A DNA stretch of 64,000 nucleotides, taken from Candidatus Levybacteria bacterium RIFCSPHIGHO2_01_FULL_36_15b. GTDB lineage: Bacteria > Patescibacteriota > Microgenomatia > Levybacterales > UBA12049. The translations under genes and the position numbers were made by a program. The notes under the pieces were generated by a model, which was not told the DNA's origin, made no database searches, and worked only from the letters and a program-made list of their open reading frames with translations. The stretch covers positions 204,719-268,718 of the forward strand of contig MFNK01000003.1 of NCBI GenBank assembly GCA_001782045.1. The letters run 5' to 3'. This document shows positions 1 to 64,000 of this stretch, piece by piece (the stretch's first letter is position 1; each line of letters opens with the position of its first letter).

Positions 1-888
1 TTGCAAATTTATTCTAGAATCAAAAAATGGGTAAATAGGATTACCCGTATTTATGTATGAAAATATAAACCAAGGGAGGGGTATAATGACTGCAGGTAGA
101 GTTAAGGATATAAAATTCACTAGAAAATCTTTAAAACTTTTACTAAAAAAAATAACCAGAAGACAGATAAAAATTAAAATAGATCCAGTCGCCAACAACT
201 TTGCGGATATTGCAAAACCCAATAAGGCACCAGAATATAAAAGCCATTTTTTACTTTTTATCTCATATGCTTTTATAAAAGCCCAAAATCCCATAATTTC
301 AAAAAAGGTTCTTGATAAGTCAGAATATGAAGCCATTGACTCCCAGCCCACTACTAAATTGCTATAAAAAATCAAAGTAGCCAGTAAGCTTAACTCTTGA
401 GAAAAAAACTTTCTTGATATTTTATAAATTGGAAAAAGTATAAGAACTCCAAATGTAAAATGAATAAGCTTAGCAAAAAACTCATCGCCAAAGGATAAAG
501 CAGCTACGTATATCATTTCAGTAAGCTTTGGCATATCTGAATAGTATAAAAGTGATCCTGGAATATGAAAAACTGCATGGTTTATTAAATACAATTTTGG
601 CAAGGTTAAATGGTACCAAAGCGCATCAAATGATATTTCAGGCCCTAATACGCCAACTAAATTTACAACAAACATTACTCCCAAGAGAAAAATGCAAACA
701 GCAGATATTCTATTAATTACTTTTTTGTTGAGAAAAATAACTTGACCTGGTTTAAAAAAGTAGAAAATGAAAAAAACCCAATATAGCAAGCTAACTATAA
801 ATATGTGGTTCTTAAAAAGCTGTCCTGTTATTCCAAGGAAAAAGATAAGATAAGAATATATTCCAATACTTACTGAAAACTTAAACAT
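1..888 (-). CDS. GT-C fold (PMT/ArnT-like, GT39/GT83-type) polytopic membrane glycosyltransferase, N-terminal 296 codons; gene runs off the window start
   Basis: Hand translation of the minus strand: ATG at complement(886..888) preceded by an in-frame TAG, then open with no stop down to position 1. Absent from the ORF track because it is truncated by the window edge. The product MFKFSVSIGIYSYLIFF... is very hydrophobic with many predicted TM helices. Loop motif FGDEFFAKL resembles the DE motif of PMT/ArnT enzymes. The C-terminal stretch ...YINTGNPIYPFF parallels ILTGNPFFPAY in the 13213..15027 paralog. The plus-strand ORFs 53..367 and 528..716 lie inside it and look spurious. Confidence 0.55.
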   Translation of the reverse strand, partial: MFKFSVSIGIYSYLIFFLGITGQLFKNHIFIVSLLYWVFFIFYFFKPGQVIFLNKKVINRISAVCIFLLGVMFVVNLVGVLGPEISFDALWYHLTLPKLYLINHAVFHIPGSLLYYSDMPKLTEMIYVAALSFGDEFFAKLIHFTFGVLILFPIYKISRKFFSQELSLLATLIFYSNLVVGWESMASYSDLSRTFFEIMGFWAFIKAYEIKSKKWLLYSGALLGFAISAKLLATGSILIFICLLVIFFSKSFKDFLVNFISLTLPAVIIPLPWFIFSYINTGNPIYPFFDSRINLQ

Positions 889-964
889 ATGTTTACTCTA
901 CATAAAAGATGAAAGAAGTAAAAATATAATATTAAAAGAACCCAAAAAATAAACGCTAAGGGTA

Positions 965-1720
965 TTATTTTTTTTGCCATAGTAGCCATAGCTTTCCTCT
1001 TACTAAAAATGAGTGAAAACTCATCATTAAAGCAAAAATAAGCCCTTCAATTCCATCAAGAAAACCAAACTTTATTAAATAATTTTTAAAAAATTTTGCA
1101 ATTGGATATATCATTATATCTTGTACTTTTGCTTTTACTTTACGCCCAAAAAGCTCTTGCGCTCTTAAAGAAGAATAATAATTAATATCCAGTAAAAATT
1201 CGTTTATGCTTTGATGTGGATAATGAAGTATTTGTCCATCTAATTCTCCTACTTCCCCATCTACTTGCCACTTCTCATGAACTTTTCCAACCCATGCTCC
1301 TGTTCCTCGCTTAGCAAGCCTTAATAACCTTATGTCTCCCGTTTCGCCGTGATTTAAAAGCTTATCCCACATAACATCAACTCTTTTTATAAAATATCCC
1401 GAAATATTATTTTCTCTATTTATGATTGTCGTATTTAATTCCTCCTTAAGACCAGAAGTTATTCTTTCATCCGCATCTAAAAATAATACCCAATCTTTTG
1501 TAGATTTTGATAATCCAAAGTTTCTTTGATTAGAAAAATTATCACTTAAAACATTTTTATATATTTTTATTTTTTTGTTTCCCAAGGAATTTATCACATC
1601 TATAGTTCTGTCCATAGAATTGTCATCTACGATTATAAGCTCATCCGCCCATACAGCAGTTTCTAAACAATCAATTATATTTTTTTCCTCATTTTTAGTT
1701 AGTATTACTATGCTAAGCAT
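965..1720 (-). CDS. GT2 family glycosyltransferase (small cytoplasmic, WaaE/KdtX-like)
   Basis: N-terminal IVILTKNEE..., then IIVDDNSMDRT and LDADE (DxD-type) motifs typical of the GT2 Rossmann fold. 251 aa. Stop overlaps the upstream gene at 1720. Confidence 0.8.
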   Translation of the reverse strand: MLSIVILTKNEEKNIIDCLETAVWADELIIVDDNSMDRTIDVINSLGNKKIKIYKNVLSDNFSNQRNFGLSKSTKDWVLFLDADERITSGLKEELNTTIINRENNISGYFIKRVDVMWDKLLNHGETGDIRLLRLAKRGTGAWVGKVHEKWQVDGEVGELDGQILHYPHQSINEFLLDINYYSSLRAQELFGRKVKAKVQDIMIYPIAKFFKNYLIKFGFLDGIEGLIFALMMSFHSFLVRGKLWLLWQKK

Positions 1721-3903
1721 TATTTATGTTTTACTATTTTTATTTCACTTGGGGTTTCAGTGATTATGTATATTAAATCTGCATTTTTAGTTACAGATGA
1801 TTTACCTAAATACCATGTTAAATACTGATAATTCATTGTAAAATTTTCAAATTCACTGCCTGGTCCCCTACCCAGAATTGTAAAGGTCTTGCCGTTTGAA
1901 TTTTCTACCATGTATCTTGCGACATTCAGTCTGTCCTGGAAAGTTGGTCCATATCCTCTACTAAAACCGATAAAATAATTATTAGAAATTAAATAGGTAA
2001 TATTTAAGTATCCGACAATAGATAATATTAATACTCCTAGGTAAAACAAATATCTATTTCTTGCAAGATAACTAATAAAAATCGAAACTACTATAACTAC
2101 AGGAACAAATAATGACATTAGATAAGCATTTGATGATGTTTTGTTTAATACTATACTTCCAAGTAGCACTATAAAGATAAGAAGTAGCAATAAAAATTCT
2201 TTTTTTAATTTTTTATGTTTTAATGTTTTCAATAGTAAGAATAAAGTACTTATAGCTACAACTACTGATGCAATTAGATTTGTATGAGGAAAAAAAATAT
2301 TTTGAAATGAAGAATTTAGGAAACTAAATACTTGACTAAACGAGTTTGTCATATTAATACTCAAGCTTGCTGACTTTAAAATTTTGTATAAAATCCACCC
2401 TAAAAATACAATGGTTTGTGGGAAACCATTCTTAAAATCGTAAATGATAATCGGAAGCATTGGAATAATAAAAGCGATTAGCGAAAATAATAAAATTTTA
2501 GCGTTGTGCAAGCCCGAATACCAATCCTTTTTCTTTACAAATCCATAAACAAATACTCCTATAAACACCACAGATAACACTATTGTTTGCAATTCAAAAT
2601 TATAGAGCATAACCAAAGAGAAAATTATTAAGGGAAAATAAAATTTTTTATTGTTAACCCACCTAAAAAGGCTATAAATAAAAAGTGCTACAAAAAATGG
2701 TATAAGCGAAGTGTGATATGCGGCTCTTGCGCTTAAAATTATTGCAGGAGAAAAAACGTATATAAGGGATGCAATCAATGCCGCTTCCTTAGTAAAAAAT
2801 TGCTTTACTAGTTTATATATCAAAATTAATGTAAAAATATCAAAAACCGCCGTAAAAACGTACGGTGCAATTGGATTAAATTTATAAATATAAAAGACAA
2901 AAGCAACTAAATAAGTCCAAATAGGTCCTTGATGAAGCCATAAGTGACTGGAAGTAATTCCAACTAGGGGAAGGCTTCCTGTTAAAAGAGCATCCCTTGC
3001 GGATAGATAAAACCACCCAATGTCTCCGTAGTAGGGAATATACTCATCGATTTTATACAAACGTATGGTGGTAGCAACAGCAATAGCTGACAATAACACC
3101 AAGCTATTGAAGTTAATATTAAGAAAAATCTCAATAATTAATGCTTTTATTATTCCAAAATGTTTTCTAAAATAATAAAATCTGCTTTTTTTAAATATAT
3201 CGTCCTTATTGTCTAGAAGCTTTGTGGTTGTACCCCACTTATGAATTAACTTAGAGGATGGATCAATAAAAATTTTATATCCAGCACCTCTTACTCGCTT
3301 GCACAAATCAAATTCCTCAAAATATAAAAAATAATTTTCGTCGAAACCACCTATTTTTTCAAAAACATTTTTTTTAATCAAAAAAGCCGAACCAGGAATA
3401 TTATCTACCTGCTTAGGCTTATTGTTCCATTTTTTTATCCAAAAGTTTTTAGAAATTGGATTTTTATTCCAAAGTTTATCAATAAATGAAAATTTAAATA
3501 TTGCCAATAATGGGGTTAATTCCCTAGCTCCTTGTTCCATAATTTTATTACTTGGGGTGTACAAAAGTGGTGCAATTATACCTATTTGCTTTTCTTTATT
3601 TAGTTTTTTAGCTAGCCTACCAAGTATATCTTCTGTAAAGATTGTATCGGGATTTAAAACAAATATATACTCACCACTAGCGTGTTTTACTCCTAAATTA
3701 ATCCCTGCTCCATATCCAATATTTCTTTTAGAAGAAATATATTCTAGATTTTTAAATTTACTTAATCTGTGTTTAATTTTCTGGTTTTCACTATTGTCAA
3801 CTATTATTACTTCAAAGTTTTCTTTTGTATTTTGATAAAGTGAAGATAGACACTCAATAAGATCTTTTTCATTTCGATAATGTACAATAATTATTGAAAT
3901 CAT
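1720..3903 (-). CDS. Fusion protein: N-terminal GT2 (WbbL/rhamnosyltransferase-like) plus C-terminal polytopic GT-C-like membrane domain
   Basis: Residues 1-250: IIIVHYRN, VIIVDNSEN, NIGYGAGIN, VLNPDT, YFLYFEEFDLC, the classic GT2 signature. Residues 250-727: about 12 hydrophobic segments with IDEYIPYYGDIGWFYLSARD and HQGPIWTY motifs shared with the 24493..26010 paralog. Confidence 0.75.
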   Translation of the reverse strand: MISIIIVHYRNEKDLIECLSSLYQNTKENFEVIIVDNSENQKIKHRLSKFKNLEYISSKRNIGYGAGINLGVKHASGEYIFVLNPDTIFTEDILGRLAKKLNKEKQIGIIAPLLYTPSNKIMEQGARELTPLLAIFKFSFIDKLWNKNPISKNFWIKKWNNKPKQVDNIPGSAFLIKKNVFEKIGGFDENYFLYFEEFDLCKRVRGAGYKIFIDPSSKLIHKWGTTTKLLDNKDDIFKKSRFYYFRKHFGIIKALIIEIFLNINFNSLVLLSAIAVATTIRLYKIDEYIPYYGDIGWFYLSARDALLTGSLPLVGITSSHLWLHQGPIWTYLVAFVFYIYKFNPIAPYVFTAVFDIFTLILIYKLVKQFFTKEAALIASLIYVFSPAIILSARAAYHTSLIPFFVALFIYSLFRWVNNKKFYFPLIIFSLVMLYNFELQTIVLSVVFIGVFVYGFVKKKDWYSGLHNAKILLFSLIAFIIPMLPIIIYDFKNGFPQTIVFLGWILYKILKSASLSINMTNSFSQVFSFLNSSFQNIFFPHTNLIASVVVAISTLFLLLKTLKHKKLKKEFLLLLLIFIVLLGSIVLNKTSSNAYLMSLFVPVVIVVSIFISYLARNRYLFYLGVLILSIVGYLNITYLISNNYFIGFSRGYGPTFQDRLNVARYMVENSNGKTFTILGRGPGSEFENFTMNYQYLTWYLGKSSVTKNADLIYIITETPSEIKIVKHK

Positions 3904-5000
3904 TTTAATGTTTTAAGGCTATTTTCTATTTCATTAGAGAAAGCTTTTGATTTTAGTTCCCAATCCCAATTTAATACGACATGCTCTCTTGCAGCAGCCG
4001 ATATATTTCTAATTGTAGTTGGTCTTCTTAATAAATACGATATTTTATTAGCAAGAATGCTACTATTTCTTTTAATTAAAATTCCCGTCTTTCCATTTAT
4101 AATAGTTTCCTTATATCCCCCTTCGTTTACTGCAATTACTACAACTCCACAGGACATTGCTTCCAAAGCTACTAAACCAAAGGGTTCGTTAACAGCAAAA
4201 CAAATAACGATTCTTGACTTAAGATACAGATCTTTTATATCATTGGTTGTTAACCACTGATCTTCGTTTAAAACTGTTTTAACCCTTAATTTATATTTAA
4301 TTTTTTTAGTCGCACTTTTAAAAAATTCATAACCGTCTATTGGGTGTTTAGAGCCAATAAAGAGAACATCTATTGTTTTGTTAACGTCCTTAGAGGGTTT
4401 AAAAAATTTAGTATCTACGCCCAAGTAAACAACCCTACTTTCTGTCCCATATGTTTTCTTTACTACTTTACTTGCAAATTGAGAATTAACATAAATTTCT
4501 GATGCACTTGAAAAGTTTTTCTTATCTATCATCCTTCTAAAAAACCTATTTAATTTCTCATATAGTGCCTTAATGGAAAAACCCTCTACTGCTAGTATCG
4601 GCTCGTAAATAATTCTATAATTTGGATCATGACAATAAAAGATACTAAATAAATTCAAATATCGAAGTACGTAGGGTGCTTCTGTGTATTCTGATCCATT
4701 AACTAAAACCGCGTCATAATGTTTTGAATTTATATCTAATGCAATTTTTCTATGTAATTTTTTTAGCTTTATAAGTTCTAAGGAATCCTTGTAAAGTCTT
4801 GTTTTCCAGTCACCTCCGCTCCATGCCTTAGCAGAAAAATTATAAAAGTAAATATGTTTAAATGGTAAATCGTCTTCTTTTTGTGACCCCGTGTAATAAA
4901 AATCAATCAAGTGTCCTAGTTTAATTAATTCTCTGGACAATGCATACACTGCATTCCTAGCTCCGCCGGGGGGTAATTCATGAAAAACTGCTATTCTCAT
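3900..5000 (-). CDS. GT4 family glycosyltransferase (retaining, GT-B fold)
   Basis: C-terminal EPFGLVALEAMSCGVVVIAVNEGG motif (E-x7-E region) typical of Glycos_transf_1. 366 aa. 4-nt overlap with neighbours. Confidence 0.85.
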   Translation of the reverse strand: MRIAVFHELPPGGARNAVYALSRELIKLGHLIDFYYTGSQKEDDLPFKHIYFYNFSAKAWSGGDWKTRLYKDSLELIKLKKLHRKIALDINSKHYDAVLVNGSEYTEAPYVLRYLNLFSIFYCHDPNYRIIYEPILAVEGFSIKALYEKLNRFFRRMIDKKNFSSASEIYVNSQFASKVVKKTYGTESRVVYLGVDTKFFKPSKDVNKTIDVLFIGSKHPIDGYEFFKSATKKIKYKLRVKTVLNEDQWLTTNDIKDLYLKSRIVICFAVNEPFGLVALEAMSCGVVVIAVNEGGYKETIINGKTGILIKRNSSILANKISYLLRRPTTIRNISAAAREHVVLNWDWELKSKAFSNEIENSLKTLK

Positions 5001-5836
5001 TTTGTATTTTTTAACACAGAGAAAAAATCACTTCCAAACCAGATGTTTAAAGGAAACAATCTTGATAAAGGATCTAAAAACACAATTAAATTGAATAATA
5101 AATCTTTCATGCTTTGTCTTTCTTTCCTCACAGTAATGTTCGTACTCTTAATGAATCCTTTGAAATTATATTTCTGAAAAAGTTTATATAATGAATAATA
5201 GGTAGGTTCGTTAATGTGCATTTTACTATGCGAATCCGCCCGTAACTTACTTGGCATTGCGATATTAGGATATTTGTTTCTGGAAAAATTATTCCAAAGA
5301 TTCACAATAAGTGTTGACATGGGATAACAATAATATTTGTATATATAATCATTAAATAGCCTATTAGGAGCAGTGTGTATAATTAGACTTCCTTGCGGCC
5401 TTAAGACTCTTTTTATCTCTTTAAAAACCAGCTCCAGCTCTTCTTCATATAGATGCTCTACGACATCAGTTAAAATTACGGTTGAAAAAAACGAACTTGG
5501 GAAAAGTAATTTCTTCGCGTCCATTTGTATGAAGCTCATGCGCTTCTTAATGGAAGCGTCTTTTTTTTCTTTAAGTAAATTTGCCAATTGAATTGCATCT
5601 TTTGCGTAATCTATTCCGTATGACTTACCCCCCAGTTTTGCACAGTAATATACTAACTCTCCCCTGCCGCAACCTATATCAAGTATCTTTAAGTTCTTAT
5701 GAATCTTTAGATAAGGGACAATTTCCTTAAACCTTGGTTCCAATAATTCGCCTAGTGTATACTTAAACTCCTGGTGTCCAGTACAATCAGTTAAGTAATA
5801 ATCTTTGGTATAAATTTTAGGATCAACTCTTCTCAT
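4997..5836 (-). CDS. Class I SAM-dependent methyltransferase
   Basis: Motif I LDIGCGRGELVYYCAKLGG, plus an acidic residue after beta-2 (GIDYAKD) and a post-I VILTDVVEHL pattern. Sits inside the glycan locus, so probably a sugar or lipid O-methyltransferase. Confidence 0.8.
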   Translation of the reverse strand: MRRVDPKIYTKDYYLTDCTGHQEFKYTLGELLEPRFKEIVPYLKIHKNLKILDIGCGRGELVYYCAKLGGKSYGIDYAKDAIQLANLLKEKKDASIKKRMSFIQMDAKKLLFPSSFFSTVILTDVVEHLYEEELELVFKEIKRVLRPQGSLIIHTAPNRLFNDYIYKYYCYPMSTLIVNLWNNFSRNKYPNIAMPSKLRADSHSKMHINEPTYYSLYKLFQKYNFKGFIKSTNITVRKERQSMKDLLFNLIVFLDPLSRLFPLNIWFGSDFFSVLKNTK

Positions 5837-5841
5837 TTATG

Positions 5842-7059
5842 TTATTTTAGTGTTTTATAGGTAAAGTAGAACATAAACGGTAGAGCAGCTAAAGTACCAA
5901 TTAATGCAGAAATACCCGCGCCGATAATACCATAAGCCTGAACCAAAGGGACTAATGTTACCGCCAAACCAAAAATACTAACTAAGGTAACGACACTAAC
6001 TTCTTTTTGCTTTCCTACTGAAAGAAGCAAAGATGAGGAAGAACCAGATATTGCCCTAATTACTCCGAATACCACGAGTATCTTTAACACATTAACCATT
6101 CCAAGCCATTTATCACCAAGTACAAGGATTACTATTCTATCGGTATAAATAAAAAGCACAAGACCAAAGGATATTGAAACTACGCTTACTAATAAAAGAC
6201 TTTTTAAAAAAGCTTTTGTAAGTCTTTGTTTATCTTCGGAAATTAATGAATATACTGGAAAAGTTACTTTGGATACTACGTCAGACACATCAGTAATGGG
6301 CAACCGGGAAATATTGTATGCCATTACGTATAATCCAAGATTTACAGTGCCTAACATTCTTCCTACTATTATATTATCTAAATTGTGGTATAAATAACTG
6401 AATATACCACTTAGAGTTATCCACTTACCACGATTGATAACAAGAAAAAGTTTTTCTTTTTCTAGCCTTATCTTTGGGATTGGCTTTACTAATATAAAAG
6501 AAAGAATAACCTCAAGCAGCGCACCACAAATAAGTCCTACTGCAAGACTTAAAACAGATTTTGTGTAAAAAGCTAATGTAATCGCAATTAAAGAATCCAT
6601 TAAAAGAATAGAAATTCTAAACCACAGTTCTTTATCAAACCTAAGTTCTTTTTGAAACTTTATAATCGATGGGTTAATAAATCCCCTAATCAGTGGAACT
6701 AAGCTAAATAGCAACAGCAAGCCAAATGCATCAGGTGCATTAAAAAATTGCGAAACATAAGAAGAAGTAAGAAGCATTAAAGCAAAAATAATTACTCCTC
6801 TTAAAATCGACAATAACCATGCTGTATCGATATATTTGTTTGTACTCTCTTTGTTTTGTATAAGAAAAACATTGATTCCGGTTTCTGTCAATATCTCAGC
6901 AAAAGACAAAACCAAGATTCCAATCCCATAAATTCCAAATTGTGAGGGCAAGAGTATTCTAGCCAACAAGATAGTTCTAGCTATCGAAATAAATCTTGTA
7001 GAAGCGGTTAAAATCCAACTCCACGAAATGCCTTTGATTGCATCGCCTGTGTAGCCCAT
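5842..7059 (-). CDS. MOP-superfamily oligosaccharide flippase (Wzx-like polysaccharide biosynthesis protein)
   Basis: 405 aa, about 12 predicted TM helices. Resembles the PF01943-type polysaccharide biosynthesis protein family from memory. Sits in the GT cluster. Confidence 0.7.
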   Translation of the reverse strand: MGYTGDAIKGISWSWILTASTRFISIARTILLARILLPSQFGIYGIGILVLSFAEILTETGINVFLIQNKESTNKYIDTAWLLSILRGVIIFALMLLTSSYVSQFFNAPDAFGLLLLFSLVPLIRGFINPSIIKFQKELRFDKELWFRISILLMDSLIAITLAFYTKSVLSLAVGLICGALLEVILSFILVKPIPKIRLEKEKLFLVINRGKWITLSGIFSYLYHNLDNIIVGRMLGTVNLGLYVMAYNISRLPITDVSDVVSKVTFPVYSLISEDKQRLTKAFLKSLLLVSVVSISFGLVLFIYTDRIVILVLGDKWLGMVNVLKILVVFGVIRAISGSSSSLLLSVGKQKEVSVVTLVSIFGLAVTLVPLVQAYGIIGAGISALIGTLAALPFMFYFTYKTLK

Positions 7060-7090
7060 ATATGGCTATTTAAGTATAGCAGATACGGTA

Positions 7091-7120
7091 TTGAATTCTA
7101 AACAGTTTCTCGGCTATAAT
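7091..7120 (+). promoter_or_regulatory. Sigma70-like promoter for the 7138..8349 gene (TTGAAT-N18-TATAAT)
   Basis: TTGAAT at 7091..7096 and TATAAT at 7115..7120 in the 78-bp divergent intergenic region, 18 nt upstream of the ATG at 7138. Confidence 0.4.
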
Positions 7121-7137
7121 ATTACTCTGCCGAAATA

Positions 7138-8349
7138 ATGAAAATAAAAAAATGTAGATCTTGCAGCTTTAAAGATTTAGTTTTGATTTTATCCCTTGGC
7201 AAGCAATACCTCTCAGACTTTGTTAAATCAAATAAGAAACCGAAAGCATTTCCATTAAATATTGTTCTATGTAAAAATTGCAAACTGGTGCAGTTAGACT
7301 ATACTTCCCCCTCAAAATATTTATATACAGAACGCTATGGATACAAATCCGGTATTAATCAAACAATGAAAGACGAGTTAAGTAACATCGTAAAAAAATC
7401 GCTTGAGAAAATAAAAAAAAGTAAAAAAGAGCTTATCGCAATAGATATTGGAGCTAATGATGGAACACTTTTAAGCTATTATCCCAAAGAAGTTTATAGA
7501 GTAGCAGTTGAGCCGATCAAAAAGTTTGCAAATGAATCTAAGAAATATTCAAATAAAGTAGTCAATGATTTTTTTAACTTTAAATCGTTTGATAAAAACG
7601 TCAAAAAGAAGGCAGATATTATAACCGTTATATCTTGCTTTTATGATATGGAGAACCCAAATAAATTTATTGAAGACATGAAAAAAATAATGAACGAGGA
7701 TGCCGTAGTTGTAATACAACAGAATTATCTTGTTGAAATGTTGAATAAAAACGCTTTTGATAACATAGTACACGAGCATCTTGAATATTATTCCCTTTTA
7801 TCACTTAATAATTTACTGCAAAAGCATGGTTTGGAGGTATTTGATGTAGAAATAAGAGAATTAAACGGCGGTAGCTTTAGAACCTTCATTGCAAACAAAG
7901 GCCAAAGAAAAATTACCAAACGTGTGTTAAAAATGCAACAAACTGAAAAGAGAATGAAACTGGACAATAAGGATACATATGTTAAATTTGCAAAAAGAAT
8001 AAAAGAGAACAAAATAAAAGTTTTAAGTACAATACGTAAAATAGTTAAGGATAAAAAGAGAATTTATTTATACGGCGCTTCAACGCGCGGAAATACTCTT
8101 TTACAGTATTTTGAACTAAGTAAAAATCTTATTTCCTATGCTGTTGAGAGAAATCCAGAAAAATGGGGTAAGAAGATTGCTTCTGTAGGAATACCTATAA
8201 TATCTGAAGAGCAGGCAAGGAAAGACAATCCAGAATATATGTTAGTATTGCCATGGTTTTTTAAAAAAGAGTTTCTAAAAAGAGAAGCAAATTATTTAAA
8301 AACCGGGGGACATTTTATATTCCCTCTTCCAAAACTCGACGTTATTTAG
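7138..8349 (+). CDS. SAM-dependent C-methyltransferase family protein (zinc-ribbon plus methyltransferase plus C-MT C-terminal domain; NDP-hexose C-methyltransferase TylCIII-like)
   Basis: N-terminal CRSC...LGKQYLSDF...CKNCKLVQLD zinc-ribbon pattern as in TylC3-type enzymes. Glycine-rich SAM motif AIDIGANDGTLL. 403 aa. Confidence 0.7.
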   Translation: MKIKKCRSCSFKDLVLILSLGKQYLSDFVKSNKKPKAFPLNIVLCKNCKLVQLDYTSPSKYLYTERYGYKSGINQTMKDELSNIVKKSLEKIKKSKKELIAIDIGANDGTLLSYYPKEVYRVAVEPIKKFANESKKYSNKVVNDFFNFKSFDKNVKKKADIITVISCFYDMENPNKFIEDMKKIMNEDAVVVIQQNYLVEMLNKNAFDNIVHEHLEYYSLLSLNNLLQKHGLEVFDVEIRELNGGSFRTFIANKGQRKITKRVLKMQQTEKRMKLDNKDTYVKFAKRIKENKIKVLSTIRKIVKDKKRIYLYGASTRGNTLLQYFELSKNLISYAVERNPEKWGKKIASVGIPIISEEQARKDNPEYMLVLPWFFKKEFLKREANYLKTGGHFIFPLPKLDVI

Positions 8350-10600
8350 AAGTTTTATAAATGCTAACAATTGGAGCACCCCCTGAAATAATTTGGTGTA
8401 CTAACTTATAATCTCTTTTAATACTTGAGTCGTCAAATCCTTCTCTTAAGACGTGATAATAATTTACTACAATGTAATCATACTTCTTTCCATCTTTATA
8501 GAGCTCAAGATTCAAATTCTTAATATTTGGAAAGCTTTTTGGAGGATTTACGGCTAATCCCACGTTTGACTCTTTAGGAGCATTTTGTTCTAAATAAATT
8601 GCAGCTTCTCGCATGCCATCGCCCCACCATCCCAAATGAAAATATTTTTTTTCATAAACCCCCTTCTGTCCTCCAACTAGCTCGTTATAATAATTTAAAA
8701 AATAAGGAGCATTATTTTTTACAATTATTAATAAATACGCTAAAACAATTAAAAGAATAATTATCTTAGAAAATGATGTTTTAATAAACTTAAATTTATT
8801 TTTTAGAAAAATTGTTATGGCGTATGCACCCATTCCAGCAATAATTGAAAGGGGAACATAAATTTCAATAATATAGCGTACTCCGTGCATTCTCCATGGG
8901 TAAAAAGATTGTATAAATGGAAAAATAAACCAAATAATCAAACTTATATTGATCCAGCTTCTATTTTTATCTATAAATTTTAAGCCAAGTAAAAATAAAA
9001 TAATAAGTAATAACGGCGTCGTGATAAAAAACATTGTTGGAAAATAAATAACCGGGCTTAAAATCAATTTTCCCCAAAATACTTCAGGGGGCGCAGTATT
9101 AACTAACCAGATTTTTTTATTTACTTCGGCAATATAATCAAGGTGGGTATACGGCATCGGCCAAAAGACAACAAATGTCAAAATGGATACAAATATAATT
9201 ATAAAAAACGAATAGATTATCTTCCTATTGAATAGTTTTATATTTGTTTTATTGTACAGATAATAAGTTAAGTAAAATAATCCATATAAGGGAAAAAGAA
9301 GTCCATTGGATTGTTTAGTTAAAAGAGCTAATCCTGTAATTATTCCAACTAATACTGCTTTTTTATACGAGAAGCTTCTAAGCAACCTATAAAACACGTA
9401 AACACCCAGTGTAAAGAAGAACATTAAAAAACTTTCTGTCGTTACTTGTTGCGAAAGCCCGACAAAAAATGGAAGTAGTAAAAATATAATTGCAGCGGAA
9501 AATGCTACAAATACCGATGCTAGTTCTAAAGTGAAAATAAAAACTAAAACTGCAGAAAGACTTCCAACTATAGATGAAAAAATTCTTGAATAAGTGTAAT
9601 TATAATTAAATACTGGATTGCCGCTAGAATCAAGTTTATCAACATCTAAATGAGCAGTTAGTCCATATAGATATTTAACTAAAGGGGGATGATCATAAGT
9701 AGTATAAAAAAAACTGTTTCCAAAATCCCCCACTTTTAAAAGTTCTATCATTTTATATCCTTGCTCAATATATTCAGGCTCATCCCACGTTCTTCCCATT
9801 TGATTCAAAGTAGAAATTCTTACAGATAAAGCGAGCAAAAATATCACGAGGCATAAAAAAAATTTATTTTTATAAAAAATAGGAAGTTCATGCATAATTT
9901 TCATTTTTATAACGAAGAATAAAGAATAAAATAGTTCTTTAATACTAACATTCGATTTTCCAAATTTTCTGTAATTCCAAGTAATTGGAACCTCACCTAT
10001 GCTAAATCCTTTGATATGTAGTTTATATAAGGACTCTGATAATGTAATAAATCCCTTAGACTCAATATCGCTCCTCAGAAGCTCAGCCACTGCTTTTCTA
10101 CTATATGCTCTAAATCCGCTCGTAAAATCGGTTACCTTAATGCCTAGCCAAAATCTTAAAAAAACGTTTATAAGCCTACTTAATATAGTTCTTTGTTTTT
10201 CAATATTTTTAATCTTCCCTCCCGGAAGGTAACGAGATCCAATAATAAGATCATAATTTCCTAACTCATCCTTTTCCAAGAATCGTTTAATTTCATTTGG
10301 ATCATGCGCCAAATCGGAGTCCATTTCTAAAAATAGATCTGAATTGTTTTTTCTAAATGCAATTTTGAAACCATCCAACACTGCGCTTCCCCTACCTAGT
10401 TTTTTTATTCTTGATATAAGACCTACTTGTTTATATTTATTTACTATAGATTTTATAATTCTATTCTCTTCATATGATGAATCATCGACTAAATATATCA
10501 GTGCTTCGGGATAGAGACGGTTTACTTTTTGTAGTAATATTTTGAGACTTTTTGACTCATTAAAGGAAGGAATTATTATTGAAGGAACATTATTTTTCAT
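8342..10600 (-). CDS. Fusion protein: polyprenyl-phosphate sugar synthase-like GT2 (DPM1/GtrB/ArnC type) plus C-terminal GT-C (PMT/ArnT-like) membrane domain
   Basis: Residues 1-235: IIIPSFNE, YLVDDSS, EMDSDLAHDP, GSRY, DFTSGFRAYSRK, close to the DPM1/GtrB pattern. Residues 240-752: more than 10 TM helices with a WDEPEYIEQGY loop (DE motif) and a soluble C-terminal domain. Confidence 0.75.
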   Translation of the reverse strand: MKNNVPSIIIPSFNESKSLKILLQKVNRLYPEALIYLVDDSSYEENRIIKSIVNKYKQVGLISRIKKLGRGSAVLDGFKIAFRKNNSDLFLEMDSDLAHDPNEIKRFLEKDELGNYDLIIGSRYLPGGKIKNIEKQRTILSRLINVFLRFWLGIKVTDFTSGFRAYSRKAVAELLRSDIESKGFITLSESLYKLHIKGFSIGEVPITWNYRKFGKSNVSIKELFYSLFFVIKMKIMHELPIFYKNKFFLCLVIFLLALSVRISTLNQMGRTWDEPEYIEQGYKMIELLKVGDFGNSFFYTTYDHPPLVKYLYGLTAHLDVDKLDSSGNPVFNYNYTYSRIFSSIVGSLSAVLVFIFTLELASVFVAFSAAIIFLLLPFFVGLSQQVTTESFLMFFFTLGVYVFYRLLRSFSYKKAVLVGIITGLALLTKQSNGLLFPLYGLFYLTYYLYNKTNIKLFNRKIIYSFFIIIFVSILTFVVFWPMPYTHLDYIAEVNKKIWLVNTAPPEVFWGKLILSPVIYFPTMFFITTPLLLIILFLLGLKFIDKNRSWINISLIIWFIFPFIQSFYPWRMHGVRYIIEIYVPLSIIAGMGAYAITIFLKNKFKFIKTSFSKIIILLIVLAYLLIIVKNNAPYFLNYYNELVGGQKGVYEKKYFHLGWWGDGMREAAIYLEQNAPKESNVGLAVNPPKSFPNIKNLNLELYKDGKKYDYIVVNYYHVLREGFDDSSIKRDYKLVHQIISGGAPIVSIYKTSK

Positions 10601-13253
10601 AGATTGAAATGCTATTAGGCGCTTGCACTATTGCAGATAAATAATAATTAAGATCATTTGTAAAATAGTTTAGGTATGTAAAATTAGGCACAAAAACAGC
10701 AATTTTTTTGTATCCCAAATCTGTAATTCTATTTAATATTTCCCTTGTTTCAGATCTAGATAAATGTTTTGATTTAAGTTCCTCATTTGTCAAAACTATA
10801 TATTTGGGAAAATTATTATCCTGCTTATTAATAATTTTGTAATTAAAATTCTTATAATCTTTTATTCCGTATTGGTTTAAATAAAATTCCTTCAGGACAA
10901 TATCAGGAAGTCCTTGATAAATTGGAATGTTTTCAATTCCAATTGTCGAGCCGATTTTTACATTACTTTTTAACCAACTAGATGACTTTTGCCTCGGGTC
11001 TTCTGCAAATTTTAAAAGCATCCAGGATAATGCTTGAGTCAATTGAATTATTAATAAAACCATTACTATTAGTATAAGTAAAGGTCTGCGTGTTAAATTT
11101 CTTATTTGCTGAAATAATAATCCAAAAAATATTGCAAAGAATGGTAATAGAGATAAAGCCCTATTATTTGATGCGTCAAGTTTAAGCGGAATAAGGCTAA
11201 GAGCAAATAAAATAAATGAGAGAAATAGGAAAAATGTTTCTTTTGAGATATTAATTTTTTTGTCCTTTATAAAGTCTAATAACGTTTTAGTTAATATATA
11301 CATTAGATAAAATGCGCTTATCGTAAATAAGATATAACCAAATAATGCAGGATATATATTTGTAATTAGGTATTTCCAAATGTTGTCATTAATCACAACA
11401 TTTGAGATAGTAGCTGTCGGAGTTCTTATTAAATTGGACGATATGTACTCATACAAGCTCCCTTTGCCCAGCAGAATGTCGGGAATCCCAAAGGATAAAA
11501 ATGCGATGACATATAAAAATAACGAAGCGTAAAGCCATTTGATTTTTTTTAAAGCATTAGGGGTATAGAAAACAAATAAGAATATAATCAGTACAAGAAG
11601 AGCAATTGGTTGTAGCTTAACGGACAATGCTATTGATGAAAAAATTGAAACAAACATAAGATCTATAAGAGTCGGATTTTTTATGTATCTGAACATAAAT
11701 AAAAAAGAACAAAGTGTCCAGAACATCAATGCTATGTCATATTTAAAATAATTACTTAACATTAACCAAACTGGATTAAAAACGAATACGAATGTTGATA
11801 CAAGCGGGTTAAGTTTGAAATATTTTTTGCATAAAAAGTAAAAGACTACAATACTAGCTATTCCAAAAAGAATTGTATTAAACCTAAGGATTTCAAATAG
11901 CTTAGTTTGTTCGTCGAGGTTTAAGACTGAAGATTTTATCGCAACTGGATTGATGATACCTAGAATAATAAAAGGAATAAGATATAGTCCGGATAGGAAG
12001 AAATGAAAAATAGAACCATTAGCTGAACCTTCAATATTTGGCGAGCCAAATGTAAATAAATTTCTTACAGATTGTGCTTGATGCCATTCATCCATAAAAT
12101 AATTAAACGGGTGACTAGAATTGGGTATTCCCCAACTAATCATTGCAAGCATCAATATCAAGTAAGATAAAACTAAAGCCGTAAGACTCTTATTTTTTTC
12201 CATAAAATTTATAAATTGACTGGGCCTTAGTTTCTTTAGAAAAGCTAAACTCGAACCAGTAAGAACTGCTATATCGGAAGTAAACTGGAGTAGAGGAAGA
12301 TACATAAAGGCTTTCTTTTCTTTTATATATCTGTAATTCTTATTAATTGCCCAGAGCAAATAACTTAAAAATAAAGTAAGTAATATTAAATTAAGTAGTA
12401 GTGATTTCATAATCGCCGATAACATTAGCAAATATATTGCGAAGAGATATCTTAAGAAAATATAAATAACTTTATTTCGTATAAGACCCGCTTCTATGTC
12501 TCCGTAAGCAAACCTTGTAAACATTTTGAGGGCTTGAGTAATGCTTTTTCTAGGCTCCCAATAGACTACTGCTTTTTTTTCGAATGTAATTTTAACACCA
12601 TGTTCTTTTAACCTAGTTGCAAACTCATAATCTTCATTATGAGATAATTTTTCATTAAATCTCCCAACTTTCTTCCATACTTTTTTTCTAAAGGCCATAG
12701 ATCGGGTAGCAGGAAGAAACGTATTAGGATCCACTTTATCCCTCATAACTAATACATATGGTATTAATGCTCTTTGAAAAGAACTATTTGCTTGCCCCTT
12801 GTAATATCCCGCCACCACACCTGTAGATTTCTTTTTAAAAGGAGCAACTATGTTCTCAACCCATTTCTTATCTAAAATACATCCCGCGTCTGTCGAAAGA
12901 ATTATATTTCCTTTACTTTTCTTTATTGCCTCATTTCTTCCAACCGATCTATTTCCTTTTTTAACATAAAGCTTAATATTGAGTTTAGGTAGTTTTACTA
13001 TATTTTCCTTTATTATTTCTCTCGTTTTGTCAAAACTACCCCCATCTACAAATACTATCTCATCGGGTATAACAGATTGGATAGTAATAGAATTAATAAG
13101 TTGCTGCACGGTCTTCTCTTCATTAAAGACGGTACATATTAAAGATGTTTTTAACGTAGACATAAGATTTGTTGAAATTATAACATCTCGTAGTTTAGAA
13201 TACATTAAATAAATGAATTTATTCTTACAGCTTATTCCCAACTTATCTTCCAA
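10590..13253 (-). CDS. Fusion protein: GT2 glycosyltransferase plus C-terminal GT-C-like membrane domain (likely real start near 13163)
   Basis: ICTVFNEE, FVDGGSFDKT, GRNEA, STDAG, HNEDYEF: GT2 signature. Then a large polytopic region with an MDEWHQA loop motif. The track start at 13253 overlaps the divergent gene by 41 nt; the internal Met (MSTLKTSLICTVFNEE) at 13163 is more plausible. Confidence 0.7.
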   Translation of the reverse strand: MEDKLGISCKNKFIYLMYSKLRDVIISTNLMSTLKTSLICTVFNEEKTVQQLINSITIQSVIPDEIVFVDGGSFDKTREIIKENIVKLPKLNIKLYVKKGNRSVGRNEAIKKSKGNIILSTDAGCILDKKWVENIVAPFKKKSTGVVAGYYKGQANSSFQRALIPYVLVMRDKVDPNTFLPATRSMAFRKKVWKKVGRFNEKLSHNEDYEFATRLKEHGVKITFEKKAVVYWEPRKSITQALKMFTRFAYGDIEAGLIRNKVIYIFLRYLFAIYLLMLSAIMKSLLLNLILLTLFLSYLLWAINKNYRYIKEKKAFMYLPLLQFTSDIAVLTGSSLAFLKKLRPSQFINFMEKNKSLTALVLSYLILMLAMISWGIPNSSHPFNYFMDEWHQAQSVRNLFTFGSPNIEGSANGSIFHFFLSGLYLIPFIILGIINPVAIKSSVLNLDEQTKLFEILRFNTILFGIASIVVFYFLCKKYFKLNPLVSTFVFVFNPVWLMLSNYFKYDIALMFWTLCSFLFMFRYIKNPTLIDLMFVSIFSSIALSVKLQPIALLVLIIFLFVFYTPNALKKIKWLYASLFLYVIAFLSFGIPDILLGKGSLYEYISSNLIRTPTATISNVVINDNIWKYLITNIYPALFGYILFTISAFYLMYILTKTLLDFIKDKKINISKETFFLFLSFILFALSLIPLKLDASNNRALSLLPFFAIFFGLLFQQIRNLTRRPLLILIVMVLLIIQLTQALSWMLLKFAEDPRQKSSSWLKSNVKIGSTIGIENIPIYQGLPDIVLKEFYLNQYGIKDYKNFNYKIINKQDNNFPKYIVLTNEELKSKHLSRSETREILNRITDLGYKKIAVFVPNFTYLNYFTNDLNYYLSAIVQAPNSISIYEK

Positions 13254-15027
13254 GTTAAATTATTTAATTTCTGACTATGTAGCGGTTTCAATCGATTTAA
13301 ATCCGGTTGGTATTTTTATGGAAAATTTAATTTTTGCGTCATTATTAGTAGTTATATCCTATCTTTTTGGCAAAAAAATAAAACGCGTATTTTTTAGAGA
13401 CATACTTGCTCAACACGATTTTTTTGTTTCTATTGCCCTGGGATACGTAATTTTCTCAACAGGAATTACAATGTTAGGGTTTTTTTCACTGCTTCAAAAG
13501 GAAGCTTTATACATGTACTTTGGAATTATTACTCTTGTATCTGTAATTCCAATACGAAATTTAAAAAGTGAATTGCTTCTGTTTAAAAAATATATATTTA
13601 CTTCTATCAAAAACCTAAGAGAGAATAAATTGGTCTTTATCGGAGTCATTCTATTTACTATAGTGGCACTTGTTAATTTGATTAATCCTGAAATAAGAGA
13701 AGACCAGTACCATGTTGATTTCCCTAGAATTTTTATTAGGGAGGAAACAATAATGCTTCCACCAAACGAAGATTTAAACGTTTCAGGAAGCTCTATGCTT
13801 GCTGAAATGTTCTATATCCCTGGAATAATGTCATTATCAAAGGAATCTGCAAGACACATACATTTTTTATTCTATATATTAGTATTATTTACCTTACTTA
13901 AGTTTTCAAAATTAAAAAATTATAGATTTGCTATCTATACTCCGCTAATTTTTATTACGGCTCCTGTTGTTATTCATGAAACTTCATCCATGTATGTAGA
14001 CTTTCAATGGATATTTCTATTCTTACTTTCAATCCTTTTACTAATTAATGAACGTACGAATGGCTTAAGTAAATATTTATTAATTGGGATACTTCTTGGC
14101 GGAATGTTAGCTACAAAGCTTTGGACAATAGTTCTTATTCCAATTTTGATTGTATTTACAATAATTATTTATAGAAATAACCACTTCTTCTCTATCCTAA
14201 AAAAAATAATATCGATTTTTACAGGCGTAATTTTAATTTCTGGCATTTGGTTTGTCAGAGCTTATATATTAACTGGGAACCCATTTTTCCCGGCATACAA
14301 TATTACCAACTACTTTACCTTTAATGTCAATCTTATAAATCCACTTCAAAATTTAAACGTATTTAGTACATTATTTTTTCTAGGCGTAGGACTTATTATT
14401 TTTCAGGCAAAAGACAATGTAAGAATTATAAAAAATAGTGTCATATTTGTATTGTTGTTTATTTTGTTCTTAATTTTATTAGTTATTAACTACCCTTACG
14501 GCAGGTATTTATTATCAATATATGTTCTGCTTATTTTTCTTGCATCGGTGGGACTTTATAATTGTTTAAATAAAACCCCTAGCATAAAACTTCTTGTTTA
14601 TACTTTGGTTTTTATTATATTTGGATATTACTTTTTATCTTCTGTTTTTGTACTTCCGTATACTTTTGGGATCGCAGACAAAAATAAGTATTTATCAAGA
14701 TTATTAAATAAAGATAACTCCAGTTATTATGACTTTGATCACAAATTTGCAAAGTTTATAGGCAGGGAGGAAAAAATAGCCATGTATAATTTCCATGGTT
14801 ATTACTATGCGGATTTTAGGTTTATTGACACTAATTCAATTTTTGACAAAAATGACAACTCATTAAAATTATTAAAAAAACAAGGAATCAGTAAGCTTAT
14901 GATACGAGGGGGGGATATTAAATGGTTCTGTGAGAATTTAAGTATTAAAGATTGCATAATAGAAAAATACTCACTTATCTCTAGTTTTCATGTATATCCA
15001 TACTACTATTTGTATAATATTTATTAA
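13213..15027 (+). CDS. GT-C-like polytopic membrane protein (paralog of the 1..888 gene)
   Basis: 604 aa, more than 12 hydrophobic segments, NPEIREDQYH loop, ILTGNPFFPAYN motif shared with the window-start paralog. Stop overlaps the next start (TAATG). Confidence 0.55.
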   Translation: MNLFLQLIPNLSSKLNYLISDYVAVSIDLNPVGIFMENLIFASLLVVISYLFGKKIKRVFFRDILAQHDFFVSIALGYVIFSTGITMLGFFSLLQKEALYMYFGIITLVSVIPIRNLKSELLLFKKYIFTSIKNLRENKLVFIGVILFTIVALVNLINPEIREDQYHVDFPRIFIREETIMLPPNEDLNVSGSSMLAEMFYIPGIMSLSKESARHIHFLFYILVLFTLLKFSKLKNYRFAIYTPLIFITAPVVIHETSSMYVDFQWIFLFLLSILLLINERTNGLSKYLLIGILLGGMLATKLWTIVLIPILIVFTIIIYRNNHFFSILKKIISIFTGVILISGIWFVRAYILTGNPFFPAYNITNYFTFNVNLINPLQNLNVFSTLFFLGVGLIIFQAKDNVRIIKNSVIFVLLFILFLILLVINYPYGRYLLSIYVLLIFLASVGLYNCLNKTPSIKLLVYTLVFIIFGYYFLSSVFVLPYTFGIADKNKYLSRLLNKDNSSYYDFDHKFAKFIGREEKIAMYNFHGYYYADFRFIDTNSIFDKNDNSLKLLKKQGISKLMIRGGDIKWFCENLSIKDCIIEKYSLISSFHVYPYYYLYNIY

Positions 15028-16748
15028 TGCTAGACCCTTATAGAATGATTGTGGTTAACTTAGCTCTTTTGACTGTGCTTGGTGGATGCATATTGTTCTA
15101 CAAATTATTTTTCAAAAATAAAAAGATTAATCTTTTTTATATTCTAATTTTCTTAGCGATAATATCCTCGATAAGTATATTTAGAACAGGAGCATACGAA
15201 AGTGGTGATTTTAATATTCACATATACAGAAGTATGGAATTCTATAGATCATTATCTGAGGGCATTATTATGCCATCTTGGGCAGCAAACTTAAATGCTA
15301 CATTCGGATATCCACTATTTATATTTAATTATTCCTTGCCGTATTATTTTATTTCAGCTCTTCATTTTATCGGACTATCATTCATTAATTCTTTAAAAGT
15401 GTTTTTGGCTGCGAATTTAGTATTATCCGCACTTTTTATGTATATATTTGTACAAAATAAATTTAAAAATGATCTTGCTTCGTTTGCGAGTGGTGTTTTT
15501 TACTTATTTTTTCCGTATCATCTTATTTCTGTTCATTTTAAAGTTACAATTGGAGAAATTCTTGCATTTACATTAATACCACTTTTATTCTTATTTTTAG
15601 ATAAATTCACAAGAGAGAATAAAAATTATTTCTTAGTATTAAGCGGCATTATCTTGGGATTAGTAGCTTTGAGCCATATTTTCATTTCAATTTTTCTTAT
15701 CCCAATAATATTTATGTATTCCTGGTCTTATAAAACAAAAACTATAATCGCATTTAAGATTATTCTAATCGGACTATTGATGTCAAGTTATCAGTGGGCA
15801 CCTTCTTTGATATTTAATAGTGTTTTGTTTACCAGCAAATATCCAATAGACATAAATACAATATATTTTCCATCTATTTCTGATTTAATTTATTCCCCGT
15901 GGAGATATGGGCTTTTGTTTCAAGGTCCCAAGGGTGAGATCTCTTATCTTTTGGGCTACGCAGAATTGATAATTATCGGCTTAACACTGTTTTTATCTAT
16001 CAAGAATAAATTTTCCGTTAAATATAACACGCAAATACAATTTTTTCTTGGCTTACTGTTCATGCTTGTTTTACTAATGATTCCTACTTCAAGAAATGTA
16101 TGGGATGCATTTCCACTTCTTGGCGCAGCAGGCCCTCACAGACTTTTAATACCTCTCGGATTTATCATTGCCTTGCTCTCGTCTTATATAGCAATCCTTG
16201 TAAGGGATAAAAAATGGATTTACATTTTAATAGCTTTTGCAGTTTTAACAACCTTACTCAATTGGGGACAAAGAAGAGTAATACCAGAAATAAATGACAA
16301 AATTCTTGAAAAAAACATTTCTTTAAGTACTTATCTAGGAGAATCACATTTCTATGCAAATACAAAATATGTAAACCCAAAACACCCTTGGTTTTCTAAT
16401 ATTCCTAAGAATAAAATTGAAACCATTAAAGGAAAGGCAAGTTTTTCAAGCGGAGAAAACAATTCTGCATTGCATATTTATAGAGCAAGCATCTCTCAAG
16501 TTTCGCTAATAAGTGAAAAAACGCTTTATTTTCCGGGTTGGAAAGCATATGCAAACGGAAAGCCTATTAATATTTTTCCGGGTAAAGAAGGAGAAATAAA
16601 CTTTATTTTACCTAAGGGGGATTTTAATCTTATGGTTTTTTACAAAGACGAGATTTTATTTAGATTAGTTAAGATTATTAGTATTACCAGTCTTTTACTC
16701 GGTTTTATTTATTTATTTAGATCATTCAAATTCCATAAATCTAAATAA
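15027..16748 (+). CDS. Polytopic membrane protein, possible GT-C type glycosyltransferase or polymerase
   Basis: 573 aa, many TM helices, conserved-looking loop GAYESGDFNIHIYRSMEFYRSL. Translationally coupled to the upstream GT-C gene. Confidence 0.45.
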   Translation: MLDPYRMIVVNLALLTVLGGCILFYKLFFKNKKINLFYILIFLAIISSISIFRTGAYESGDFNIHIYRSMEFYRSLSEGIIMPSWAANLNATFGYPLFIFNYSLPYYFISALHFIGLSFINSLKVFLAANLVLSALFMYIFVQNKFKNDLASFASGVFYLFFPYHLISVHFKVTIGEILAFTLIPLLFLFLDKFTRENKNYFLVLSGIILGLVALSHIFISIFLIPIIFMYSWSYKTKTIIAFKIILIGLLMSSYQWAPSLIFNSVLFTSKYPIDINTIYFPSISDLIYSPWRYGLLFQGPKGEISYLLGYAELIIIGLTLFLSIKNKFSVKYNTQIQFFLGLLFMLVLLMIPTSRNVWDAFPLLGAAGPHRLLIPLGFIIALLSSYIAILVRDKKWIYILIAFAVLTTLLNWGQRRVIPEINDKILEKNISLSTYLGESHFYANTKYVNPKHPWFSNIPKNKIETIKGKASFSSGENNSALHIYRASISQVSLISEKTLYFPGWKAYANGKPINIFPGKEGEINFILPKGDFNLMVFYKDEILFRLVKIISITSLLLGFIYLFRSFKFHKSK

Positions 16749-17782
16749 ATATTTGTAATTCTTTCCCAAGATTTAGTTTTCACCCAATTATATGCTGGCG
16801 CAGTGCTTTGCTGATTATGCTCCAAATATGACTTTATGGCTTCAGCTATTTTTCCTGAATCGTTACTAATTGCAATATACCCTGCGAAAGGAGTCATTTC
16901 TAAATAGTCTTTTTTTATTTCATTATTATAGTGTGCAAATACAGGTATTCTTGACGCCATAGCCTCAAGAATTCCTAAATATCTTGAAACAAGGGCAAAT
17001 CCGTAATTAAGAAATAATGAATCCGTATCTTGAACAAACCCTTTAAAAAATACTTTCAGTTTATGTTTTTTTGCATATTTTATTGCCTCTTCCCTTAAGG
17101 TACCGTCTCCGTAAATATCAAGCTCTGTCGCTACATTTTTATCCTTTAATAACTTAAATGCTTTTAAATACTCTAGGATACCAGTTTCATGCTCAAGCCT
17201 TCCTGTAAATATGCCTTTATACCTATTTACATTCTCTTTTACCTTAGACTCAATTAATTTTTTATCAACTGCACCGTAAATTATAAAATTTGCTTTTGTT
17301 TTATACCACTTTTCTAAAAATTTACCAACACATATATTTCCATTTGATAGAACTTCTGCCACCTTGTGCATCAAGTATGCATTAAAAGATGGTAAATTGT
17401 TGCCTTCGTAGCCATGAAATGTGACAAAATTTTTTTTAAAAGGAAAAATAAATCTAAATGGAAAGTACCAGAAGTAAACGTCATGCGCATGCACTATATC
17501 AGCATTCTTTATTAAATTTATTTTCAATAACAATTCTTTCCAAATTCTAAACTTTTTAAACCAATCGTTTCTACCGATGTCAATGGTTATAACATTAAGG
17601 TTACTATTCTCTGGCTGATTAGCGCTTAAGCTTTGTGATTGATAATTATTACTATAAGATTTTTCAGTTAGAATAGTAACTTTTATTCCCTTCTTTGTCA
17701 ACGCTTCAGATAACTTGTAAATATGCTTCTCTACTCCCCCAATATTAGGAAAAAAGGATCTTGTTAAAAAAACGACGCTCAT
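16709..17782 (-). CDS. GT4 family glycosyltransferase
   Basis: FPNIGGVEKH, IVHAHD, FTGRLEHETGILEYL, DIYGDG, LGILEAMASRIPVFA: GT-B/GT4 pattern. Start abuts the tRNA-Val 3' end. Confidence 0.7.
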   Translation of the reverse strand: MSVVFLTRSFFPNIGGVEKHIYKLSEALTKKGIKVTILTEKSYSNNYQSQSLSANQPENSNLNVITIDIGRNDWFKKFRIWKELLLKINLIKNADIVHAHDVYFWYFPFRFIFPFKKNFVTFHGYEGNNLPSFNAYLMHKVAEVLSNGNICVGKFLEKWYKTKANFIIYGAVDKKLIESKVKENVNRYKGIFTGRLEHETGILEYLKAFKLLKDKNVATELDIYGDGTLREEAIKYAKKHKLKVFFKGFVQDTDSLFLNYGFALVSRYLGILEAMASRIPVFAHYNNEIKKDYLEMTPFAGYIAISNDSGKIAEAIKSYLEHNQQSTAPAYNWVKTKSWERITNIYLDLWNLNDLNK

Positions 17783-17783
17783 G

Positions 17784-17855
17784 TGGACTCGAGAGGATTC
17801 GAACCTCTGACATCTTCAATGTGAATGAAGCGCTCTACCACTGAGCTACGAGTCC
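17784..17855 (-). tRNA. tRNA-Val (anticodon CAC)
   Basis: Minus-strand sequence GGACTCGTAGCTCAGTGGTAGAGCGCTTCATTCACATTGAAGATGTCAGAGGTTCGAATCCTCTCGAGTCCA folds as a canonical cloverleaf: 7-bp acceptor GGACTCG/CGAGTCC, D-arm TAGCTCAGTGGTAGAGC, anticodon stem CTTCA/TGAAG with loop TTCACAT, T-arm AGAGGTTCGAATCCTCT. CCA is not encoded. Confidence 0.8.
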
Positions 17856-17879
17856 TAGAATATTATACCAAATAGAAGA

Positions 17880-18473
17880 TTGACAAAGACTGTAAATGTT
17901 TGGGAAAATTACATGGTGCAAGTATTACGTAAAATATACGGCTTTCTAATTGATAGCGTACAAACATTTTTAATTGCAGCGGCAATTTTCCTAGTTATCT
18001 ACCTATTTTTATTTAGACCATACGAAGTTAAAGGAGATTCCATGTATCCTAATTTCTACGATAAGGAATATGTACTAACCAATCTTATTTTATTAAAATT
18101 TCAAGCGCCTAAAATGGGAGATGTTGTAGTTTTTAAATCCCCCGTAGAGCCTGAAAAGGATTATATTAAAAGAATAATAGGCCTTCCTGGCGATAGTATA
18201 TATATTAAAGACGGAGATGTTTACTTGAATGGAGAAATGCTTAACGAAGGCAAATATTTAAATAGTAGCGTGAAAACTCATCAGGGAGCGTTTCTACAAA
18301 ACGATGAGCAGATTACGGTTCCTGAAAACATGTACTTTGTGCTTGGAGATAACAGAGATGCAAGCTCTGATTCAAGAGAATGGGGATTTGTAAAAAAAGA
18401 TTCTTTAATAGGGGTATCTATGTTTGTTTATCTACCGATTAATAAAATGAGGATAGTTGCCAATCCCTATTAA
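17880..18473 (+). CDS. lepB: Signal peptidase I (S26 family)
   Basis: N-terminal TM helix, then GDSMYPNF (catalytic Ser box), RIIGLPGD, and GDNRDASSDSREWGFV (box E). The track start is TTG; the ATG at 17913 (MVQVLRK...) is the more likely start. Confidence 0.85.
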   Translation: MTKTVNVWENYMVQVLRKIYGFLIDSVQTFLIAAAIFLVIYLFLFRPYEVKGDSMYPNFYDKEYVLTNLILLKFQAPKMGDVVVFKSPVEPEKDYIKRIIGLPGDSIYIKDGDVYLNGEMLNEGKYLNSSVKTHQGAFLQNDEQITVPENMYFVLGDNRDASSDSREWGFVKKDSLIGVSMFVYLPINKMRIVANPY

Positions 18474-19288
18474 GAGCCAGCAAGTGCTTCAAATATTTCT
18501 TTTAGCTTTGGACCTGTAATATCTACATCTCCCTTTTTCTCTATTATAATTCTTGCCTTAGTTCTTGTTTGATACATTACTACGCTATCAACCTCGGTTT
18601 TTTCCTGAATTTTTTTTGCCATCTCATCTAGTTCGGGAATCCAAAGCTTATGTAACTTTGTTCTAGGTTCTTTTTGCTGCACCTCACCCTTTACCTGCCT
18701 TGCAAACTCTTCGGTTTCCCTAACAGTACTATTTTCTTTCAAAATACGCTTAAATAGATCAAGCATTAGTTTGGGGTCACCAAGTGAAATTAAAGGCCTT
18801 ACATGACCTTCTGTAATGACTCCAGCAACAAGTGCGTCTTTAATGGCATCTGGAAGCGATAAAAGCCTAATTGTATTGGATACTGTCGGAGCGCTTTTGC
18901 CAACCCTTCTTGCTACTTCGTTGGTTCCCAAACCGAACTCCTCAATTAATCTCTTGTACGCCTGAGCTCTTTCGATTGGATTTAAATCCTCTCTTTGTAC
19001 GTTTTCAACTATAGACATCTCAAGCATTCCCTGAGGTGTCGTTTCCTTTATAACAACAGGTACCTTTTCAAGTCCAAGCACCTTTGCTGCTCTCCATCTT
19101 CTTTCTCCCGCTATAATTTGATAACCGGCTGGGGTTTTTGCCGCTACAATTGGCTCAAGAATTCCTTGCTCCCTAATTGAATCTACTAACTCCTGTAACG
19201 AATCAGGAGAAATAATGCCTCTCGGTTGAAGAGGATTAGCTTGAAGTAAATTTGTCTCTAATTCGAATACTCTTTCTTCTTTATCCAT
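18470..19288 (-). CDS. parB: ParB/Spo0J chromosome partitioning protein
   Basis: ParB box [26 protein letters not shown] and an HTH region [21 protein letters not shown]. Confidence 0.85.
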
Positions 19289-19532
19289 TTATAACATCGA
19301 TTACGCTTTTAGAATTTAACTGCTTAAACTTTACGACACCATCAATTAAGGAAAAAAGTGTAAAGTCTTTTCCCATTGAAACATTTTTTCCAGGATGAAA
19401 CTTAGTTCCTTTTTGACGTACTAAAATGCTACCTTTTTTAGCTGTTTGCCCGCCGTATATCTTTATACCCAATCTTTTAGCAATTGAGTCCCTATTTCCC
19501 TTTACTGCTCCTTGAGCTTTTGTGTGTGCCAT
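19281..19532 (-). CDS. rpmA: 50S ribosomal protein L27
   Basis: [16 protein letters not shown]...KIYGGQ...[22 protein letters not shown] matches the L27 consensus. Confidence 0.9.
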
Positions 19533-19591
19533 ATTACTGTGAAAACTGACCCCATTTTATATTGACTTTTCACGAGTGTCAAGAGGTCAAA

Positions 19592-19921
19592 CTATATTAT
19601 TTTTTTTATTTTAATTCTGGAAAGTTCTGCCCTAAATCCCGTTGTTTTTCTGTATCTAACCTTTGATTTAAATTTAGAAATTCTTAGCTTTTCTCCTCTA
19701 AAATTTTCTATAAGCTCTGCTTCAACTTTACTACCCGAAACATAGGGTTTTCCAATCTTTAAGCTAGAATCAGATACTAAAAGTAGAACGTTATCAAATG
19801 TAACCTTCGAACCATCCTTAGATAGCTTATCTACCTCAATAACATCTCCCTCTGAAACTTTATATTGTTTTCCGCCAGTTTTTATTACTGAATATTTCAC
19901 GGATAAGATTATAACAAACAA
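19592..19921 (-). CDS. rplU: 50S ribosomal protein L21 (true start possibly the GTG at 19900)
   Basis: KYSVIKTGGKQYKVSEGDVIEVDKL matches L21 (MYAIIKTGGKQ...). The track ATG at 19921 adds 7 non-conserved residues; an in-frame GTG at complement(19898..19900) would give a 103-aa product. Confidence 0.85.
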   Translation of the reverse strand: MFVIILSVKYSVIKTGGKQYKVSEGDVIEVDKLSKDGSKVTFDNVLLLVSDSSLKIGKPYVSGSKVEAELIENFRGEKLRISKFKSKVRYRKTTGFRAELSRIKIKKII

Positions 19922-19922
19922 T

Positions 19923-21005
19923 TCAGCGTATTGAAAGTGTTTCCCGATCTTTGTAAGCCTTGCTTATGGATGTTAATAAGCCTAAAAAAATAAAATTTGA
20001 AACAAGAGAACTGCCTCCATAAGAAACAAAAGGCAATGTTATACCAACTATTGGCATTATTCCCATGTTCATACCAATATTTACAAATAGCTGGACAGCG
20101 ATCACAAAGAAGAATATAGCTAAGAAATTTCTATGAAATTTATTTTGCGTATTTATTATATATTTCATTATTTTATATAAAATAAATCCAAAACAAAAAA
20201 GCACGATGGCAACTCCAATAAATCCCAGCTGCTCAGAAATTGTTGCAAAAATAAAATCTGTCTGTCTTTCTGGCAAAAAACGCAGTCCAGATTGAGTACC
20301 TTGTCCAATTCCCTTGCCTGAAATCATGCCAGAGCCAACGGCAATCACAGATTGTATAACATTGTAGGATGTACCTAAAGGATCGCTACTTGAGTTCACA
20401 AAAGTTAAAATTCGCTGTTTTTGATAGTCATGTAAGAACTGAAACAAAAATGGAATTGCAAGTGCAAACGGAACTGAAACAAATAAAAAATACCTAAAAG
20501 GAAAACCCGCAAACAAAAGAGCACAAATTACGACAAGAGCATAAATAATTGCATTGCCTAAATCAGGCTGAAGATAAATAAGAAAGAATAACGGAGCAAG
20601 TAAAATAAATACTTGAAGAAATTCTTTAAAGTTAAAATATTTTATATTTGAAAGGTGACTTGCTAGGACAATTGCCAAAAACGGTTTAAGAATTTCAGAA
20701 AATTGAATCCTAAGTCCAAATAATTCTATCCATCTTACCGCGCCTCTTGATTCAATACCCAAAATTAATACTACAGAAAAAATAACAAGTGAAAATATAT
20801 AAATATGTTTAGAAAAAAATTTTAAAATATCTAAATTTGATTGTGAAATAAAAATAAAAATAAAAACAGATAACAAGAAAAGAATTAATTGTCCATTAAA
20901 AAATAAGGGATTAAGTGAAAAAAGCGTTACCAAACTTAACACAGAAAGAATAACTACCGGAACAAGAAGTCCAAAATCTAAATCTCTGAAAATAATTTTA
21001 CTCAT
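19923..21005 (-). CDS. rodA: SEDS family peptidoglycan glycosyltransferase (RodA/FtsW-like)
   Basis: 10-TM protein with a GSGMISGKGIGQGTQ...LPERQTDFIFATISEQLGFIG signature. A second SEDS gene sits in the dcw cluster (ftsW), so this one is tentatively rodA. Confidence 0.75.
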   Translation of the reverse strand: MSKIIFRDLDFGLLVPVVILSVLSLVTLFSLNPLFFNGQLILFLLSVFIFIFISQSNLDILKFFSKHIYIFSLVIFSVVLILGIESRGAVRWIELFGLRIQFSEILKPFLAIVLASHLSNIKYFNFKEFLQVFILLAPLFFLIYLQPDLGNAIIYALVVICALLFAGFPFRYFLFVSVPFALAIPFLFQFLHDYQKQRILTFVNSSSDPLGTSYNVIQSVIAVGSGMISGKGIGQGTQSGLRFLPERQTDFIFATISEQLGFIGVAIVLFCFGFILYKIMKYIINTQNKFHRNFLAIFFFVIAVQLFVNIGMNMGIMPIVGITLPFVSYGGSSLVSNFIFLGLLTSISKAYKDRETLSIR

Positions 21006-23964
21006 TGGAAATGGAGAACTCTTTTCCTTCTTTTAGCTCTTTTACTTGGGCTCGTTTTTTAATAAAGCCTTCATATTCCTTCGGCCAGAATGGAAGTGTA
21101 ATATTAACTTTTTGATCTGGTTTCGTTTCAAGTTTTTTTCTCTGTTCCTGAATTTTTCTGACGATATCACGGGCCAAGCCAAAATTTAGATCAAGATTTT
21201 CATCGTTTGTTTGAGCCTCGACTGTATAATCCTGAATTTTTTTGTCAAATTTTAAATCGTAAATATTTGTCTCCCCCTTAACTACCCCTAGAACATCATC
21301 TGAAATGCTTTCAGGACCATTATATTTTGCCTTTCTTATTGGAATTCTAACCTTAACTTCTCTCTCTTTTCTTAAAGAATGTATTAATTCTGCAACCTTT
21401 TTTCCATTCACCATTTTGTTTTGTAAACTTATATCAATTAATTTATCATCGTATTTGGGAAAATCCTCTAAGTGAACTGATTCACTATTGGTCAGATTAA
21501 CATACATTTCCTCGGATAGAAATGGAATAAAAGCACCAAGAAGTTTTGTATACTCTGTTAATACGTACCATAAGACAAGAAGGCAAGTTTTTTTATCTTT
21601 TTCATTATCTGAATAAACTGCCACTCTGTCTCTTGATCGTCTGACATACCAATTCGATAAATCGTTTATTACAAAATTTTCTATATCCTCAACTGCTCTA
21701 TCTACCTGATACAATTCAATAAAGGTTTTTACATTTTTTATAGATTCGTTAAGTCTTGAAATTATCCATTTGTCTAAAACGTTATCGGAAGACAAACTAT
21801 ATTTTCGCGGAGGCTTAAAATTGTTCAAATTTGCATAGGTAACAAAGAACGAATATACGTTCCACAGTCTTAGATGAAACAAACGTCTAATTTCATCGGC
21901 AACATGATAGCCAAAGCTTAGATTGAGTTCGGGATTTTGTCTTAAATACATCCACCTCATTACGTCTACTCCGATTTTGTCTGCTGCTTCGTTGAATTCA
22001 ATCATATTTCCTTTACTTTTATGCATTTCTTCACCATGTTCATCTGTAACAGAAGCAAAACCAAGAATATCTTTAAATGGATTTGTATTATTTAAGGCTG
22101 TCGACATGGCTATTAATGAATAAAACCAATTTTTAAACTGACCGGGAAAACTCTCTGTTATAAAATTTGCCGGAAACCATTCGGAGGGCATAGTAGAGAA
22201 AGGAACTATACCTGCATCAAGCCAGGGATTTCCTACGTCTGGAATTCTAGAAATAACTTTCCCACATTTTGAACATTTTATTTTTACTTGATCTACCCAT
22301 GGTCTATGTGGAGATTTGCCTTCAAATTTTTCATATCCCTCAACGGCTTTATCTTTTAATTCTTCTTTTCCTGCTATAACATCAAAATTTCCGCACTTTT
22401 TACATTCCCAAATTGGCAGCGCCAGTCCCCAATATCTTTTTTTTGAAATTAACCAATCATGCATATTTTTAAGCCAATCGAGCTCTCTATCCAATCCCCA
22501 ATCTGGCAGCCAAGTAATTTTTTTTGCTACATCAATCATTTGTTCTCTATAAGTTTTTTTTGTATTGTCTTTTTTATCCATAGCTATATACCATTCATCA
22601 ACCACCCGCCAAACCAATTCAGTTTTACATCTCCAGCAAGTTGGATATCTGTGTATAATTTTTTGTACTTTAAATAAAAACTTGGGCTTTGATTGTTTTA
22701 AATAATCGATTATTATTTCAGGATTTTTCTTTGCATTTTTTCCGCTAAATTCACTTAAGCCTTTGACATAAGTTGCATCTTCTTCAATAGGAGCAATTAC
22801 GGGAAGGTTATATTTTTTACCAAGCTTGAAATCTTCTCCTCCTGCGCCTGTTGCGACATGCAAAAGACCAGTGCCTTCAGAATCCACAACTACCTCCGAT
22901 GCATCGATCACTGAGTGAAAAACTGTGACATTTTCTTCCCTCGCCTTTCTTACTAGAGAAAAGTCATCGAATGGGGCTTGGTATTTTAATTTCAGTATTT
23001 CTGTTGTCGATATTCCTTCTATATACTCTATATTCCTCTGTGATTCATCCATTATCCACTGTTCAAGCGAGACCACTGCGTTGTCTTTTTGTCTAATCCT
23101 CGTAGGAGGTTTCCTCTCTTCTCCTAGATGTAGGAATATTAATTTCTCTCCAGATACTCTATCTTTCCAAATACCATAATCATATTTAGTATTAATTCCA
23201 ATCGCAACGTTAGCCAAAACTGTCCATGGAGTTGTTGTCCAAACCAAGAAATACGTGTTATCCATGTCTATAATTGGCAACTTGAAGAATATTGTGTCGT
23301 GTGCTATTTCCTTATACTCTTCTGTCAATATTTCCATTTGAGAAATTGCTGTGCCGCATCTAGGGCACCAGGGAACACTATCGTGTCCTTTATACAGCCA
23401 CCCTTTTTCATTTACTACTTTTAAGAAATTCCAAATTGCATAATTGTTTTCGTCCGATGATGTATGATAGGAGTTTTCCCAATCCATAAAATATCCAAGC
23501 CGCTTTGACTGCTCTGTCTGAATTTTGGAAAATTTTGCAACTCTTGCTTTACATAAATTTATAAACTTCTCGAGACTTTTAAACTTGTCTCCGGCAACTA
23601 AATTTTCTATGTCTTTTTTGCTCTTAAGGCCAAGTTCTTTCTCTACTTCTACCTCTACCCATAGTCCTTGCTCATCAAATCCGTTTTGAAATCTTTGTTT
23701 CTTTCCGTTCATATTCCAATATCTTTGCCAAAAATCTTTGTAAGTTCTTCCCCATGCATGATGTACTCCCATTGGGTTATTTGCGGTAATTGGACCGTCT
23801 AAAAATGAAAATTTTTCTTTTGATAAGTTATTTTTCTTAAGATATTTTTCAATAACTTTTTTGGCTTCCCACTTAATTAACCACTCTCTTTCTAGCGAGG
23901 AAAAATCAATTTGCGGATTTACTGATTTAAATTTTTTAGAGTCTTCACTATTTATTTTTGACAT
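20998..23964 (-). CDS. ileS: Isoleucyl-tRNA synthetase, type 2 (eukaryote/archaea-like)
   Basis: HIGH region PMGVHHAWGRTYKDFWQRY (type-2 pattern, cf. PHxGHAxxRxxKDxxxRY), KMSKS-like MHKSKGN, and two CxxC zinc knuckles (CPRCGT, CWRCKT; CKKCGN, CSKCGK). 988 aa. Confidence 0.9.
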   Translation of the reverse strand: MSKINSEDSKKFKSVNPQIDFSSLEREWLIKWEAKKVIEKYLKKNNLSKEKFSFLDGPITANNPMGVHHAWGRTYKDFWQRYWNMNGKKQRFQNGFDEQGLWVEVEVEKELGLKSKKDIENLVAGDKFKSLEKFINLCKARVAKFSKIQTEQSKRLGYFMDWENSYHTSSDENNYAIWNFLKVVNEKGWLYKGHDSVPWCPRCGTAISQMEILTEEYKEIAHDTIFFKLPIIDMDNTYFLVWTTTPWTVLANVAIGINTKYDYGIWKDRVSGEKLIFLHLGEERKPPTRIRQKDNAVVSLEQWIMDESQRNIEYIEGISTTEILKLKYQAPFDDFSLVRKAREENVTVFHSVIDASEVVVDSEGTGLLHVATGAGGEDFKLGKKYNLPVIAPIEEDATYVKGLSEFSGKNAKKNPEIIIDYLKQSKPKFLFKVQKIIHRYPTCWRCKTELVWRVVDEWYIAMDKKDNTKKTYREQMIDVAKKITWLPDWGLDRELDWLKNMHDWLISKKRYWGLALPIWECKKCGNFDVIAGKEELKDKAVEGYEKFEGKSPHRPWVDQVKIKCSKCGKVISRIPDVGNPWLDAGIVPFSTMPSEWFPANFITESFPGQFKNWFYSLIAMSTALNNTNPFKDILGFASVTDEHGEEMHKSKGNMIEFNEAADKIGVDVMRWMYLRQNPELNLSFGYHVADEIRRLFHLRLWNVYSFFVTYANLNNFKPPRKYSLSSDNVLDKWIISRLNESIKNVKTFIELYQVDRAVEDIENFVINDLSNWYVRRSRDRVAVYSDNEKDKKTCLLVLWYVLTEYTKLLGAFIPFLSEEMYVNLTNSESVHLEDFPKYDDKLIDISLQNKMVNGKKVAELIHSLRKEREVKVRIPIRKAKYNGPESISDDVLGVVKGETNIYDLKFDKKIQDYTVEAQTNDENLDLNFGLARDIVRKIQEQRKKLETKPDQKVNITLPFWPKEYEGFIKKRAQVKELKEGKEFSISNE

Positions 23965-23973
23965 AATAAATTT

Positions 23974-24441
23974 TTAGTTAATTGAAACTAATTCAATTTC
24001 GAAAATAAGAGGTGAATTTGGCGGTATTGCTCCGGGAACTCCTTGCTCACCATATGCTAAAGAGGATGGAATGGTTAATTTTCTTATGCCTCCCTTTTTC
24101 ATTCCAACTAAGCCTTTTTCCCACCCTTGAATAACCTGTCCAGCTCCTACATTAAATTGAAAAGTCTCATTGCGATCATAAGAGCTATCAAACTTTGTAC
24201 CGTTAGTTAAAGTACCTGTGTAATTTACTTCAACTATGTCCCCTTCTTTTACAGATACTCCTTGTCCTTCTTTTATATCTTCTATTTTAAGTTCATTTAT
24301 TTCCATAACTTGCTTTGTCGGCACGGGTGAACTAGAACTAGTTCCGTTTATAGTTGTTTTTGTCGTACTTGCATTATAAATAAAAAACGCAATAATTATT
24401 AAAACAAAAGCAGCTAAAATTATTCCTAAATTCCTGTTCAC
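23974..24441 (-). CDS. Membrane-anchored FKBP-type peptidyl-prolyl cis-trans isomerase
   Basis: N-terminal TM helix, Ser/Thr-rich linker, then the FKBP signature YTGTLTNGTKFDSS...FQFNVGAGQVIQGWEKGLVGMKKGGIRKLTIPSSLAYG. Confidence 0.8.
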   Translation of the reverse strand: MNRNLGIILAAFVLIIIAFFIYNASTTKTTINGTSSSSPVPTKQVMEINELKIEDIKEGQGVSVKEGDIVEVNYTGTLTNGTKFDSSYDRNETFQFNVGAGQVIQGWEKGLVGMKKGGIRKLTIPSSLAYGEQGVPGAIPPNSPLIFEIELVSIN

Positions 24442-24492
24442 CTGATAAATTATAACAGTAATTATGAGGGTAAAACAACTTAATTTTGAAAC

Positions 24493-26010
24493 TTACCTAA
24501 AATTTAGCCCAAGTTCAATATTTGGGTCGTGTTGAATTTTCTGCTCGTTTGTATTTAAATTAAATTTCTGAACAATATATCCTGATTTAAAATTTTTAAT
24601 TTCAACTGGTGTTATTTTAATATTTGCTTTATTTTCAATCCACCATTGATGTCCCATATATGGATTATCGGGCGGCGGAGGAGATGCAATTACATAAGTC
24701 GTACCTTTTTTTCCATATTCAAATGCATTTGAACGAGCTGCTTTAAATGAGTAAAGCATTGCATAACGCTGCTGGTAAGCATATGCATCAGGGGAATAAA
24801 TAAAGTACCCAAACTCTTTACCTTTTTGCTCTTCAATTACGCTTTTTGCAACTTGTTTTAAGGAAATCCAGGAATCCAGTTTTTTTCCAATAAAATTATT
24901 TTGTGTATCACTTATATAATTTTTTGCAAAATTGAAATTTAAAAATAAAACAACAAAAATAAGTGGAATAAAAATAAATCTTGAAATTCCCTTAGATAAT
25001 GTAACCAGCCAGATTATCGTTAACGGAACAAGTAAGTAAATATAGTGGTAAAGTATTACCCCTTTGTTAAAGTAGGAAAGTGCCATATATCCAAAATAGT
25101 AAAATAATAAAAGAAGCAGTAAGGGTTTTTGTTTTGTATTATTTTTAATATGAATAAATGTAAAAATAATAATTAAAGCAAATATCAAAACGGAAAGAGG
25201 TTCTATGTTTTTTGCAAGTATTTGCATAGAAACAGTGTTATTTATTCTGTCATTTACCCATTCATTTAAGGGAACCAAAAATGCCGAATTTCCTCCTAAA
25301 TTAAAGAGTGCTTTCGCCATGCCAAAGTTATGACGAAAGTCAAATGCTATAAAGTTAGATACGCCAATGGGCAAGATAATAAATGCAATCAAGTGCTTCC
25401 ATAGTTTATTTTTTATAATTAATCCCAAAATCAAAGCTCCCGAGAGCATGATAAAAAGTATTCCAACGCCGATATTTAAGTGGATAAAAGCAGCAAGGAT
25501 CATAATGTGAAAAGCGAGATATTTAGATTTTTTAGTTTGCAGATAACTGTAAATGGTATATAGAAAAGAAGGAATTAAAAAAAAATTTACTTCTGCATGA
25601 AAAACACTATTTATATGAGGAACTAAGTATGTAGAAAGCAAAGACACTCCAAGCAATGACTCTATTGTTCCAAACAATCTTCTTAATATAAAAAAAGTGC
25701 TAAGTAAAAAAATGAAGCCGAGTATCACCCAAAACCATGCAGTTATAACTGGGTTACCCTGTCCAATTAAGTACGCCGGGTAGTTTACATAAGTCCACAA
25801 TGGTCCATGAAAAACGCCTTGAGTATTTGAACGTGGTCCTATTAAAACAATTTTCTTTTGATCAAGTTCCTGTAAAAGAAGAAAATCCCGTCCTATATCA
25901 TTTGTAAGTTTTATTTCACCTTGCAGAGGTAAATATGCTAAAAGATAAAGACTATAAAAAATAAATAGAATTATTATTGCAATAAATACTACTTTAACTT
26001 GCTTCAGCAT
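24493..26010 (-). CDS. GT-C-like polytopic membrane protein (paralog of the C-terminal domain of 1720..3903)
   Basis: 505 aa, more than 10 TM helices. DIGRDFLL and HGPLWTY motifs match YGDIGWFYLSARD and HQGPIWTY in the 1720..3903 fusion. C-terminal soluble domain. Confidence 0.5.
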   Translation of the reverse strand: MLKQVKVVFIAIIILFIFYSLYLLAYLPLQGEIKLTNDIGRDFLLLQELDQKKIVLIGPRSNTQGVFHGPLWTYVNYPAYLIGQGNPVITAWFWVILGFIFLLSTFFILRRLFGTIESLLGVSLLSTYLVPHINSVFHAEVNFFLIPSFLYTIYSYLQTKKSKYLAFHIMILAAFIHLNIGVGILFIMLSGALILGLIIKNKLWKHLIAFIILPIGVSNFIAFDFRHNFGMAKALFNLGGNSAFLVPLNEWVNDRINNTVSMQILAKNIEPLSVLIFALIIIFTFIHIKNNTKQKPLLLLLLFYYFGYMALSYFNKGVILYHYIYLLVPLTIIWLVTLSKGISRFIFIPLIFVVLFLNFNFAKNYISDTQNNFIGKKLDSWISLKQVAKSVIEEQKGKEFGYFIYSPDAYAYQQRYAMLYSFKAARSNAFEYGKKGTTYVIASPPPPDNPYMGHQWWIENKANIKITPVEIKNFKSGYIVQKFNLNTNEQKIQHDPNIELGLNFR

Positions 26011-26055
26011 GTTAATATTATTAGGTAGAAATGAATATAATGCAAGTAATAGGTA

Positions 26056-27717
26056 ATGAATAATCTAAAAAGTTTATCAACAAAAACTGTACTAATTTTA
26101 TTATTTATAATTTTTGTTGCGGGTGCCTTCTTGAGATTTAATAACCTATCAGCAATACCAGCAGGGTTTCAAATGGATGAAGCCTCAAAGGGATATAGCG
26201 CTTATTCGCTACTTAAAACAGCAAGGGATGACAATAATATTTTTTTTCCGTTTAATATAGATATTTTTGGGGATAATAGCCCGGCGGGATATCATTATAG
26301 TGCAATCATTCCTGTTGCAATATTTGGATTAAGTGAATTTGCGGTTCGCTTTCCCGGGGCTATCTTTGGAAGTTTAACAATATTTGCTTTTTACTTTTTA
26401 ACATATTCAATATTTAAAGAGAAAAAACTAGGTTTATTAAGCGCACTGCTTCTTGCAACTTCCCCTTGGCATATAAATATGTCCAGGGCAAGCAGCGAAT
26501 CTTTAGTCGCTTTATTTTTTATAGTTTTGGGGTTTGCATTAATATTTTGGAGTCTTAAGACACAAAAAGTCGTACATGTTTTCTTTGCAACAATAGCTCT
26601 TTCATTAAGTTTTTTCTTTTACCAAACTCCGAGGCTTTTTGTTCCGGTTTTATTTTTTGTACTTTTAATTTTTATTCTTAAAACTTGGAAGTTAAAAATT
26701 GATAAAGATTATAAAAATTCATTAATAATTTCTTTTATTTTTTTAATCTCGCTTGTATTTACTTTGTTTTTTATTATTCCCGGAGGAAATAGAAGATTCA
26801 CGCAAGTAAATATATTTAGTGCCGCCGAAACAAAATTAGTTTTGGATGAACAAATAAAAAACGAGGGCGTAGTCGGAACAAGTCCTATAATTTCTCGCGT
26901 TTACGATAATAAAATTGTTGGCTTTACCCAAACCTATGTTTCCAACTATCTTAATCATTTCTCTTTTGACTATTTGTTTGTCAAAGGGCTTCCCCCTTGG
27001 TATCAAATTCCAAGTATTGGGGTTTTCTATTTAGTTTCTCTGCCATTTTTTTTATTAGGATTAGTTTTGCTTTTAACAAATAAAAATAATCTTTACAAAA
27101 TTCCAATTATATGGCTTGCTATTGGACCAACGGCTGCTGCGATATCAACGGAGGCTAATAATTTGCAAAGATCTTTAGTTATGTATCCAATGTTTGAAAT
27201 ATTTACAGCGTTTGGGTTGATTTATCTGTTTTCAAAAATAAAAAATAGCAAAATTTGGCTGGCTGTTATTGTTTTATTTGCGCTAAATTTTATCTATTTT
27301 TATCATCAGTACTATACACTTTCAAGGGTATTTCAGCCATGGTATAGAAATAATGGTTTTAAAGAGATGATTCAGGCTATAAGTAAAGACTATGAAAAAG
27401 CGGATAAGATAGTTACTACTAAATCCGGTGGAGGTTATCCTCTTTTCCAGTTTTATATTAAATATGACCCTGTAAAATATCAAAGTGAAGGTTCTCCAAA
27501 AGATAAAAATTATAAAGGCTTTGGCAAATTTTTCTTTACTCCAGATAATTGCCCGTTTATTTCTAAAGACCCATTAATTCCAAGAAATGGGAAATTAATA
27601 TTTGTAGAAGACGGAAGCTGTAAAGAAACAAAAGCGCTAGAAGGCAAAATATTTAAATATATTTTAAGAGTGGACGGAACTAAGGCTTTTAGAATTGTAT
27701 ATTTAGATAGTTTCTAA
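26056..27717 (+). CDS. ArnT/PMT-like GT-C membrane glycosyltransferase
   Basis: 553 aa, polytopic. First extracytoplasmic loop FQMDEASKGYSAYSL matches the DE-x7-A motif of ArnT/PMT (GT83/GT39) enzymes. Confidence 0.65.
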   Translation: MNNLKSLSTKTVLILLFIIFVAGAFLRFNNLSAIPAGFQMDEASKGYSAYSLLKTARDDNNIFFPFNIDIFGDNSPAGYHYSAIIPVAIFGLSEFAVRFPGAIFGSLTIFAFYFLTYSIFKEKKLGLLSALLLATSPWHINMSRASSESLVALFFIVLGFALIFWSLKTQKVVHVFFATIALSLSFFFYQTPRLFVPVLFFVLLIFILKTWKLKIDKDYKNSLIISFIFLISLVFTLFFIIPGGNRRFTQVNIFSAAETKLVLDEQIKNEGVVGTSPIISRVYDNKIVGFTQTYVSNYLNHFSFDYLFVKGLPPWYQIPSIGVFYLVSLPFFLLGLVLLLTNKNNLYKIPIIWLAIGPTAAAISTEANNLQRSLVMYPMFEIFTAFGLIYLFSKIKNSKIWLAVIVLFALNFIYFYHQYYTLSRVFQPWYRNNGFKEMIQAISKDYEKADKIVTTKSGGGYPLFQFYIKYDPVKYQSEGSPKDKNYKGFGKFFFTPDNCPFISKDPLIPRNGKLIFVEDGSCKETKALEGKIFKYILRVDGTKAFRIVYLDSF

Positions 27718-27764
27718 TTCTTATTCCTCAAGAATGTGGGATGTCCCATTATGTCATGTTCAAG
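27714..27764 (-). repeat. Degenerate duplicate of the ftsZ 3' end (FtsZ C-terminal-peptide coding segment), copy A
   Basis: Hand alignment to 28185..28238: about 70% identity over 51 bp. The 12-mer TGGGATGTCCCA is exact (27737..27748 and 28209..28220). Out of the ORF144 frame it reads LEHDIMGHPTFLRNKN-stop, against Fts[17 protein letters not shown]-stop. Two compensating 1-nt indels flank the 12-mer. Confidence 0.6.
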
Positions 27765-28183
27765 TTTAATTGAATCGGATTAACCTTTGCTCCTTCTGGA
27801 ATAGGTGGATAATCTCCTGGCTGGGTATCTCTCCATCTTATTCTTGTTTCACCATCATCGCTGATTAAATTTTCGTCATTTATTTGAGGCCCAACCAATA
27901 TTTTCCGATTCTTTTGTTCATTTTCCCTAACGTTCCAAGTGTAAATCTCTATTGAGTCCTCTGAAATAGGTTTAACAAACTTTAGATCAGTATTAAATGC
28001 TTGTCCGATTTCAACGTTTTTATGAAGTTGCATTGGATTTAAAAGTTCAAGATCCGAACTATGAATTAAAGTAATTACGTCACTTTCCTTGATAGAATAA
28101 CTCCTATATTCAAGGACTTTACTTTTTTCAGTTTTCCTGAGTCCGAATAAACTTTTGTTATCCCAAACTGCTTCAACTGTCAT
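27749..28183 (-). CDS. Hypothetical 144-aa protein, translationally coupled to ftsZ (ATG 1 nt after the ftsZ stop)
   Basis: ORF with ATG at complement(28181..28183); the ftsZ stop is at 28185..28187. No family recognised; acidic, no TM. Flanked by the two ftsZ-tail repeat copies. Confidence 0.5.
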   Translation of the reverse strand: MTVEAVWDNKSLFGLRKTEKSKVLEYRSYSIKESDVITLIHSSDLELLNPMQLHKNVEIGQAFNTDLKFVKPISEDSIEIYTWNVRENEQKNRKILVGPQINDENLISDDGETRIRWRDTQPGDYPPIPEGAKVNPIQLNLNMT

Positions 28184-28184
28184 A

Positions 28185-28238
28185 TTAGTTTTTATTTCTC
28201 AAAAACGCTGGGATGTCCCAAGTGTCATCTTCTTCTTC
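28185..28238 (-). repeat. ftsZ 3' end encoding the conserved C-terminal peptide (copy B of the direct repeat)
   Basis: Encodes [16 protein letters not shown]-stop. DIPAFLR is the canonical FtsZ C-terminal peptide that binds FtsA/ZipA/SepF. Partner of 27714..27764. Confidence 0.6.
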
Positions 28239-29297
28239 AACAGGCGGCTCAACTGGAGGAGGCGGTTGGTTTGGATCTTGTGACTGTGCTTGTATGGGTT
28301 CGTTATTTAAAACCGGCGTTACAAATTCCTTAAGAACTTGCCTGGCTTGGTCAAAGCCAGTGGCCACTACTGTAATTTTCAACTGGTCATGCATTGTGTC
28401 ATCAATTGTTGCTCCAAAAATTATGTTTGCGTCAGGATCTGCTGCTGATGCAATAATTTTTGCTGCTTCGTCAACTTCTGTCATCGTTAAATCTGGTCCA
28501 CCGGTAATATTAAAAAGCACGCCACGCGCTCCTTCCATGGAAATCTCAAGAAGGGGTGAAGCAATCGCTGATCTTGCTGCGGTTTGCGCTCTATTTTCTC
28601 CTACTCCAGTCCCGATTCCCATTAAAGCAGAACCGGCATTCTGCATAATTGATTTTACATCTGCAAAATCAACGTTAATAAGCCCGGGTTGAGTTATAAT
28701 TTCGGAAATTCCCTGCACCCCTTGTGTTAAAACTGAGTCGGCAACTTTAAATGCTTCAAGAAGGGATAATTTTTTATCGACTACATCTAGTATCCTTTGG
28801 TTGGGGATTACAATTAAAGTATCAACTTTATCTTTTAATTCTTCAATTCCGTCTTCTGCAGCAACCATTCTTCGAGTCCCTTCAAATGCAAAAGGTTTTG
28901 TAACAACCGCAACAGTTAATACATTCAATTCCTTTGCAGCCTGTGCGATAATTGGAGTTGCCCCTGTTCCTGTTCCTCCTCCCATTCCAGCGGCTAAAAA
29001 AAGCATGTCCGTACCATCAATTAGTTCTTTTATTTTTTCGTAAGATTCTTCTGCAGATTGCTTACCAACTTCTGGGTTTCCTCCTGAGCCAAGACCCTTT
29101 GTTAAGTCATCGCCTATTTGAAGTTTTGTAGCTGCTTGATTTAAAAGAAGCTGTTGTGCGTCTGTATTTACAGAAATAAAGTCAACTCCCCCAATGCTAC
29201 TCTGCGAAATCATGGAATTGAGTGCATTACCTCCTCCTCCACCTACACCCATAACTCTTATTTTTGCAAAATTGGTTGTTTGGGGTTTAATTAGCAT
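28185..29297 (-). CDS. ftsZ: Cell division GTPase FtsZ
   Basis: [13 protein letters not shown] (tubulin signature), the T7 loop region, NVDFADV, a Pro/Glu-rich linker, and the C-terminal peptide [10 protein letters not shown]. Confidence 0.95.
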
Positions 29298-29350
29298 ACG
29301 AAATTAATGGAATACTATCAGATATAAATTTTATTTGCAAGAGTTTAGGC

Positions 29351-30634
29351 TTATGGCAGGAAAGATTTAAAAAACGATATAATTTTAGATATAATTTTAT
29401 TATCAAATTTTAATCCGGGAAGCTGTGGAATAGCTATTCCGAATGGAAGATTACTGGTTACTTCAACATTTGCTCCATATTTTATAAGCCCAATTACAGT
29501 TGAGAAAGACGGTTCTTGCACTTCATCAATTATTCCCTTTAAATCTGCAGCAATAGCTACTCTAACCGGCATTGCGAGCATTCTTTTGGCTGACTCTGTT
29601 GCGCCAACGGTTCTTGCTCCTCCTCCTGTTAAAACCAAACCAGCCGGAGTTTGTCCTGCAAATCCGCTTTTTTTAATTTCAATTCCAACCATTGTAAAAA
29701 GCTCGTTAAGCCTTGGCCTTATTATTCCATCAATTAAAGTCTTTTTTGAAACTTTTTTTAACTCCTCTGCTAAATTAAGCGGCGCTAAATCTACTTCATC
29801 CGAGAATCGCTCCACAGGAGCTTCTTCCTCTGCTAATTTTGCCTTTTTACTTGGATTTGACAAAAATAGTTTTATTTTCTCTGCCGATTCAAGTGATATT
29901 CTAAGTCCTATTGCCAAATCATTTGTTATGTGCCTTGCTCCGATTGGTATAACAGACGAATATGATGCAGCACCCTCTACATAAATAGTAATATTTGTTG
30001 TCCCTGCACCTAAATCTACCAAAACAACACCAAGCTCTTTTTCGGTATCCGTTAATGCCGATAGAGAACTAGCATAACCGCTAAAAACAACAGCATCAAT
30101 ATCTACGCCAACTTCTGAAAAGGCTTTCTCCATATTTCTAATTGACACACTATTTGCGCTAATTATATGGGTATCCACTTCAAGCCTTATACCGGTCATT
30201 CCTATCGGATCTTTAATTCCCTCTGCTCCATCTACAAAGTAGCTTCTTGGAAGTACATGAATTATTTCACGGGATGACGGAAGAGAAACGGCTCTGGCTG
30301 CATCTATAACACGAGTTAGATCGTTATCTGTAATTTCTCCCTCAGGACGGGCCACTGCAACCACACCTCTGCTGTTTTGGGACTCTATGTGACTACCATT
30401 AATCGATGCGATTATGTGCGATGCAGAATATCCTGCCATCCTTTCAGCTGCCTCAAGCGAACTATTTATTGATGCTACGGCATCTTCTATATGAACGATT
30501 TGGCCTTTTTTAATTCCGCTTGAGGGGACTTCCGAAACGCCTAAGATATTAATAAACTCATCTACTTTAGCAATTACAGAAACTACTTTTGAGGTTCCAA
30601 TATCAACGCCTACAACAATTTTTCCTTCGCTCAT
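29351..30634 (-). CDS. ftsA: Cell division protein FtsA (actin-like ATPase)
   Basis: VGVDIGTSKVVSVI phosphate-1 motif, DLGAGTTNITIY phosphate-2, VLTGGGARTVG adenosine motif. 427 aa. Confidence 0.9.
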   Translation of the reverse strand: MSEGKIVVGVDIGTSKVVSVIAKVDEFINILGVSEVPSSGIKKGQIVHIEDAVASINSSLEAAERMAGYSASHIIASINGSHIESQNSRGVVAVARPEGEITDNDLTRVIDAARAVSLPSSREIIHVLPRSYFVDGAEGIKDPIGMTGIRLEVDTHIISANSVSIRNMEKAFSEVGVDIDAVVFSGYASSLSALTDTEKELGVVLVDLGAGTTNITIYVEGAASYSSVIPIGARHITNDLAIGLRISLESAEKIKLFLSNPSKKAKLAEEEAPVERFSDEVDLAPLNLAEELKKVSKKTLIDGIIRPRLNELFTMVGIEIKKSGFAGQTPAGLVLTGGGARTVGATESAKRMLAMPVRVAIAADLKGIIDEVQEPSFSTVIGLIKYGANVEVTSNLPFGIAIPQLPGLKFDNKIISKIISFFKSFLP

Positions 30635-30636
30635 TT

Positions 30637-31053
30637 TTATCTAAAAGAAATAACAGGATTATCAAACCTAAAATCCAAAGTTTTAAGCTTCTTACCCTCT
30701 ATTGTAAGTCTTGAAAGAGTAAGTTGTAAAGAGGAGATTTGGGTCCCAATGTCTTTTTTTGAGGAAAAAAACACCTCGCTATCGTCTTTTAGATAAACTC
30801 TTATAAAACCGTTTTCTTGATTTATTTTTTTATATTCTATACTTTTTTCATGTAACCTTTCTTCCAAGGCTTTATTAGAAGATTGTTGAAAGGGGAGTAA
30901 GGGATTTATATAGAAACTTGAGTTTAGGAAAAAATGAATATATACAAAAGAAAAAAATAATGAAAGCCCGACTGTTAAAAAAAGCACCGCTAGTGCATTC
31001 TTAAAATTCCAAAATTTACCTTCTTTTCTAAGTCTTCTTTTTCTTGCAAACAT
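30637..31053 (-). CDS. Minimal FtsQ/DivIB-like cell division protein (138 aa)
   Basis: Basic N-terminus, one TM helix, short extracytoplasmic domain. Sits at the canonical ftsQ position between murG and ftsA. Overlaps the murG start by 26 nt. Confidence 0.45.
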   Translation of the reverse strand: MFARKRRLRKEGKFWNFKNALAVLFLTVGLSLFFSFVYIHFFLNSSFYINPLLPFQQSSNKALEERLHEKSIEYKKINQENGFIRVYLKDDSEVFFSSKKDIGTQISSLQLTLSRLTIEGKKLKTLDFRFDNPVISFR

Positions 31054-32131
31054 CTTCTAATACTCTAACTATTTTACCAGCCGCATTTTCAAATTTAAAT
31101 TCTTTTCTGTCATTAACTACGTACTTAGAAATATTTAAATAGATATCATTAATTTTATTTGTAAATGCTTCTGAATTTAATTTGTTTTCATTTCCTATTT
31201 CAGCAAGACCTGAATTTTTTAAAAATAAAGCGTTTTTTTCTTGTTCGTTTTTTTGTGAAAAAGAGATCGGAATAAGAAATGAGGGTTTTTCTAAATATAA
31301 AAGCTCCAAAACTGTATTTACACCGGCTCTTGCTACTACTATTTCTGCTTCTTTAATTGCAAGAAGAGCGTCATTTGCGGATAAAAATTTTTCTACCCTA
31401 TAATTATTTATAATTTTTTCAGGTAAGTCATTTTTAATATTTACTAGTTCGTCATAATCTCTATATACCTGTGAATCTCCTGTTTGATGAATAATATAAA
31501 AAGTTTTTAAAAGATTTTTTAATGATTTTAATACAAGTTGATTAATGGTATGTGATCCAAGGCTTCCTCCTGTTATATAAATAACCGGGAGCTTGGTTTT
31601 TTCCTTTTTTTCTTTTTTTAAATTAATTAACTCTTTTTTAATAGGAAGACCAGTTAATATTGTTTTCTGTTTGGGAAAATAAATCCTAGAGCTTTCCCAT
31701 GAAATACAAATTTTTGTAGCAAATCTAGCTAGCATTCTATTTGATAATCCTGCATCAAAAGTTTGCTCGTGAATAACAATTGGGATATTAAAAATTCGCG
31801 CCGCAATTATTATTGGGACCTGTACATACCCCCCAAATCCTAAAACTACATCTGGTTTTACCTTCCTTAAAATACTTACGCTTTCTACTAATCCTTTAGG
31901 AAATTTTACAAATGAAGGGATTGTGTATTTTGTAAATTTACGCTGAAGCCTTGCTGTATTAATATTAAAAAACGGAATTCCGATTTTATCAATCTCTTTA
32001 AATTCCAAGGAAACTGCAGTATCACCCTCTATTGCAAACCTTCTTCCAACATAAAAAATATCGTTATTTCTTAAGTTTTCAATTATTGAGATAGCTGGCG
32101 AAAAGTGCCCTCCAATTATTAAGACTTTCAT
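31028..32131 (-). CDS. murG: Undecaprenyl-PP-MurNAc-pentapeptide UDP-GlcNAc transferase
   Basis: MKVLIIGGHFSPAISI (G-loop), ITGGSLGSHTIN, GT28 architecture. In the dcw position. Confidence 0.85.
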   Translation of the reverse strand: MKVLIIGGHFSPAISIIENLRNNDIFYVGRRFAIEGDTAVSLEFKEIDKIGIPFFNINTARLQRKFTKYTIPSFVKFPKGLVESVSILRKVKPDVVLGFGGYVQVPIIIAARIFNIPIVIHEQTFDAGLSNRMLARFATKICISWESSRIYFPKQKTILTGLPIKKELINLKKEKKEKTKLPVIYITGGSLGSHTINQLVLKSLKNLLKTFYIIHQTGDSQVYRDYDELVNIKNDLPEKIINNYRVEKFLSANDALLAIKEAEIVVARAGVNTVLELLYLEKPSFLIPISFSQKNEQEKNALFLKNSGLAEIGNENKLNSEAFTNKINDIYLNISKYVVNDRKEFKFENAAGKIVRVLEDVCKKKKT

Positions 32132-33198
32132 GCGTTTTGTTTTCTTATATTTAAAAGTATACCAATCGATGATAAATTAACTATTAAAGATGTTCCACCG
32201 TGAGAAATAAACGGTAAGGGAACACCTGTTAACGGCAATAATGCGGTTTGACTACCAAGATTTATTAATATCTGGGTTGCAAGAAAAGCGGTAATTCCTC
32301 CTGCCAAAAGTCTTCCAAAGGTGTCTTTTGCGCTGCTCGAAATTTTAAAACCGCGGATAATTATCGCTATAAAAACAAATATGATTGCAATTGCTCCGAC
32401 AAAGCCAAGTTCTTCAGCAATGATTGCAAAAATTGAGTCAGTTGCATTTTCGGGTAAGTACGCGTATTTCTGCAGCGAATTTCCAAGACCTACTCCAAGA
32501 ACACCACCGGAGCCCAGTGCAATTAAAATCTGCCTAACATGATAGGAAGTATTTGAAACATCTTGATTAAAATTAAAAAAAGTAGTAATTCTTTGTAATC
32601 TATAAGGCTCTATCACCGCAACTATTACTCCTATAATAAATGTGATAGGTGCAAGAACTAAAAGATGTAAAATATTTGCTCCGGAAAGAAAATATATGGT
32701 AATTGCCTCTGCTAAGACAATTATAGATGTCCCCATGTCGGGCTGAAGTATTATTAGAGCTAAAACAAGTCCTATTAAAAGTAAAAACGCAGACAGCCTT
32801 CCCTTTTCCTTTGTTGAAAACCATGCGGACAAATAAATCGCAAGACTTAATTTAATAACTTCAGATGGTTGAAGCGTAAATAACTTAAAATCAATCCATC
32901 TATTTGCCCCCAAAAGCTTCAAACCAAGACCGGGTATAAAAACCATAAACAAAAGCACAATAGATACTATAAGAAGAGGCAGAGCTAAATTATATAACTT
33001 GTGATAATTAAAATTTGCAAAAAAAGTCATTGATAAAAAGCCTAAAAATACCCAAAAAGATTGATCTTTTACAAAATGATATTTATCGGAAAAGTCTCTA
33101 AAGGCAACAAAAGATGACGCATCATATATCATAAAAAGTCCAAAAATAGTTAAGAAAAAAACACTAAATAGAAGCACTAAATCAGTTTTTTTCATCAA
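32128..33198 (-). CDS. ftsW: SEDS family cell division protein FtsW
   Basis: 10 TM helices, PENATDSIFAIIAEELGFVG SEDS motif. Between mraY and murG. Confidence 0.8.
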   Translation of the reverse strand: MMKKTDLVLLFSVFFLTIFGLFMIYDASSFVAFRDFSDKYHFVKDQSFWVFLGFLSMTFFANFNYHKLYNLALPLLIVSIVLLFMVFIPGLGLKLLGANRWIDFKLFTLQPSEVIKLSLAIYLSAWFSTKEKGRLSAFLLLIGLVLALIILQPDMGTSIIVLAEAITIYFLSGANILHLLVLAPITFIIGVIVAVIEPYRLQRITTFFNFNQDVSNTSYHVRQILIALGSGGVLGVGLGNSLQKYAYLPENATDSIFAIIAEELGFVGAIAIIFVFIAIIIRGFKISSSAKDTFGRLLAGGITAFLATQILINLGSQTALLPLTGVPLPFISHGGTSLIVNLSSIGILLNIRKQNA

Positions 33199-34208
33199 TT
33201 AACAAAAGCGAGGAAAAGTCCCAGTAATGCAAAAAAAACGCCTAAAAGCCACCCACGCATAACAATTTTAGGCTCATCCCAACCTCTTTTTAAGAAATAT
33301 AGATGAAAAGGAGCAACGGGAAGCAGTTTCTTCTTCAAAAATTTCTTACCAAGTATCTGAATCAGGGAGGATCCAACTTCCAGAACAAAAACTCCTCCAA
33401 TAACCGCAATCGCTAAGGGCTTCCCTGTCAAAAGTCCAATTATCGCAAGACAAGCTCCCAAAGACATAGATCCAACATCTCCTAACCAAATTCTTGCCTT
33501 GTAAATATTAAAATAAAGAAAAGCACCCACTGATCCTATTAAAATTGCTATAAAAATTCCAAGGCTTTGATCAACAATTGAATACGAAATTGCAAGAAAA
33601 GACACAAGACAAATTAAAAGAAGCCCTGGAGCAAGGCCATCTAATCCATCTGCGATATTAAATGCGTTTGCAAATGCAACAATAACAAAAGCAGCAAAAG
33701 GAATATATAAAAATCCTATATCGGCGCTTCCTAATCCTCTAATAAATAGGGAATTGTAACCTAAATGAAAATATAAAATTACTGCGGGAACTAAGGCTAA
33801 TATCCATTGAATTATAAATTTGTATCTAAATCTTAAACCGAAAAACGGATACTTGCTCGATGAAGCCACTAACTTCTTTGCATCATCATAAAAGCCCAAA
33901 ACTCCAAAACTTATGAAAGTAAAAAGTATTGTAAAAAGCTGCCAAAAATTCGATGGAACCGAAAATATAGCCAAAGACCATAAAAAAAGAATAGTTACAA
34001 TAAAAATAATTAGAAGACCGCCACCGAATGGTGTCCCTACCTTCCATGCATTAAATTTATCAAAAAGAGGTGTTGGCTTATTAAATATATCTACTGTCTG
34101 CTGATGCTGCCTACGAAGTTTTAATTTATAAAGAAAATCTATAAAAGGAACTATTAAAATGAAGGTAAGTATAATTGAAAGAATCGCAATTCCTAAAATT
34201 TGTGCCAT
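33195..34208 (-). CDS. mraY: Phospho-N-acetylmuramoyl-pentapeptide transferase
   Basis: NAFNIADGLDGLAPG and GDVGSMSLG motifs of MraY; polytopic membrane protein. Confidence 0.9.
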   Translation of the reverse strand: MAQILGIAILSIILTFILIVPFIDFLYKLKLRRQHQQTVDIFNKPTPLFDKFNAWKVGTPFGGGLLIIFIVTILFLWSLAIFSVPSNFWQLFTILFTFISFGVLGFYDDAKKLVASSSKYPFFGLRFRYKFIIQWILALVPAVILYFHLGYNSLFIRGLGSADIGFLYIPFAAFVIVAFANAFNIADGLDGLAPGLLLICLVSFLAISYSIVDQSLGIFIAILIGSVGAFLYFNIYKARIWLGDVGSMSLGACLAIIGLLTGKPLAIAVIGGVFVLEVGSSLIQILGKKFLKKKLLPVAPFHLYFLKRGWDEPKIVMRGWLLGVFFALLGLFLAFVN

Positions 34209-34248
34209 AGTACCTATTATAAACTTTTGTAATAGCAGTATTCAATCT

Positions 34249-35007
34249 TTAACTCTTGCGATTTATTGTTGAAAATAGTCTAATAGCCTCATCTAGCTCG
34301 TCTTTCGTATTTACTCCCCTCCAGGGTATTTTTCCAGCTTTATGTGCGTGGATTTTTTCTTTTTTTGCTAAACCTAAATCAATCAAGCTAGTTAGGTAAT
34401 ATTCACCTGTTATAATGCTTGGTTTTATTGTACTAAGATATTTTTTAAGAAAGTCTACACTTGCTACATAACATGCTGGATTTATCTCATTTATTTTTCG
34501 CTGTTCTATAGTGGCATCTTTTTCTTCAACAATACCCTCTAAGTTATTGTTTTCATCCCGGATAATTCTGCCCAGTCCGAAAGGATTTTCTACATCAATG
34601 GTTAAAAAAGTAAAAGATGAATTATTTTTTCTATGTTCTTTAATCAAATCTTCAATCGTTTGTTTTGGGTAAGAGAATGAATCGTCTCCCTGAAGGATAA
34701 TAACATCTGTAATATTGCTGGGAATATCCTGCAATGCGGTTTCCACAGCGTGAGCGGTTCCTTTCCTTTCAGTTTGTTCGGCAAAAATAACATCGTTTGT
34801 ATCTTTAAAAATATTTGTAACAGAGTCTTTTTGAAATCCAACAACTATTACTGTTGGATAAATGTTAACATCTCTTAATAACTCTACTGTTCTTAAAATC
34901 ATAGGCTTGCCGCCGAGGTCAATAGTAACCTTGTTTTCCGTTGTAGATTCCATTCTTTTCCCTTGTCCGGCAGCTAATACAATACCCGCTGTTTTAACTT
35001 CTTTCAT
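34249..35007 (-). CDS. GlcNAc-1-phosphate uridyltransferase domain protein (GlmU N-terminal domain only; no LbH acetyltransferase domain)
   Basis: GIVLAAGQGKRM, QTERKGTAHAV, GIVEEKDATIEQRKINEINPACYV and GEYYLTSLIDL align closely with the E. coli GlmU uridyltransferase domain (GIVEHKDATDEQRQIQEIN..GEYYITDIIAL). The ORF is only 252 aa, so the left-handed beta-helix acetyltransferase half is absent. Confidence 0.75.
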   Translation of the reverse strand: MKEVKTAGIVLAAGQGKRMESTTENKVTIDLGGKPMILRTVELLRDVNIYPTVIVVGFQKDSVTNIFKDTNDVIFAEQTERKGTAHAVETALQDIPSNITDVIILQGDDSFSYPKQTIEDLIKEHRKNNSSFTFLTIDVENPFGLGRIIRDENNNLEGIVEEKDATIEQRKINEINPACYVASVDFLKKYLSTIKPSIITGEYYLTSLIDLGLAKKEKIHAHKAGKIPWRGVNTKDELDEAIRLFSTINRKS

Positions 35008-35009
35008 AT

Positions 35010-36341
35010 TTAGCTTTCCTTAATCCTTTTAATGTTTGCTCCCAAGCTTTTTAGTCTTTGTTCAAATTGCTCGTACCCTCTATCTAAATATCCAAGTCCG
35101 AAGAGAATACTTTTTCCTTCGGCGGATATTGCACCCAGTACTAAAGTTGCTCCCGCCCTTAAATCCGCAATGTCCATAACGGCATTGTGCAATACTATTG
35201 AACCTCTAATTTTGGCAGCATGTAGAAAGCTTTTATTATCATCCGATATATTAAAATTATAAAATTTTGAAGGGTTTTTTACCGGAGGGTTAAAAAGCTC
35301 AATATCGGCGCCCATTTTTTTTAATTCATCAACATAAGTAAATCTGTTTTCGTAAACTCTTTCGTGCAAAACTGACTCGCCATTTGCCTTGGTCATAAGT
35401 ACAGCCCATGGGCCTTGCCAGTCGGTCATGAAACCCGGATAATATCCAGTAGTTACAGCTGCAGGCCTTAACTGCCCCTTGTAATAAAATCTAATTCCTC
35501 TATTTTTAATTTCATAACCTCCACCAACTTGCTCTAGCATTTCAAGAAATTCCTTTAAACCCTTTTCTGAAATGTCTTTTATAAATATATCTCCTTGTGT
35601 AATGATTGAAGCAACTGCAAAAGTAACAACTTCGTTTCTGTCCGGAAAAACTCTAAACTTAGCTGAATTTAAATTTTTTACGCCTTCAATAACAATCGTT
35701 CTTGGCTTTTTCCTTTCTATTCTTGCACCAAGTCTTCGCAAAAATGCAATAAGTTCGTCTATTTCTGGTTCTTGAGCTGCGTTATCTAAAACTGTTTTTC
35801 CCTTGGCTAGTACTGCAGCTAAAATCATTGTTTCCGTACCTGTGTGAGTGCTTTTTTCAAATTTATAATAGGCTCCTTTGAGCCCAGAAGGAGCCTCTGC
35901 GTGAAAATATCCGTCTTTACTTAAATATTTTATTTTAACTCCCATTTTTTTTAGACCCTCTACAACCCTATCTATTGGCCTTGCTCCAATACGGCAGCCT
36001 CCGGGATTTGGAATTATTGCGCTACCAATTCTTGCCAACATAGGAGCTAAAAACATATAAGAGGTTCTTATTTCTGCAGCTTTTTCAAGCGAAATCTTAT
36101 CACTTGTAAACTTTTCCATTTTTACAGTTAATTTGTGATCTTTAAATATAACTTTTCCACCCAATTGCTCTATTATGTCCGCCATAATACGCACATCTGA
36201 AATCAGCGGTATGTTTTCAATTAATATTTCTTTATCCGAAAGACAAGCAGCAACCAATAATTTTAAGGCAACGTTTTTCGATCCAAACATTGACACGCTT
36301 CCTTTTAATTTTTTCCCTCCTATTATTTCAAAATATTCCAT
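35010..36341 (-). CDS. murA: UDP-N-acetylglucosamine 1-carboxyvinyltransferase
   Basis: 443 aa EPSP-synthase-like fold. KLKGSVSMFGSKN, catalytic-loop region with Cys (PGGCRIGARPIDR), LRAGATLVLGAISAEG. Confidence 0.9.
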   Translation of the reverse strand: MEYFEIIGGKKLKGSVSMFGSKNVALKLLVAACLSDKEILIENIPLISDVRIMADIIEQLGGKVIFKDHKLTVKMEKFTSDKISLEKAAEIRTSYMFLAPMLARIGSAIIPNPGGCRIGARPIDRVVEGLKKMGVKIKYLSKDGYFHAEAPSGLKGAYYKFEKSTHTGTETMILAAVLAKGKTVLDNAAQEPEIDELIAFLRRLGARIERKKPRTIVIEGVKNLNSAKFRVFPDRNEVVTFAVASIITQGDIFIKDISEKGLKEFLEMLEQVGGGYEIKNRGIRFYYKGQLRPAAVTTGYYPGFMTDWQGPWAVLMTKANGESVLHERVYENRFTYVDELKKMGADIELFNPPVKNPSKFYNFNISDDNKSFLHAAKIRGSIVLHNAVMDIADLRAGATLVLGAISAEGKSILFGLGYLDRGYEQFEQRLKSLGANIKRIKES

Positions 36342-36342
36342 A

Positions 36343-37749
36343 TTAATTTAAGCTATTTGCTATCTTGTAAATATCCCCGGCACCCATGGTTAAAATTATC
36401 CATTTATCATCATATTTTTTGTCAGCGACGTATTCTACCATATCAGGCAAATTTGAGAAATAGTCCACCTTTTGCCCTTTTGCTAAGATTCTTTCCTTGA
36501 GAAGTAAAGAGGAAATTGAAGAGTCTGGTTTCTCCCGTAATGAGGAATAAATGTCTACGAAAATAGTTTCATTTGCTTGAGTAAATGAGTTAACAAATTG
36601 TTCGAATAATTTTTTTGTTCTAGAGTACGTATGTGGCTGAAATATGCACAATATCTTTTTATCCGGATACGTTTTTTGAAAAGCAGATAGGGTTTTTTTT
36701 ATTTCTGTGGGATGATGGGCATAATCGTCAAATAACATTGCTCCGCTATGCAACTTTTTAACAAACTCAAATCTTCTCTTAGTACCGTTGAACAAAGCTA
36801 GGCCTTTCTTTATATTTTCTATCGAAATCCCTAGCTCTAGGCAAGTTACTGTTGCTGCAAGCGCATTCAAAGCGTTATGCTCGCCTGTAACGTTTAACAT
36901 AAACTCCCCTAAGTTTGTATTTTTATTTGATACCCAGAAAAACATTCCTTCTTTACTCATGCTTACTTTTTCGATTACGAAATCCGCGTCTTTGGAAAAA
37001 CCGTATGTTATTACTGGCGCTGATATTTTATTTTTTATTCTTTTAACTTCTTCATCGTCCATACATACAACTATTTTGTCCTTGACATTTTTGGCAAAAG
37101 TTAAAAATGCCAGGCTCAATTGTTCAACATCTACAAATAAATCAGGATGGTCAAGTTCTATATTTGTTATCACGAGAATATTTGGGTGCAACCATAAAAA
37201 TTTTGGAGTTTTGTCATAAGTTGGCTCAGTCGCATATTCATCAGCCTCCGCAATAAAAAATCTTCCTTTTCCAAAGTGACCGTCTGTTTCAAGATACGGA
37301 ATATTTCCCGTACCTATTAAAAAACTGGGATCAGTCCTGTTTGCCTTGAGTATTGTAGCAATCATTGCAGTTGTTGTTGTTTTTCCATGACTTCCGGCTA
37401 CTGCGACGGTCTCAAACTGTCTTTCAAAAATTTCTCCCTTCATAAATTCAGCTAAGGCTTGTCCTTGAGTCCAAACTGTTATTCCTCTTTGTTTCGCTAG
37501 TGCAACTTCTGGATTATCAAAACCACCATGAGCCCCTGTTGTTATAACTAAATCAGCTTGTCCAATATGATCAGGGGAAAAGCCAACTAAAGGAGAAATT
37601 TTAGCCTTAGCCAAGACCTCATCCGTTATAAATTCTTCATCTATATCACACCCACTAATTTTAAAACCTGCTTCTTTTGCAATAATAGCAAGAGGAGTCA
37701 TCCCTACCCCTCTTATTCCGACGAAATGAATTGACTTATTTGTTTTCAT
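36343..37749 (-). CDS. murC: UDP-N-acetylmuramate--L-alanine ligase
   Basis: IHFVGIRGVGMTPLA, VAGSHGKTTTTAMIA (P-loop), DDYAHHPTEI. Mur ligase three-domain layout. Confidence 0.9.
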   Translation of the reverse strand: MKTNKSIHFVGIRGVGMTPLAIIAKEAGFKISGCDIDEEFITDEVLAKAKISPLVGFSPDHIGQADLVITTGAHGGFDNPEVALAKQRGITVWTQGQALAEFMKGEIFERQFETVAVAGSHGKTTTTAMIATILKANRTDPSFLIGTGNIPYLETDGHFGKGRFFIAEADEYATEPTYDKTPKFLWLHPNILVITNIELDHPDLFVDVEQLSLAFLTFAKNVKDKIVVCMDDEEVKRIKNKISAPVITYGFSKDADFVIEKVSMSKEGMFFWVSNKNTNLGEFMLNVTGEHNALNALAATVTCLELGISIENIKKGLALFNGTKRRFEFVKKLHSGAMLFDDYAHHPTEIKKTLSAFQKTYPDKKILCIFQPHTYSRTKKLFEQFVNSFTQANETIFVDIYSSLREKPDSSISSLLLKERILAKGQKVDYFSNLPDMVEYVADKKYDDKWIILTMGAGDIYKIANSLN

Positions 37750-38944
37750 TAGTTTTTAAATTCAGTTCTGAAAGTATATGATTTACTACTTTATATTCGT
37801 CCCAAGGCTCTTCGCCTTTACCCATATTCATCGATTCCTCAGCGGCTTTTCCCGTTATAAGAACCAAATCATTTTTCTTTGCCATTTGAATACCTGCAGT
37901 AATTGCCTCTTTTCTGTCGGGAATTTTTATAATTTCTGCTTTCGGATTGTCTATTCCTGAATCAATTTCTTCAATTATCTGGCTAACTTCTTCGGTACGC
38001 GGATCCTCTGCAGTAAGAATAACAAAATCCGAGTACCTTGCGGAAGTTTCACCCAAATACGGTCTTTTTAGAGTGTCTCTTTCTCCTGCGCTTCCAAAAA
38101 TATGAATTATTTTACCCTTTACAATTGGCCTTAGACTCTTTAAAAGTTGTTCGAATGCGTTTGGAGTATGAGCAAAATCAATCATCACTCCAAACTGGCC
38201 TCTATAAACAAAATCCAATCGTCCCTTTGGAAGGCTGAATGTTTGAATTGCCTTTCCAATTTCGCTTTCCTTAATTTTTAGCAATCTACAAACTGTAACT
38301 GCAGCTAAAATATTATACTTATTAAAATCTCCTAATATTTTAAAGTTGTTTAAATTGAATTTTTCCGGATTAACTTCTGCGCTTTCAAAAAGACCATATG
38401 TAATCCACTTATCATTATCTTTTTTACTCTTCGATTCGGTTAACATAGAATAAGAGTTATCATCTTTATTTACTACAGCAATTTCCGCTTTCTTTAGCAG
38501 AATTTCTTTAGTTTTAAGATAATTGTCATAAGTTTTATGATAATCTAGGTGCTCGTTAGTAATATTTGTTAAAACGCCAATTTTAACAGGAATTCCTGTT
38601 ATTCTATTCTGATCAAGAGCATGGGAAGTTATTTCCAGAATAAAATATTTGCTTCCTGCTTTTTTTGCCATTTTAAATAGCTTTTGCAAAGTAAAGGAAC
38701 CCGGAGTCGTAACGTGAAAACCGAGTGGAATTGTTTTAGAACCAATGTTAGCTCCAAGTGTAGAAACCATAGAAGTCTTTAACCCCAACTCTTTCAAAAT
38801 GTGATAAATGAGGCTAACTGTGGTAGTTTTCCCGTCGGTTCCAGTAACGCCAATAACTACCATTCCTTTTGAGGGAAATAAAAATAGCAAATTCCAAAAA
38901 ATAGCGACAAAAAAATGGTAGACATTTTTAATTCTCTGCCACAT
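37736..38944 (-). CDS. murE: Mur ligase MurE-like (UDP-MurNAc-tripeptide synthetase) lacking the canonical N-terminal domain
   Basis: GVTGTDGKTTT P-loop at residue 32. TNITNEHLDYH...AVVNKDD and DFAHTPNAFEQLL...ILTAEDPRTEE align with E. coli MurE (TNLSRDHLDYH / VDYAHTPDALEKAL / VTDDNPRTEE). Only about 30 residues precede the P-loop, against about 110 in E. coli. Confidence 0.75.
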   Translation of the reverse strand: MWQRIKNVYHFFVAIFWNLLFLFPSKGMVVIGVTGTDGKTTTVSLIYHILKELGLKTSMVSTLGANIGSKTIPLGFHVTTPGSFTLQKLFKMAKKAGSKYFILEITSHALDQNRITGIPVKIGVLTNITNEHLDYHKTYDNYLKTKEILLKKAEIAVVNKDDNSYSMLTESKSKKDNDKWITYGLFESAEVNPEKFNLNNFKILGDFNKYNILAAVTVCRLLKIKESEIGKAIQTFSLPKGRLDFVYRGQFGVMIDFAHTPNAFEQLLKSLRPIVKGKIIHIFGSAGERDTLKRPYLGETSARYSDFVILTAEDPRTEEVSQIIEEIDSGIDNPKAEIIKIPDRKEAITAGIQMAKKNDLVLITGKAAEESMNMGKGEEPWDEYKVVNHILSELNLKTNENK

Positions 38945-38967
38945 AGTGCGTATTATATAATAAATGA

Positions 38968-39300
38968 ATGCTTGAAAACCTAACTAAAGGAAAAAGAAGT
39001 AACGTTAAGGTCGTTTTTCTAAAAGGGCTTAAAGAAAAAAGTTTGGGAGCAATTAATAAAAATTCAGATGCGGTGTTTCTAATTGAAACAAGATTTGGTA
39101 TACATACTTTTTTTATGTACCGCTTACTTGATATTGTCGTACTTGATCGCAAGGGGAAAATCGTAAAAGTAAGAGAAAGTCTTAAACCAAACAGATTATT
39201 TTTTTGGCATCCTAGATATTCATACATAATTGAAGCTCCTGCTGGTTTAATAAAAGAATTGAAATTGGATTTAGGAAACATATTGAGGTTTAGCTTATAG
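38968..39300 (+). CDS. DUF192 (COG1430) family small protein, antisense within the dcw cluster
   Basis: GIHTFFM...LDIVVLD.KGKIV...YIIEAPAGL matches the DUF192 consensus as recalled (F.F..FWM.NT.PLD..F.D..G.I...YVLE..AG). The overlapping minus-strand 117-aa ORF was rejected. Confidence 0.55.
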   Translation: MLENLTKGKRSNVKVVFLKGLKEKSLGAINKNSDAVFLIETRFGIHTFFMYRLLDIVVLDRKGKIVKVRESLKPNRLFFWHPRYSYIIEAPAGLIKELKLDLGNILRFSL

Positions 39301-40629
39301 TGTTTTATTCCTTATTTTGTCCCAAAAATCTCCTCTTCTACAAAGTTTTTCAATATCCTTTTTATCCTTAAGTAAAAGCTCGACAGCTCTTTCCAAGAAT
39401 AAGGTATTTTGCGAACCTTTAACAAGCACCATGTCTTTCGGAATTAATTGCTCTAAAATGGTTGTCTTGCTCTGGGTAAAATTTAAAAACGAAAAAACAG
39501 GAAAATCGTTTTTTTTAAGAATTGGCTCTGCATACTTTTGCATTAAAGGTCCTATTAAAATAACTATATCTAGAGTTTTTAATATTTTCCTTGCTACCTC
39601 TTCATGAAGAGCCTTACTCATACTCCCAAGCTCACGCATATCACCTATTATCCCAACTCTTCTCCTTTGTTTTCCAATTTCATGGACAAAATCTAGTAAA
39701 TCAAGAATGGGCGAAAGAGTAGCGTTGTTATAAGAAGAATCTATAATAACCGTGTCTTTAATTCCTTTAAATACGCTCATTCTGCCGGCAGGCAGAGAAA
39801 AATCGTTTTCCAAAGCTTTTATAGAGGTTTCTATTTCATTTATTTTTGTACTTGATGCTGCAATTGCAAGTACAAAAGAATAAGCGAAATGTCTGGGAAG
39901 TGGATTTTGAATCTCAATCTTGTATTTTTTTCCCTTGTATGTAAAAAGGGTTTGAAATTTATCAATATAGTTTTGTATTTGTTCAATAAAGAAATCAGCT
40001 GAAGAATCTCTTGAGGAAACAGTAAGTTTTTTGGCCAATATGGAAGAGGCTAAATCTTTAATGTTTTCATCGTCAATATTAAGCACCGCTGTGCTTTTTT
40101 CTGATAAAGAAGTAAGGAGCAATCCTTCTTGCTCTTTGGTAAGCTCAAGTATGTCTTTTTCTCTCTCTTTCTGATCAAGTTCTTCAACTAATGGATCAAA
40201 ATAAAGACTGTGTTCATAAGATATGTTAGTTAAAACACCTACATTAGGCTTAATTATCCTTAACAAATAACTCATGTTTTTGGGAGGAAGAGGACTATCT
40301 ATACCCATTTCCGCTACATAAACCTCAAATTTCTTCCAATTAAATACAAACTGTAGTGGTGCCAAAACGATAATTTTTGCCCATTCCAGTTTTGAATACC
40401 CCTTAACTGTAATCCCTAAAATATCTAATGGTATTCCTGTTTCGCTATTTTTACCCTTTCCTTGCTTGGTTTTAAATTTATTTTTAAAAATAATGTATAT
40501 AAAGTTAGACAAAGAAGTTTTACCACTAGCTCCCCCAACTCCTAAAATGTAGGGATTAAACTTTTTAAGCTGAAGCTTAGCAAAAAGCCTTAAATACCAG
40601 AGCATAACGTTAACAATAGATTTTTTCAT
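39295..40629 (-). CDS. murF: Mur ligase MurF-like (UDP-MurNAc-pentapeptide synthetase) with short N-terminus
   Basis: GVGGASGKTS P-loop at residue 32. IIDSSYNNATLS and GDMRELGSMSKALHEEV match the MurF DDSYNAN and GDMAELG motifs. 444 aa. Confidence 0.75.
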   Translation of the reverse strand: MKKSIVNVMLWYLRLFAKLQLKKFNPYILGVGGASGKTSLSNFIYIIFKNKFKTKQGKGKNSETGIPLDILGITVKGYSKLEWAKIIVLAPLQFVFNWKKFEVYVAEMGIDSPLPPKNMSYLLRIIKPNVGVLTNISYEHSLYFDPLVEELDQKEREKDILELTKEQEGLLLTSLSEKSTAVLNIDDENIKDLASSILAKKLTVSSRDSSADFFIEQIQNYIDKFQTLFTYKGKKYKIEIQNPLPRHFAYSFVLAIAASSTKINEIETSIKALENDFSLPAGRMSVFKGIKDTVIIDSSYNNATLSPILDLLDFVHEIGKQRRRVGIIGDMRELGSMSKALHEEVARKILKTLDIVILIGPLMQKYAEPILKKNDFPVFSFLNFTQSKTTILEQLIPKDMVLVKGSQNTLFLERAVELLLKDKKDIEKLCRRGDFWDKIRNKTL

Positions 40630-40645
40630 ACTATTAATTATACCC

Positions 40646-42328
40646 CTATTCCGAGCCAGGCGTTACTTTAAAATATGTCAAAAGAGATCTAGCTATGTCA
40701 AAAAATATTGGCGCTGCTGTTTCTGCGCCATAGATAGATGTTGTTGGCCTATCTACAATAATCAGCATAACAAATTTTGGATCTTCTGCAGGAGCAAAGC
40801 CTACGAACGAAGCTATAGTCTGATTAGGATCATAGTGGCCAGCGATAGGTATAGAAGCAGTTCCTGTCTTTCCGGCTATTCTGTAGCCCTTTAAGCGAGC
40901 CCAGGAAGCCTCTCCTTTATTAACCGCATTAACCATAATCTCAGTCATCATTTTTGCTGTTTCTGCTTTAATAGGAGAAACAAGAGGCTTGGGGGGTATG
41001 TTAACTATACTTCCATCTTCATTTTCTACAGCTCTAACAACGTGAGGCTCCATCCTTATTCCTCCGTTTGCTATAGAAGAAATTGCACTTAAAAGCTCAA
41101 TTGGAGTGATGGATATTCCCTGCCCAAAAGCTGTGGTAGCCAAATCCACTTGATACCAGCGCTCTTTGTCTTTAAGTACGCCCGAAACTTCGCCTTGTAA
41201 ATCTATGCCCGTATTCTTGCCTATACCAAATTTATCTAAATATAATATCGTTTTATCAAGCCCAAGCTTTTGAGATACAAACACCATTCCGGTGTTATCA
41301 GAATGCTGTATTGTTTCTATCATGTTTATGTTTGGATAATATTTATCATTCCATGTATGAATATCAAAACCCCCTATAGATATTGGACCGGAACATATAC
41401 TACATTTAGTTTCCGGTGTAACCACTTTTAAATCGAGCGCAGAAGACATAATTATCGGTTTAAAAGTAGAACCAGGCTCATACAGATCTGAAATAAATGT
41501 ATTTCTAAATAGCTCTTCTGTATAGCTGGCATAGTCTCTTGGATCGAACGTGGGAAACGAAGCAAGCGCAAGTATTTCTCCATTTTTGGGATTCATTACT
41601 CCCACCATCCCTCCTCTTGCTCCGTATTTTTCTATACCGTTTTTGAGTTTTTGTTCGGCCAGGAACTGAATAGCTCTATCAACCGATAAAATAAGGTTTT
41701 TCCCGTTTGAACCGCCTGTTGCTGTACTTAATTTTGCAAGAATAGGTCTGCCCAAGGCATCTTTTACCTGTGTTGCAATACCTTCTTCTCCTCGCAATAA
41801 TCTATCGTAATAGCCTTCTAAGCCAAAATATCCCTTATCAGTTCCGTTTTCATCTTTTCCTACAAACCCCAAAAGATGTGCAGCGACAGAGGCTTCGGGA
41901 TAAAATCTTTTATATTGTTCTATAAACCCGATTCCCGTAAGATTGAGATTTTCTATCTTATTTTTAGTATCAATGCCTATTCCTGATTGTATGGGTACCC
42001 AAAATTTGTCAAGGGCAAGCTGTGCAGAAACAGATGCAACGTCCAATTCTAAAAGAGACGATAGAGACCTAGCAGTTAATTCTTTATTTTTAACTTCCTT
42101 AGGATTTGCAAATATTTGGTACGAAATTTTATTTGTGGCAAGGGGAAAATTATCACTTGTTTTTATCTCTCCTCTTTTGGGAATTATTTTTATTGCTGTT
42201 CCATATTGCAGCTGACCTATAGCTGATAATTCAGAAGCTTTTATAACCTGCCAATAAAAAAGTCTTGATATAACTAAAAGGAAAATGAAAAGAAATGCAA
42301 GAAGAGAGAATTTATGCCTCCATGTCAT
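40646..42328 (-). CDS. ftsI: Penicillin-binding protein (class B transpeptidase, FtsI-like)
   Basis: N-terminal TM helix, PBP dimerisation region, STFKP (SxxK), HSDN (SxN) and KTGTAS (KTG) active-site triad. Confidence 0.85.
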   Translation of the reverse strand: MTWRHKFSLLAFLFIFLLVISRLFYWQVIKASELSAIGQLQYGTAIKIIPKRGEIKTSDNFPLATNKISYQIFANPKEVKNKELTARSLSSLLELDVASVSAQLALDKFWVPIQSGIGIDTKNKIENLNLTGIGFIEQYKRFYPEASVAAHLLGFVGKDENGTDKGYFGLEGYYDRLLRGEEGIATQVKDALGRPILAKLSTATGGSNGKNLILSVDRAIQFLAEQKLKNGIEKYGARGGMVGVMNPKNGEILALASFPTFDPRDYASYTEELFRNTFISDLYEPGSTFKPIIMSSALDLKVVTPETKCSICSGPISIGGFDIHTWNDKYYPNINMIETIQHSDNTGMVFVSQKLGLDKTILYLDKFGIGKNTGIDLQGEVSGVLKDKERWYQVDLATTAFGQGISITPIELLSAISSIANGGIRMEPHVVRAVENEDGSIVNIPPKPLVSPIKAETAKMMTEIMVNAVNKGEASWARLKGYRIAGKTGTASIPIAGHYDPNQTIASFVGFAPAEDPKFVMLIIVDRPTTSIYGAETAAPIFFDIARSLLTYFKVTPGSE

Positions 42329-42609
42329 TGTTTAAATGCAACCGGTCTTTGTCCTGAAATTGCAAAGTTTTTTTTGTTTTCGGAAAATCCCAGTTTTTCT
42401 GCTTTTTTTGAAATTTCCGAAAGCGAGGTTTGAGTATACAGTTTTTCGGATAAAATTGCATTCTCTGTTTCAAGCTTTGCTTTTTGGATCTCAACGTCTG
42501 ATAAAATAACACCCGATGTTGCAATATTGTTAGCCACGTAAGTTCTTATTACAGATAATATTATTACTGCTAATATTAGAACCAAAATAATAAATGTTGG
42601 TTTTTTCAT
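42325..42609 (-). CDS. ftsL: FtsL-like cell division protein
   Basis: 94 aa: short cytoplasmic N-terminus, one TM helix, coiled-coil EIQKAKLETENAILSEKL. Canonical position between rsmH and ftsI. Confidence 0.6.
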   Translation of the reverse strand: MKKPTFIILVLILAVIILSVIRTYVANNIATSGVILSDVEIQKAKLETENAILSEKLYTQTSLSEISKKAEKLGFSENKKNFAISGQRPVAFKQ

Positions 42610-43505
42610 TAATATTTTCTAAACGCCCTCAGTTTTGCACTTTTAGCTTTTGTATTTATATATAGCTCTGCCTGAGTTGCATATGTTGGTTTTTTAGTAA
42701 TAATTTCTCCAAGTCCTACTGCTTCAAATTGTTTGAATGTGTTTTTAACTATTGCGTCCTCAATTGAATGAAAGGATATAATACAAAGTACACCCCTTGA
42801 GCTAAGTAGGCTTATTGCTTGTGGCAAGGCCAGTCTAATATTTTCAATTTCGTTGTTTACTGCAATCCTTAATGCCTGAAAAATCTTTTGGCTAATTTTA
42901 TTCTTTTGAAAATCAGAAATTACACCCTTAAACCCATAGGCTTCTTTAATTGTATTAACAAGATCTTCTGTTGTTTTTATTGCATTCATACGACGGGCGC
43001 GAATAATAGCACCAGATATGGCATTTGCTCTATTTTCTTGACCAAGCTTATTAAAAATTTCATTTAATTTTTCCTTCTCTAATAAATTAACTAAATATTC
43101 CGCAGTTAAGGTCGCATCTTTATCCATTCTCATGTCTAAAGGCCCCTTCTTTAGAAAGCTAAAGCCCCTTTCGGCAGTATCGATTTGATGGCTTGATACC
43201 CCCAAATCAAAAACTATTCCGTTTATCTCATCAAACTTGTTTTTCCTAGCTATAGCCTCGATTTCAGAAAAATTTCCTTTTACAAGTTTTAATCGTGTTT
43301 CAAATCCCGAATCTAGAATTTTTTTCTTAACATACTCAATTGCCTCTTCGTCCAAATCAATTGCTAAAACTTCTCCACCCTGTTTTAGAATTTCGAAAGT
43401 ATGTCCTCCACCCCCTAGAGTCGCATCTATATATTTTCTTCCTTTTTCTACTTGCAAAAGGTCTATTACTTCATTTAAAAGAACACTTTTATGGAAATTA
43501 TCCAT
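42609..43505 (-). CDS. rsmH: 16S rRNA (cytosine1402-N4)-methyltransferase RsmH (MraW)
   Basis: HKSVLLNEVIDLL, DATLGGGGHTFEIL, DLGVSSHQID: RsmH signature. Confidence 0.9.
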   Translation of the reverse strand: MDNFHKSVLLNEVIDLLQVEKGRKYIDATLGGGGHTFEILKQGGEVLAIDLDEEAIEYVKKKILDSGFETRLKLVKGNFSEIEAIARKNKFDEINGIVFDLGVSSHQIDTAERGFSFLKKGPLDMRMDKDATLTAEYLVNLLEKEKLNEIFNKLGQENRANAISGAIIRARRMNAIKTTEDLVNTIKEAYGFKGVISDFQKNKISQKIFQALRIAVNNEIENIRLALPQAISLLSSRGVLCIISFHSIEDAIVKNTFKQFEAVGLGEIITKKPTYATQAELYINTKAKSAKLRAFRKY

Positions 43506-43938
43506 TGCCTTCTTTGTCTTTAGTTAGTCTTTTTGAAATGGCATCAATACGCTTTTCAAGTACATTTCTATACTCTAGCCATCGTTTCTTGTCCCAAATT
43601 TCAACGTACCTTGAAAGACCTATGAACACGACTTCGTCTTCAATTCTTCCAAATTCTTTAAGATAAGCTGGAAGTATAAACCTTCCTTTAGCGTCAAGTT
43701 CGACACTTGAAGCGCTCCCAAGTAAAAATCTTTGAGTTTCTCTTGTTTCGGAATGAATAAACGGTCTGCCCTCTGTACCCTCAAGTAGTGCTTTCCAGTT
43801 TTTTTCGGAAACAATAATAAGTGCGTTTTCATATCCTAGCGTTACAATTAACTTTTCTCCCAAGATTTCTCTAAATTTCTTTGGGAATGATAATCTTGCC
43901 TTAGTATCAATTTTGCTTTCATATTGTCCTAGTAACAT
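43498..43938 (-). CDS. mraZ: Transcriptional regulator MraZ
   Basis: Two tandem SpoVT/AbrB-like halves, MLLGQYESKIDTKARLSFPKKFRE and a second DAKGRFILPAYLKEF repeat. Perfect SD AGGAGG 6 nt upstream. Confidence 0.9.
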   Translation of the reverse strand: MLLGQYESKIDTKARLSFPKKFREILGEKLIVTLGYENALIIVSEKNWKALLEGTEGRPFIHSETRETQRFLLGSASSVELDAKGRFILPAYLKEFGRIEDEVVFIGLSRYVEIWDKKRWLEYRNVLEKRIDAISKRLTKDKEGNG

Positions 43939-43944
43939 TTCCTG

Positions 43945-43977
43945 CCTCCTATCCCACCTTTTCCCTTATTTTCCCAC
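43945..43977 (-). promoter_or_regulatory. mraZ leader: Shine-Dalgarno AGGAGG plus three TGGGA-like direct repeats at 10-bp period (putative MraZ operator boxes)
   Basis: Minus strand reads GTGGGAaaatAAGGGAaaagGTGGGAtAGGAGGcaggaaATG. Plus-strand TCCCAC at 43952, TCCCTT at 43962, TCCCAC at 43972. This matches the conserved MraZ-box architecture (three TGGGN repeats with 5-nt spacers) located between promoter and start codon. Confidence 0.45.
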
Positions 43978-43985
43978 TTTATATC

Positions 43986-44014
43986 ATTTTGCACGGATTT
44001 TTCACAGCTGTCAA
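43986..44014 (-). promoter_or_regulatory. Candidate Pmra promoter (TTGACA-N17-CAAAAT) for the dcw operon
   Basis: Minus-strand TTGACA (plus 44009..44014), 17-nt spacer, weak -10 CAAAAT (plus 43986..43991), about 8 nt upstream of the first MraZ box. Confidence 0.3.
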
Positions 44015-44082
44015 CAACCAAAAGGATAAAATAGTGTTTAAGAAGTTATAAAATCACTAAATGTAGACTTTTTAAGGAGTAA

Positions 44083-44544
44083 TTATTCGAAACTGTCAAG
44101 AGAAGCTTCTGATTGGTAAGTTTTTCCGTCTTTGATTAACTTTACCACAACCTTGATTTGCGAAATATCTTTGTCAGGGTGACACACATCGGAGCATGTT
44201 CCTAGATAAATTCTTTCTTTTACGGAGTTTTTGTTAAGATTAACCTTACCTACTGCCCCCCTTGGTATTTCACCAGCCATGTACGATACTTCGTATTCCA
44301 TTTCATCTATCCCCTCTGGTTTTGCAACTAATAAGTAAACTGCATTTTCTGAAACAGCTCCTTCTAGTTCTAGTCCAATTTCCTTTGCGTCTATTGAGGA
44401 GACCTGATCTTCCTCTTGAGCAATTGGGGCATTTTGTATAGGAGCTGAGCCCTTAAGAAGGAAGAATGAGCCAACAAGAATAAATATAACCAAAACAACG
44501 GCAGCTATCAAGAAATTTCTGCTTTTGAGTAGATCTTTGTTCAT
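44083..44544 (-). CDS. Hypothetical membrane-anchored extracytoplasmic protein
   Basis: 153 aa. N-terminal TM anchor LIAAVVLVIFILVGSFFLL, soluble domain with a CSDVCHPD cysteine pair. No family recognised. Confidence 0.4.
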   Translation of the reverse strand: MNKDLLKSRNFLIAAVVLVIFILVGSFFLLKGSAPIQNAPIAQEEDQVSSIDAKEIGLELEGAVSENAVYLLVAKPEGIDEMEYEVSYMAGEIPRGAVGKVNLNKNSVKERIYLGTCSDVCHPDKDISQIKVVVKLIKDGKTYQSEASLDSFE

Positions 44545-44585
44545 TTAGATTAGCATATGAGAAATATTTTTTGATGTCAAGTAGG

Positions 44586-45872
44586 TTACTGAAGTTTATT
44601 AAGAAAATGCTCAAAAAGCTCTTCAATTTTTACTCTTTTCTGCTTTGCAGTATCTCTATCGCGAACCGTAACAGTACCATCTTCTAAACTCTGAAAATCT
44701 ACTGTAACACACCATGGTGTTCCGGCTTCGTCTTGTGAAAGATAGCGCTTTCCAATATTCCCTCTGTCATCCCACGCTGTCATAAAATGTGGCTTTAAAT
44801 CATCATAAATTTTTCGAGCTTTTGAAACCAGATCTTCTTTATTTGCCAAAAGCGGAAATACTGCCACTTTTATGGGAGCAAGCTTAGGATGCAACTTCAG
44901 TAGTGTTCTATTGTCAATTTTTGAATATGAATCAAGTAAAAAGAAAAGCAGCGATCTATCTACTCCTCCAGAGGTTTCAATTACCCACGGAGTAAATTTA
45001 ACACCATTTTCCCCAATATAATTCAAGCTATGCGCAGAAAGGTCATAGTCGCCTCTGTGGTGTATCCCTTCAAATTCGCTCCAACCAAACGGAGCATTGT
45101 ATTCTATATCTTCTGCATATTTTGCATAATGAGCTCTTTCAGTATCTTCATGTTTTCTGAAACGTAAATTATCTTTATTTATTCCCAAAGATTGGTACCA
45201 TTTCATTCTTTGCTCTTTCCAGTATTCAAACCATTTATTGCCTTCTTTGTCGTTATTTTCTATAAAAAATTCAAGCTCCATTTGCTCAAATTCACGACTC
45301 CGATATGTAAAATTTCCCGGAGTTATTTCGTTTCTAAAGGCTTTACCAATTTGCGCTATACCGAATGGAATCTTAACTCTTGTCGAACTTACAACGTTTT
45401 CAAAATTAACAAAAGCTCCTTGGGTAATTTCCCCACGCAAATATACTTCTGATTGTTCACCCTCTAAAACACCAAGATAAGCCTTAACTAAAAGATTAAA
45501 ATTTTTAGGCTCTGTCCATTCCACTTTTTTTCCTTTATGAAATTCTTCGTGAGACTTAATTTCCTGTCTTTTATCGGCTCTAAATCTTTCATGACAAATC
45601 TTACACTCAACTAAAGGATCTGTAAAAGCTTTTAGGTGACCTGATTTTTCCCAAACGGTTGAGTTCATCATTACTGCAGCATCTACGCCAACGACATCGT
45701 CGCGCAGTTCTACCATAGACTTCCACCACTCTTGTTTAATATTTCTTTTAAGTAAAACTCCTAAGGGTCCATAATCCCATGTCCCCGTTAAGCCCCCATA
45801 AATTTCACTTCCCGGAAAAATAAAACCGCGTCTTTTACAGAGCGCGACTAAGCTTTGCATTTTGTCTTCCAT
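44586..45872 (-). CDS. glyQS: Glycyl-tRNA synthetase, dimeric alpha2 type
   Basis: RRGFIFPGSEIYGGL...WDYGPLG class II motif 1 region; FRNEITPG (motif 2), GGVDRSLL (motif 3 region). 428 aa single-chain type. Confidence 0.9.
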   Translation of the reverse strand: MEDKMQSLVALCKRRGFIFPGSEIYGGLTGTWDYGPLGVLLKRNIKQEWWKSMVELRDDVVGVDAAVMMNSTVWEKSGHLKAFTDPLVECKICHERFRADKRQEIKSHEEFHKGKKVEWTEPKNFNLLVKAYLGVLEGEQSEVYLRGEITQGAFVNFENVVSSTRVKIPFGIAQIGKAFRNEITPGNFTYRSREFEQMELEFFIENNDKEGNKWFEYWKEQRMKWYQSLGINKDNLRFRKHEDTERAHYAKYAEDIEYNAPFGWSEFEGIHHRGDYDLSAHSLNYIGENGVKFTPWVIETSGGVDRSLLFFLLDSYSKIDNRTLLKLHPKLAPIKVAVFPLLANKEDLVSKARKIYDDLKPHFMTAWDDRGNIGKRYLSQDEAGTPWCVTVDFQSLEDGTVTVRDRDTAKQKRVKIEELFEHFLNKLQ

Positions 45873-45884
45873 AGGGTTATTGTA

Positions 45885-46421
45885 TCAAAAAGAGGAAATA
45901 ACTTCTTTCGCTTTTAGCTTTCTTTCCAAAATACTTTCTATAAATCTATGCGTATTAAAATCTAAATCTTGCTCTATACTTGAAAATCCAAGAAGCTTTA
46001 AGAGACTTATTTCAAAATGATTTACTACAATTTTTGGATCTTTCCCCTTTTCAATATCCAAAAGAGTAGTTTTTAAAAGTTCAAAAATCTGCTGACTTTC
46101 CTGATTTTCAGCGCACAAACTATCCACTAATTCACAAATATGATATGCATATCCTATTTTTTTAAGGTCTTTTTTTAAAATACTAAAGTTTGAAAGCGTC
46201 TCGACTTCCGAAAGAGTAAACATAGATTTTCCTTTATATATACTGAATTTGGAATAATTTAAAAGTTCTATGTGTGGAGATCTGCGGCTGGTAATTTTAC
46301 GCACGCCTTTTGCCATTAAGCTTATTTTTCCGTAGTGCTTTGAAAAAACAGTAATTATTCTGTCTGCTTCAGCAAGGCTTTTTCTTTTTAGTACAATACC
46401 TTCGGTTTTGTGCGCTCTCAT
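45885..46421 (-). CDS. recO: DNA repair protein RecO (short form)
   Basis: TEGIVLKRKSLAEADRIITVFSKHYGKISLMAKGVRK matches the RecO N-terminal OB-fold consensus (EGIVL..R.FGE.DRIL..FT...GK....AKGARS). 178 aa. Confidence 0.75.
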   Translation of the reverse strand: MRAHKTEGIVLKRKSLAEADRIITVFSKHYGKISLMAKGVRKITSRRSPHIELLNYSKFSIYKGKSMFTLSEVETLSNFSILKKDLKKIGYAYHICELVDSLCAENQESQQIFELLKTTLLDIEKGKDPKIVVNHFEISLLKLLGFSSIEQDLDFNTHRFIESILERKLKAKEVISSF

Positions 46422-48388
46422 TATCTAACCTTAAGATTAAGCGTCTTATCAGAGGCTAGGCTAAATTCCTCTATTGTTTTGCCTCCTAGGCTTATTTTAT
46501 GTGGCTGCGCAGGTAAACCCGGCTGCTTTTGAATTAAAAGCGGTAGATTTGAATTTTCAGCTAGCTTAAAAGGGAGTTTATACGTTACAGTAAGCTTTGC
46601 AATTCCCTTTGGTCTTACTGTTAGAAAGCCTTCAAAAACCGTTTTTCCGAGCTCATCATAGGTTTTCATCTTGACTTCGCTTCCCTGAGAGTCAACCAAC
46701 GTACTGCCTTTAGGAACATATATTCTAACCCAATCTCGCAGTACTGCATTTAAACATAAGTTTCCTCTCTCCAAATTACAATCCGACGGGGGGAAGGGAT
46801 TTTTATAGTCGACTGTTAATGTTTTCGTAATTGCCCCGTCTCCTGCAACCTCATAATTTTCTGTTACTTCCTCAGATACGAACATATTGGATTTAGCTCC
46901 GCCTAAATTTGCCTGATTTATATGCAAATAGTCCCCGTCGAAATCTACTATTCGTCCAGCTGCATTAAAAGCTTCTAGACCGGCTTGAGCTTCCTTGTCG
47001 TACATATAAAATAGAATGTGCTTCTCTGACATTTGCGTTAGCATGGTTTGAAAAAGGGGACCCCAATAAAGCTTAGGGGATGAAGAAAAAGCCTTATTTA
47101 AAATTGCATACATTAGCTCTCCTATTAAATCTTTTCTTTCAGTTCTAATATACCCAACCGGCCTAGAAGAATAATCTTCAAGTTCATATATAACTTGCGG
47201 GCATCCTCCGCACCGAGAATCTTCTTTTGTAGTAAAAGTTCTTCCTGCAGCTTGTATATCGCCCAGGATATTCATTGCGGCAACCAATGCCTGCGTATCA
47301 ACCGCAATAATTCCATCTACTTCTGCTTTTGCACTCGATCTATCATAAAGCTTGGTAAAGGCATCCATAGAGACTTTAAAATCAGGCGAAAGGTTGACGT
47401 CTCTTAAATTTAGGTTTCTTACCTCTAGATACTTTTGAATAACTTCAGGCGCTACTTGTTTACCGGAAATCGTGTCATCCAAATTATAAATATCGCTTGA
47501 TCTGTCTACGTGAATTACGCCGCTATCTAGTCTAAAAATAGAATAGGCTGTCAAAAATCCTCCTGTTGGACGAAGCTCTTTATCGTTTTGGAAAAGAATC
47601 AAATACTTCTTTTCATCCGGTTCTCCTAAAAGATTTGGAAGAATTTTGATAAGGGGACGTGCGCTGTTAATAAGCGCTACGCTTTGATCTGACATTGATC
47701 TTAATTTTTCCAATCCGCTTCTTACTTTCTTACCCGGACCAATCACAGGATAGTGAGAGGGATTAACTTGGTCTATTTCTTTTTGAGCTAAAGAAAGTTT
47801 ATCTGCTATTTTATCAATATTTGGCGTGATTTTACCCATTGTTTTAATTGCAGTCTCAATTCTTTGTTCCGCAGTGCCTCCAACAAAACTTCCTTGACCT
47901 TTAAGTCCAAGTAAATCAGCATAGGGCTCTACGGAATCTAATAATATTGTTGCTCCTTCCAAGCCGTAAAATCCTGCACTAATTAAATGGTCGGCATCGT
48001 TATAGTACCAAGAAGCAATGGGAATAAATTTTAAATAGACCATTGAATGAAGACTTTTCTGCGTAAGGTTAAGTTTTTCTTTGGTTTTTGCAAGCTCATC
48101 TGAAGCAAGCGCTACGTTTTGCTTCTTAACTGCGTTAATTGCAGCTCCTGCTTGAGCATATGTAGCCTTAACGGAATTGTACAACGCTAAACTCTGAACC
48201 GTAACTAAAGTAAAAAACGCAATTAGAATAATAATTACAGCAAAAGCGATTTTGCCTTTTCTTCCTGAAAATATCTTTCTAAATTTATTTTGTGATATCA
48301 TTGAAGAATTTTGTACACTATTACTTATAACGCTTTGATCATCTTTTTGTTTTGGACTTTCAAAATTAATTTTTTCAATTGTTTCCAC
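46421..48388 (-). CDS. Hypothetical large extracytoplasmic protein with N-terminal TM anchor (possibly DUF4012-like)
   Basis: 655 aa. TM helix at residues 47-68, the rest predicted outside. Last gene of the glycan operon. The DUF4012 assignment is from memory of the architecture only. Confidence 0.45.
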   Translation of the reverse strand: METIEKINFESPKQKDDQSVISNSVQNSSMISQNKFRKIFSGRKGKIAFAVIIILIAFFTLVTVQSLALYNSVKATYAQAGAAINAVKKQNVALASDELAKTKEKLNLTQKSLHSMVYLKFIPIASWYYNDADHLISAGFYGLEGATILLDSVEPYADLLGLKGQGSFVGGTAEQRIETAIKTMGKITPNIDKIADKLSLAQKEIDQVNPSHYPVIGPGKKVRSGLEKLRSMSDQSVALINSARPLIKILPNLLGEPDEKKYLILFQNDKELRPTGGFLTAYSIFRLDSGVIHVDRSSDIYNLDDTISGKQVAPEVIQKYLEVRNLNLRDVNLSPDFKVSMDAFTKLYDRSSAKAEVDGIIAVDTQALVAAMNILGDIQAAGRTFTTKEDSRCGGCPQVIYELEDYSSRPVGYIRTERKDLIGELMYAILNKAFSSSPKLYWGPLFQTMLTQMSEKHILFYMYDKEAQAGLEAFNAAGRIVDFDGDYLHINQANLGGAKSNMFVSEEVTENYEVAGDGAITKTLTVDYKNPFPPSDCNLERGNLCLNAVLRDWVRIYVPKGSTLVDSQGSEVKMKTYDELGKTVFEGFLTVRPKGIAKLTVTYKLPFKLAENSNLPLLIQKQPGLPAQPHKISLGGKTIEEFSLASDKTLNLKVR

Positions 48389-48430
48389 AAATAATATGAT
48401 AGCCTGAAATGCTTAAGTGTGTCAACCCAA

Positions 48431-49084
48431 CTAATTTAGGGTTACATGAATTCTCGATTGCGTTATGTTTGCAGGAAAATTTAGTTGAGTCTTCATTTGA
48501 ACTTGGTATGTTTTTTTCCCATTATCATAAATTAGCGCGTCCGAGACGACATAAGAAGACGCACCATTTGCCGAGACTTCACTGTTCCAAACGGGATGAT
48601 TATCGGTTTTATTATAAAGCCTAATCCATATTATTTGATTCCCCGTTGGAATTTGCGTAGATACTTCAAACCTTACTTCCTTAATGTTTACATAATTACC
48701 TAAATCAAAAGATACCTGTAGGCCTTCTACATCAGCCCAGTCAGACGAGCTGTTCGTTCCGGAACCAAAGGAAATAAAGTAATCCTTAATATTGTTTTTA
48801 CTTGTTTCATAATTAGATATATTTGAACTTTCTTCGACAAAAGGAGTAGGAGAATTAGTAGGAGAGTTAATAGGAGAAGGTGAAGGATTTGAGGTTTTTT
48901 CGCTTATTATAGCTTGGGGCTTAAGTATGAATGAATAAATTACTGCAAGATTTGTAACAATTATTATTGCGCATACAGCGATAATAAAAAAGGCATTTCT
49001 TACTCTTTTCTCGTCGAGCTTTATTCTTTGTTCGTCTTTCTCAAGTTCTCTTTCAAGATTTTCTACTTCTTTTGATTCATCCAT
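48431..49084 (-). CDS. Hypothetical bitopic membrane protein: cytoplasmic coiled-coil, one TM helix, Ser/Pro linker, beta-rich outer domain
   Basis: 217 aa. EVENLERELEKDEQRIKLDEKR, TM AFFIIAVCAIIIVTNLAVIYSFIL, SPSPINSPTNSPTP linker. Confidence 0.4.
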   Translation of the reverse strand: MDESKEVENLERELEKDEQRIKLDEKRVRNAFFIIAVCAIIIVTNLAVIYSFILKPQAIISEKTSNPSPSPINSPTNSPTPFVEESSNISNYETSKNNIKDYFISFGSGTNSSSDWADVEGLQVSFDLGNYVNIKEVRFEVSTQIPTGNQIIWIRLYNKTDNHPVWNSEVSANGASSYVVSDALIYDNGKKTYQVQMKTQLNFPANITQSRIHVTLN

Positions 49085-49088
49085 TATC

Positions 49089-49745
49089 TTAGAGCGCGCC
49101 TTTACCCGAAATCATAGCCCAGGGAGTTTTTAAAATAATCCACAAGTCATAAATAATTGAGCGTTTCTTTACGTACATTGCATCCATCTCTATTCTTTTA
49201 TCAAAATTTATTTCAGACCTTCCTGAAACCTGCCAATAACCAGTAACTCCCGGTTTAACCGACAAAACTACTTTTACTGCCCCTTTAGTATGGGGATATT
49301 GTTTTTGCTGTTCTTCCAGTTCGTCAGGGTAATAAGCCCTGGGCCCAACTAGGCTCATCTCTCCTCTTAGAATATTAAAAAACTGCGGAACTTCATCTAA
49401 AGAATGTTTTCTAATAAAATGCCCTACTCTTGTTACTCTTGGATCATCTTTAAGTTTGTAACTTCCTCTTTTATATTCATAAAAAAGTTTTGAATACTCT
49501 GGGTTTTTACGAAGTAGTCTATGTGCATTTTCCACCATACTTCTGAACTTATACATTTTAAACAATTTTCCGCCTCTTCCTACTCTTTTTGGAGTATCAG
49601 CCAAAACAGGACCCTTCGAATCCAATTTTATTAAAACTGCAAGTAGAATTATTAATGGAGAAAATAATATTATGAGGATTAAAGAGAAAATAATATCTAC
49701 CATTCTTTTAATTTTTTCGTAAAACCCGTTCTTGTGCGATTCCAT
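49089..49745 (-). CDS. Polyprenyl-phosphate hexose-1-phosphate transferase (small PglC/WbaP-C-type bacterial sugar transferase); initiating enzyme
   Basis: N-terminal TM hairpin, then KGPVLADTPKRVGRGGKLFKMYKFRSM, EVPQFFNILRGEMSLVGPRA, KPGVTGYWQVSGRS: PF02397 signature. Confidence 0.85.
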   Translation of the reverse strand: MESHKNGFYEKIKRMVDIIFSLILIILFSPLIILLAVLIKLDSKGPVLADTPKRVGRGGKLFKMYKFRSMVENAHRLLRKNPEYSKLFYEYKRGSYKLKDDPRVTRVGHFIRKHSLDEVPQFFNILRGEMSLVGPRAYYPDELEEQQKQYPHTKGAVKVVLSVKPGVTGYWQVSGRSEINFDKRIEMDAMYVKKRSIIYDLWIILKTPWAMISGKGAL

Positions 49746-49748
49746 AAA

Positions 49749-50831
49749 TTAAGTTAAATCCTCGTATTCGGTCCCAGATAAGCTCTCTACGAATTTTTTT
49801 ATTTGAGGTACTGAATCCTTAGGGCAAACCAGTAAAACATCGTCTGTATTAATAATTATAACCTTAGACAAGTCTAATCCTACAACAAGCTGATCGGTAT
49901 AGTTAAATACCAGATTATCGCTGCTTCCTTCAAGCATTACCTTTCCTTTAGTTACATTTTCATGAATTGATATTTGTAAAGCTTCTTTTAATGCTTCCCA
50001 AGCGCCAACATCGCTCCATCCCAAATCGGCTGCAATTACAAATACCTTATCTGTATCTATTTTTTCCAAAATAGCACTATCAAAACTGATTGTTTCAAAC
50101 TCGGGATATGTTTTTTGCATAATTTTCTCATAACTATTGGTTTTATAAGATTTTTGAATATCCATTATTCCTTCCCAAATTTTAGGGGCAAACTTTTCAT
50201 ACTGGGATAAAACAAACTGAGGCGTAGTTACAAAATAACCAGGATTCCATGCATAATTTTGGTTTTCTAAAAATTTTTGTGCCTCCTCAAGTGATGGTCT
50301 GTATATTAATTTTTTAAACTTAAAAATTTTTGTGCCTCTTACGCTATCTATCTCATCTCCAAACTCAATCCATCCCAAATTCTGATTTGCAAATCTTGCT
50401 CTTTGCCCTATAAAAATTAACGAGCTGGGATTACTGGAAACTAATTTTTCAGCAAATAAGAGAACCTCTCTAAATCTTCTTTCTTTCTTAACAAAATGGT
50501 CGCTCCAAATAATCGCAACTGGTTCGTTCGGATTCTCTTTTCCGACAATTCCCATTGCGACTCCAACAGCGGGGCCTACGTCTCTCATTTCCGGCTCAAG
50601 AATAAAATTATCAGAAGGAATTTGAGGAAGGTGCGATCGTACTATATTTTCATACTTCTTACCTGTAGATACATAAATATCTTCGTATTTAAATTCTGGC
50701 TGCAGTCTTTCTACTGCTAGTTGAAGAGTTGATTTATCACCAACGATTTTTTCAAATTGTTTGGGAGTATTTTTTCGCGATAATGGCCAAAGTCGAGTTC
50801 CCACCCCTCCGGCAAAAATAACTACTTTCAT
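49749..50831 (-). CDS. manC: Mannose-1-phosphate guanylyltransferase-like NDP-sugar pyrophosphorylase
   Basis: VIFAGGVGTRLWPLSRKNTPKQF matches the ManC/GMP consensus (ILAGGSGTRLWPLSR..PKQF). 360 aa, no cupin/PMI domain. Confidence 0.75.
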   Translation of the reverse strand: MKVVIFAGGVGTRLWPLSRKNTPKQFEKIVGDKSTLQLAVERLQPEFKYEDIYVSTGKKYENIVRSHLPQIPSDNFILEPEMRDVGPAVGVAMGIVGKENPNEPVAIIWSDHFVKKERRFREVLLFAEKLVSSNPSSLIFIGQRARFANQNLGWIEFGDEIDSVRGTKIFKFKKLIYRPSLEEAQKFLENQNYAWNPGYFVTTPQFVLSQYEKFAPKIWEGIMDIQKSYKTNSYEKIMQKTYPEFETISFDSAILEKIDTDKVFVIAADLGWSDVGAWEALKEALQISIHENVTKGKVMLEGSSDNLVFNYTDQLVVGLDLSKVIIINTDDVLLVCPKDSVPQIKKFVESLSGTEYEDLT

Positions 50832-51895
50832 ACTTTGTTTCTTTCTATAAAATCCAACAAATTTTTCTTAAATTCTTTATGCGAAAATCTTAATGAATTT
50901 TCAATACAAGCTTCTCTATTATATCTATTAGCTTTAAAATTTTCCAACACATTCTCAAGTTCGGGTTCGCTGCCAAAAAATTCCCCGGTTTTTCCCTCTT
51001 TAACTATATCCAAAGCCCCTCCTGCTTTATAAGCAATAACGGGTTTTCCAAAGTATTGTGCCTCTACCATTGCAAGCCCAAAATCCTCAGTAGTAGGAAA
51101 AATAAAAGCACGGCAGTTTAGGTAATAACCGTAAAGCTCCTCTTCTGATAAATTTTTTATAAATTCAATATTGCTGCCCGCTTTCCGTTTTAGCTTACCT
51201 TCTTCCCACCCTGTCCCGATTATTTTCAGCGGCAACTTTAATTTATTAAAAACTGAAATTGCCATGTCAATTCTTTTGTAAGCAACAAGTCTTGATATTA
51301 TAAGAAAATAATTTTGCTCGGCTGGAAGTTTTGGCTTAACATCGGAAATAGAAAGAGGTGGGAAAATTACACTTGAGTTTTGCCCATAATAATTTTTAAT
51401 CCTTTTTTTTACTTCGTTTGATATAGCTATATAATAATCCGGTCTTTGAGAAGCAATTTTATCCCACAGCCTAAGGTAGGAAACTACTGGTTTAGAAAAA
51501 AGCTTAAACAGCCTACCTTTAAAATAAACATTGTAACCGCTCCATAAATATCTAGTTGGAGTTAAGCAATAACATATATGCAAAGTTTTAGGCTTTGTAA
51601 TTATTCCTTTTGCAGATTCACTGGTCACAGAAATAACCAAATCGTAATTTTCAAAGTTAAAACCCTCAAACGCAATTGGCATAAGGGTGGCTAAAAACTC
51701 ATGCCTTGAAGAAGCTCCGGGAATTTTTTGCAAAAAAGAGGTTTTTATATTAAATTTTTTTGCCCAAGGTGCTTTTTCTTTGTTATAAACTGAAGTAAAA
51801 AGATCTGCTTTAGGAAATATTTTATTTAGAGAAAGAAGCACTCTTTCTGCTCCTCCCCATTTATTAACTCTATCGTAAACCAATGCTACTTTCAT
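50828..51895 (-). CDS. GT4 family glycosyltransferase
   Basis: MKVALVYDRVNKWGGAERVL N-terminus. TTEDFGLAMVEAQYFGKPVIAYKAGGALDIV C-terminal motif. Confidence 0.8.
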   Translation of the reverse strand: MKVALVYDRVNKWGGAERVLLSLNKIFPKADLFTSVYNKEKAPWAKKFNIKTSFLQKIPGASSRHEFLATLMPIAFEGFNFENYDLVISVTSESAKGIITKPKTLHICYCLTPTRYLWSGYNVYFKGRLFKLFSKPVVSYLRLWDKIASQRPDYYIAISNEVKKRIKNYYGQNSSVIFPPLSISDVKPKLPAEQNYFLIISRLVAYKRIDMAISVFNKLKLPLKIIGTGWEEGKLKRKAGSNIEFIKNLSEEELYGYYLNCRAFIFPTTEDFGLAMVEAQYFGKPVIAYKAGGALDIVKEGKTGEFFGSEPELENVLENFKANRYNREACIENSLRFSHKEFKKNLLDFIERNKV

Positions 51896-53002
51896 TTATG
51901 CTGAGTTTGCTGAAGTATAAGCTTTCAGTGTTTCCTTAGCCATTTTTTCCCAAGAAAACTTTCTTACTACTAAGAATCCTTTTTCTTTTAAATCTTTACG
52001 AGTTTTTAAATCATTTAAAATTAATTTTAAAATTAACGTTAAATCCTTTGGCTTTTTAGGATCAAAGTAAATAGCAGAATCTTTACAAATTTCTCTATGT
52101 ACGGGAATGTCTGAAAGAATTAATGGAGAACCCGCAGCCATTGCCTCAACCGCGGTTAAAGAAAATCCTTCCATAAAGGAAGGCACAATTGTTGCCACTG
52201 AATTTTTGTATAAGCTATAAAGTTTTTTATCATCCGGATTTTCAATAAATACAACGTTTTTTCCAAGATTTAACTGTTCAACTTTTTCTATAACTCTTTT
52301 ATAAAAAAAATCTTTCCTGCCTACAAGAGCAAGCTTAACCTGCGGATAATCTTTAACAAATTCCCTAAAAGCGAGCAGTAAAATGTCGACATTTTTATGG
52401 GGGTAAAAATTTCCTACCCTTAAAAAATATTTTCCTTTAAAAGGGAATTCAGTATTCGCTTCGTACTCAAATCCACCTTCGTATGTAATGATAATTTTCT
52501 CTTTCTTAACCCAATGGTAGTTTTCTAAAATATTACTTTTTACTGTTTCTGATGGAACAATTATTTTTTTTGCATTTTTTAAAACGTTTGAAAGAATAAA
52601 CCTGTATCCAACTCTTTTTATCCAGTATAGAAAAATAGGCAAAGTGGATGCTTTACCCGTGTTAAATTTATTAACTATTAAATCGTGAATAGTCACTATG
52701 TATGGTTTTTTGTAAAAATATGGAACGCTAAAATACGGAAAATGCATTAAATCAAGGTTCTCTTTATTAATAATCTGCGGAAAATTAATTTGCTCTTCTA
52801 GGCTATGCCAGGGGATATCACAATTTGAAATTTTAAATTTTGAATTTGAAATTTGCAATTTAACGTCTTCATAATCCTCTGATCTAACAAACAATACATA
52901 ATTATTCTTTTTATCAAGCATTTGAAGATTAATAATCAAATTCCTAGTGTACCTACCAACTCCTGTTTGGTTCCAAAGGCGGCAGTCTATTCCAATAAGC
53001 AT
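51896..53002 (-). CDS. GT4 family glycosyltransferase
   Basis: PSFMEGFSLTAVEAMAAGSPLILSDIPVHREI motif. GT-B two-domain length (368 aa). Confidence 0.8.
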   Translation of the reverse strand: MLIGIDCRLWNQTGVGRYTRNLIINLQMLDKKNNYVLFVRSEDYEDVKLQISNSKFKISNCDIPWHSLEEQINFPQIINKENLDLMHFPYFSVPYFYKKPYIVTIHDLIVNKFNTGKASTLPIFLYWIKRVGYRFILSNVLKNAKKIIVPSETVKSNILENYHWVKKEKIIITYEGGFEYEANTEFPFKGKYFLRVGNFYPHKNVDILLLAFREFVKDYPQVKLALVGRKDFFYKRVIEKVEQLNLGKNVVFIENPDDKKLYSLYKNSVATIVPSFMEGFSLTAVEAMAAGSPLILSDIPVHREICKDSAIYFDPKKPKDLTLILKLILNDLKTRKDLKEKGFLVVRKFSWEKMAKETLKAYTSANSA

Positions 53003-53032
53003 GATGTTAATTATAGCCTAAAGTGCGCTTTG

Positions 53033-54244
53033 TTATAAAGAAGACATATAAACCTTTTCTAGCTTTACGGAAATTTTCTCCCAATCATAATTTTCTTCAA
53101 CAAAGTTTCTTGCATTATGAGTAAGCTTTCGATAAAGACTTGAATCAGTCAAAAGATTAACCACACAATTTGCTAAATCAATTGAACTTTCAGAAGCTAA
53201 AACGTGCGTACCGTTTTTTGCAGATAATCCCTCTATTCCTAAACTTGTCGTTACTACTCCGACTCCGCTTGACATAGCTTCAAGAATTTTATAACTCGTT
53301 CCCCCGCCAGCTCTTAGGGGAGCCAAAAGCAAATAGGAACGCCTGAAAATTTCAGGCGTTTCAAGTTTTTGATTTTTTTCAAATATAATATCTTTCGACT
53401 CGTATTTTTTAAGGTTATCGGGAATATTCTTTCCTACTACCCAAAGCTTTAAATCTATTTTTTTATTAAGCTCTGAAAGCTCTTTTATCACTCTTGGCCA
53501 AATTTCCTTTAAAATAAACTCCAGGGCATCTCTATTTTGCAACCATCTAAAGTCTCCTATAAAAAGAACCTTTCTTTCGTTTCCTATTTTTTCAAAATTT
53601 CTGAATGTGAATTTTTTTGTGTCTACTCCGTTTGGCACTAGTACAACATCTCTTCTTTTCATTAACCTTTTTTCTACCTCCGAAACGGCGATAAGCTTAT
53701 CTACCTTTTTCCATGCAGCTTCCTCTTTTCTTTTAATCTTAACAACATCTATATATAAAAACGGCCTTACAAAGGACAAGCTCAAGTCTGAATATTTTTT
53801 GTAAACAAGATATTCTATATTATGCTCTGCCAGAACAACCGGAAGAAAAGTTTTGGGAATATTCTGCAGCACATAGAAAGTCTCAACGTGTATTAAGTCA
53901 AAACTTGTCTTTACCAATTCATCTCTTATTAAGCTTTTCATTTCTTCGCTTTTGTGCCCTGTTAGAAGAAAAGGGTCAGATGAAAAGCCTGTTTTTAAAA
54001 TATTAGAAACACTCCATTGTTTTTTCCTCCTTACTGTTATAACTTTCGTACAGATTTTTTTTATTTCATCCACGTCTTCCTCTGTTTGATAATCCCTTTT
54101 TTCGCAAATTAAGGTTATATTATGTCTATTGGATAGATTTTTTATCAAATTATAAAGCCTGATGTGTCCACCAGACGTAAGCGGATAAGGCAAAAATGAC
54201 GAAACCATTAATATTTTCATCCCGTTAGAAAACTCTCCTTTCAA
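53033..54244 (-). CDS. GT4 family glycosyltransferase
   Basis: FLPYPLTSGGHIR N-terminal motif, GGGTSYKILEAMSSGVGVVTTSLGIEG C-terminal motif. Confidence 0.8.
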   Translation of the reverse strand: MKGEFSNGMKILMVSSFLPYPLTSGGHIRLYNLIKNLSNRHNITLICEKRDYQTEEDVDEIKKICTKVITVRRKKQWSVSNILKTGFSSDPFLLTGHKSEEMKSLIRDELVKTSFDLIHVETFYVLQNIPKTFLPVVLAEHNIEYLVYKKYSDLSLSFVRPFLYIDVVKIKRKEEAAWKKVDKLIAVSEVEKRLMKRRDVVLVPNGVDTKKFTFRNFEKIGNERKVLFIGDFRWLQNRDALEFILKEIWPRVIKELSELNKKIDLKLWVVGKNIPDNLKKYESKDIIFEKNQKLETPEIFRRSYLLLAPLRAGGGTSYKILEAMSSGVGVVTTSLGIEGLSAKNGTHVLASESSIDLANCVVNLLTDSSLYRKLTHNARNFVEENYDWEKISVKLEKVYMSSL

Positions 54245-54298
54245 ACATGTTCCATGGAGTTGTAAAATTATATTTTAATTGCATTTTTCTAACGGGAT

Positions 54299-55732
54299 TC
54301 ATTCTAGTTTAAAAATGACATACTGACTTGTCTTTTCAATTATTTGATAAGTGTTTCCAAGACCCAAATCAACAGGCGTAGGATTAGCAAGAACTAAATA
54401 ATCTGCCCCCATTTTTACCATTTCTGGTATAGATTTTTCAAAACTTGCCCAACCCTTTCTTTTTGTCTGATATAGAAAGGTTGTATCTCCATTATAAATC
54501 GCGATAATTTTTGCGTCCTTAGGAGTTAGCCTATCAACGGCTGCACCGGCCGCAATAATTGATGGATTATTAATATTGAAATAATCTTTTACCTGATTCC
54601 ATCCTAAAACAAAAAGTGAAATAAGGCTTAAAACTAAAATGGCTTTACCTACTTCAAGACTTTTATACTTGTATCTATATAAAAATATCGCGCCAAGTGC
54701 AAAGAAAATCGAGACTGTGGGCATAATAAGGATTTGGTAATAGTCGTGTTGCACATTTCCTGTTGCAAACACAGTAACATATAAAAGAGAACTTACTCCA
54801 AAAGTCGCGATAAAAAGCCTGTCTTTATATTGTTTTAAATTTAGTATTCCTGAAATTAAAATAATTACTCCAAAATATCCACTAATCAAAGCCGTTAGCC
54901 TTTCATAAAAAATCCAACGAAAAAATGAAGGCCTAAATCTTATTCCATTACCATTTAAAAGCCATCCACTCGCAGGTATCCCTGCAGGAAAATTTTGTAT
55001 CCAAAGTCTCCAAAAAAGTAAGGGCAAAAGACTTACTAATGCATAAAACCAAAGCCTCCAGTTTTTAAATACTGAGTTGCCAAATTTTTCATACGCAAGA
55101 TAAACAATGGGTAAGACAAAAAATAAAGCGTAGGGTTTTAAAAGCAGGGCAGATATCATAAACAGCAGCGAGATAACAAAATAAATTACCTGCTTAGATT
55201 TTTCTCCAAGCCAAAGCTGAAAAAAATACGTTGCACCTGTAACTGCCATAATCATCATAGAATCCGGCAAGATTGCCCGGCTATAAAAAATATTGTATGG
55301 AATAAATAGGTAGAAAAAGGCGGAAACAATCCCTAGTATATTTTGTTTGCGATATGAAAAAATTAAATACAAAAATACTGCGGAACAAAGAGAGGAAAAA
55401 ATAGAAACCAGTCTTCCCCATTCTTCTAGGGTAAATACTCCTACTAAATTATAAAGTGCAGCATGGAAAAAATTATAAAGAGGAAACTCTACAAATCGAT
55501 AACCCTCTGGATTGTCATAAATACCTGATGGTACGTTTGAAAGATCGTCAAACTTTGGATAAAGTAAATTAATTCCGTTGTTTACAAAGTTTCGTGATAC
55601 TGCAGAAGTATCAGCTTGACGCCAACTGTGCCAATCCGCAACTGGTCCGTCAAATCGATAAAGACGTGCTAAAAAACCGCAACAAAGTAAAACTGCTAAT
55701 ATAAAAATTTCAATCTTCTTTCCTAATGTCAT
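54299..55732 (-). CDS. GT-C-like polytopic membrane glycosyltransferase candidate
   Basis: 477 aa, about 11 TM helices, first loop HSWRQADTSAVSRNF (Asp-containing loop motif), no soluble domain. 4-nt overlap with the upstream gene. Confidence 0.55.
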   Translation of the reverse strand: MTLGKKIEIFILAVLLCCGFLARLYRFDGPVADWHSWRQADTSAVSRNFVNNGINLLYPKFDDLSNVPSGIYDNPEGYRFVEFPLYNFFHAALYNLVGVFTLEEWGRLVSIFSSLCSAVFLYLIFSYRKQNILGIVSAFFYLFIPYNIFYSRAILPDSMMIMAVTGATYFFQLWLGEKSKQVIYFVISLLFMISALLLKPYALFFVLPIVYLAYEKFGNSVFKNWRLWFYALVSLLPLLFWRLWIQNFPAGIPASGWLLNGNGIRFRPSFFRWIFYERLTALISGYFGVIILISGILNLKQYKDRLFIATFGVSSLLYVTVFATGNVQHDYYQILIMPTVSIFFALGAIFLYRYKYKSLEVGKAILVLSLISLFVLGWNQVKDYFNINNPSIIAAGAAVDRLTPKDAKIIAIYNGDTTFLYQTKRKGWASFEKSIPEMVKMGADYLVLANPTPVDLGLGNTYQIIEKTSQYVIFKLE

Positions 55733-58700
55733 TTATTAACTTTTGGTTGGTTTCTAGTGGTTACTTCGGTAAGGCTTCCGTCGCTGTTGAATACAAATAT
55801 CTTGTCTGTTCTTGAACTCCCTACTGCCTGCAAAGCATCATTTAGATTGGTATCCTTGTATATTTTTACGCTATCGTTTTTAACTGCAAACCATACTGCG
55901 TCATCAAGCCCAACCGGGAAAACCCAGGCTTGTCCCCACTTTATCGGAACATTTAAGAAGTGGAAGCTTAAATCTTTATTTGACCAATAATCGCTGTAAT
56001 ATGAATCAAAGGATATAAAGAAGTTCTTAACTTTGGTAGATGAACCATGCCAATCGGCAGCGCTTTGTTGAAATGAAATTATGTGAAAGAAACCATAAAT
56101 TAACAAAAGTACGGCCATTGCAGCAATGGCTACATTTCTTCCGCTTTCTAAAAGAAACTCATATATTTTTTTAAACACTACAACCAAGACAAAAATCACT
56201 CCTATTGTAGAAAGATAGCTATATCTTGAAGTTATATTTCCAAGTCCCAAGTACGGAAGAAGTGAAATAATAAAGAAAGACGCTCCAAAAAATAAAATTC
56301 TTTTATCTATTTGATCAAGAATATTTTTTCCCTTTTTATAAATAAGAGTAATAATTGCAATTCCTATAAAAACTAAACCTCCCGATAAAACCATATTTTC
56401 CCTAAGTAAAATTCTTAAATTTTCATATATGCCTATTGTCGCTTGTCCTAAAATAGCAATAGAAATATACCCCAAAATATTTCCTACAAAATTGAATGGA
56501 AGCTTAACTAAATCATAGTTATAATCTCCGGAAAACCAATGACTATTGGAAAAAAGCCGTAAAACAAAATATAAAACAACTGGAATAAAAAGAATTACAA
56601 AGTCACGTTGTTTGATTTCTGCCATTACTGTATTTAAGTTTGTGTCCTTAAGTCTGTATGCCAACACCAAAAGAGGAAGAACCACGCCTAACTCATGAAA
56701 TAAAAGAGTAAGTGTAAATGAGGCAAACGCTAAAATATAATAATAAACTTTTTTTGTTTCATCCCATTTAATAAAAAGAAGTAAGCCTAAAAGTGCAAAG
56801 ACTGCGGTAAAAAGATGTCCCGTTGCCGCAATCCAAAAAATTATTTCGGAGTAGCCGCTTAATATAAGAAACAGGAATGCGCAGAAAGCGGATAAAAGAG
56901 TACTTTTAAAAACTCTTTTTGCAACAAGGAAAAACAAAACTGAAACAATAAAATGGAGAACTATAGAAACTAAATGATAAACAGCCGGATTTAGCCAAAA
57001 AGTGTTATACATAAAATCGAAGTAAATTTTTGTTCCCGGCCTAAAGAAAAAGCCTCCCGAATCTGTAAAGTAAGTTAACAAATTAGATGGCGCCTTAGCA
57101 GCCCACTTTAGCCAAGTAAAATCATCTCCTGCAAAAAAATTATTTATTAGTGGAGAATATAAAACAATACTAAGTCCAAGAAGATAAATTACAATTGCAT
57201 ATGTAGAAACTGCTGCTTTTTTTAGTTCATCAAATAGATTAATTTCTGATTTTAAATTTAAAACAATTATTCCAAGCGCTATACCCATTAAGATCCATAA
57301 TGTATAAGCAATTTTAGACGCCTCAAAAACGTCTATTAAAAATGCGTTTAAGCCAAGCCCAACCAGTCCTGCCCCAAATCCAAGAAGAAAATTTTTTTCA
57401 ATACCGTAATCTAAACTCTTCCACACCTTTTTAAGATAAATAAAGAAAGAGAAAAATATTGAAAGAAAAGCAATAAATCCTAAAAGGCCTATCTCGCCCA
57501 ATATTCGCAAATAATTATTGTCTACTGCCAAAGTTACCGAACTGTAACCGCTTCCTATTAATATTTGTCTTTGAAAAGCCTCTATCGCCCTTGGCCATTC
57601 TCCTTGAAACCTTGTGGTAAAAGATAAATCGTAAGCAGCAGCTCTTTTAATAATAAAATTTCCATGTAAAACTAAAAATTGGGCCGATGGAGAAGATTTT
57701 ACATCCGGCGGAAACTCATAGAAAAAATTTCCAACTCTTTTTATAACAGGAGAAAGCGCAAGGTTAATGTAGCCTGTTCCTGAAGGTAAGTTTTCACCCG
57801 TTGATAAGTTTACCGCTTTTACCAATGTAACCTCATTTGGAATAAACTTATACGGAAAAATTGCAGAAGGTGAAGAATTTTTTTCTCCCGCTAAAGCGTT
57901 AACAAGTTCTTCCTGATCTTTTACTCGCTGCGATAAAACAATTTTGTCTTGGAAAAATTCTTTTGAAACAAATTTTACATGACCAATGGAGTTTCCTGTA
58001 TTTGCATCTACCAATACATCTACCGTATCTACAGTATTTTGGAATCTCTGCAAAATAGTTGGTTTTAACGCCAAGAAAAGAAGTGCTCCGATTATAATAA
58101 CGGGTACGGAATATAAGACTAATTTTCTCTTTTGAAAGAAAAAAACTATAAATAAGGACACAAAAACCACCACAAACGAGACCCTAGAAACTGTCATAAA
58201 TAGTAACCAGAAAGAAAGCAAGGTTGTAAAAAGAATAATACCCTTAACGAGAAAATTCTTGATTACAAAAAATAAACTGACCAGTATTGGAATCATTAAG
58301 ACTAAATAAGCGGCTAAATCGTAGTGCCCGGCAAAAGTTGACGGAACGCGCGAAAGCTCGGAAAGCTGTATCGGTATCCCCTTTGCAAACTCTTCGTTGC
58401 TTGTTAAAAATGCAGGAAAACCAAAATACTTTTGTCCAAACCCATAAAAAATAATTGCAAGAAGAGTAATAAGTATGGTGCCAATAACAAAGTACAAAAG
58501 TTTCCTGTCTTTCATTCCCTGATAGGCAACAAAAAATAAGCTCAAATATTCAACATGCCTAACTAAGGCAAGAAATGCTACATTTGGAAATGTATTTGCA
58601 AGTGTAGGAAATATTAAAAGTACACCGTGAATTGTTGCAACAGCACCTACTATCCAGAATATTAGAATAGGAAAGGTCAAAGGAGTACGTAACGTAATTT

Positions 58701-58893
58701 TTTTGCGCACAAGTAAAGCTAGCCAGGAAAGAAGCACGCCAAGAACCAAAAAATCTTCTGCTCTTATATAAACCCAAGTATTATTAACATTTATTAAAGG
58801 AAGCTTTGGATAAAGAGGGATAAATGCAAGAAGCACTAACGTTTCAACAAATAATAAATTAGCTTTAACAAAGTTATAAATTTTTTTAATCAT
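55729..58893 (-). CDS. Fusion protein: Wzy_C (O-antigen ligase/PglL/PilO-type) domain plus C-terminal GT-C (PMT-like) domain
   Basis: Residues 1-560: polytopic, with a large outer loop ending GSGYSSVTLAVDNNYLRILGEIGLLGF, which matches the Wzy_C signature G.G.......HN.YL....E.G..G. Residues 560-1054: a second polytopic module with loop NFFAGDDFTWLKWA (acidic-pair motif as in PMT/ArnT) and a C-terminal soluble domain. Confidence 0.65.
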   Translation of the reverse strand: MIKKIYNFVKANLLFVETLVLLAFIPLYPKLPLINVNNTWVYIRAEDFLVLGVLLSWLALLVRKKITLRTPLTFPILIFWIVGAVATIHGVLLIFPTLANTFPNVAFLALVRHVEYLSLFFVAYQGMKDRKLLYFVIGTILITLLAIIFYGFGQKYFGFPAFLTSNEEFAKGIPIQLSELSRVPSTFAGHYDLAAYLVLMIPILVSLFFVIKNFLVKGIILFTTLLSFWLLFMTVSRVSFVVVFVSLFIVFFFQKRKLVLYSVPVIIIGALLFLALKPTILQRFQNTVDTVDVLVDANTGNSIGHVKFVSKEFFQDKIVLSQRVKDQEELVNALAGEKNSSPSAIFPYKFIPNEVTLVKAVNLSTGENLPSGTGYINLALSPVIKRVGNFFYEFPPDVKSSPSAQFLVLHGNFIIKRAAAYDLSFTTRFQGEWPRAIEAFQRQILIGSGYSSVTLAVDNNYLRILGEIGLLGFIAFLSIFFSFFIYLKKVWKSLDYGIEKNFLLGFGAGLVGLGLNAFLIDVFEASKIAYTLWILMGIALGIIVLNLKSEINLFDELKKAAVSTYAIVIYLLGLSIVLYSPLINNFFAGDDFTWLKWAAKAPSNLLTYFTDSGGFFFRPGTKIYFDFMYNTFWLNPAVYHLVSIVLHFIVSVLFFLVAKRVFKSTLLSAFCAFLFLILSGYSEIIFWIAATGHLFTAVFALLGLLLFIKWDETKKVYYYILAFASFTLTLLFHELGVVLPLLVLAYRLKDTNLNTVMAEIKQRDFVILFIPVVLYFVLRLFSNSHWFSGDYNYDLVKLPFNFVGNILGYISIAILGQATIGIYENLRILLRENMVLSGGLVFIGIAIITLIYKKGKNILDQIDKRILFFGASFFIISLLPYLGLGNITSRYSYLSTIGVIFVLVVVFKKIYEFLLESGRNVAIAAMAVLLLIYGFFHIISFQQSAADWHGSSTKVKNFFISFDSYYSDYWSNKDLSFHFLNVPIKWGQAWVFPVGLDDAVWFAVKNDSVKIYKDTNLNDALQAVGSSRTDKIFVFNSDGSLTEVTTRNQPKVNK

Positions 58894-58897
58894 CTAT

Positions 58898-59461
58898 TTA
58901 TCTAAACCATGCAGCTCTTCCAAGTTTGTAGTTTGGATTTTTATTTTGTCTTTCCCCTATTTCCTTTGCTGGAACTCCTCCAACAATCTTAAACTCATCT
59001 ACATCCTTTGTTACTACAGCACCTGCTCCAACAACTGCTCCTTTCTTAATTGTTACCCCGGGTAGAATAATGGCTCGTGGTCCAATAAATACGTAATCAT
59101 CTATATTAACAGGTCCAAGGACTGCTTTTTCCACGTCTGCAAAATCTTCTTCGGACAAATTATGTTGTGAATTGTAAATCATAACTTCCGATGCTATGTC
59201 TACGTGATCTCCTATGTTTAAAGAAGCGCGGCCGTCCAAAACTGCATTTTCTCCAACAATCGTATCTTTTCCTATTCTAATATTGGGTGGGTAATAAAAA
59301 TTAGCCCACATATGAATAGTAGAGCCCGTGCCGATTTTAATTCCACAAAGTCGGTAAAAAAATCTTCGAAGATGATGAGAAGGAATGTGCCCAACCCATC
59401 TGAGCTTCATCACGATAATCTCCCAAAAAACCGTTTTTAATCTCCTGTAAATTCTATTCAT
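58898..59461 (-). CDS. Left-handed beta-helix (hexapeptide repeat) acetyltransferase, WcaF/MAT-like
   Basis: IGKDTIVGENAVLDG...IGDHVDIASEVMIY...DDYVFIGPRAIILPGVTIKKGAVVGAGAVVTKDV hexapeptide repeats. 187 aa. Confidence 0.8.
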   Translation of the reverse strand: MNRIYRRLKTVFWEIIVMKLRWVGHIPSHHLRRFFYRLCGIKIGTGSTIHMWANFYYPPNIRIGKDTIVGENAVLDGRASLNIGDHVDIASEVMIYNSQHNLSEEDFADVEKAVLGPVNIDDYVFIGPRAIILPGVTIKKGAVVGAGAVVTKDVDEFKIVGGVPAKEIGERQNKNPNYKLGRAAWFR

Positions 59462-60564
59462 TTCAAACTTTCTAAAACCCTAAGAGTCTCTTTGGCTGTC
59501 TTTTCCCAGGAAAACTTTTTAACTTGTGCCTTACCCTTTTCTATCATCGCATTTCGCAATTTATCATCAGTTAAAACTCTTTTTATTTGTCTTGCTATAT
59601 CCTCGGAGTCTGTAGGATCAAAATACAAAGCGGCATCTCCGCCTGCTTCAGGCAGAGAAGAAACGTTACTAATAAGCACCGGACAGCCGTATTTCATCGC
59701 CTCCAAAACCGGTAGTCCAAATCCTTCATAAAGACTAGGAAGCACAAAGCAAGCTGCATTTTTGTATAAAGATGGCAAATCATCATCTTCCACAAAATCT
59801 AAAAACTTCACTCTGTCTTCCACGCCATACCTTTTAGGAGATCTAAGAATATCTTCATACTGCCAACCTTTTTTACCTACAATAACCAAGGAAAGATCGC
59901 TTTTTGAAAGCATAGAAAAAGCCTCTACTAGTCTTTCTATGTTTTTTCTTGGCTGGAGAGTTCCCACAAAAAGAATATAATTCCCTTTTACACCAAACTT
60001 CTTTGATAAATCTTCCATACTCAATACCTTATTCTTTATACCTGATACTTGTTTTATTCCCGGATATGTTACGTGAACGTTATTTTCGTCCACACTGTAT
60101 GTTTTGATTATATCATCCTTGCTGGAAGTACTAATAGTAAAGATAGCCTTAGCTTTTGCAACAGAATATTTAGTCCAGTTGGTAAGTTGATACAAATCCT
60201 TTTTCAAAAAAAGCTCCGGGTAAAATATATAGGATATATCCATTATGGAAATAGTAGTTGGTATTGGAGAGAATCTTGGAGCGTAATGCGTTGGAGTAAA
60301 AAATATATCAGGTTTTCTATATAAGTATAAATTTATTGGAAGAGCAAATTGGGTCCATAATTTTTTAGGGCCTACAATATTATATGAAAAGTTAGACGTT
60401 GGAGTCGGCATGTGATGTTTTGGCGTTTCTTTAAGATAAATAATAAATCTTGCGCTTTGGGTTTTTAATTTTTGAAACTCATTAATAATTTCAAACGCGT
60501 ATTCTCCAATCCCAACTCTTCTATCTACATTTGCTTCATTCCCGTCAATTCCAATATTTATCAT
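59458..60564 (-). CDS. GT4 family glycosyltransferase
   Basis: PSLYEGFGLPVLEAMKYGCPVLISNVSSLPEAGGDAALYF motif. 368 aa. Confidence 0.8.
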   Translation of the reverse strand: MINIGIDGNEANVDRRVGIGEYAFEIINEFQKLKTQSARFIIYLKETPKHHMPTPTSNFSYNIVGPKKLWTQFALPINLYLYRKPDIFFTPTHYAPRFSPIPTTISIMDISYIFYPELFLKKDLYQLTNWTKYSVAKAKAIFTISTSSKDDIIKTYSVDENNVHVTYPGIKQVSGIKNKVLSMEDLSKKFGVKGNYILFVGTLQPRKNIERLVEAFSMLSKSDLSLVIVGKKGWQYEDILRSPKRYGVEDRVKFLDFVEDDDLPSLYKNAACFVLPSLYEGFGLPVLEAMKYGCPVLISNVSSLPEAGGDAALYFDPTDSEDIARQIKRVLTDDKLRNAMIEKGKAQVKKFSWEKTAKETLRVLESLK

Positions 60565-60597
60565 TTTACCTCTTCATAAATTTTAGCAGAAATAACA

Positions 60598-62472
60598 TTA
60601 TTTAACTTGTGTGGGATCAATATTAAAAATATAAATTAACCAACCAAAACATAGGATTAGTAGAATAAGTAAGAAGGGATTTTTCAACCCTATAGGCAGT
60701 CTTTTATACACCAGATACAAAACAACTCCTAATAAAAAATGGACTAATGGATATATTAAGAAACTTATTAAAAGATTATTCCATATTTTACCGAAATTAA
60801 ATTTTAAAAGAGACGCTGCTTGATAAGCGAGGAAGTCTTGATTTATGAAATATAGCGATGTTTTAGAAATACTTACTCCCAAAAACCTAAGTGCATCCAA
60901 GCTTAATCCAAAATAATATCTGTCTCCAAGTTGAATGTAGCGAGGAAGGGTAAGAATAAAATCAAGACCGAAACTCAGTGGCACAAAAAGAAGCATTTTT
61001 TTATTAAACTTTTTACTTATAAAGTAAAAAATGGATAAACTCAATAATATACATAGAGACTTAAACAATAATAAATTGTCTACAACGGGGCCGTAGAAAA
61101 CTAACCAGCTGAACTGAATATGAGATCTCATTAAAAGTCCGAAGCTTGCAAAGATGAAAAGAAAAGCAATAAACCAGATACCAAGTTTTTTCAACTTTTT
61201 AAAAATAATTAATGAAAAAAATATTATTAACAGAATAATTTGATCTGAGTAATTTTCTTTATTGGTAGATGTATTTGAGGACAAAGCTCTGTTTAGAAAG
61301 CTTTGATTATCTTCAATAAAATAATCTGCAAAGGATTTGTTTAACTCATATTTAATTCTGTCTCTCAAATATGCATTTTCTCTTACTTTTGTACTTAATA
61401 ACCATGTAGATAATTCATCTGCCAGTGTGATTTTTTCAGGAAACTTAGGGTAGACCTTTTGAAAAGTTTCGGCAAAATCTTGCATGGTAACAAATTCTAA
61501 GTTTGGGTATTTTGAGAGATTTTCTAGTTGATTTTTGTATTCTTCCAAGTAATCTACACTTTCGCTTCCTGTTTCTAAACCAACCGTCACCTGCCCTAGC
61601 TGGTTATGACAATCTAGGTAAACCTTAATTAAGTCATTAAAATAATTCGTATTCTCTCCTTGCTTAATATAATCATTAGCCTGAAGAGAGTAATTAGAGA
61701 ACTCTGGCCCTTGCCCATGTGCCTTTGTTAAATCCCTTTGGGCCCATTGAATTATTACAACATTTTGTTTATTTTCTAAATTGCTTGCTGGAGTGAGAAT
61801 ATTAGCCTTGGAAGGATAAAATGGTACCCCCCACCATTGTCCCCAAACTCCATAACTATCGGTTGTTTTTTGGTCTGCAAGTATTAAGGCCGAAGTTATA
61901 CTAAATTTTTCGACCATGTAATTTAAAGAAAAAGAGTCTATCCACCAAGCACCTACCGATTTAGGATAATAGCTGTTTTGATTTTTAAATTTCTCAAAAA
62001 GCGTATCTATCAATTTTATTCTTTCAGATTGTGTGTAACCTGATAAAAAAGCTGCATTAGGAAAAAACCAAGGAGTGTTTACGGGATAAATTACTCTTGC
62101 ATCACTGGCCAGCTGTGGAGAGATTTCTAACAACAGACCTTTTTCTTGCTTTGGGTTAAGCCCTTTTATTTGTTCCATTAGTTTTTTATCGGAGAAAACA
62201 TCGTATTGCAAAAGCCAAGTAGCAGGAAACCCTCTTTGTTTAATAGATGAGTATTGGTTTATTAAGGGATTTAGACTTTTATCAAGCCACAATGACCTTG
62301 ATCTAACTGGATTTACTAGTGTTACAAATCTATTGTTGCAACTTATACTACTTTCGTATGCCAGGGCAGAGGTGATATTTAAAAGATAAAACAAGAATCC
62401 TAAAAGAAATACCAAAAATGTTAAAAGGAGGCTCTGTTTAATGTTAATAGTGTTTAAAAAGCTTTTCATCAA
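60598..62472 (-). CDS. Hypothetical membrane protein: N-terminal TM, roughly 380-aa extracytoplasmic domain, C-terminal 6-7 TM bundle
   Basis: 624 aa. The track start is TTG; the ATG at 62469 is more likely. No family recognised by eye (no NodB or GH motifs found). Confidence 0.4.
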   Translation of the reverse strand: MMKSFLNTINIKQSLLLTFLVFLLGFLFYLLNITSALAYESSISCNNRFVTLVNPVRSRSLWLDKSLNPLINQYSSIKQRGFPATWLLQYDVFSDKKLMEQIKGLNPKQEKGLLLEISPQLASDARVIYPVNTPWFFPNAAFLSGYTQSERIKLIDTLFEKFKNQNSYYPKSVGAWWIDSFSLNYMVEKFSITSALILADQKTTDSYGVWGQWWGVPFYPSKANILTPASNLENKQNVVIIQWAQRDLTKAHGQGPEFSNYSLQANDYIKQGENTNYFNDLIKVYLDCHNQLGQVTVGLETGSESVDYLEEYKNQLENLSKYPNLEFVTMQDFAETFQKVYPKFPEKITLADELSTWLLSTKVRENAYLRDRIKYELNKSFADYFIEDNQSFLNRALSSNTSTNKENYSDQIILLIIFFSLIIFKKLKKLGIWFIAFLFIFASFGLLMRSHIQFSWLVFYGPVVDNLLLFKSLCILLSLSIFYFISKKFNKKMLLFVPLSFGLDFILTLPRYIQLGDRYYFGLSLDALRFLGVSISKTSLYFINQDFLAYQAASLLKFNFGKIWNNLLISFLIYPLVHFLLGVVLYLVYKRLPIGLKNPFLLILLILCFGWLIYIFNIDPTQVK

Positions 62473-62478
62473 TTCTAA

Positions 62479-63048
62479 TCATATTCCTGCTCCTATCACT
62501 TCAAGTCTTTCTTGCGGAATTCCTAAAATCTCTGTAGCATCTTTTTTTGTCGACTGCGAAATACAAAGAATTTTAGAAGTTTCTTTTTTAACCCATTCGA
62601 GCTTTCTTTTTTGAGAAGCTACAATGTTTGGTGAGATTATAAATTTGAGAGGATTAAATTCTGTTTCCTGATGAGTCTCCTCTGGATATTTGTAAACTAT
62701 TAAATCATAAAGAATTGTTGCTTTTTTTGCTTTTTTTACAGGTGGTTCTGTCCAATCGGAGGTTATAAAAATATCAACATCTCCGATAAAATTTTCAATT
62801 GGCATAATATGCAGTCTATTCCATAGTAAATCTAAAATAGTCGGAGGAATCCTAAACTGTTTTATTAAAACATTATTAGATTTAAGATTTAAGATTTCAG
62901 ATTTAAGATTCTTTCTTAGCGAAGAGTAAAATAGAATATATTTATTCTGCTCATCAAGCTTAAGCAACTCTTCGATTAATGAGCTAAGATAATTTGCCAC
63001 TCCAGTATTTTCAAAAGCAAGCTGTGAGATATCTATTCCAATTCTCAT
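62479..63048 (-). CDS. GT4 N-terminal (Glyco_trans_4-like) domain only; truncated glycosyltransferase or gene remnant
   Basis: 189 aa. MRIGIDISQLAFENTGVANY start, typical of the GT4 N-domain. The ORF stops where the C-terminal Glycos_transf_1 domain would begin. The next gene, 6 nt downstream, is an unrelated membrane protein. Confidence 0.55.
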   Translation of the reverse strand: MRIGIDISQLAFENTGVANYLSSLIEELLKLDEQNKYILFYSSLRKNLKSEILNLKSNNVLIKQFRIPPTILDLLWNRLHIMPIENFIGDVDIFITSDWTEPPVKKAKKATILYDLIVYKYPEETHQETEFNPLKFIISPNIVASQKRKLEWVKKETSKILCISQSTKKDATEILGIPQERLEVIGAGI

Positions 63049-63980
63049 TCTGTGGAATATTTCAACTCCTCAACCATTCTGTTGCCTTCGTTTTTCACTG
63101 CGATACTAAGTATCATATCAGCAATAAGACCAGTAAAAAGTATTTGTAAACCAACCAATACTAAAAGAACGCCAAAGGTCAGTAAAGGCCTTGTTCCAAT
63201 TGATTCGCCTAATATTTTAACAATCAGCAAGTAAAAAAGGATAAAAAATCCTATTGCAGATAAAACTCCTCCTGCAAATCCAAAGAAGTGCAAAGGTCGT
63301 TTAGCGTATTTTGTTAAAAACAAAATTGTAAACATATCGGGAATATCTTTAAACACCTTAGAAAAGCCATATTTTGATTTTCCAAATTTTCTTGGCTCAT
63401 GCACTACGGCAAGCTCAGTTACCTCAAAGCCCTTTTCTGAAACAAGAAGAGGAATAAATCTGTGCATTCCTCCGTATAGGTTAAGTACTTTTGCAGCTTC
63501 TTTGGTGTAAAGCTTAAGTCCGCAGTTATAATCGTGTAAATGAACTCCCCAAAAAGCCGACATAACAAAATTAAAAAACTTAGAAGGGATTTTCATAATA
63601 ATTGAGTCTTTCCTGTTTTTCCTCCAACCGCAAACAAGCTCAAACCCTTCTTTTGACTTATTTAGCAGGTTTTGTATTTCTTCCGGCCTATCCTGTAAAT
63701 CTGCGTCTAAGGTAACTACATAGTCTCCTTTTGCACGCTGAAAACCATAAGTTAATGCTTCAGCCTTACCTTGATGCTTTCGGAAAGAAAATATTCTTAT
63801 AGATTTATCTTTTGCAGCCAGTTTTTTAAGTATATCGAGTGTCGAATCCGAAGAACCATCGTCCACAAATATGATCTCATAACCCATTTTAAGGCTCTCA
63901 AGGGCGCTCTTAAGCCTAGGATATAGCTTTTCAAGGCTTTCTTCCTCGTTGTAAACAGGAACAAGTGCGGTAATTAACAT
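63045..63980 (-). CDS. GtrB/ArnC/DPM1-like GT2 polyprenyl-phosphate glycosyltransferase with C-terminal TM hairpin
   Basis: ALVPVYNEEESL, IFVDDGSSDST, TLDADLQDRPEEI, then two C-terminal TM helices. 311 aa. 4-nt start overlap (ATGA). Confidence 0.8.
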   Translation of the reverse strand: MLITALVPVYNEEESLEKLYPRLKSALESLKMGYEIIFVDDGSSDSTLDILKKLAAKDKSIRIFSFRKHQGKAEALTYGFQRAKGDYVVTLDADLQDRPEEIQNLLNKSKEGFELVCGWRKNRKDSIIMKIPSKFFNFVMSAFWGVHLHDYNCGLKLYTKEAAKVLNLYGGMHRFIPLLVSEKGFEVTELAVVHEPRKFGKSKYGFSKVFKDIPDMFTILFLTKYAKRPLHFFGFAGGVLSAIGFFILFYLLIVKILGESIGTRPLLTFGVLLVLVGLQILFTGLIADMILSIAVKNEGNRMVEELKYSTE

Positions 63981-64000
63981 AACGAGCTCAATTGTATCAT

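What the first reader, a model, noticed from the sequence alone, without database searches (positions are those of the whole stretch)
1..27717. Expansion of paralogous GT-C (PMT/ArnT-like) membrane glycosyltransferases
At least nine GT-C-like modules lie in the first 28 kb: the 1..888 partial gene, the C-terminal halves of the three fusions, 13213..15027, 15027..16748, 24493..26010 and 26056..27717. Two more lie at 54299..58893. Several share short signature strings (GNPFFPAYN / GNPIYPFF; HGPLWTY / HQGPIWTY), which indicates lineage-specific duplication. Such density implies extensive and probably heterogeneous glycosylation of envelope proteins or lipids in an organism that otherwise appears to have a streamlined genome.
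Basis: partly seen in the sequence, partly recalled or inferred. Interest (0 to 1): 0.5.

Follow-up and report, generated by a model that had tools for sequence, protein, structure and literature searches.

The report
Conserved GT-C glycosyltransferase arrays in Levybacteria
A small-genome, uncultured bacterium (Candidatus Levybacteria) devotes about a quarter of this 64-kb stretch to ten membrane sugar-transferases of the GT-C type; they are real, but they are ten old, separately conserved gene families sitting in two cell-envelope sugar-polymer gene clusters, not recent copies of one another.

Summary

- **Not recent duplicates.** In-genome paralogues share at most 30% identity. Each has orthologues at about 30-98% identity in other Levybacteria, in conserved synteny where neighbourhoods could be compared.
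- **At least five GT-C subfamilies:** PMT-like, PMT_2-like, LIC_10190/LA_3751-like, YfhO/PTPS_related, and one without a Pfam model.
- **Not ArnT.**

The genes lie in two conserved Wzx/Wzy-type envelope-glycan loci, plus a pair next to ftsZ.

Notable architectures:
- Three GT2::GT-C fusions. One joins a dolichol-P-mannose-synthase/ArnC-type donor synthase to a PMT-like transferase.
- A 1054-aa WaaL-like::GT-C fusion that is highly conserved and has no Pfam annotation.

Most likely mechanism (inferred): polyprenyl-phosphate sugars made in the cytoplasm are used outside the membrane to decorate a cell-wall glycopolymer and/or envelope proteins. These are new members and variants of known kinds; interest is moderate.

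The parts
1..888 (-). A: N-terminal 296 aa of a 523-aa GT-C protein (PMT_2 / LIC_10190-like). The gene runs off the left edge of the window.
   Evidence: PMT_2 30.4 bits against a cut-off of 26.1. LIC_10190 family 6e-8. Full length of 523 aa in the parent contig, followed there by a Wzy_C gene. Orthologues at 41-55% identity. Conserved P83-E84..D88 after TM 63-81.
965..1720 (-). Stand-alone GT2 glycosyltransferase (gt2a), a conserved member of locus 1.
   Evidence: Glycos_transf_2 7e-20. Orthologues at 46-62% identity in 21 loci, usually next to A and B.
3154..3903 (-). B, N-terminal GT2 domain (generic GT-A type, rhamnosyltransferase/HpsN-like), predicted cytoplasmic.
   Evidence: Glycos_transf_2 1e-23. 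TIGR01556 2.7e-20. PDB hits are generic GT2 enzymes. Acidic residues D36, D86, D188 and E196-E197-D199 are conserved.
1720..3141 (-). B, C-terminal GT-C module (PMT_2).
   Evidence: PMT_2 32 bits at aa 325-480. Conserved D294/D304 after TM 259-277. Most orthologues keep the fusion, at 723-767 aa.
3900..7059 (-). GT4 glycosyltransferase (3900-5000), SAM methyltransferase (4997-5836) and Wzx/MOP flippase (5842-7059) of locus 1.
   Evidence: Pfam. MOP flippase NF007773 1e-54. Syntenic orthologues.
7138..8349 (+). Sugar C-methyltransferase-type protein (Methyltransf_13/23/14 domains), the most conserved member of locus 1.
   Evidence: Methyltransf_14 2.6e-46. Orthologues at 57-70% identity next to C.
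9881..10600 (-). C, N-terminal GT2 domain of the polyprenyl-phosphate-sugar synthase type (DPMS/ArnC/PpgS/AglJ-like).
   Evidence: PDB 5mlz dolichol-P-mannose synthase 2e-19; ArnC 2e-9. NCBIfam ArnC, PgfS, PpgS and AglJ all hit. D39-D40 and D94-x-D96 are invariant.
8342..9868 (-). C, C-terminal GT-C module (PMT, GT39-like).
   Evidence: PF02366 59.3 bits and PMT_2 32 bits. W272-D273-E274 invariant directly after TM 247-265. Fused orthologues at 43-70% identity, stand-alone GT-C orthologues at 42-48%, and GT4::GT-C variants also exist.
12345..13205 (-). D, N-terminal GT2 domain (Glyco_tranf_2_3 type) plus two TM helices. The likely true start is 13205 (871 aa), not the TTG at 13253.
   Evidence: Glycos_transf_2 4e-19, Glyco_tranf_2_3 and Glyco_trans_2_3. 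EpsD, MftF and PgaC-like. The public gene call is 871 aa.
10590..12206 (-). D, C-terminal GT-C module.
   Evidence: PMT_2 at 20 bits, below threshold. hhalign to the A, B and C profiles at 96-99%. D388-E389 invariant after TM 358-376. Orthologues at 41-53% identity and 853-864 aa.
13213..15027 (+). E: GT-C protein, the closest paralogue of A.
   Evidence: BLASTP to A 30%, 8e-17. hhalign 99.9%. LIC_10190 and LA_3751 families hit weakly. Orthologues hit PMT_2 weakly. Conserved E160/E163/D164 after TM 140-158.
15027..16748 (+). F: GT-C protein of the YfhO/PTPS_related type. Its start overlaps the stop of E.
   Evidence: PTPS_related 25.5 bits in the window protein. Four orthologues score 27.8-56.8 bits, above the cut-off, and one hits YfhO at 41.7 bits. 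Conserved E58/D61 after TM 34-52.
16709..17855 (-). GT4 glycosyltransferase (16709-17782) and tRNA-Val (17783-17855), marking the right-hand end of locus 1.
   Evidence: Pfam. ARAGORN.
24493..26010 (-). G: GT-C protein without a Pfam family, related to the GT-C half of B.
26056..27717 (+). H: GT-C protein (PMT/PMT_2), divergently transcribed from G and lying near ftsZ.
   Evidence: PMT_2 32.1 bits and PMT 30.7 bits. The M-D41-E42 motif after TM 11-29 is conserved in relatives at 71% and 33% identity.
46421..54244 (-). Locus 2, initiation and cytoplasmic assembly genes: DUF4012 protein, a 217-aa unknown, a WbaP-type phosphoglycosyl transferase (49089-49745), a mannose-1-P guanylyltransferase-like protein, and three GT4 enzymes.
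   Evidence: Pfam. EPS_sugtrans/WbaP 6e-78. Syntenic orthologues at 45-75% identity.
54299..55732 (-). I: GT-C protein (PMT_2). Its start overlaps the stop of J by 4 nt.
   Evidence: PMT_2 29.9 bits. Orthologues at 51-53% identity, always directly downstream of J. The WRQADTS motif after TM1 is conserved.
55729..57237 (-). J, C-terminal module (aa 553-1054): a GT-C-fold module with no Pfam family.
57250..58893 (-). J, N-terminal module (aa 1-548): O-antigen ligase/polymerase-like (WaaL/Wzy_C), with a beta-rich extracytoplasmic insert at aa 288-422.
58898..63980 (-). Locus 2, remainder inside the window: WcaF-like acetyltransferase, a GT4, unknown membrane protein K (60598-62472), a 189-aa GT4 N-domain fragment, and a GtrB/ArnC/PgfS-type polyprenyl-P-sugar synthase (63045-63980).
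   Evidence: Pfam. NF007986 ArnC 8e-54 and PgfS 6.5e-41, full length, with two C-terminal TM helices. Orthologues at 52-65% identity.

Best explanation
The window comes from a Candidatus Levybacteria genome (CPR/Microgenomates). It carries two conserved envelope-glycan biosynthesis loci and one extra gene pair:
- **Locus 1:** from beyond the left edge to 17855.
- **Locus 2:** from 46421 to beyond the right edge.
- **G/H pair:** between FKBP/IleRS and ftsZ.

Together they encode ten GT-C-fold glycosyltransferase modules. Each belongs to its own old orthologous group, conserved across Levybacteria, and they fall into at least five GT-C subfamilies.

Proposed mechanism:
1. A WbaP-type phosphoglycosyl transferase and soluble GT4/GT2 enzymes build a polyprenyl-diphosphate-linked repeat unit in the cytoplasm. 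This includes the generic GT2 domains fused to B and D.
2. A Wzx/MOP flippase exports it. Wzy/WaaL-like modules (the N-half of J, and the Wzy_C gene just left of the window) polymerise or ligate it.
3. In parallel, DPMS/ArnC-type GT2 enzymes load single sugars onto polyprenyl phosphate. These are the N-domain of C and the stand-alone gene at 63045-63980.
4. After flipping, the GT-C modules transfer those sugars at the outer face of the membrane. Likely acceptors are the growing glycopolymer and, for the PMT-like C and H, possibly Ser/Thr of envelope proteins.
5. The fusions (GT2::GT-C in B, C and D; WaaL-like::GT-C in J) physically couple consecutive steps on the two sides of the membrane.

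Shown: fold and family identity, domain order, topology consistent with a cytoplasmic GT2 and an external catalytic loop, conserved catalytic-type motifs, and orthology (with synteny for loci 1 and 2).

Inferred: donors, acceptors, the order of steps, and the nature of the product.
For: - **Source.** P0001 is 100% identical to C and is named Levybacteria RIFCSPLOWO2_01_FULL_36.
- **GT-C identity.**
- **Topology.** One TM helix (B, C) or three (D) separate the GT2 domain from the conserved acidic loop, which puts that loop on the opposite face of the membrane.
- **Donor synthases.** C's N-domain matches DPMS 5mlz at 2e-19 and ArnC. The gene at 63045-63980 matches ArnC at 8e-54 and PgfS at 6.5e-41.
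- **Orthology and synteny.** 28 genome loci share the same gene set. Locus 2 is syntenic in L036 and L037. G has 336 homologues and J has 1548.
- **Low in-genome identity** among paralogues.
- **Fusion partners are separable.** J's two halves occur as separate proteins elsewhere. C-type GT-C occurs stand-alone and fused to GT4.
- **General model.** It follows the multi-component transmembrane glycosylation systems of Gram-positive bacteria: a GT-A enzyme making C55-P-sugar, a flippase, and a GT-C with 8-13 TM helices and a DxD-like motif in an extracellular loop (PMC8035078; PMC11127046).
Against: - There are no biochemical data for any of these proteins or for any Levybacteria glycan.
- No GtrA-family small flippase is encoded in the window, so how the monophosphate-linked donors are flipped is unknown.
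- The GT2 domains of B and D are generic and could have another role.
- D, E, G and J fail Pfam gathering thresholds, and F just misses its cut-off (25.5 vs 26.4); they rest on profile-profile, orthologue or predicted-fold evidence. Only G and J were modelled.
- Topology comes from a simple hydropathy scan.
- The J model has low-confidence loops.
- Whether loci 1 and 2 make one product or two is not known.
Confidence: 0.8

Rival explanations
1. One reading: a recent burst of gene duplication, specific to this organism, produced a family of near-redundant PMT/ArnT-like enzymes that diversify surface glycosylation.
For: - The shared strings (GNPxxP, HxGPxWTY) are real.
- A~E and B~G are recognisable paralogue pairs.
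- Copy number of C-, B- and F-like genes varies between related genomes. L005 has three F-like genes and L014 has three C-like genes, so duplication does continue in the lineage.
Against: - The best in-genome identity is 30%, and most pairs are undetectable by BLAST.
- Nine of the ten modules have several orthologues at roughly 30-98% identity in other genomes, and loci 1 and 2 keep conserved neighbours. H has one partial relative at 71%.
- The modules fall into different Pfam/NCBIfam families.
Confidence: 0.05
2. Several of the modules are not sugar transferases that use polyprenyl-monophosphate donors. They could be polymerases or ligases acting on diphosphate-linked glycans, scaffolds or flippases for lipid-linked sugars, or catalytically dead paralogues.
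For: - J's N-half is WaaL/Wzy-like, so it would use a diphosphate-linked donor.
- H hits the archaeal 'flippase activity-associated protein Agl23' model weakly.
- No dedicated GtrA flippase was found.
- D, E, G and J fall outside curated family thresholds.
Against: - The acidic loop motifs are invariant or nearly so within each orthologous group. That argues for retained catalysis.
- Two DPMS/ArnC-type donor synthases are encoded alongside.
Confidence: 0.13
3. The ORFs are unrelated polytopic transporters or permeases that only resemble GT-C proteins in being hydrophobic.
For: J's N-terminus weakly hits the 'IctB family putative bicarbonate transporter' model. To my knowledge that family is related to O-antigen ligases.
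Against: - No transporter family appears for any of the ten in Pfam, apart from that weak IctB hit in NCBIfam.
- In fold searches, transporters rank far below GT-C hits, with Foldseek probability of 0.1 or less against about 1.0.
Confidence: 0.01

Closest known systems
Multi-component (three-component) transmembrane glycosylation systems of Gram-positive bacteria and enterobacteria: GtrA/GtrB/GtrC, CsbB/GtcA/YfhO, and GacI/GacK/GacL of group A Streptococcus (PMC8035078; PMC11127046; bioRxiv 10.1101/180810)
   Same: - A GtrB/ArnC/DPMS-type GT2 that would make a polyprenyl-P-sugar (C's N-domain; 63045-63980).
- GT-C transferases with 8-13 TM helices and an acidic motif in an external loop.
- Location inside cell-wall polysaccharide loci.
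- A YfhO-type member (F).
- A Wzx/MOP-type flippase in the locus. To my knowledge GacK is of this type too.
   Different: - Ten GT-C modules rather than one or two.
- No GtrA/GtcA-family flippase in the window.
- The donor synthase and the GT-C are fused in one polypeptide (C), whereas they are separate proteins in the described systems. The two reviews searched do not mention a fusion.
- The organism is a CPR bacterium whose envelope chemistry is unknown.
Actinobacterial Ppm1/Pmt protein O-mannosylation and the mycobacterial GT-C repertoire (Emb, Aft, PimE, Mpt) fed by polyprenyl-P-mannose or polyprenyl-P-arabinose (PMC3485146; PMC12041525; PMC12041299)
   Same: - Many GT-C enzymes in one genome build a complex wall glycopolymer outside the membrane from polyprenyl-P-sugars.
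- A GT2 polyprenyl-P-mannose synthase works with a GT39 PMT-type transferase that has a DE loop motif (C, H).
- The donor synthase can be fused to another membrane protein. To my knowledge M. tuberculosis Ppm1 is fused to an Lnt-like domain; similar GT2+CN_hydrolase proteins appeared as P0114 and P0116.
   Different: - Here the synthase is fused directly to the PMT-type transferase.
- The genome is far smaller, so the GT-C density is much higher.
WaaL O-antigen ligase / Wzy_C family, and the bimodular ligase WadA (GT121 ligase + GT25 domain) (PMC10920833; PDB 7tpj)
   Same: - Like WadA, it is a ligase-type module joined to a second glycosyltransferase, which suggests coupled consecutive steps.
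   Different: - The appended module is a membrane GT-C (about 500 aa), not a soluble GT25.
- Pfam Wzy_C is below threshold (15.9 against 31.7 bits).
- A beta-rich insert of about 135 aa replaces the usual periplasmic loop.
- There is no lipid A-core acceptor in a monoderm-type CPR cell (inference).
ArnC/ArnT lipid A aminoarabinose system (GT2 + GT83)
   Different: The ArnT equivalog model scores 18 bits against a cut-off of 567. No arnA/B/D/E/F genes are in the window. 'ArnT-like' is a fold statement only.

Membership tests
GT-C fold glycosyltransferase superfamily | Polytopic integral membrane protein, typically with 8-13 TM helices | tested here: met
   Hydropathy scan gives these TM counts: A 6 in the 296-aa fragment and 10 at full length; B 10; C at least 6; D 12; E 11; F 10; G 8; H 9; I 9; J 22, spread over its two modules.
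GT-C fold glycosyltransferase superfamily | Conserved acidic (DxD/DD/DE/ExD-like) motif in the first extracytoplasmic loop | tested here: met
   The following residues are invariant or at least 90% conserved within each orthologue alignment: A E84/D88; B D294/D304; C D273-E274; D D388-E389; E E160/E163/D164; F E58/D61; G D38/E48/D50; H D41-E42; I D41; J D590-D591. H and I rest on only 2-3 orthologues.
GT-C fold glycosyltransferase superfamily | Significant match to a curated GT-C family model (PMT, PMT_2, YfhO, PTPS_related) above the gathering score | tested here: inconclusive
   Met for A, B, C, H and I and for orthologues of F. Not met for D (20 bits), E, G and J, nor for the window copy of F (25.5 against 26.4). 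These are linked by hhalign instead: D 96-99%, E 99.9% to A, G 98.2% to B, and J's C-half 87% to D.
GT-C fold glycosyltransferase superfamily | Three-dimensional GT-C fold | tested here: met
   [not shown]
GT-C fold glycosyltransferase superfamily | Uses a lipid-phosphate-linked sugar donor at the outer face of the membrane | not testable with these tools
   The only support is indirect: two DPMS/ArnC-type polyprenyl-P-sugar synthase domains are encoded alongside.
PMT / GT39 protein O-mannosyltransferases (C and H) | Match to PF02366 above the gathering score, and a DE motif in loop 1 | tested here: met
   C scores 59.3 bits and H 30.7 bits against a cut-off of 22.7. D273-E274 is invariant in 24 sequences. 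D41-E42 is conserved in relatives of H.
PMT / GT39 protein O-mannosyltransferases (C and H) | MIR domain in loop 5 and the C-terminal PMT_4TMC domain of eukaryotic PMTs | tested here: not met
   No MIR or PMT_4TMC hit at E up to 0.01. To my knowledge bacterial Pmt enzymes also lack MIR, so this excludes the eukaryotic type only.
PMT / GT39 protein O-mannosyltransferases (C and H) | Transfers mannose from polyprenyl-P-Man to Ser/Thr of secreted proteins | not testable with these tools
   A mannose-1-P guanylyltransferase-like gene (49749-50831) and a DPMS-like domain are compatible with mannose but are not proof.
ArnT / GT83 lipid A Ara4N transferase | Match to the ArnT equivalog model, and an arn operon context | tested here: not met
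   The best score is H at 18.1 bits against a cut-off of 567. No ArnA/B/D/E/F genes are among the 49 ORFs scanned.
YfhO / PTPS_related GT-C (F) | Match to PF09586 or PF10131 above the gathering score | tested here: inconclusive
   The window protein scores 25.5 against 26.4. Orthologues at 35-47% identity score 27.8-56.8 on PTPS_related, and one scores 41.7 on YfhO against a cut-off of 28.5.
O-antigen ligase / polymerase (Wzy_C, WaaL) - J N-terminal module | Match to PF04932 above the gathering score | tested here: not met
   The score is 15.9 bits against 31.7. 24 of 33 homologues hit weakly, with a best E-value of 7.8e-6.
O-antigen ligase / polymerase (Wzy_C, WaaL) - J N-terminal module | WaaL-type 12-TM fold with a large external loop | tested here: met
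   [not shown]
Three-component (GtrA/GtrB/GtrC-type) glycosylation system | GtrB-type polyprenyl-P-sugar synthase together with a GT-C transferase | tested here: met
   C's N-domain and 63045-63980 are the synthases. The ten GT-C modules are the transferases.
Three-component (GtrA/GtrB/GtrC-type) glycosylation system | Small GtrA/GtcA-family flippase encoded with them | tested here: not met
   No PF04138 hit appears in any scanned ORF. The inter-gene gaps hold no small polytopic ORF. Only a Wzx/MOP flippase is present.

The most novel reading that the evidence does not exclude
Levybacteria, and perhaps Microgenomates more widely, build a major and so far uncharacterised envelope glycopolymer, comparable in role to mycobacterial arabinogalactan/LAM or streptococcal rhamnopolysaccharide. 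The machinery would rely on fused 'two-sided' enzymes:
- **DPMS::PMT (C)** would make, possibly flip, and consume its own lipid-linked donor without a GtrA-type flippase.
- **WaaL-like::GT-C (J)** belongs to a family with no Pfam model and would couple ligation or polymerisation to side-chain addition.

The GT-C arrays would then be a defining, probably essential trait of this CPR lineage.
Probability: 0.25. Interest if true: 0.65.

Novelty: new variant of a known kind. Interest (0 to 1): 0.42.

Why it matters
CPR bacteria have tiny genomes and are mostly uncultured, and the chemistry of their cell surface is essentially unknown. A Levybacteria genome spends about a quarter of a 64-kb region on extracytoplasmic glycosyltransferases, and the same genes are conserved in syntenic loci across the lineage. 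That points to a complex, selectively important envelope glycoconjugate, plausibly central to attachment to hosts or particles, phage defence or cell integrity.

The fused enzymes are natural 'Rosetta stone' links. They tell which donor synthase, ligase and GT-C act together, which makes them good targets for heterologous biochemistry and glyco-engineering. Two of the conserved families (G, and the C-half of J) are GT-C folds that Pfam does not capture, so GT-C content in CPR genomes is probably under-counted by routine annotation.

None of this changes the known logic of GT-C glycosylation.

Tried and rejected
- **Transporter hypothesis.** Rejected by HMM and fold searches.
- **Recent duplication.** Rejected by all-vs-all BLASTP compared with orthologue identities and synteny.
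- **ArnT assignment.** Rejected.
- **PDB sequence searches.** J, F and H gave nothing useful. Only the GT2 domains of B, C and D hit solved structures.
- **K (60598-62472) as an overlooked GT-C.** Rejected. It has a signal anchor, an external domain of about 380 aa and 5-6 C-terminal TM helices, and no profile match.
- **Metagenome scan for H.** Only three loci came back, so conservation of the G/H adjacency could not be established. In two other genomes G's neighbours differ.
- **Search for a GtrA-like flippase in the window.** None found.
- **Literature.** Six searches for GT-C, PMT or ArnT expansions or GT2::GT-C fusions in CPR/Patescibacteria/Levybacteria found nothing relevant in the held library. 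This does not prove that nothing is published elsewhere.
- **Not attempted.** A true phylogeny with characterised GT-C enzymes, because pairwise identity (at most 15% to solved structures) is too low for a reliable tree.

Full report
**What the window is.** It is AT-rich (29-37% GC) and almost all genes are on the minus strand. Protein C (8342-10600) is 100% identical to a hypothetical protein of 'Candidatus Levybacteria bacterium RIFCSPLOWO2_01_FULL_36', a CPR/Microgenomates metagenome-assembled genome. Exact copies of window proteins lie on contigs of up to 391 kb. Pfam and NCBIfam scans of 49 ORFs give this map:

| Region | Content |
|---|---|
| up to 17855 | Glycan locus 1 |
| 17880-24441 | Signal peptidase I, ParB, L27, L21, RodA, IleRS, FKBP |
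| 24493-27717 | G/H pair |
| 28185-43938 | dcw cluster: FtsZ, FtsA, MurG, FtsW, MraY, Mur ligases, PBP, MraW, MraZ |
| 44083-46421 | 153-aa unknown ORF, class II aminoacyl-tRNA synthetase, RecO |
| 46421 to right edge | Glycan locus 2 |

**Checking the observation.** I labelled the candidates A (1-888), B (1720-3903), C (8342-10600), D (10590-13253), E (13213-15027), F (15027-16748), G (24493-26010), H (26056-27717), I (54299-55732) and J (55729-58893).
- A, B, C, H and I pass the Pfam PMT_2 gathering score. C and H also pass PMT, PF02366.
- B, C and D each carry an N-terminal GT2 domain (E 1e-19 to 1e-23), so the 'three fusions' are real.
- D's PMT_2 hit is below threshold (20 bits). F just misses PTPS_related (25.5 against 26.4).
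- E, G and J have no Pfam hit.

I resolved these five with related sequences.
- A genome-collection scan with an alignment of C orthologues returned 28 loci, nearly all from Levybacteria MAGs. I extracted orthologue sets for A-F from them.
- Profile-profile comparison links A-E to one another at 72-99.9% probability in the GT-C core. F links to B at 89%.
- Four F orthologues pass PTPS_related, and one passes YfhO.

All ten are polytopic. Each has a conserved acidic motif right after the first TM helix of its GT-C module. That motif is the hallmark cited for GT-C enzymes (PMC8035078).

The only factual slip is the count. The window total is ten, or eleven with J's WaaL-like half. GT-C modules take up 15.1 kb, 23.6% of the window.

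**Are they recent paralogues?** No.
- All-vs-all BLASTP detects only A~E (30%, 8e-17), B~G (28%, 4e-9) and B~D (29%, 9e-5). Every other pair is at noise level.
- Each module has orthologues in other genomes that are as close as, or for most much closer than, its best in-genome paralogue:

| Module | Orthologue identity |
|---|---|
| A | 41-55% |
| B | 32-47% |
| C | 38-70% |
| D | 41-53% |
| E | 29-45% |
| F | 31-49% |
| G | 45-84% |
| I | 51-53% |
| J | 53-98% (best 120 of 1548 hits) |

- For H only three relatives were found: one partial at 71% and two at 33%.
- Locus 1's gene set (A, GT2, B, GT4, methyltransferase, Wzx, C-methyltransferase, C, D, E, F) recurs in about 25 loci. Gene order is rearranged between them. 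L007 has every member.
- Locus 2 is collinear in two further genomes.
- The duplications therefore pre-date the divergence of these species.
- The modules map to different families. C and H are PMT. B, D, G and I are PMT_2-like. A and E match the Leptospira-named LIC_10190/LA_3751 models. F is YfhO/PTPS_related. J's C-half has no Pfam model.
- B and D align over both GT2 and GT-C parts (99%), which suggests an old duplication of an already fused gene.

An expansion at the lineage level is nevertheless real.
- Another Levybacteria genome has DUF2079, PMT_2, YfhO, G, PMT, PMT and PMT_2 genes within 15 kb.
- C-, B- and F-like genes vary from one to three copies per locus.
- Just outside this window lie the rest of A, a Wzy_C gene, and two more 9-TM proteins (692 and 726 aa) that match the F profile at 82-86%.

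**What the loci look like.**
- **Locus 1** is a Wzx/Wzy-type locus.
  - It contains Wzy_C (outside the window), A, GT2, B, GT4, a SAM methyltransferase and a MOP/Wzx flippase (NF007773 1e-54).
  - These are followed by a sugar C-methyltransferase-type protein, then C, D, E, F and a GT4, ending at tRNA-Val.
- **Locus 2** starts with a DUF4012 protein and a WbaP-type phosphoglycosyl transferase (6e-78).
  - A nucleotidyltransferase of the mannose-1-P guanylyltransferase type and three GT4 enzymes follow.
  - Then come I, J, a WcaF-like acetyltransferase, a GT4, the unknown protein K and a 189-aa GT4 N-domain fragment.
  - It ends in the window with a full-length ArnC/PgfS/GtrB-type GT2 with two C-terminal TM helices (8e-54).
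  - It continues beyond the window with the two F-like proteins, a GT4, a GT2 and two epimerase/dehydratase genes.

**The fusions.**
- C's GT2 domain is of the polyprenyl-phosphate-sugar synthase type. It matches Pyrococcus dolichol-P-mannose synthase 5mlz (2e-19) and ArnC structures, and the NCBIfam models ArnC, PgfS, PpgS and AglJ. D39-D40 and D94-x-D96 are invariant.
- One TM helix (247-265) separates that domain from the invariant W-D273-E274 of the PMT module. The synthase should therefore face the cytoplasm and the GT-C loop the outside. This is inferred from hydropathy.
- C thus joins the enzyme that makes the lipid-linked donor to an enzyme of the class that consumes it.
- The same GT-C orthologous group also occurs stand-alone (about 510 aa, 42-48% identity) and fused to GT4 (about 885 aa).
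- The GT2 domains of B and D are generic GT-A enzymes, resembling chondroitin synthase, GalT1 and EpsD. They have one (B) or three (D) TM helices before the acidic loop. They more likely add a sugar to the lipid-linked repeat unit in the cytoplasm.
- J is a WaaL/Wzy-like module (aa 1-548, with a beta-rich insert at 288-422) joined to a GT-C module (aa 553-1054, invariant D590-D591).
- An exhaustive representative search found 8096 relatives of J.
  - Fused forms extend down to 33% identity.
  - Stand-alone N-modules and stand-alone C-modules also occur.
  - Ten stand-alone C-module proteins have no Pfam hit.
- I always follows J directly.

**Mechanism.** The best-supported model is the multi-component transmembrane glycosylation scheme known from Gram-positive wall polymers and O-antigen modification (PMC8035078, PMC11127046).
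1. Cytoplasmic assembly on polyprenyl diphosphate.
2. Wzx flipping.
3. Wzy/WaaL-type polymerisation or ligation.
4. Extracytoplasmic addition of single sugars by GT-C enzymes, from polyprenyl-monophosphate donors made by GtrB/DPMS-type GT2 enzymes.

The PMT-like members (C, H) could instead, or also, O-glycosylate envelope proteins, as Ppm1/Pmt does in Actinobacteria (PMC3485146).

Shown here: families, folds, motifs, domain order, orthology and synteny. Inferred: donors, acceptors, step order, and whether the two loci make one product. A gap in the model is that no GtrA-type flippase is encoded in the window.

**Comparison with known systems, and novelty.** The components are members of known superfamilies, and the logic is known.

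New or unusual points:
- The density and conservation of GT-C genes in a reduced CPR genome.
- The DPMS::PMT fusion, and the generic GT2::GT-C fusions.
- The WaaL-like::GT-C fusion. Its nearest described analogue is the bimodular ligase WadA, GT121+GT25 (PMC10920833).
- Two conserved GT-C families that Pfam does not capture (G, and J's C-half).

The ArnT label fails the family test (18 bits against a cut-off of 567; no arn genes). Six literature searches found no description of this in CPR bacteria, but the library is incomplete. The proteins themselves are already public, annotated as 'hypothetical' or 'glycosyltransferase'.

**Verdict.** I rate it a new variant of a known kind, of moderate interest (0.42).

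Noticed in passing
window 55729-58893 (J), with I at 54299-55732: J is a 1054-aa protein with about 22 TM helices and no curated Pfam hit (only a weak Wzy_C match). It is far better conserved than the other GT-C genes: the best 120 of 1548 homologues are at least 53% identical. It is a WaaL-like::GT-C fusion, and its two halves occur as separate proteins in other genomes. The PMT_2 gene I always follows it, here overlapping by 4 nt.
   Followed up: yes
L041 (GCA_016182235.1, JACOXT010000003.1:345806-361326): In another Levybacteria genome the G orthologue sits in a 15-kb array: DUF2079, GT2, a 535-aa unknown, PMT_2, YfhO (829 aa), G, PMT, PMT, a 428-aa unknown, PMT_2 and a 499-aa unknown. That makes at least seven GT-C genes in a row.
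   Followed up: partly
L034 4658-6838 and 7832-9910 (just right of the window); L032 12392-13576 (just left of it): Two more 9-TM proteins (726 and 692 aa, no Pfam) match the F (YfhO-like) profile at 82-86%. A 394-aa Wzy_C protein follows A. The loci therefore extend beyond both window edges, and the region holds at least 12 GT-C modules in about 95 kb.
   Followed up: partly
window 60598-62472 (K): K is a 624-aa protein with no family: a signal anchor, an extracytoplasmic domain of about 380 aa, and 5-6 C-terminal TM helices. DUF3863 hits only faintly. It lies between the GT4 and the GT4-fragment genes, and is absent from that position in the syntenic loci L036 and L037.
   Followed up: partly
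window 62479-63048: A 189-aa ORF matches only the end of the GT4 N-terminal domain (Glyco_transf_4). It is conserved at 55-57% identity and the same length in L036 and L037. It therefore looks like a real split or half-GT4 subunit rather than a pseudogene.
   Followed up: partly
window 13205-13253: The mechanical ORF for D starts at a TTG at 13253 (887 aa) and overlaps the divergent start of E (13213) by 41 nt. The public gene call is 871 aa, which implies a start at 13205 and no overlap.
   Followed up: partly
window 1-16000 compared with the rest: Locus 1 is more AT-rich (GC 0.29-0.32) than the dcw cluster and locus 2 (0.33-0.37). This is a common feature of surface-glycan loci. I did not analyse it further for horizontal transfer.
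   Followed up: no
loci L004, L007, L013, L017, L019, L020, L022 and L024-L028: Many contigs carry clear orthologues of the Levybacteria locus (40-60% identity, same synteny) but are titled 'uncultured Gammaproteobacteria bacterium' (TPA_asm records). The organism name in these records looks like a placeholder or an error.
   Followed up: no
one search hits P0110, P0113, P0114 and P0116: Other fusion partners of the same DPMS-type GT2 domain exist in public data: GT2+YfhO (979 aa), GT2+GtrA (429 aa), and GT2+CN_hydrolase/Lnt. To my knowledge the last resembles mycobacterial Ppm1. Fusing the donor synthase to a downstream membrane partner appears to be a recurrent theme.
   Followed up: no
window 46421-49084: A DUF4012 protein (655 aa, one TM helix) and a 217-aa single-TM protein with no family sit next to the WbaP-type initiating transferase. 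The DUF4012 gene keeps this position in L036. It may be a chain-length or export component of locus 2.
   Followed up: no

What the first reader, a model, noticed from the sequence alone, without database searches (positions are those of the whole stretch)
1720..13253. Three GT2-GT-C fusion proteins: cytoplasmic lipid-sugar synthase or nucleotide-sugar transferase fused to an extracytoplasmic polyprenyl-phosphate-sugar-dependent transferase
Three ORFs (1720..3903, 727 aa; 8342..10600, 752 aa; 10590..13253, 887 aa) each have an N-terminal soluble GT2 domain followed by a roughly 500-aa polytopic GT-C-like domain carrying an acidic loop motif (IDEY, WDEPEY, MDEW). The 8342 protein's GT2 half is the DPM1/GtrB/ArnC type that makes polyprenyl-P-hexose, which is exactly the donor class used by GT-C enzymes on the outer face. 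The fusion would couple donor synthesis and donor consumption in one polypeptide, yet no GtrA-type small flippase is seen nearby. This single-chain GtrB-plus-GtrC logic is unusual and, if real, is a compact membrane glycosylation module.
Basis: partly seen in the sequence, partly recalled or inferred. Interest (0 to 1): 0.65.

Follow-up and report, generated by a model that had tools for sequence, protein, structure and literature searches.

The report
Fused inside-outside membrane glycosyltransferases in Levybacteria
Three real, conserved genes in an uncultured Levybacteria (CPR) genome each join a cytoplasmic sugar transferase to an outward-facing lipid-sugar-dependent membrane transferase; one of them joins the enzyme that makes the lipid-sugar donor to an enzyme of the type that uses it, an arrangement I found undescribed in the literature but common in this bacterial group.

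Summary

The window comes from Candidatus Levybacteria RIFCSPLOWO2_01_FULL_36.

Only P2 (8342..10600) has a polyprenyl-phosphate-sugar synthase domain. It keeps the DXD motif and the Arg/Arg/Ser phosphate-binding triad of Pyrococcus DPMS. Its GT-C half is PMT-like with an invariant WDE loop. In relatives the two halves are separate genes, either adjacent or a few kb apart, and the free synthase has no membrane helix.

P1 and P3 carry other GT2 types (WbbL-like and PcManGT-like), which probably act on hydroxyl acceptors.

Three points weaken the idea that the fusion exists to couple donor synthesis to donor use:
- The same GT-C is fused to a GT4 enzyme in some relatives.
- A conserved Wzx-type flippase gene lies two genes from P2.
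- The architecture is common in this clade.

Verdict: a new variant of the GtrB/GtrA/GtrC-type three-component system. Function is inferred, not shown. Interest is moderate.

The parts
8342..10600 (-). P2, 752 aa: a DPMS/GtrB-type polyprenyl-phosphate hexose synthase domain that has no membrane helix of its own, fused to an 11-helix PMT-like GT-C module with a C-terminal extracytoplasmic alpha/beta domain.
   Evidence: Pfam; PDB sequence matches; AF2 model with pLDDT 87.6 and pTM 0.79; Foldseek matches to 5mlz, ArnC and GtrB and to STT3, PglB, ALG9 and ArnT.
9866..10600 (-). P2 GT2 (synthase) domain, residues 1-245. Carries E15, D40, D94-x-D96, H99, R123, R137, S141 and R211.
   Evidence: Residues were mapped onto the PfDPMS residues described in PMC5526996 using the alignment. 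D40, D94, D96, H99, R123, R137 and S141 are invariant in the 36 fused homologues; E15 is E in 34 of 36 and R211 is R in 30 and K in 6.
8342..9865 (-). P2 GT-C module, residues 246-752. TM1 is 246-263; the first outer loop carries the invariant W272-D273-E274; K429/Q430 are also conserved; the C-terminal domain is 640-752.
   Evidence: The family profile matches yeast Pmt2 (6p25_B) at E 4.7e-7.
10590..13163 (-). P3, 857 aa from the ATG at 13163 (the ORF extends to a TTG at 13253). A membrane-embedded GT2 (GT-A domain plus a helical hairpin and interface helices) fused to a GT-C module with an invariant M-D-E-W-H loop.
1720..3903 (-). P1, 727 aa: a WbbL/rhamnosyltransferase-like GT2 (residues 1 to about 255) fused to a GT-C module. 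One helix separates the GT2 from an outer loop carrying the invariant D294.
   Evidence: Pfam GT2, Glyco_tranf_2_2 and PMT_2 at 32 bits; NCBIfam TIGR01556; alignment A3; co-linear hhalign to the P2 family, probability 98%, E 1.7e-13. No structure model was made.
5842..7059 (-). Wzx/MOP-family flippase candidate (Polysacc_synt_3), conserved in the syntenic cluster.
   Evidence: Pfam E 2.7e-66; synteny in L002, L007, L010, L011, L013, L017, L020 and L022.
7138..8349 (+). NDP-hexose C-methyltransferase-like gene (Methyltransf_14/13), convergent with P2. It is the most conserved neighbour in the cluster.
   Evidence: Pfam; 61-70% identity in syntenic loci.
3900..5000 (-). GT4 glycosyltransferase (GT4a). 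Its orthologue is fused to the P2-type GT-C in some relatives.
   Evidence: Pfam; fusions P0059, P0064, P0085, P0100 and L015, L016, L078.
4997..5836 (-). SAM-dependent methyltransferase belonging to the cluster.
   Evidence: Pfam; synteny.
965..1720 (-). Small stand-alone GT2 (251 aa), not of the DPMS type, conserved downstream of P1.
   Evidence: Pfam and NCBIfam; synteny.
13213..15027 (+). M4, a polytopic membrane protein that is probably GT-C-like. It is divergent from P3 and conserved in the cluster.
   Evidence: NCBIfam LIC_10190 and LA_3751 families, both below cut-off; hhalign to the P2 GT-C profile, probability 77%, E 2e-5; synteny.
15027..16748 (+). M5, a polytopic membrane protein of uncertain family, conserved in the cluster.
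   Evidence: PF10131 at 25.5 bits, just below cut-off; no relation to the P2 profile; synteny.
1..897 (-). Another PMT_2-type GT-C gene, cut by the window edge.
   Evidence: Pfam PMT_2 at 30.4 bits.
16709..17782 (-). Second GT4 glycosyltransferase (GT4b) at the cluster edge.
   Evidence: Pfam; present in L007.

Best explanation
The region is a conserved Levybacteria (CPR/Patescibacteria) cell-surface glycan or glycoprotein biosynthesis cluster. In it, cytoplasmic glycosyltransferase domains are tethered to the cytoplasmic N-terminus of outward-acting GT-C enzymes.

Proposed mechanism for P2:
1. The N-terminal DPMS-type GT2 domain, which has no membrane helix of its own, is held at the inner membrane face by the GT-C's first helix.
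2. It transfers a hexose from a nucleotide sugar to polyprenyl phosphate. The DxDLxH motif and a ManC-like gene in the window hint weakly at GDP-mannose.
3. The polyprenyl-P-hexose is moved to the outer leaflet, most plausibly by the conserved Wzx/MOP protein two genes away or by an unlinked flippase.
4. The PMT-like GT-C half uses it as donor, with the invariant Asp273/Glu274 loop as the catalytic centre. It glycosylates an extracytoplasmic acceptor, either a protein Ser/Thr or a wall glycan.

The fusion most likely does two things. It anchors and activates a synthase that has no anchor of its own, as DPM3, GacJ/WpsB or the Ppm1 membrane domain do elsewhere. It also co-localises donor production with one of its consumers.

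P1 and P3 pair a hydroxyl-directed GT2 on the inside with a GT-C on the outside. They probably act on successive inside and outside steps of the same glycan, not on donor synthesis.

Shown here: domain identities, folds, conserved catalytic residues, conservation of the fusions, and split/fused orthology. Inferred: topology, the sugar, the flippase, the acceptor, and any channelling.
For: - Domain and fold identity.
- P2's synthase keeps the catalytic and polyprenyl-phosphate-binding residues defined in PfDPMS (PMC5526996). D40, D94/D96, H99, R123, R137 and S141 are invariant in all 36 fused homologues; E15 (34 of 36) and R211 (R or K) are nearly so.
- GT-C loop acids are invariant.
- Positive-inside counts using the AF2 helices are 16 in versus 6 out for P2 and 24 versus 8 for P3. 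This fits GT2 inside and the acidic loop outside.
- The syntenic cluster M5-M4-P3-P2-CMT-Wzx-MT-GT4-P1-GT2 is conserved in other genomes.
- P2 is split into an adjacent 250-aa GT2 and 510-aa GT-C in L013. It is split and separated by a few kb in L010, L017, L020 and L022.
- DPMS-type GT2 genes lie next to or near the homologous GT-C in distant bacterial and archaeal MAGs.
- Free Levybacteria synthases of 233-252 aa lack any membrane helix.
- The same synthase is fused to a YfhO-type GT-C in P0110.
- Precedents for membrane partners of anchorless GtrB-type synthases, and for Wzx/MATE-type flippases of undecaprenyl-P-sugars, are in PMC10821137, bioRxiv 10.1101/180810 and PMC11127046.
- Fused P2 homologues occur as lone genes away from any glycan cluster in L003, L006 and L009. 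That fits a self-contained synthase-plus-transferase unit.
Against: - There are no biochemical data. The sugar, lipid carrier and acceptor are all unknown.
- P2 scores far below every NCBIfam equivalog cut-off (for example 56 bits against 529 for ArnC), so specificity cannot be transferred.
- The metal-binding Gln93 of PfDPMS is Ala98 in P2.
- The window holds eight or more GT-C-like genes and a second, classical GtrB-type synthase with two membrane helices (63045..63980). The P2 synthase may therefore feed several transferases rather than its own.
- The P2-type GT-C occurs more often unfused (30 loci) than fused to the synthase (9), and is sometimes fused to a GT4 (3). The fusion is dispensable and may reflect gene adjacency.
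- I could not inspect model coordinates or PAE, so the geometry between the domains is unverified.
- Topology was inferred from hydropathy, AF2 helices and the positive-inside rule, not from a dedicated predictor.
Confidence: 0.6

Rival explanations
1. Anchor-only fusion. The GT-C part of P2 serves mainly as the membrane anchor and activator for an anchorless polyprenyl-P-hexose synthase. That synthase is the general donor supplier for the many GT-C enzymes of the cell. There is no preferential hand-off to the fused GT-C, and the fusion arose neutrally from neighbouring genes.
For: - Free synthases in relatives have no membrane helix.
- There are eight or more GT-C-like genes in this 64-kb window.
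- DPMS-type GT2 domains are fused to many unrelated membrane partners: GtrA/DPMS_TM, Lnt, YfhO and unknown domains.
- GT4-GT-C fusions of neighbouring genes occur in the same clade.
- Most P2-type GT-C genes are unfused.
- Known parallels are GacJ-GacI and WpsB-WpsA. From my own knowledge, Ppm1 of M. tuberculosis is another.
Against: - The synthase gene is repeatedly next to or near this particular GT-C family across distant phyla.
- The synthase is fused to two different GT-C families, not to arbitrary membrane proteins.
- Lone fused genes far from other GT-C genes in the retrieved 20-kb loci suggest the pair works as a unit.
Confidence: 0.25
2. Self-contained translocating machine. P2, and perhaps P1 and P3, synthesises the lipid-linked sugar, moves it across the membrane through its own transmembrane domain, and consumes it, with no separate flippase.
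For: - No GtrA homologue was found in the window.
- Fused P2 homologues occur as isolated genes with no flippase-like neighbour within 10 kb.
- CPR genomes are small, which would favour compaction (my own knowledge).
Against: - A Wzx/MOP flippase gene is conserved in the cluster.
- The GtrA search was a single-sequence search of only 64 kb of the genome.
- As far as I know, no GT-C enzyme has been shown to flip its donor.
- Nothing in the sequence or the models was tested for a translocation path.
Confidence: 0.1
3. Degenerate domains. One half of each fusion is catalytically dead and serves only a structural or regulatory role, for example a pseudo-GT2 that regulates the GT-C.
For: - P3's 'DXD' is D-A-G, with only one Asp.
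- P2 has Ala at the position of the metal-binding Gln93.
Against: - Nucleotide-binding, DXD, acceptor-phosphate and A-loop residues of P2 are invariant or nearly invariant across 36 homologues at 43-70% identity.
- The acidic pairs of P1 (E196, D199) and P3 (E177, D178) are invariant, as are the GT-C loop acids.
- From my own knowledge, eukaryotic DPM1 also lacks the Gln.
Confidence: 0.05

Closest known systems
GtrB/GtrA/GtrC-type three-component transmembrane glycosylation systems. Examples: O-antigen glucosylation in Shigella/Salmonella; CsbB-GtcA-YfhO; GacI/J/K/L of Streptococcus pyogenes; the Citrobacter pentofuranose system.
   Same: A GT2 synthase makes polyprenyl-P-sugar on the inside and a GT-C transferase uses it on the outside. 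A MOP/Wzx-type protein is the proposed flippase in the GacK and Citrobacter ORF14 versions. The genes are clustered with glycan genes.
   Different: In P2 the synthase and the GT-C are one polypeptide. No GtrA-type protein was found in the window. The synthase domain has no membrane helices of its own. The acceptor is unknown. The GT-C is PMT-like, not of the GtrC, YfhO or GacL families.
Dolichyl-phosphate mannose synthase of Pyrococcus furiosus (PDB 5mlz) and eukaryotic DPM1.
   Same: This is the best sequence and structure match for P2's N-terminal domain. The DXD motif, His94, and the Arg117/Arg131/Ser135 phosphate site are conserved. Like human DPM1, the free Levybacteria versions have no membrane anchor.
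   Different: PfDPMS is fused to a GtrA-like four-helix domain (Pfam GtrA_DPMS_TM), not to a GT-C. Gln93 is Ala in P2. The sugar specificity of P2 is untested.
Protein O-mannosyltransferases (GT39; yeast Pmt1/2/4, Mycobacterium tuberculosis PMT) and ArnT (GT83).
   Different: There is no MIR domain. Instead a C-terminal alpha/beta domain of about 110-140 aa is present. An N-terminal cytoplasmic GT2 is fused. Sequence identity to the solved enzymes is only 10-13%. The acceptor class (protein or glycan) is not known.
Ppm1 of Mycobacterium tuberculosis (Rv2051c), a polyprenol-P-mannose synthase fused to an Lnt-like membrane domain. It is split into two proteins in M. smegmatis and Corynebacterium (my own knowledge). 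Lnt-GT2 relatives were seen here as P0114, P0116 and P0504.
   Same: A DPMS-type catalytic domain with no anchor of its own is fused in some lineages, and split in others, to a polytopic membrane protein from a related envelope pathway.
   Different: The partner there is a CN-hydrolase/Lnt domain placed N-terminal to the synthase. Here the partner is a GT-C transferase placed C-terminal to it, and it is a predicted consumer of the product.
PcManGT of Pyrobaculum calidifontis (PDB 6yv7), a minimal cellulose-synthase-like membrane GT2.
   Different: P3 continues into a GT-C module of about 550 aa. Its DXD motif is D-A-G. Donor and acceptor are unknown.

Membership tests
DPMS/GtrB/ArnC-type polyprenyl-phosphate glycosyltransferase (GT2): P2 N-terminal domain | GT-A fold with a DXD motif and significant similarity to solved members | tested here: met
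   Pfam PF00535 E 1.5e-23. 5mlz E 2e-19 for the single sequence and 7e-32 for the family profile; ArnC E 9e-18. Foldseek on the model: 5mlz E 4e-13, ArnC, GtrB 9nyd. D94-S-D96 is invariant.
DPMS/GtrB/ArnC-type polyprenyl-phosphate glycosyltransferase (GT2): P2 N-terminal domain | Acceptor-phosphate binding residues (PfDPMS Arg117, Arg131, Ser135) and the A-loop Arg202 | tested here: met
   By the alignment these are R123, R137, S141 and R211. The first three are invariant in 36 fused homologues; R211 is R or K. Residue roles are taken from PMC5526996.
DPMS/GtrB/ArnC-type polyprenyl-phosphate glycosyltransferase (GT2): P2 N-terminal domain | Equivalog-level match to a characterised enzyme, which would fix the sugar specificity | tested here: not met
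   NCBIfam ArnC 56.2 bits against cut-off 529; PgfS 55.9 against 500; PpgS 51.7 against 370; AglJ 50.4 against 325. Family-level membership only; the sugar is unknown.
DPMS/GtrB/ArnC-type polyprenyl-phosphate glycosyltransferase (GT2): P2 N-terminal domain | Formation of polyprenyl-P-sugar from an NDP-sugar | not testable with these tools
   Needs an enzyme assay.
DPMS/GtrB-type synthase: P1 and P3 N-terminal domains | Best similarity to DPMS/GtrB/ArnC, and a conserved phosphate-binding triad | tested here: not met
GT-C fold glycosyltransferases (PMT/ArnT/STT3-like; Pfam PMT, PMT_2) | Pfam PMT or PMT_2 at or above the gathering score | tested here: met
   P1 PMT_2 32.0 against 26.1. P2 PMT 59.3 against 22.7 and PMT_2 32.0. 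P3 is below the cut-off (20.0 against 26.1), although many P3 homologues carry precomputed PF13231 or PF02366 hits.
GT-C fold glycosyltransferases (PMT/ArnT/STT3-like; Pfam PMT, PMT_2) | GT-C three-dimensional fold | tested here: met
GT-C fold glycosyltransferases (PMT/ArnT/STT3-like; Pfam PMT, PMT_2) | Conserved acidic residue(s) in the first extracytoplasmic loop after TM1 | tested here: met
P2 W272-D273-E274 is invariant in 47 sequences. P3 M-D-E-W-H is invariant in 50. That the loop lies outside the cell is inferred from topology, not measured.
Eukaryote-type protein O-mannosyltransferase (GT39 sensu stricto) | Lumenal MIR (beta-trefoil) domain between transmembrane helices | tested here: not met
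   No MIR family appears in the Pfam scans of P1-P3. The AF2 secondary structure shows a C-terminal alpha/beta domain instead. From my own knowledge, bacterial PMTs also lack MIR, so this excludes only the eukaryotic subtype.
Gtr-type three-component system | A small GtrA-family flippase encoded with the synthase and the GT-C | tested here: not met
   phmmer and tblastn with the GtrA domain of P0113 against all window ORFs gave a best E of 0.03, on a spurious antisense ORF. Sensitivity is limited and only 64 kb was searched. A Wzx/MOP-type candidate is present instead.

The most novel reading that the evidence does not exclude
P2-type proteins are complete single-polypeptide transmembrane glycosylation machines. 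The same chain charges polyprenyl phosphate with a sugar at the inner face, guides or flips the lipid-linked sugar along its own transmembrane domain, and transfers the sugar to an external acceptor. No dedicated flippase would be needed. This would be a minimal solution evolved in the reduced genomes of CPR bacteria.
Probability: 0.1. Interest if true: 0.85.

Novelty: new variant of a known kind. Interest (0 to 1): 0.5.

Why it matters
How polyprenyl-phosphate sugars get from the synthase on the inner face to GT-C enzymes on the outer face is still poorly understood. Flippase assignments (GtrA, Wzx/MATE types) are largely genetic or bioinformatic.

A natural, stable fusion of a synthase to a GT-C consumer gives a single protein in which both active sites have a fixed stoichiometry and geometry. 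That makes it an attractive target for cryo-EM and for reconstitution experiments on donor hand-off and flipping.

The fusion also serves as 'Rosetta stone' evidence. It assigns a donor-supplying enzyme to a large uncharacterised PMT-like GT-C family found in CPR bacteria and in archaeal MAGs.

More broadly, the cluster has three inside-outside fusion enzymes, several further GT-C genes, a Wzx protein and sugar methyltransferases, but no recognisable initiating phosphoglycosyltransferase. This suggests that Levybacteria build a surface glycan or glycoprotein by a route resembling mycobacterial lipomannan assembly or protein O-mannosylation. Almost nothing is known about CPR cell envelopes.

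The limits are plain. Everything functional is inferred, the organism is uncultured, and the proteins are already in public databases under generic names.

Tried and rejected
- **Assembly or frameshift artefact: rejected.** Each fusion is a single uninterrupted ORF, with co-linear full-length homologues in dozens to hundreds of independent assemblies.
- **All three GT2 domains make lipid-sugar donors: rejected for P1 and P3.** Their family and structure matches are to other GT2 types.
- **GtrA search:** phmmer and tblastn with one GtrA domain found nothing credible. This is weak negative evidence only.
- **Literature:** seven full-text searches for GT2-GT-C or GtrB-GT-C fusions, CPR glycosylation and PcManGT found no description of this architecture. 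The library lacks most subscription journals, so absence is not proof.
- **PDB profile searches for P1 and P3** found only GT2 matches; the GT-C halves are too diverged for sequence-only detection.
- **Positive-inside counts on strict loops** were uninformative (5 versus 5 for P2). They became informative only when helix ends were included.
- **M5 (15027..16748)** could not be linked to GT-C by hhalign.
- **The cluster look-up for distant fused relatives** returned almost no taxonomy.
- **The record titles 'uncultured Gammaproteobacteria'** on many related loci conflict with their Levybacteria-like gene content, so I did not use them for taxonomy.

Full report
**1. What is in the sequence**

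The window has low G+C (about 30-35%). It is identical at protein level to genes A3B38_01725, _01750 and _01755 of 'Candidatus Levybacteria bacterium RIFCSPLOWO2_01_FULL_36', a member of the Candidate Phyla Radiation/Patescibacteria (P0241, P0001, P0121).

| ORF | Coordinates | Pfam result |
|---|---|---|
| P1 | 1720..3903 | GT2 (E 1e-23); PMT_2 32.0 bits (cut-off 26.1) |
| P2 | 8342..10600 | GT2 (E 1.5e-23); PMT 59.3 bits (cut-off 22.7); PMT_2 |
| P3 | 10590..13253 | GT2 and Glyco_tranf_2_3; PMT_2 only 20 bits (below cut-off) |

P3 probably starts at the ATG at 13163, giving 857 aa. That is the start in the public record and the point where all homologues begin.

**2. Are the fusions real?**

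Yes. Each is one uninterrupted ORF. Each architecture recurs co-linearly at 41-70% identity in many clusters assembled independently by NCBI, JGI, ENA and Logan. There are about 45 full-length clusters for P2. For P3 and P1, every one of the 120 listed hits is a full-length fusion. Both halves keep invariant catalytic-type residues. A frameshift artefact is excluded.

**3. Folds**

AlphaFold2 models built on family alignments are confident. P2 has pLDDT 87.6 and pTM 0.79. P3 has pLDDT 89.3 and pTM 0.84.

Foldseek matches the N-terminal third of the P2 model to Pyrococcus DPMS (5mlz, E 4e-13), ArnC and GtrB. It matches the rest to STT3, PglB, ALG9, ALG12 and ArnT.

Profile-profile comparison links the GT-C modules of P2 and P3 (probability 97.4%, E 1.5e-11). 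It aligns P1 co-linearly with P2 over 551 columns (probability 98%, E 1.7e-13). The P2 family profile also finds yeast Pmt2 by sequence alone (E 4.7e-7).

**4. Topology**

None of the three has a hydrophobic segment before the GT2 domain.
- In P1 and P2, one helix follows the GT2 domain and leads into the loop with the conserved acids.
- In P3, a helical hairpin and a Lys/Arg-rich loop precede the first GT-C helix.

Using the AF2 helices, Lys+Arg around short loops number 16 (predicted inside) against 6 (outside) for P2, and 24 against 8 for P3. This agrees with GT2 in the cytoplasm and the acidic loop and C-terminal alpha/beta domain outside, as in characterised GT-C enzymes. It remains an inference. 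No dedicated topology predictor or experiment was available.

**5. Which kind of GT2?**

Only P2's is the lipid-phosphate-sugar synthase type. Its best NCBIfam families are ArnC, PgfS, PpgS and AglJ, all far below equivalog cut-offs, so the sugar cannot be assigned.

I mapped P2 onto the residues described for PfDPMS in PMC5526996, using the alignment:

| PfDPMS residue | Role | P2 residue |
|---|---|---|
| Glu12 | A-loop network | E15 |
| Asp39 | nucleotide base | D40 |
| Asp89/Asp91 | DXD motif | D94/D96 |
| His94 | sugar contact | H99 |
| Arg117, Arg131, Ser135 | Dol-P phosphate triad | R123, R137, S141 |
| Arg202 | A-loop | R211 |
| Gln93 | metal binding | A98 (not conserved) |

D40, D94, D96, H99, R123, R137 and S141 are invariant in 36 fused homologues. 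E15 is E in 34 of 36, and R211 is R in 30 and K in 6.

P1's GT2 is rhamnosyltransferase/WbbL-like (TIGR01556, PF10111). P3's is a membrane-embedded PcManGT/cellulose-synthase-like GT2. Both carry invariant acidic pairs (P1 E196/D199; P3 E177/D178) of the kind that acts as general base for hydroxyl acceptors in inverting GT-A enzymes. I therefore do not think P1 and P3 make polyprenyl-P-sugar donors.

**6. Context and comparative genomics**

The three genes belong to a cluster conserved in order in other Levybacteria genomes (L007, L022, L010, L011, L013, L017):

M5 - M4 (GT-C-like) - P3 - P2 - C-methyltransferase - Wzx/MOP flippase - methyltransferase - GT4 - P1 - small GT2

In the window another PMT_2 gene follows at the edge.

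Every fusion has split counterparts:
- P2 is two adjacent genes in L013 (250 aa and 510 aa, in the same position).
- P2 is two separated genes in L010, L017, L020 and L022. In L022 these are a 236-aa GT2 at 61% identity and a 517-aa GT-C located between GT4 and P1.
- P3 is split in L011.
- P1 is partly split in L010.

A census of the 80 retrieved species-representative loci gives:

| Arrangement | Loci |
|---|---|
| P2-type GT-C alone | 30 |
| P2-type GT-C fused to the synthase | 9 |
| P2-type GT-C fused to the neighbouring GT4 | 3 |
| P1 fused / split | 17 / 1-2 |
| P3 fused / split | 10 / 3 |

The free synthases (233-252 aa) have no membrane helix. In distant lineages a separate DPMS-type GT2 gene lies beside or near the homologous GT-C. 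These include a Clostridia MAG and Saccharibacteria, Woesearchaeota, Methanosarcinales and Altiarchaeota MAGs. The same synthase is fused to a YfhO-type GT-C in P0110.

Together this is good 'Rosetta stone' evidence that the synthase and this GT-C family work in one pathway. It also shows that the fusion is optional and partly a product of gene adjacency.

**7. Flippase**

No GtrA homologue was detected in the window (limited sensitivity). A Wzx/MOP gene (5842..7059) is, however, a conserved member of the cluster. Wzx- or MATE-type proteins have been proposed as flippases for undecaprenyl-P-monosaccharides: GacK (bioRxiv 10.1101/180810) and Citrobacter ORF14 (PMC11127046).

On the other hand, fused P2 homologues in L003, L006 and L009 sit alone between purine genes and a MacB-type exporter, with no glycan genes within 10 kb. 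That leaves a small chance that the protein needs no dedicated partner.

**8. Most likely mechanism**

Steps are marked as shown or inferred.

- *Shown:* two intact, conserved catalytic modules of the stated types sit in one chain, and split/fused orthology links them.
- *Inferred:* the GT2 domain of P2, held at the inner face by the GT-C's first helix, makes polyprenyl-P-hexose. GDP-mannose is hinted at weakly by the DxDLxH motif and by a ManC-like gene at 49749..50831.
- *Inferred:* the lipid-sugar is flipped, most plausibly by the Wzx protein.
- *Inferred:* the PMT-like module, with Asp273/Glu274, transfers the sugar to an external protein or glycan acceptor.

The fusion plausibly replaces the small membrane partner that anchorless GtrB-type synthases need elsewhere: GacJ and WpsB (PMC10821137), and DPM3 and the Ppm1 membrane domain from my own knowledge. 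It also places donor synthesis next to a consumer.

P1 and P3 probably combine an inner-face sugar addition to a hydroxyl acceptor with an outer-face GT-C step on the same product.

**9. Comparison with what is known, and novelty**

Functionally this is a variant of the GtrB/GtrA/GtrC-type three-component system and of the DPMS-plus-PMT pair. Known fusions of the synthase are with GtrA-like domains (PfDPMS; P0113, P0454) and with Lnt-like domains (Ppm1; P0504). A synthase-GT-C fusion was not found in seven full-text literature searches. The library is incomplete, and the proteins themselves are already deposited under generic names.

I rate it a new variant of a known kind, of moderate interest. 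It is not surprising in principle, because GT-C N-termini are cytoplasmic and fusions follow operon neighbours. It could be useful as a model for donor hand-off and flipping, and it gives a first handle on CPR surface glycosylation.

Noticed in passing
related loci L015 (2951-5626), L016 (758-3463), L078 (8873-11533); proteins P0059, P0064, P0085, P0100: In some Levybacteria the orthologue of the cluster's GT4 enzyme (window 3900..5000) is fused to the N-terminus of the P2-type GT-C, giving proteins of about 890 aa. Both GT-B and GT-A cytoplasmic enzymes therefore get fused to the same GT-C.
   Followed up: partly
protein P0110 (979 aa, Logan assembly): A synthase domain very close to the P2 family consensus is fused to a YfhO-type GT-C (PF09586) instead of the PMT-like one.
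   Followed up: partly
proteins P0452, P0455, P0464, P0470, P0488, P0498, P0503: Relatives of the P2-type GT-C of about 700-760 aa carry an N-terminal PA14 carbohydrate-binding domain instead of a GT2. The topology of such an N-terminal extracellular-type domain was not examined.
   Followed up: no
window 49749..63980: There is a second glycan gene cluster. It holds a ManC-like nucleotidyltransferase (49749..50831), four GT4 genes, a PMT_2 GT-C (54299..55732), a hexapeptide acyltransferase (58898..59461), and a classical GtrB-layout GT2 with two C-terminal membrane helices (63045..63980).
   Followed up: partly
window 55729..58893 and 60598..62472 (minus strand): Two large polytopic membrane proteins have no Pfam match at E 0.001 or below. 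One is 1054 aa with about 22 hydrophobic segments; the other is 624 aa. Both lie inside the second glycan cluster.
   Followed up: no
window 1..897, 13213..15027, 26056..27717, 54299..55732 plus P1-P3: The 64-kb window is unusually dense in GT-C-type genes: at least seven with Pfam or profile support, and M5 as a possible eighth.
   Followed up: partly
window 13163..13253: The P3 ORF extends 30 codons upstream to a TTG, but homologues and the public record start at the ATG at 13163. That leaves only about 49 bp between the divergent P3 and the ORF starting at 13213, whose own true start may also lie further downstream.
   Followed up: partly
L003, L006, L009 (fused gene at about 10000-12220): Fused P2-type genes (43-47% identity) occur as isolated genes between purine biosynthesis genes and a MacB/HlyD-type ABC exporter plus an alpha/beta hydrolase. 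No other glycosylation genes lie within 10 kb.
   Followed up: partly
loci L001, L003-L005, L007-L009, L012 and others: Many related contigs are titled 'uncultured Gammaproteobacteria bacterium' although their gene content and 45-60% identities match the Levybacteria cluster. The record titles look unreliable.
   Followed up: no
window 19923..21005 and 32128..33198; 33195..34208: Two FtsW/RodA-family genes and a MraY-type Glycos_transf_4 gene lie downstream of the cluster, together with ParB, signal peptidase, ribosomal protein L21 and a class I tRNA synthetase. These are ordinary housekeeping genes. No initiating phosphoglycosyltransferase other than the MraY-like gene was seen among the ORFs I scanned with Pfam; several ORFs between 27.7 and 49.7 kb were not scanned.
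   Followed up: no
protein P0476/P0509 (739 aa, Elusimicrobiota MAG, annotated 'polyprenol monophosphomannose synthase') and P0417 (1050 aa): These DPMS-type GT2 domains are followed by 500-800 residues with no Pfam match. They may be further synthase-membrane-domain fusions in other phyla.
   Followed up: no

Follow-up and report, generated by a model that had tools for sequence, protein, structure and literature searches.

Prophages 21 and e14 of Escherichia coli are tyrosine-integrase elements that lie in the 3' end of icd, and in Streptococcus thermophilus ICESt1, ICESt3 and the CIMEs integrate at the 3' end of fda. The locus described here belongs to a 64-kb stretch of DNA (the whole stretch analysed, hereafter the window) from a Levybacterium, a member of the Microgenomates within the CPR, and in it a copy of the 3' end of ftsZ stands on each side of a small gene. 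As in the icd prophages, the replacement 3' end of the putative ftsZ elements keeps the protein intact and the displaced partial end differs from it largely synonymously. In contrast to the icd prophages, they target an essential division gene, the duplicated part is only 30-45 nt long and encodes the partner-binding C-terminal peptide, and they are found in CPR Microgenomates, where many are tiny integrase-less cassettes that form arrays. Like the fda elements, they use a housekeeping gene's 3' end as their target and include recombinase-less, att-flanked elements in tandem with integrase-bearing ones (accretion), but no conjugation genes were seen at ftsZ and the cassettes are much smaller (0.5-1.5 kb).

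Genomic islands and prophages that integrate at tRNA or tmRNA 3' ends are similar in that attP restores the gene, a partial direct repeat stands at the far end and the integrase lies near one end, whereas the target at ftsZ is a protein-coding end and a peptide-level constraint acts on the element copy, visible as synonymous-only differences. Integron cassettes also form arrays of small genes, mostly in one orientation, with diverse, toxin-antitoxin-rich cargo at a fixed site, and in both systems some first-position genes are promoterless and rely on upstream expression. Unlike in integrons, no divergent IntI-type integrase is present by the ftsZ array, the boundaries are gene-end copies plus an arm in place of recognisable attC sites, and many cassettes have a promoter-like sequence of their own. 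The IMEX at dif resemble the ftsZ elements in the tandem accumulation of integrase-less elements and in the involvement of a Xer-like recombinase family, but the ftsZ site is not at the replication terminus and its recombinase is island-encoded and patchy (8 of 78 loci). Finally, Pcirc of ICEclc is an outward-facing promoter at one end of the integrated element. Like Pcirc, the right-end arm of the ftsZ elements would, once an element has circularised, drive transcription through the junction and into the integrase gene or the first cassette gene, although its promoter is putative, being a consensus match only. The mechanism, a tyrosine-integrase element with a replacement 3' end, is classical; the target ftsZ and the CPR setting are new, and a full-text literature search found no report of an integration site at the ftsZ end.

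Results

The ftsZ gene of the window (28185-29297, minus strand) encodes an intact protein of 370 aa (Pfam Tubulin, E 4e-48; FtsZ_C, E 2e-37) that ends in the C-terminal peptide. ORF144 (27749-28183, minus strand), a complete 144-codon gene and the only gene of the inserted unit, has its ATG 1 nt past the ftsZ stop, and the gene layout agrees with the earlier note on this point. Just beyond it, the ftsZ 3' end recurs on the same strand as a gapped copy of 47-48 nt, with a spacing of 472 nt between the two copies. Copy B (28185-28232, minus strand), delimited by gapped alignment, is the functional ftsZ 3' end and would have the role of attL, the junction between target gene and inserted DNA; its position is equivalent to the left boundary of the integrase islands of L097, L098 and L100 described below. 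Copy A (27714-27761, minus strand), delimited by gapped alignment and codon comparison, is non-coding and is read as a displaced ftsZ-tail relic, the remnant of attR. The host flank begins with a convergent gene for a PMT_2-family membrane glycosyltransferase (26056-27717, plus strand), followed by p505, which encodes a 505-aa membrane protein (24493-26010, minus strand), and by ileS (20998-23964, minus strand), which belongs to the conserved backbone and in several relatives comes shortly after ftsZ. The stop codons of the PMT_2 gene and of the relic share 3 nt (27714-27716), inside the 4-nt tetramer TTAG/CTAA (27714-27717). A search of the stretch from this relic on to ileS found no further one.

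In the gapped local alignment, positions 28232-28186 pair with 27761-27715 on the minus strand, with 39 matches, 6 mismatches and 4 gap positions in 49 columns, about 80% identity. The alignment score of 43 was not reached in any of 1000 first-order Markov randomisations of the 2 kb downstream (null 20.9 ± 2.3, maximum 36). The repeat that the earlier note had placed at 27714-27764 is therefore real and extends past the 12-mer that the copies share, and its identity is about 80% rather than the 70% estimated by hand. Since indels flank the 12-mer, gapless repeat finding detects the 12-mer alone. Copy A carries TAA in place of CT before WDIP and a 1-nt deletion after CCA (CCAGCG in copy B, CCACA in copy A); because of this deletion, its FLRNKN-stop is in another frame than its WDIP, and both the frames and the damage agree with the initial description of a non-coding relic. 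ORF144 ends in NLNMT-TAA, and the following in-frame codons read WDIP-HS-stop. The relic string, including stop and deletion, is identical in six independent assemblies of the species, one of them with G>T in the 12-mer, and an assembly error as its source was ruled out by this identity.

The 12-mer TGGGACATCCCA is located at 27737-27748 within the relic and at 28209-28220 in ftsZ, where it forms the WDIP codons (both minus strand). Only these two occurrences exist in 64 kb, even with one mismatch allowed, compared with about 0.08 expected. It had been described as an exact 12-bp palindromic core; it is exact in both copies, but it is an interrupted palindrome (TGGGA-NN-TCCCA, 5+2+5), whose reverse complement differs at the two central bases.

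The codon pattern of the copies was then compared. Between copies A and B, 5 of the 7 FLRNKN-stop codons differ, every one synonymously, and all five base differences fall on third positions (P ~0.001 for random placement). Over 34 tail/relic pairs, including those of related genomes, 145 of 170 differing codons are synonymous, with 43, 6 and 151 base differences at the first, second and third codon positions, respectively. Copies that differ in this way therefore derive from different functional ftsZ ends and not from a local duplication. The best-conserved block over the same pairs is CCCGC (Pro-Ala codons), whose start overlaps the final bases of the 12-mer, and the WDI part of the tail is kept in only about one third of the relics; the proposal of the 12-mer as a recombination core holds only in part. 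The window departs from the CCCGC consensus in both the ftsZ tail (CCAGCG) and the relic (CCACA). Under site-specific recombination, crossovers would be expected within a single 6-8 bp overlap around ATCCCCGC.

Relics were surveyed with a position-weight scan for the last 33 nt of ftsZ in 77 related loci, covering 275 kb downstream and 382 kb upstream. The scan gave 29 extra tail copies, all downstream of ftsZ and on the same strand. Within this scope, neither opposite-strand nor genuine upstream copies were found, the lone upstream match being the own ftsZ tail of L034, which is three codons longer. About 30% of 78 related genomes have 1-3 extra copies, and arrays of 2-3 copies are present in several loci. 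The bracketed copies correspond to the last 30-45 nt of ftsZ, with the codons (W)DIPAFLRxxN-stop, and occur in Levybacteria and at least one other lineage of Microgenomates. The cargo between copies differs from genome to genome and is unrelated, as is typical of mobile DNA; it comprises Doc/antitoxin, HicAB, NYN, a CAP12/Pycsar-type TIR domain, methyltransferase, DUF4177 and Cas2-like/PaaX. The comparison of syntenic ftsZ 3' regions thus showed that the repeat-cargo-repeat geometry recurs, downstream and on the same strand only. Genes begin 1 nt past the relic stop in L019 and L030, and no known RNA families were found at the relic or at the right-end arm.

Regarding the uninterrupted arrangement, ileS begins 53 nt after ftsZ in L007, compared with 4.2 kb between both genes in the window, and the window IleRS is 60% identical to that of L007, whose ftsZ-ileS junction looks like an empty site. 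In L097, an ortholog of p505 is syntenic past the island (52% identity over the full length, L097 337-1848, tblastn), and a PMT_2 gene is found in equal place and orientation past the island relic. An empty-site variant was not found within the species of the window, the cassette being present in all six assemblies, and a metagenome scan for synteny via the downstream PMT_2 gene gave three loci only and was uninformative.

A single family of Xer-like tyrosine integrases (Pfam Phage_integrase, E 3e-38) is present at the ftsZ-downstream locus in 8 of 78 loci. The integrase gene lies 100-210 nt past the ftsZ stop in seven of them, and in the eighth, L044, a toxin-antitoxin cassette comes first, then a relic and then the integrase. 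Context look-ups of the family gave the same picture in three cases of three: the gene is adjacent to ftsZ and the island ends in a distal ftsZ-tail copy. The distal copies are located at +6343 nt (L097), +9355 nt (L098/L099) and +7857 nt (L100), and complete islands, as seen in the longer flanks of L097, L098 and L100, span 6.3-9.4 kb. The islands and the small cassettes have a right-end arm in common, which in the ORF144-type cassettes of L081 and L085 consists of a promoter-like TTGAC-17-TATATT, then AGGTGTTTTT and then GAAGCTAGAAA. Small integrase-less cassettes carry this arm of the islands together with the core, and in L044 one of them stands in tandem with an integrase. The arm is absent from the cassette of the window, and no integrase was found in that cassette or anywhere in the 64 kb. 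Since the integrase and the right-end arm are missing and the relic is damaged, the window cassette is probably immobile and fixed in place.

An attP-like arrangement was found on the IMG/VR contig IMGVR_UViG_3300027835_000014 (L086), which carries the ftsZ tail as GATGAC-TGGGACATCCCCGCATTCCTAAGGCAGAGGAATTAA. On one side of the tail there are an integrase that shares 28% identity with those of the islands (E 7e-29) and an XRE-type repressor, and on the other side the post-core sequence that follows ftsZ in integrase loci, which is the left end of the islands. A scan for the GGGTGTG-box signature of FtsZ gave no match on this contig. The arrangement resembles attP; 360 nt separate it from the contig end, a junction of tandem elements would look identical, and the element is a different one from the ORF144 cassette. 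Peptide-pattern searches of viral contigs for FtsZ and the island integrase gave no matches. Other viral contigs, which do carry ftsZ (L087-L093), come from other bacteria; four of them include the complete end of ftsZ, and these showed no repeat of the tail.

The ORF144 family consists of 26 cluster representatives: an exhaustive protein search found 25 homologs, and a word-index protein search matched ORF144 itself only. ORF144 matches no Pfam family, and its confidently predicted fold (AlphaFold2, pLDDT 92.9) has no match among solved structures. Genes of the family start 0-1 nt past the ftsZ stop in three further genomes (L081, L082 and L085), and a relic was found downstream of the homolog in L081 and L085 and not in L082. 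In L081 the relic is detached from the homolog, about 190 nt past its stop. In 3 of the 7 family contexts with DNA, the gene is not adjacent to ftsZ. All 24 homologs retrieved and read stop where ORF144 stops; an in-frame FLRNKN tail, which the earlier note had named as the observation that would make the protein a genuine carrier of the peptide, is absent from every one. Judged from these sequences, ORF144 is cargo of the cassette and not a protein bearing the FtsZ C-terminal peptide. Transcription from ftsZ probably continues into it, and its translation is probably coupled to that of ftsZ.

Discussion

The relic at 27714-27761 is most probably the displaced original end of ftsZ, left by site-specific recombination with an element bearing a copy of the ftsZ 3' end. 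An integrase-like insertion that restores its target had been suggested from the window alone, and the recurrent geometry, the dedicated integrase and the attP-like viral contig all speak for it. In such an event, recombination would join the host ftsZ to the element-borne tail, so that FtsZ stays intact, and the old tail would come to lie at the element's distal end. The tail of the element would become the real FtsZ C-terminus at each integration; if it serves as such, the same peptide would therefore be kept and the differences from the host copy would be mostly synonymous. Repeated integrations may then have built the cassette arrays, and the inserted unit of the window would be a minimal integrase-less cassette.

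As in other integrative elements of gene 3' ends, direct repeats of the target gene's 3' end flank the inserted DNA and ftsZ is intact. Of the related loci, 8 of 78 have an integrase inside the element and adjoining the att site, as do the islands of L097, L098 and L100; the window has none. The small cassettes, with L044 as the example, share several properties with cis-mobilizable elements, namely common att sites, no recombinase and a position in tandem with integrase elements. Integrase-driven integration of the window's own cassette is something we infer, since neither the cassette nor the 64 kb around it contains an integrase.

That same lack of an integrase, together with the missing conserved arm, would also fit a homology-driven capture, in which a circular or linear fragment of transformed DNA with an ftsZ tail enters by a RecA single crossover within the 30-45 bp and no dedicated integrase takes part; the resulting geometry would be identical to that of site-specific integration. 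Such capture is improbable, however, since so short a homology, with mismatches at most third codon positions, is a poor RecA substrate, related cassettes have a specific right-end arm in common with the integrase islands, and the tail copies occur in a single orientation at a single site. The codon pattern bears most directly on the tandem duplication of the ftsZ tail that had been offered as an alternative, with ORF144 arising or inserted later between the copies. Two same-strand copies 472 nt apart are what it would leave, but unconstrained decay would alter every codon position, and the copies differ instead at most synonymous sites, in the window (the 5 of 7 FLRNKN-stop codons) and likewise in the 34 pairs. 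In addition, the geometry recurs elsewhere with different cargo and with integrases, and a local duplication is extremely unlikely.

The copies could also be functional themselves, either as a short ORF for a free FtsZ C-terminal peptide or as a leader to which translation of the following cassette gene is coupled. The promoter-like TTGAC-17-TATATT upstream of many relics, the intact 19-codon frames in L081 and L044, and the gene starts 1 nt after the relic stops in L019 and L030 point in this direction. Nevertheless, the frame is broken or startless in L004, L005 (twice), L012, L074 and L085 and differs in L041, and in the window the relic lacks the promoter arm and runs up against the end of the convergent gene, which leaves a working role of the copies very unlikely. 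The mini-ORF for a free peptide, which in the window would read MGHPTFLRNKN, was rejected as its frame is not conserved. WDIP in frame after the ORF144 stop and FLRNKN-stop kept at the amino-acid level might suggest that ORF144 once had an FtsZ-like C-terminal peptide, or has it via recoding, and competes with FtsZ or joins it at FtsA. This has next to no likelihood, given that the tail is absent from all 24 homologs read, which end as ORF144 does, that in L081 the relic is about 190 nt beyond the homolog's stop, that stop and frameshift are fixed in the six assemblies, and that tail copies of an identical kind follow unrelated cargo elsewhere.

Other classes of element were rejected as well. 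For an integron cassette array, the recombinase reaches only 93 bits against the 265 cut-off of the integron-integrase model TIGR02249, ftsA and ftsZ rather than an integrase are upstream of the array, and the boundaries are ftsZ-tail copies. For an IMEX at dif, the GC skew is negative throughout the site, and the genes are mostly on the minus strand on both sides with no strand switch. For a diversity-generating retroelement, which would require a nearby reverse transcriptase and differences limited to the adenines of one copy, the sole gene between the copies is ORF144, with no Pfam family, and the differences include T/C, A/G and C/T at third positions.

Integration by site-specific recombination can be extended to the whole ftsZ-ileS interval of Microgenomates, which would then be an integron-like platform for cassette accretion on an essential gene, shuffled in trans by the island integrase. 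This extension is tentative and rather doubtful. It would have integrase-less mini-cassettes of 0.5-1.5 kb, each ending in the promoter arm and the ftsZ-tail core, taken up and rearranged in trans by the larger islands' Xer-like integrase, and from time to time the copy brought by an element would take over as the real FtsZ C-terminal peptide. First-position cassettes, such as those of the ORF144 family, would be translated together with FtsZ and might affect division.

The FtsZ C-terminal peptide binds FtsA and other partners, and the target of the elements is the last dozen codons of ftsZ, which encode this partner-binding peptide. In many Levybacteria, the C-terminus with which FtsZ works thus probably stems from a mobile element. 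Little is known about the mobile elements of CPR bacteria, to which the hosts belong. For toxin-antitoxin and defence-type cargo, the DNA after ftsZ forms a predictable hot spot. As a marker, the ftsZ tail could serve to find islands, cassettes and viruses of these uncultured hosts and to link viral contigs to them.

Repeat of the ftsZ 3′ end in the window

On the minus strand, ftsZ (28185..29297, Pfam Tubulin and FtsZ_C) is followed 1 nt past its stop by a gene of 144 codons (ORF144, 27749..28183, minus strand), and gapped local alignment located a second copy of the last 47–48 nt of ftsZ, the relic, at 27714..27761 (minus strand). The host is Candidatus Levybacteria bacterium (CPR, Microgenomates), the name under which the ORF144 protein is deposited. 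The ftsZ tail and the relic match in 39 of 49 columns with a score of 43, against a null score of 20.9 ± 2.3 and a maximum of 36 in 1000 randomisations of the 2 kb downstream. The repeat of the ftsZ end that the earlier note had described downstream of an unknown gene was confirmed. ORF144 ends in NLNMT-TAA and WDIP follows in the same frame, while a 1-nt deletion after WDIP in the relic puts FLRNKN-stop in a different frame. Since the relic with its stop and deletion is present in six independent assemblies of the window's species, these lesions are real.

The 12-mer TGGGACATCCCA is common to tail and relic, and the search for it elsewhere that the earlier note had proposed, run over the 64 kb, returned exactly these two sites. 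The earlier note took it for an exact palindrome, still identical in the relic; it is an interrupted palindrome, and one of the six assemblies carries a G>T change inside the relic copy (population variant L104, about 1419-1430, TGGTACATCCCA), so it is not strictly held there.

Tail copies downstream of ftsZ in relatives

Eighty ftsZ loci from different Levybacteria species were fetched together with 4-kb flanks on both sides, 78 of them including the ftsZ stop; no ORF144 homolog was found in any of the 80. A position-weight matrix built from the final 33 nt of ftsZ and scanned over 275 kb of downstream and 382 kb of upstream sequence gave 29 extra tail copies, all on the same strand and downstream of ftsZ. 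No opposite-strand copy was found in these regions, and the single match in the 382 kb upstream was the own ftsZ tail of locus L034, three codons longer. In about 23 of the 78 loci one or more copies fall within 4 kb, with two or three in several of them. The copies do not close long ORFs, since stop codons precede them at short distance. The cargo between copies varies by genome (Doc/antitoxin, HicAB, NYN, CAP12/Pycsar-type TIR protein, methyltransferase, DUF4177, CNNM/CBS, Cas2-like/PaaX protein), and the region is hypervariable, most of its 315 ORFs being without counterpart in any other locus. The next conserved gene in several genomes is ileS, which begins 53 nt past ftsZ in relative L007.

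A second class of tail copies begins only at CCCGC, 14-60 nt past a first copy (L016 5150; L019/L020 5118; L032 5131; L012 6879; L030 1366; L035 6079; L067 7097), from which it is separated by a GC-rich hairpin-like stretch, e.g. cgaagttcggcgaggcaag. The resident ftsZ tails of the same genomes have unusual Arg and Leu codons (CTT CGC CAA CGA). Empty cassettes, excision scars or a structured element could account for such copies.

Integrase islands and an attP-like site

A tyrosine recombinase of 320-365 aa (Pfam Phage_integrase, E 3e-38) lies 100-210 nt past the ftsZ stop in 7 of the 78 loci. In an eighth integrase locus, L044, the order is toxin-antitoxin cassette, relic, integrase, as tandem accretion would predict. 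The enzyme is Xer-like, yet its scores do not reach the curated cut-offs set for XerC, XerD, XerA, XerS and integron integrases, and its family, at 60-70% identity, runs to hundreds of proteins from Levy-, Gottesman- and Curtissbacteria. When the context of three members was examined with 10-kb flanks, the integrase was the first gene past ftsZ in all three, and each island closed with a distal copy of the resident ftsZ tail on the same strand as ftsZ: at +6343 nt in L097 (a 10-residue reading, then stop), at +9355 nt in L098/L099 from Gottesmanbacteria (IPAFLRQRS-stop) and at +7857 nt in L100 (IPAFLRQRN-stop). Some 700 nt, including one short reverse-strand gene, separate the L100 copy from ileS downstream. 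Island cargo includes KAP NTPase, zeta toxin, HTH regulators and TerB_N. Tail copies bracketing cargo in relatives and islands ending in such copies uphold the proposal that an insertion at the ftsZ 3′ end had duplicated the target end.

The 100 nt preceding distal copies hold a conserved arm, TTGAC-17-TATATT, then AGGTGTTTTT, then GAAGCTAGAAA, which also precedes the relics of small integrase-less cassettes; a GAAGC/GCTTC motif is over-represented at set distances from the tail copies (cores). Since the integrase gene has either orientation beside the ftsZ end (L097, L098 and L100 versus L002, L022 and L051) despite a common right-end arm and common sequence after the ftsZ stop (post-core), an inversion of the integrase module within the element family is implied. 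A 6.3-kb integrase island downstream of ftsZ in L009 contains a LOOT RNA (8764-8873, minus strand; Rfam RF03000, 69 bits versus a gathering score of 46).

The core search of viral contigs gave one match, L086, a 34.7-kb IMG/VR contig carrying GATGAC-TGGGACATCCCCGCATTCCTAAGGCAGAGGAATTAA, which encodes 13 residues and a stop. One side of this core carries an XRE-type repressor and an integrase, assigned as such in PHROGs and sharing 28% full-length identity with the island family (E 7e-29); the other side has post-core sequence with a terminator-like hairpin, as after the ftsZ stop in integrase loci. The FtsZ GGGTGTG-box signature had no match on this contig in a scan of the viral collection. 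The site appears attP-like; the contig ends 360 nt away, so two tandem elements may instead adjoin here.

The proviral contig L089 (IMGVR_UViG_3300032167_004266) comes from a different bacterium with an FtsZ 54% identical. A convergent 355-aa ORF about 290 nt past its ftsZ stop spans the region matching island integrases, and no tail repeat turned up in this locus. Integration at the ftsZ end may also occur beyond Microgenomates.

ORF144-family cassettes and flanks

DNA was available for seven ORF144-family contexts; an eighth context, that of homolog P0002, returned none. In four of the seven the gene directly follows a Levybacteria-type ftsZ stop (junctions TAAtATG in the window, TAATG in L081, TAAaATG in L082, TAAcATG in L085); in the remaining three the gene has a promoter of its own and is not preceded by ftsZ. 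L081 and L085 have the homolog, then the arm, then a relic, which is intact in L081 and interrupted by about 95 nt of inserted sequence in L085; no relic was found downstream of the L082 homolog. In the window cassette the arm present in L081 and L085 has been lost, so that ORF144 leads directly into a damaged relic. The L085 relic (about 2590-2715) consists of TGGGACATCC and CCGTAATTCTAAGGCAGAAGAATTAG with about 95 nt of unrelated DNA between them, which would reflect either an insertion at the Ile-Pro codons or a rearrangement there; the break adjoins the block best conserved across tail/relic pairs.

In L107 (about 390-430), a promoter like that of the L085 arm (cttgatccaaaacttcaaaaagtatatattc) stands directly before the homolog ATG with no ftsZ-tail core between. 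The nearly invariant N-terminus MT(V/I)E of the ORF144 family is encoded by ATGACAGTTGAAGC (window 28170-28183; gene starts in L081, L082, L085, L107 and L108), which includes the GAAGC motif and may be conserved as DNA, for a recombinase or arm site, no less than as protein. A truncated ATGACTGTTGAC remnant lies immediately past the second relic of L005.

In the window, the relic stop and the stop of a convergent PMT_2 gene overlap by 3 nt within a common 4-nt tetramer. The 505-aa gene beyond PMT_2 has a 52%-identical ortholog just past the L097 island, with a PMT_2 gene between island and ortholog in the same orientation as in the window. Since the arrangements match, the relic would fit as the original ftsZ end beside host DNA. 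The window ileS (20998..23964) lies 4.2 kb from ftsZ; between it and the 505-aa gene, 23965-24492 (minus strand) reads like an FKBP-type peptidyl-prolyl isomerase. A tRNA gene is found at 17784-17855 (minus strand).

Origin of the two copies

Over FLRNKN-stop (seven codons), all five differences between tail and relic are synonymous third-position changes (P about 0.001). Unconstrained decay of a duplicate would not look like this. Either the relic is or was translated, or both copies stem from different working ftsZ ends. The G>T change in the L104 12-mer is consistent with a freely drifting relic. Among 34 resident tail/relic pairs compared over the last 27 nt, 145 of 170 differing codons were synonymous, with base differences of 43/6/151 by codon position. 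Third-position identity was only about 30-65%, which means that neither of a genome's two copies is a recent duplicate of the other. The simplest reading of these codon patterns is that the element's tail copy would become the real FtsZ C-terminus at each integration, and so be selected at the peptide level, the relic being the previous working end. The WDI part is retained in about a third of the relics and the best-conserved block is CCCGC (Pro-Ala codons). The 12-mer, suggested earlier as a recombination core, does overlap the likely crossover region but differs from the conserved core.

A replication terminus or dif site was rejected, as neither GC skew nor gene strand switches at the site; an integron was rejected on integrase score, gene order and boundary sequences, and a diversity-generating retroelement on the sole gene between the copies and the kinds of base change; known RNA families gave no match at the relic or the arm. 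The mechanism is of a known kind, comparable to phage 21 and e14 at icd and to ICESt1 and its CIMEs at fda; a full-text literature search found no report of ftsZ as a target of such integration. An integrase would have acted in this particular insertion, and ORF144 may have some role in cell division. Comparison across these loci supports the view that the duplication is a scar left by integration at an attachment site in the ftsZ tail, one in wide use among Microgenomates; the window holds a minimal cassette, probably immobilised.
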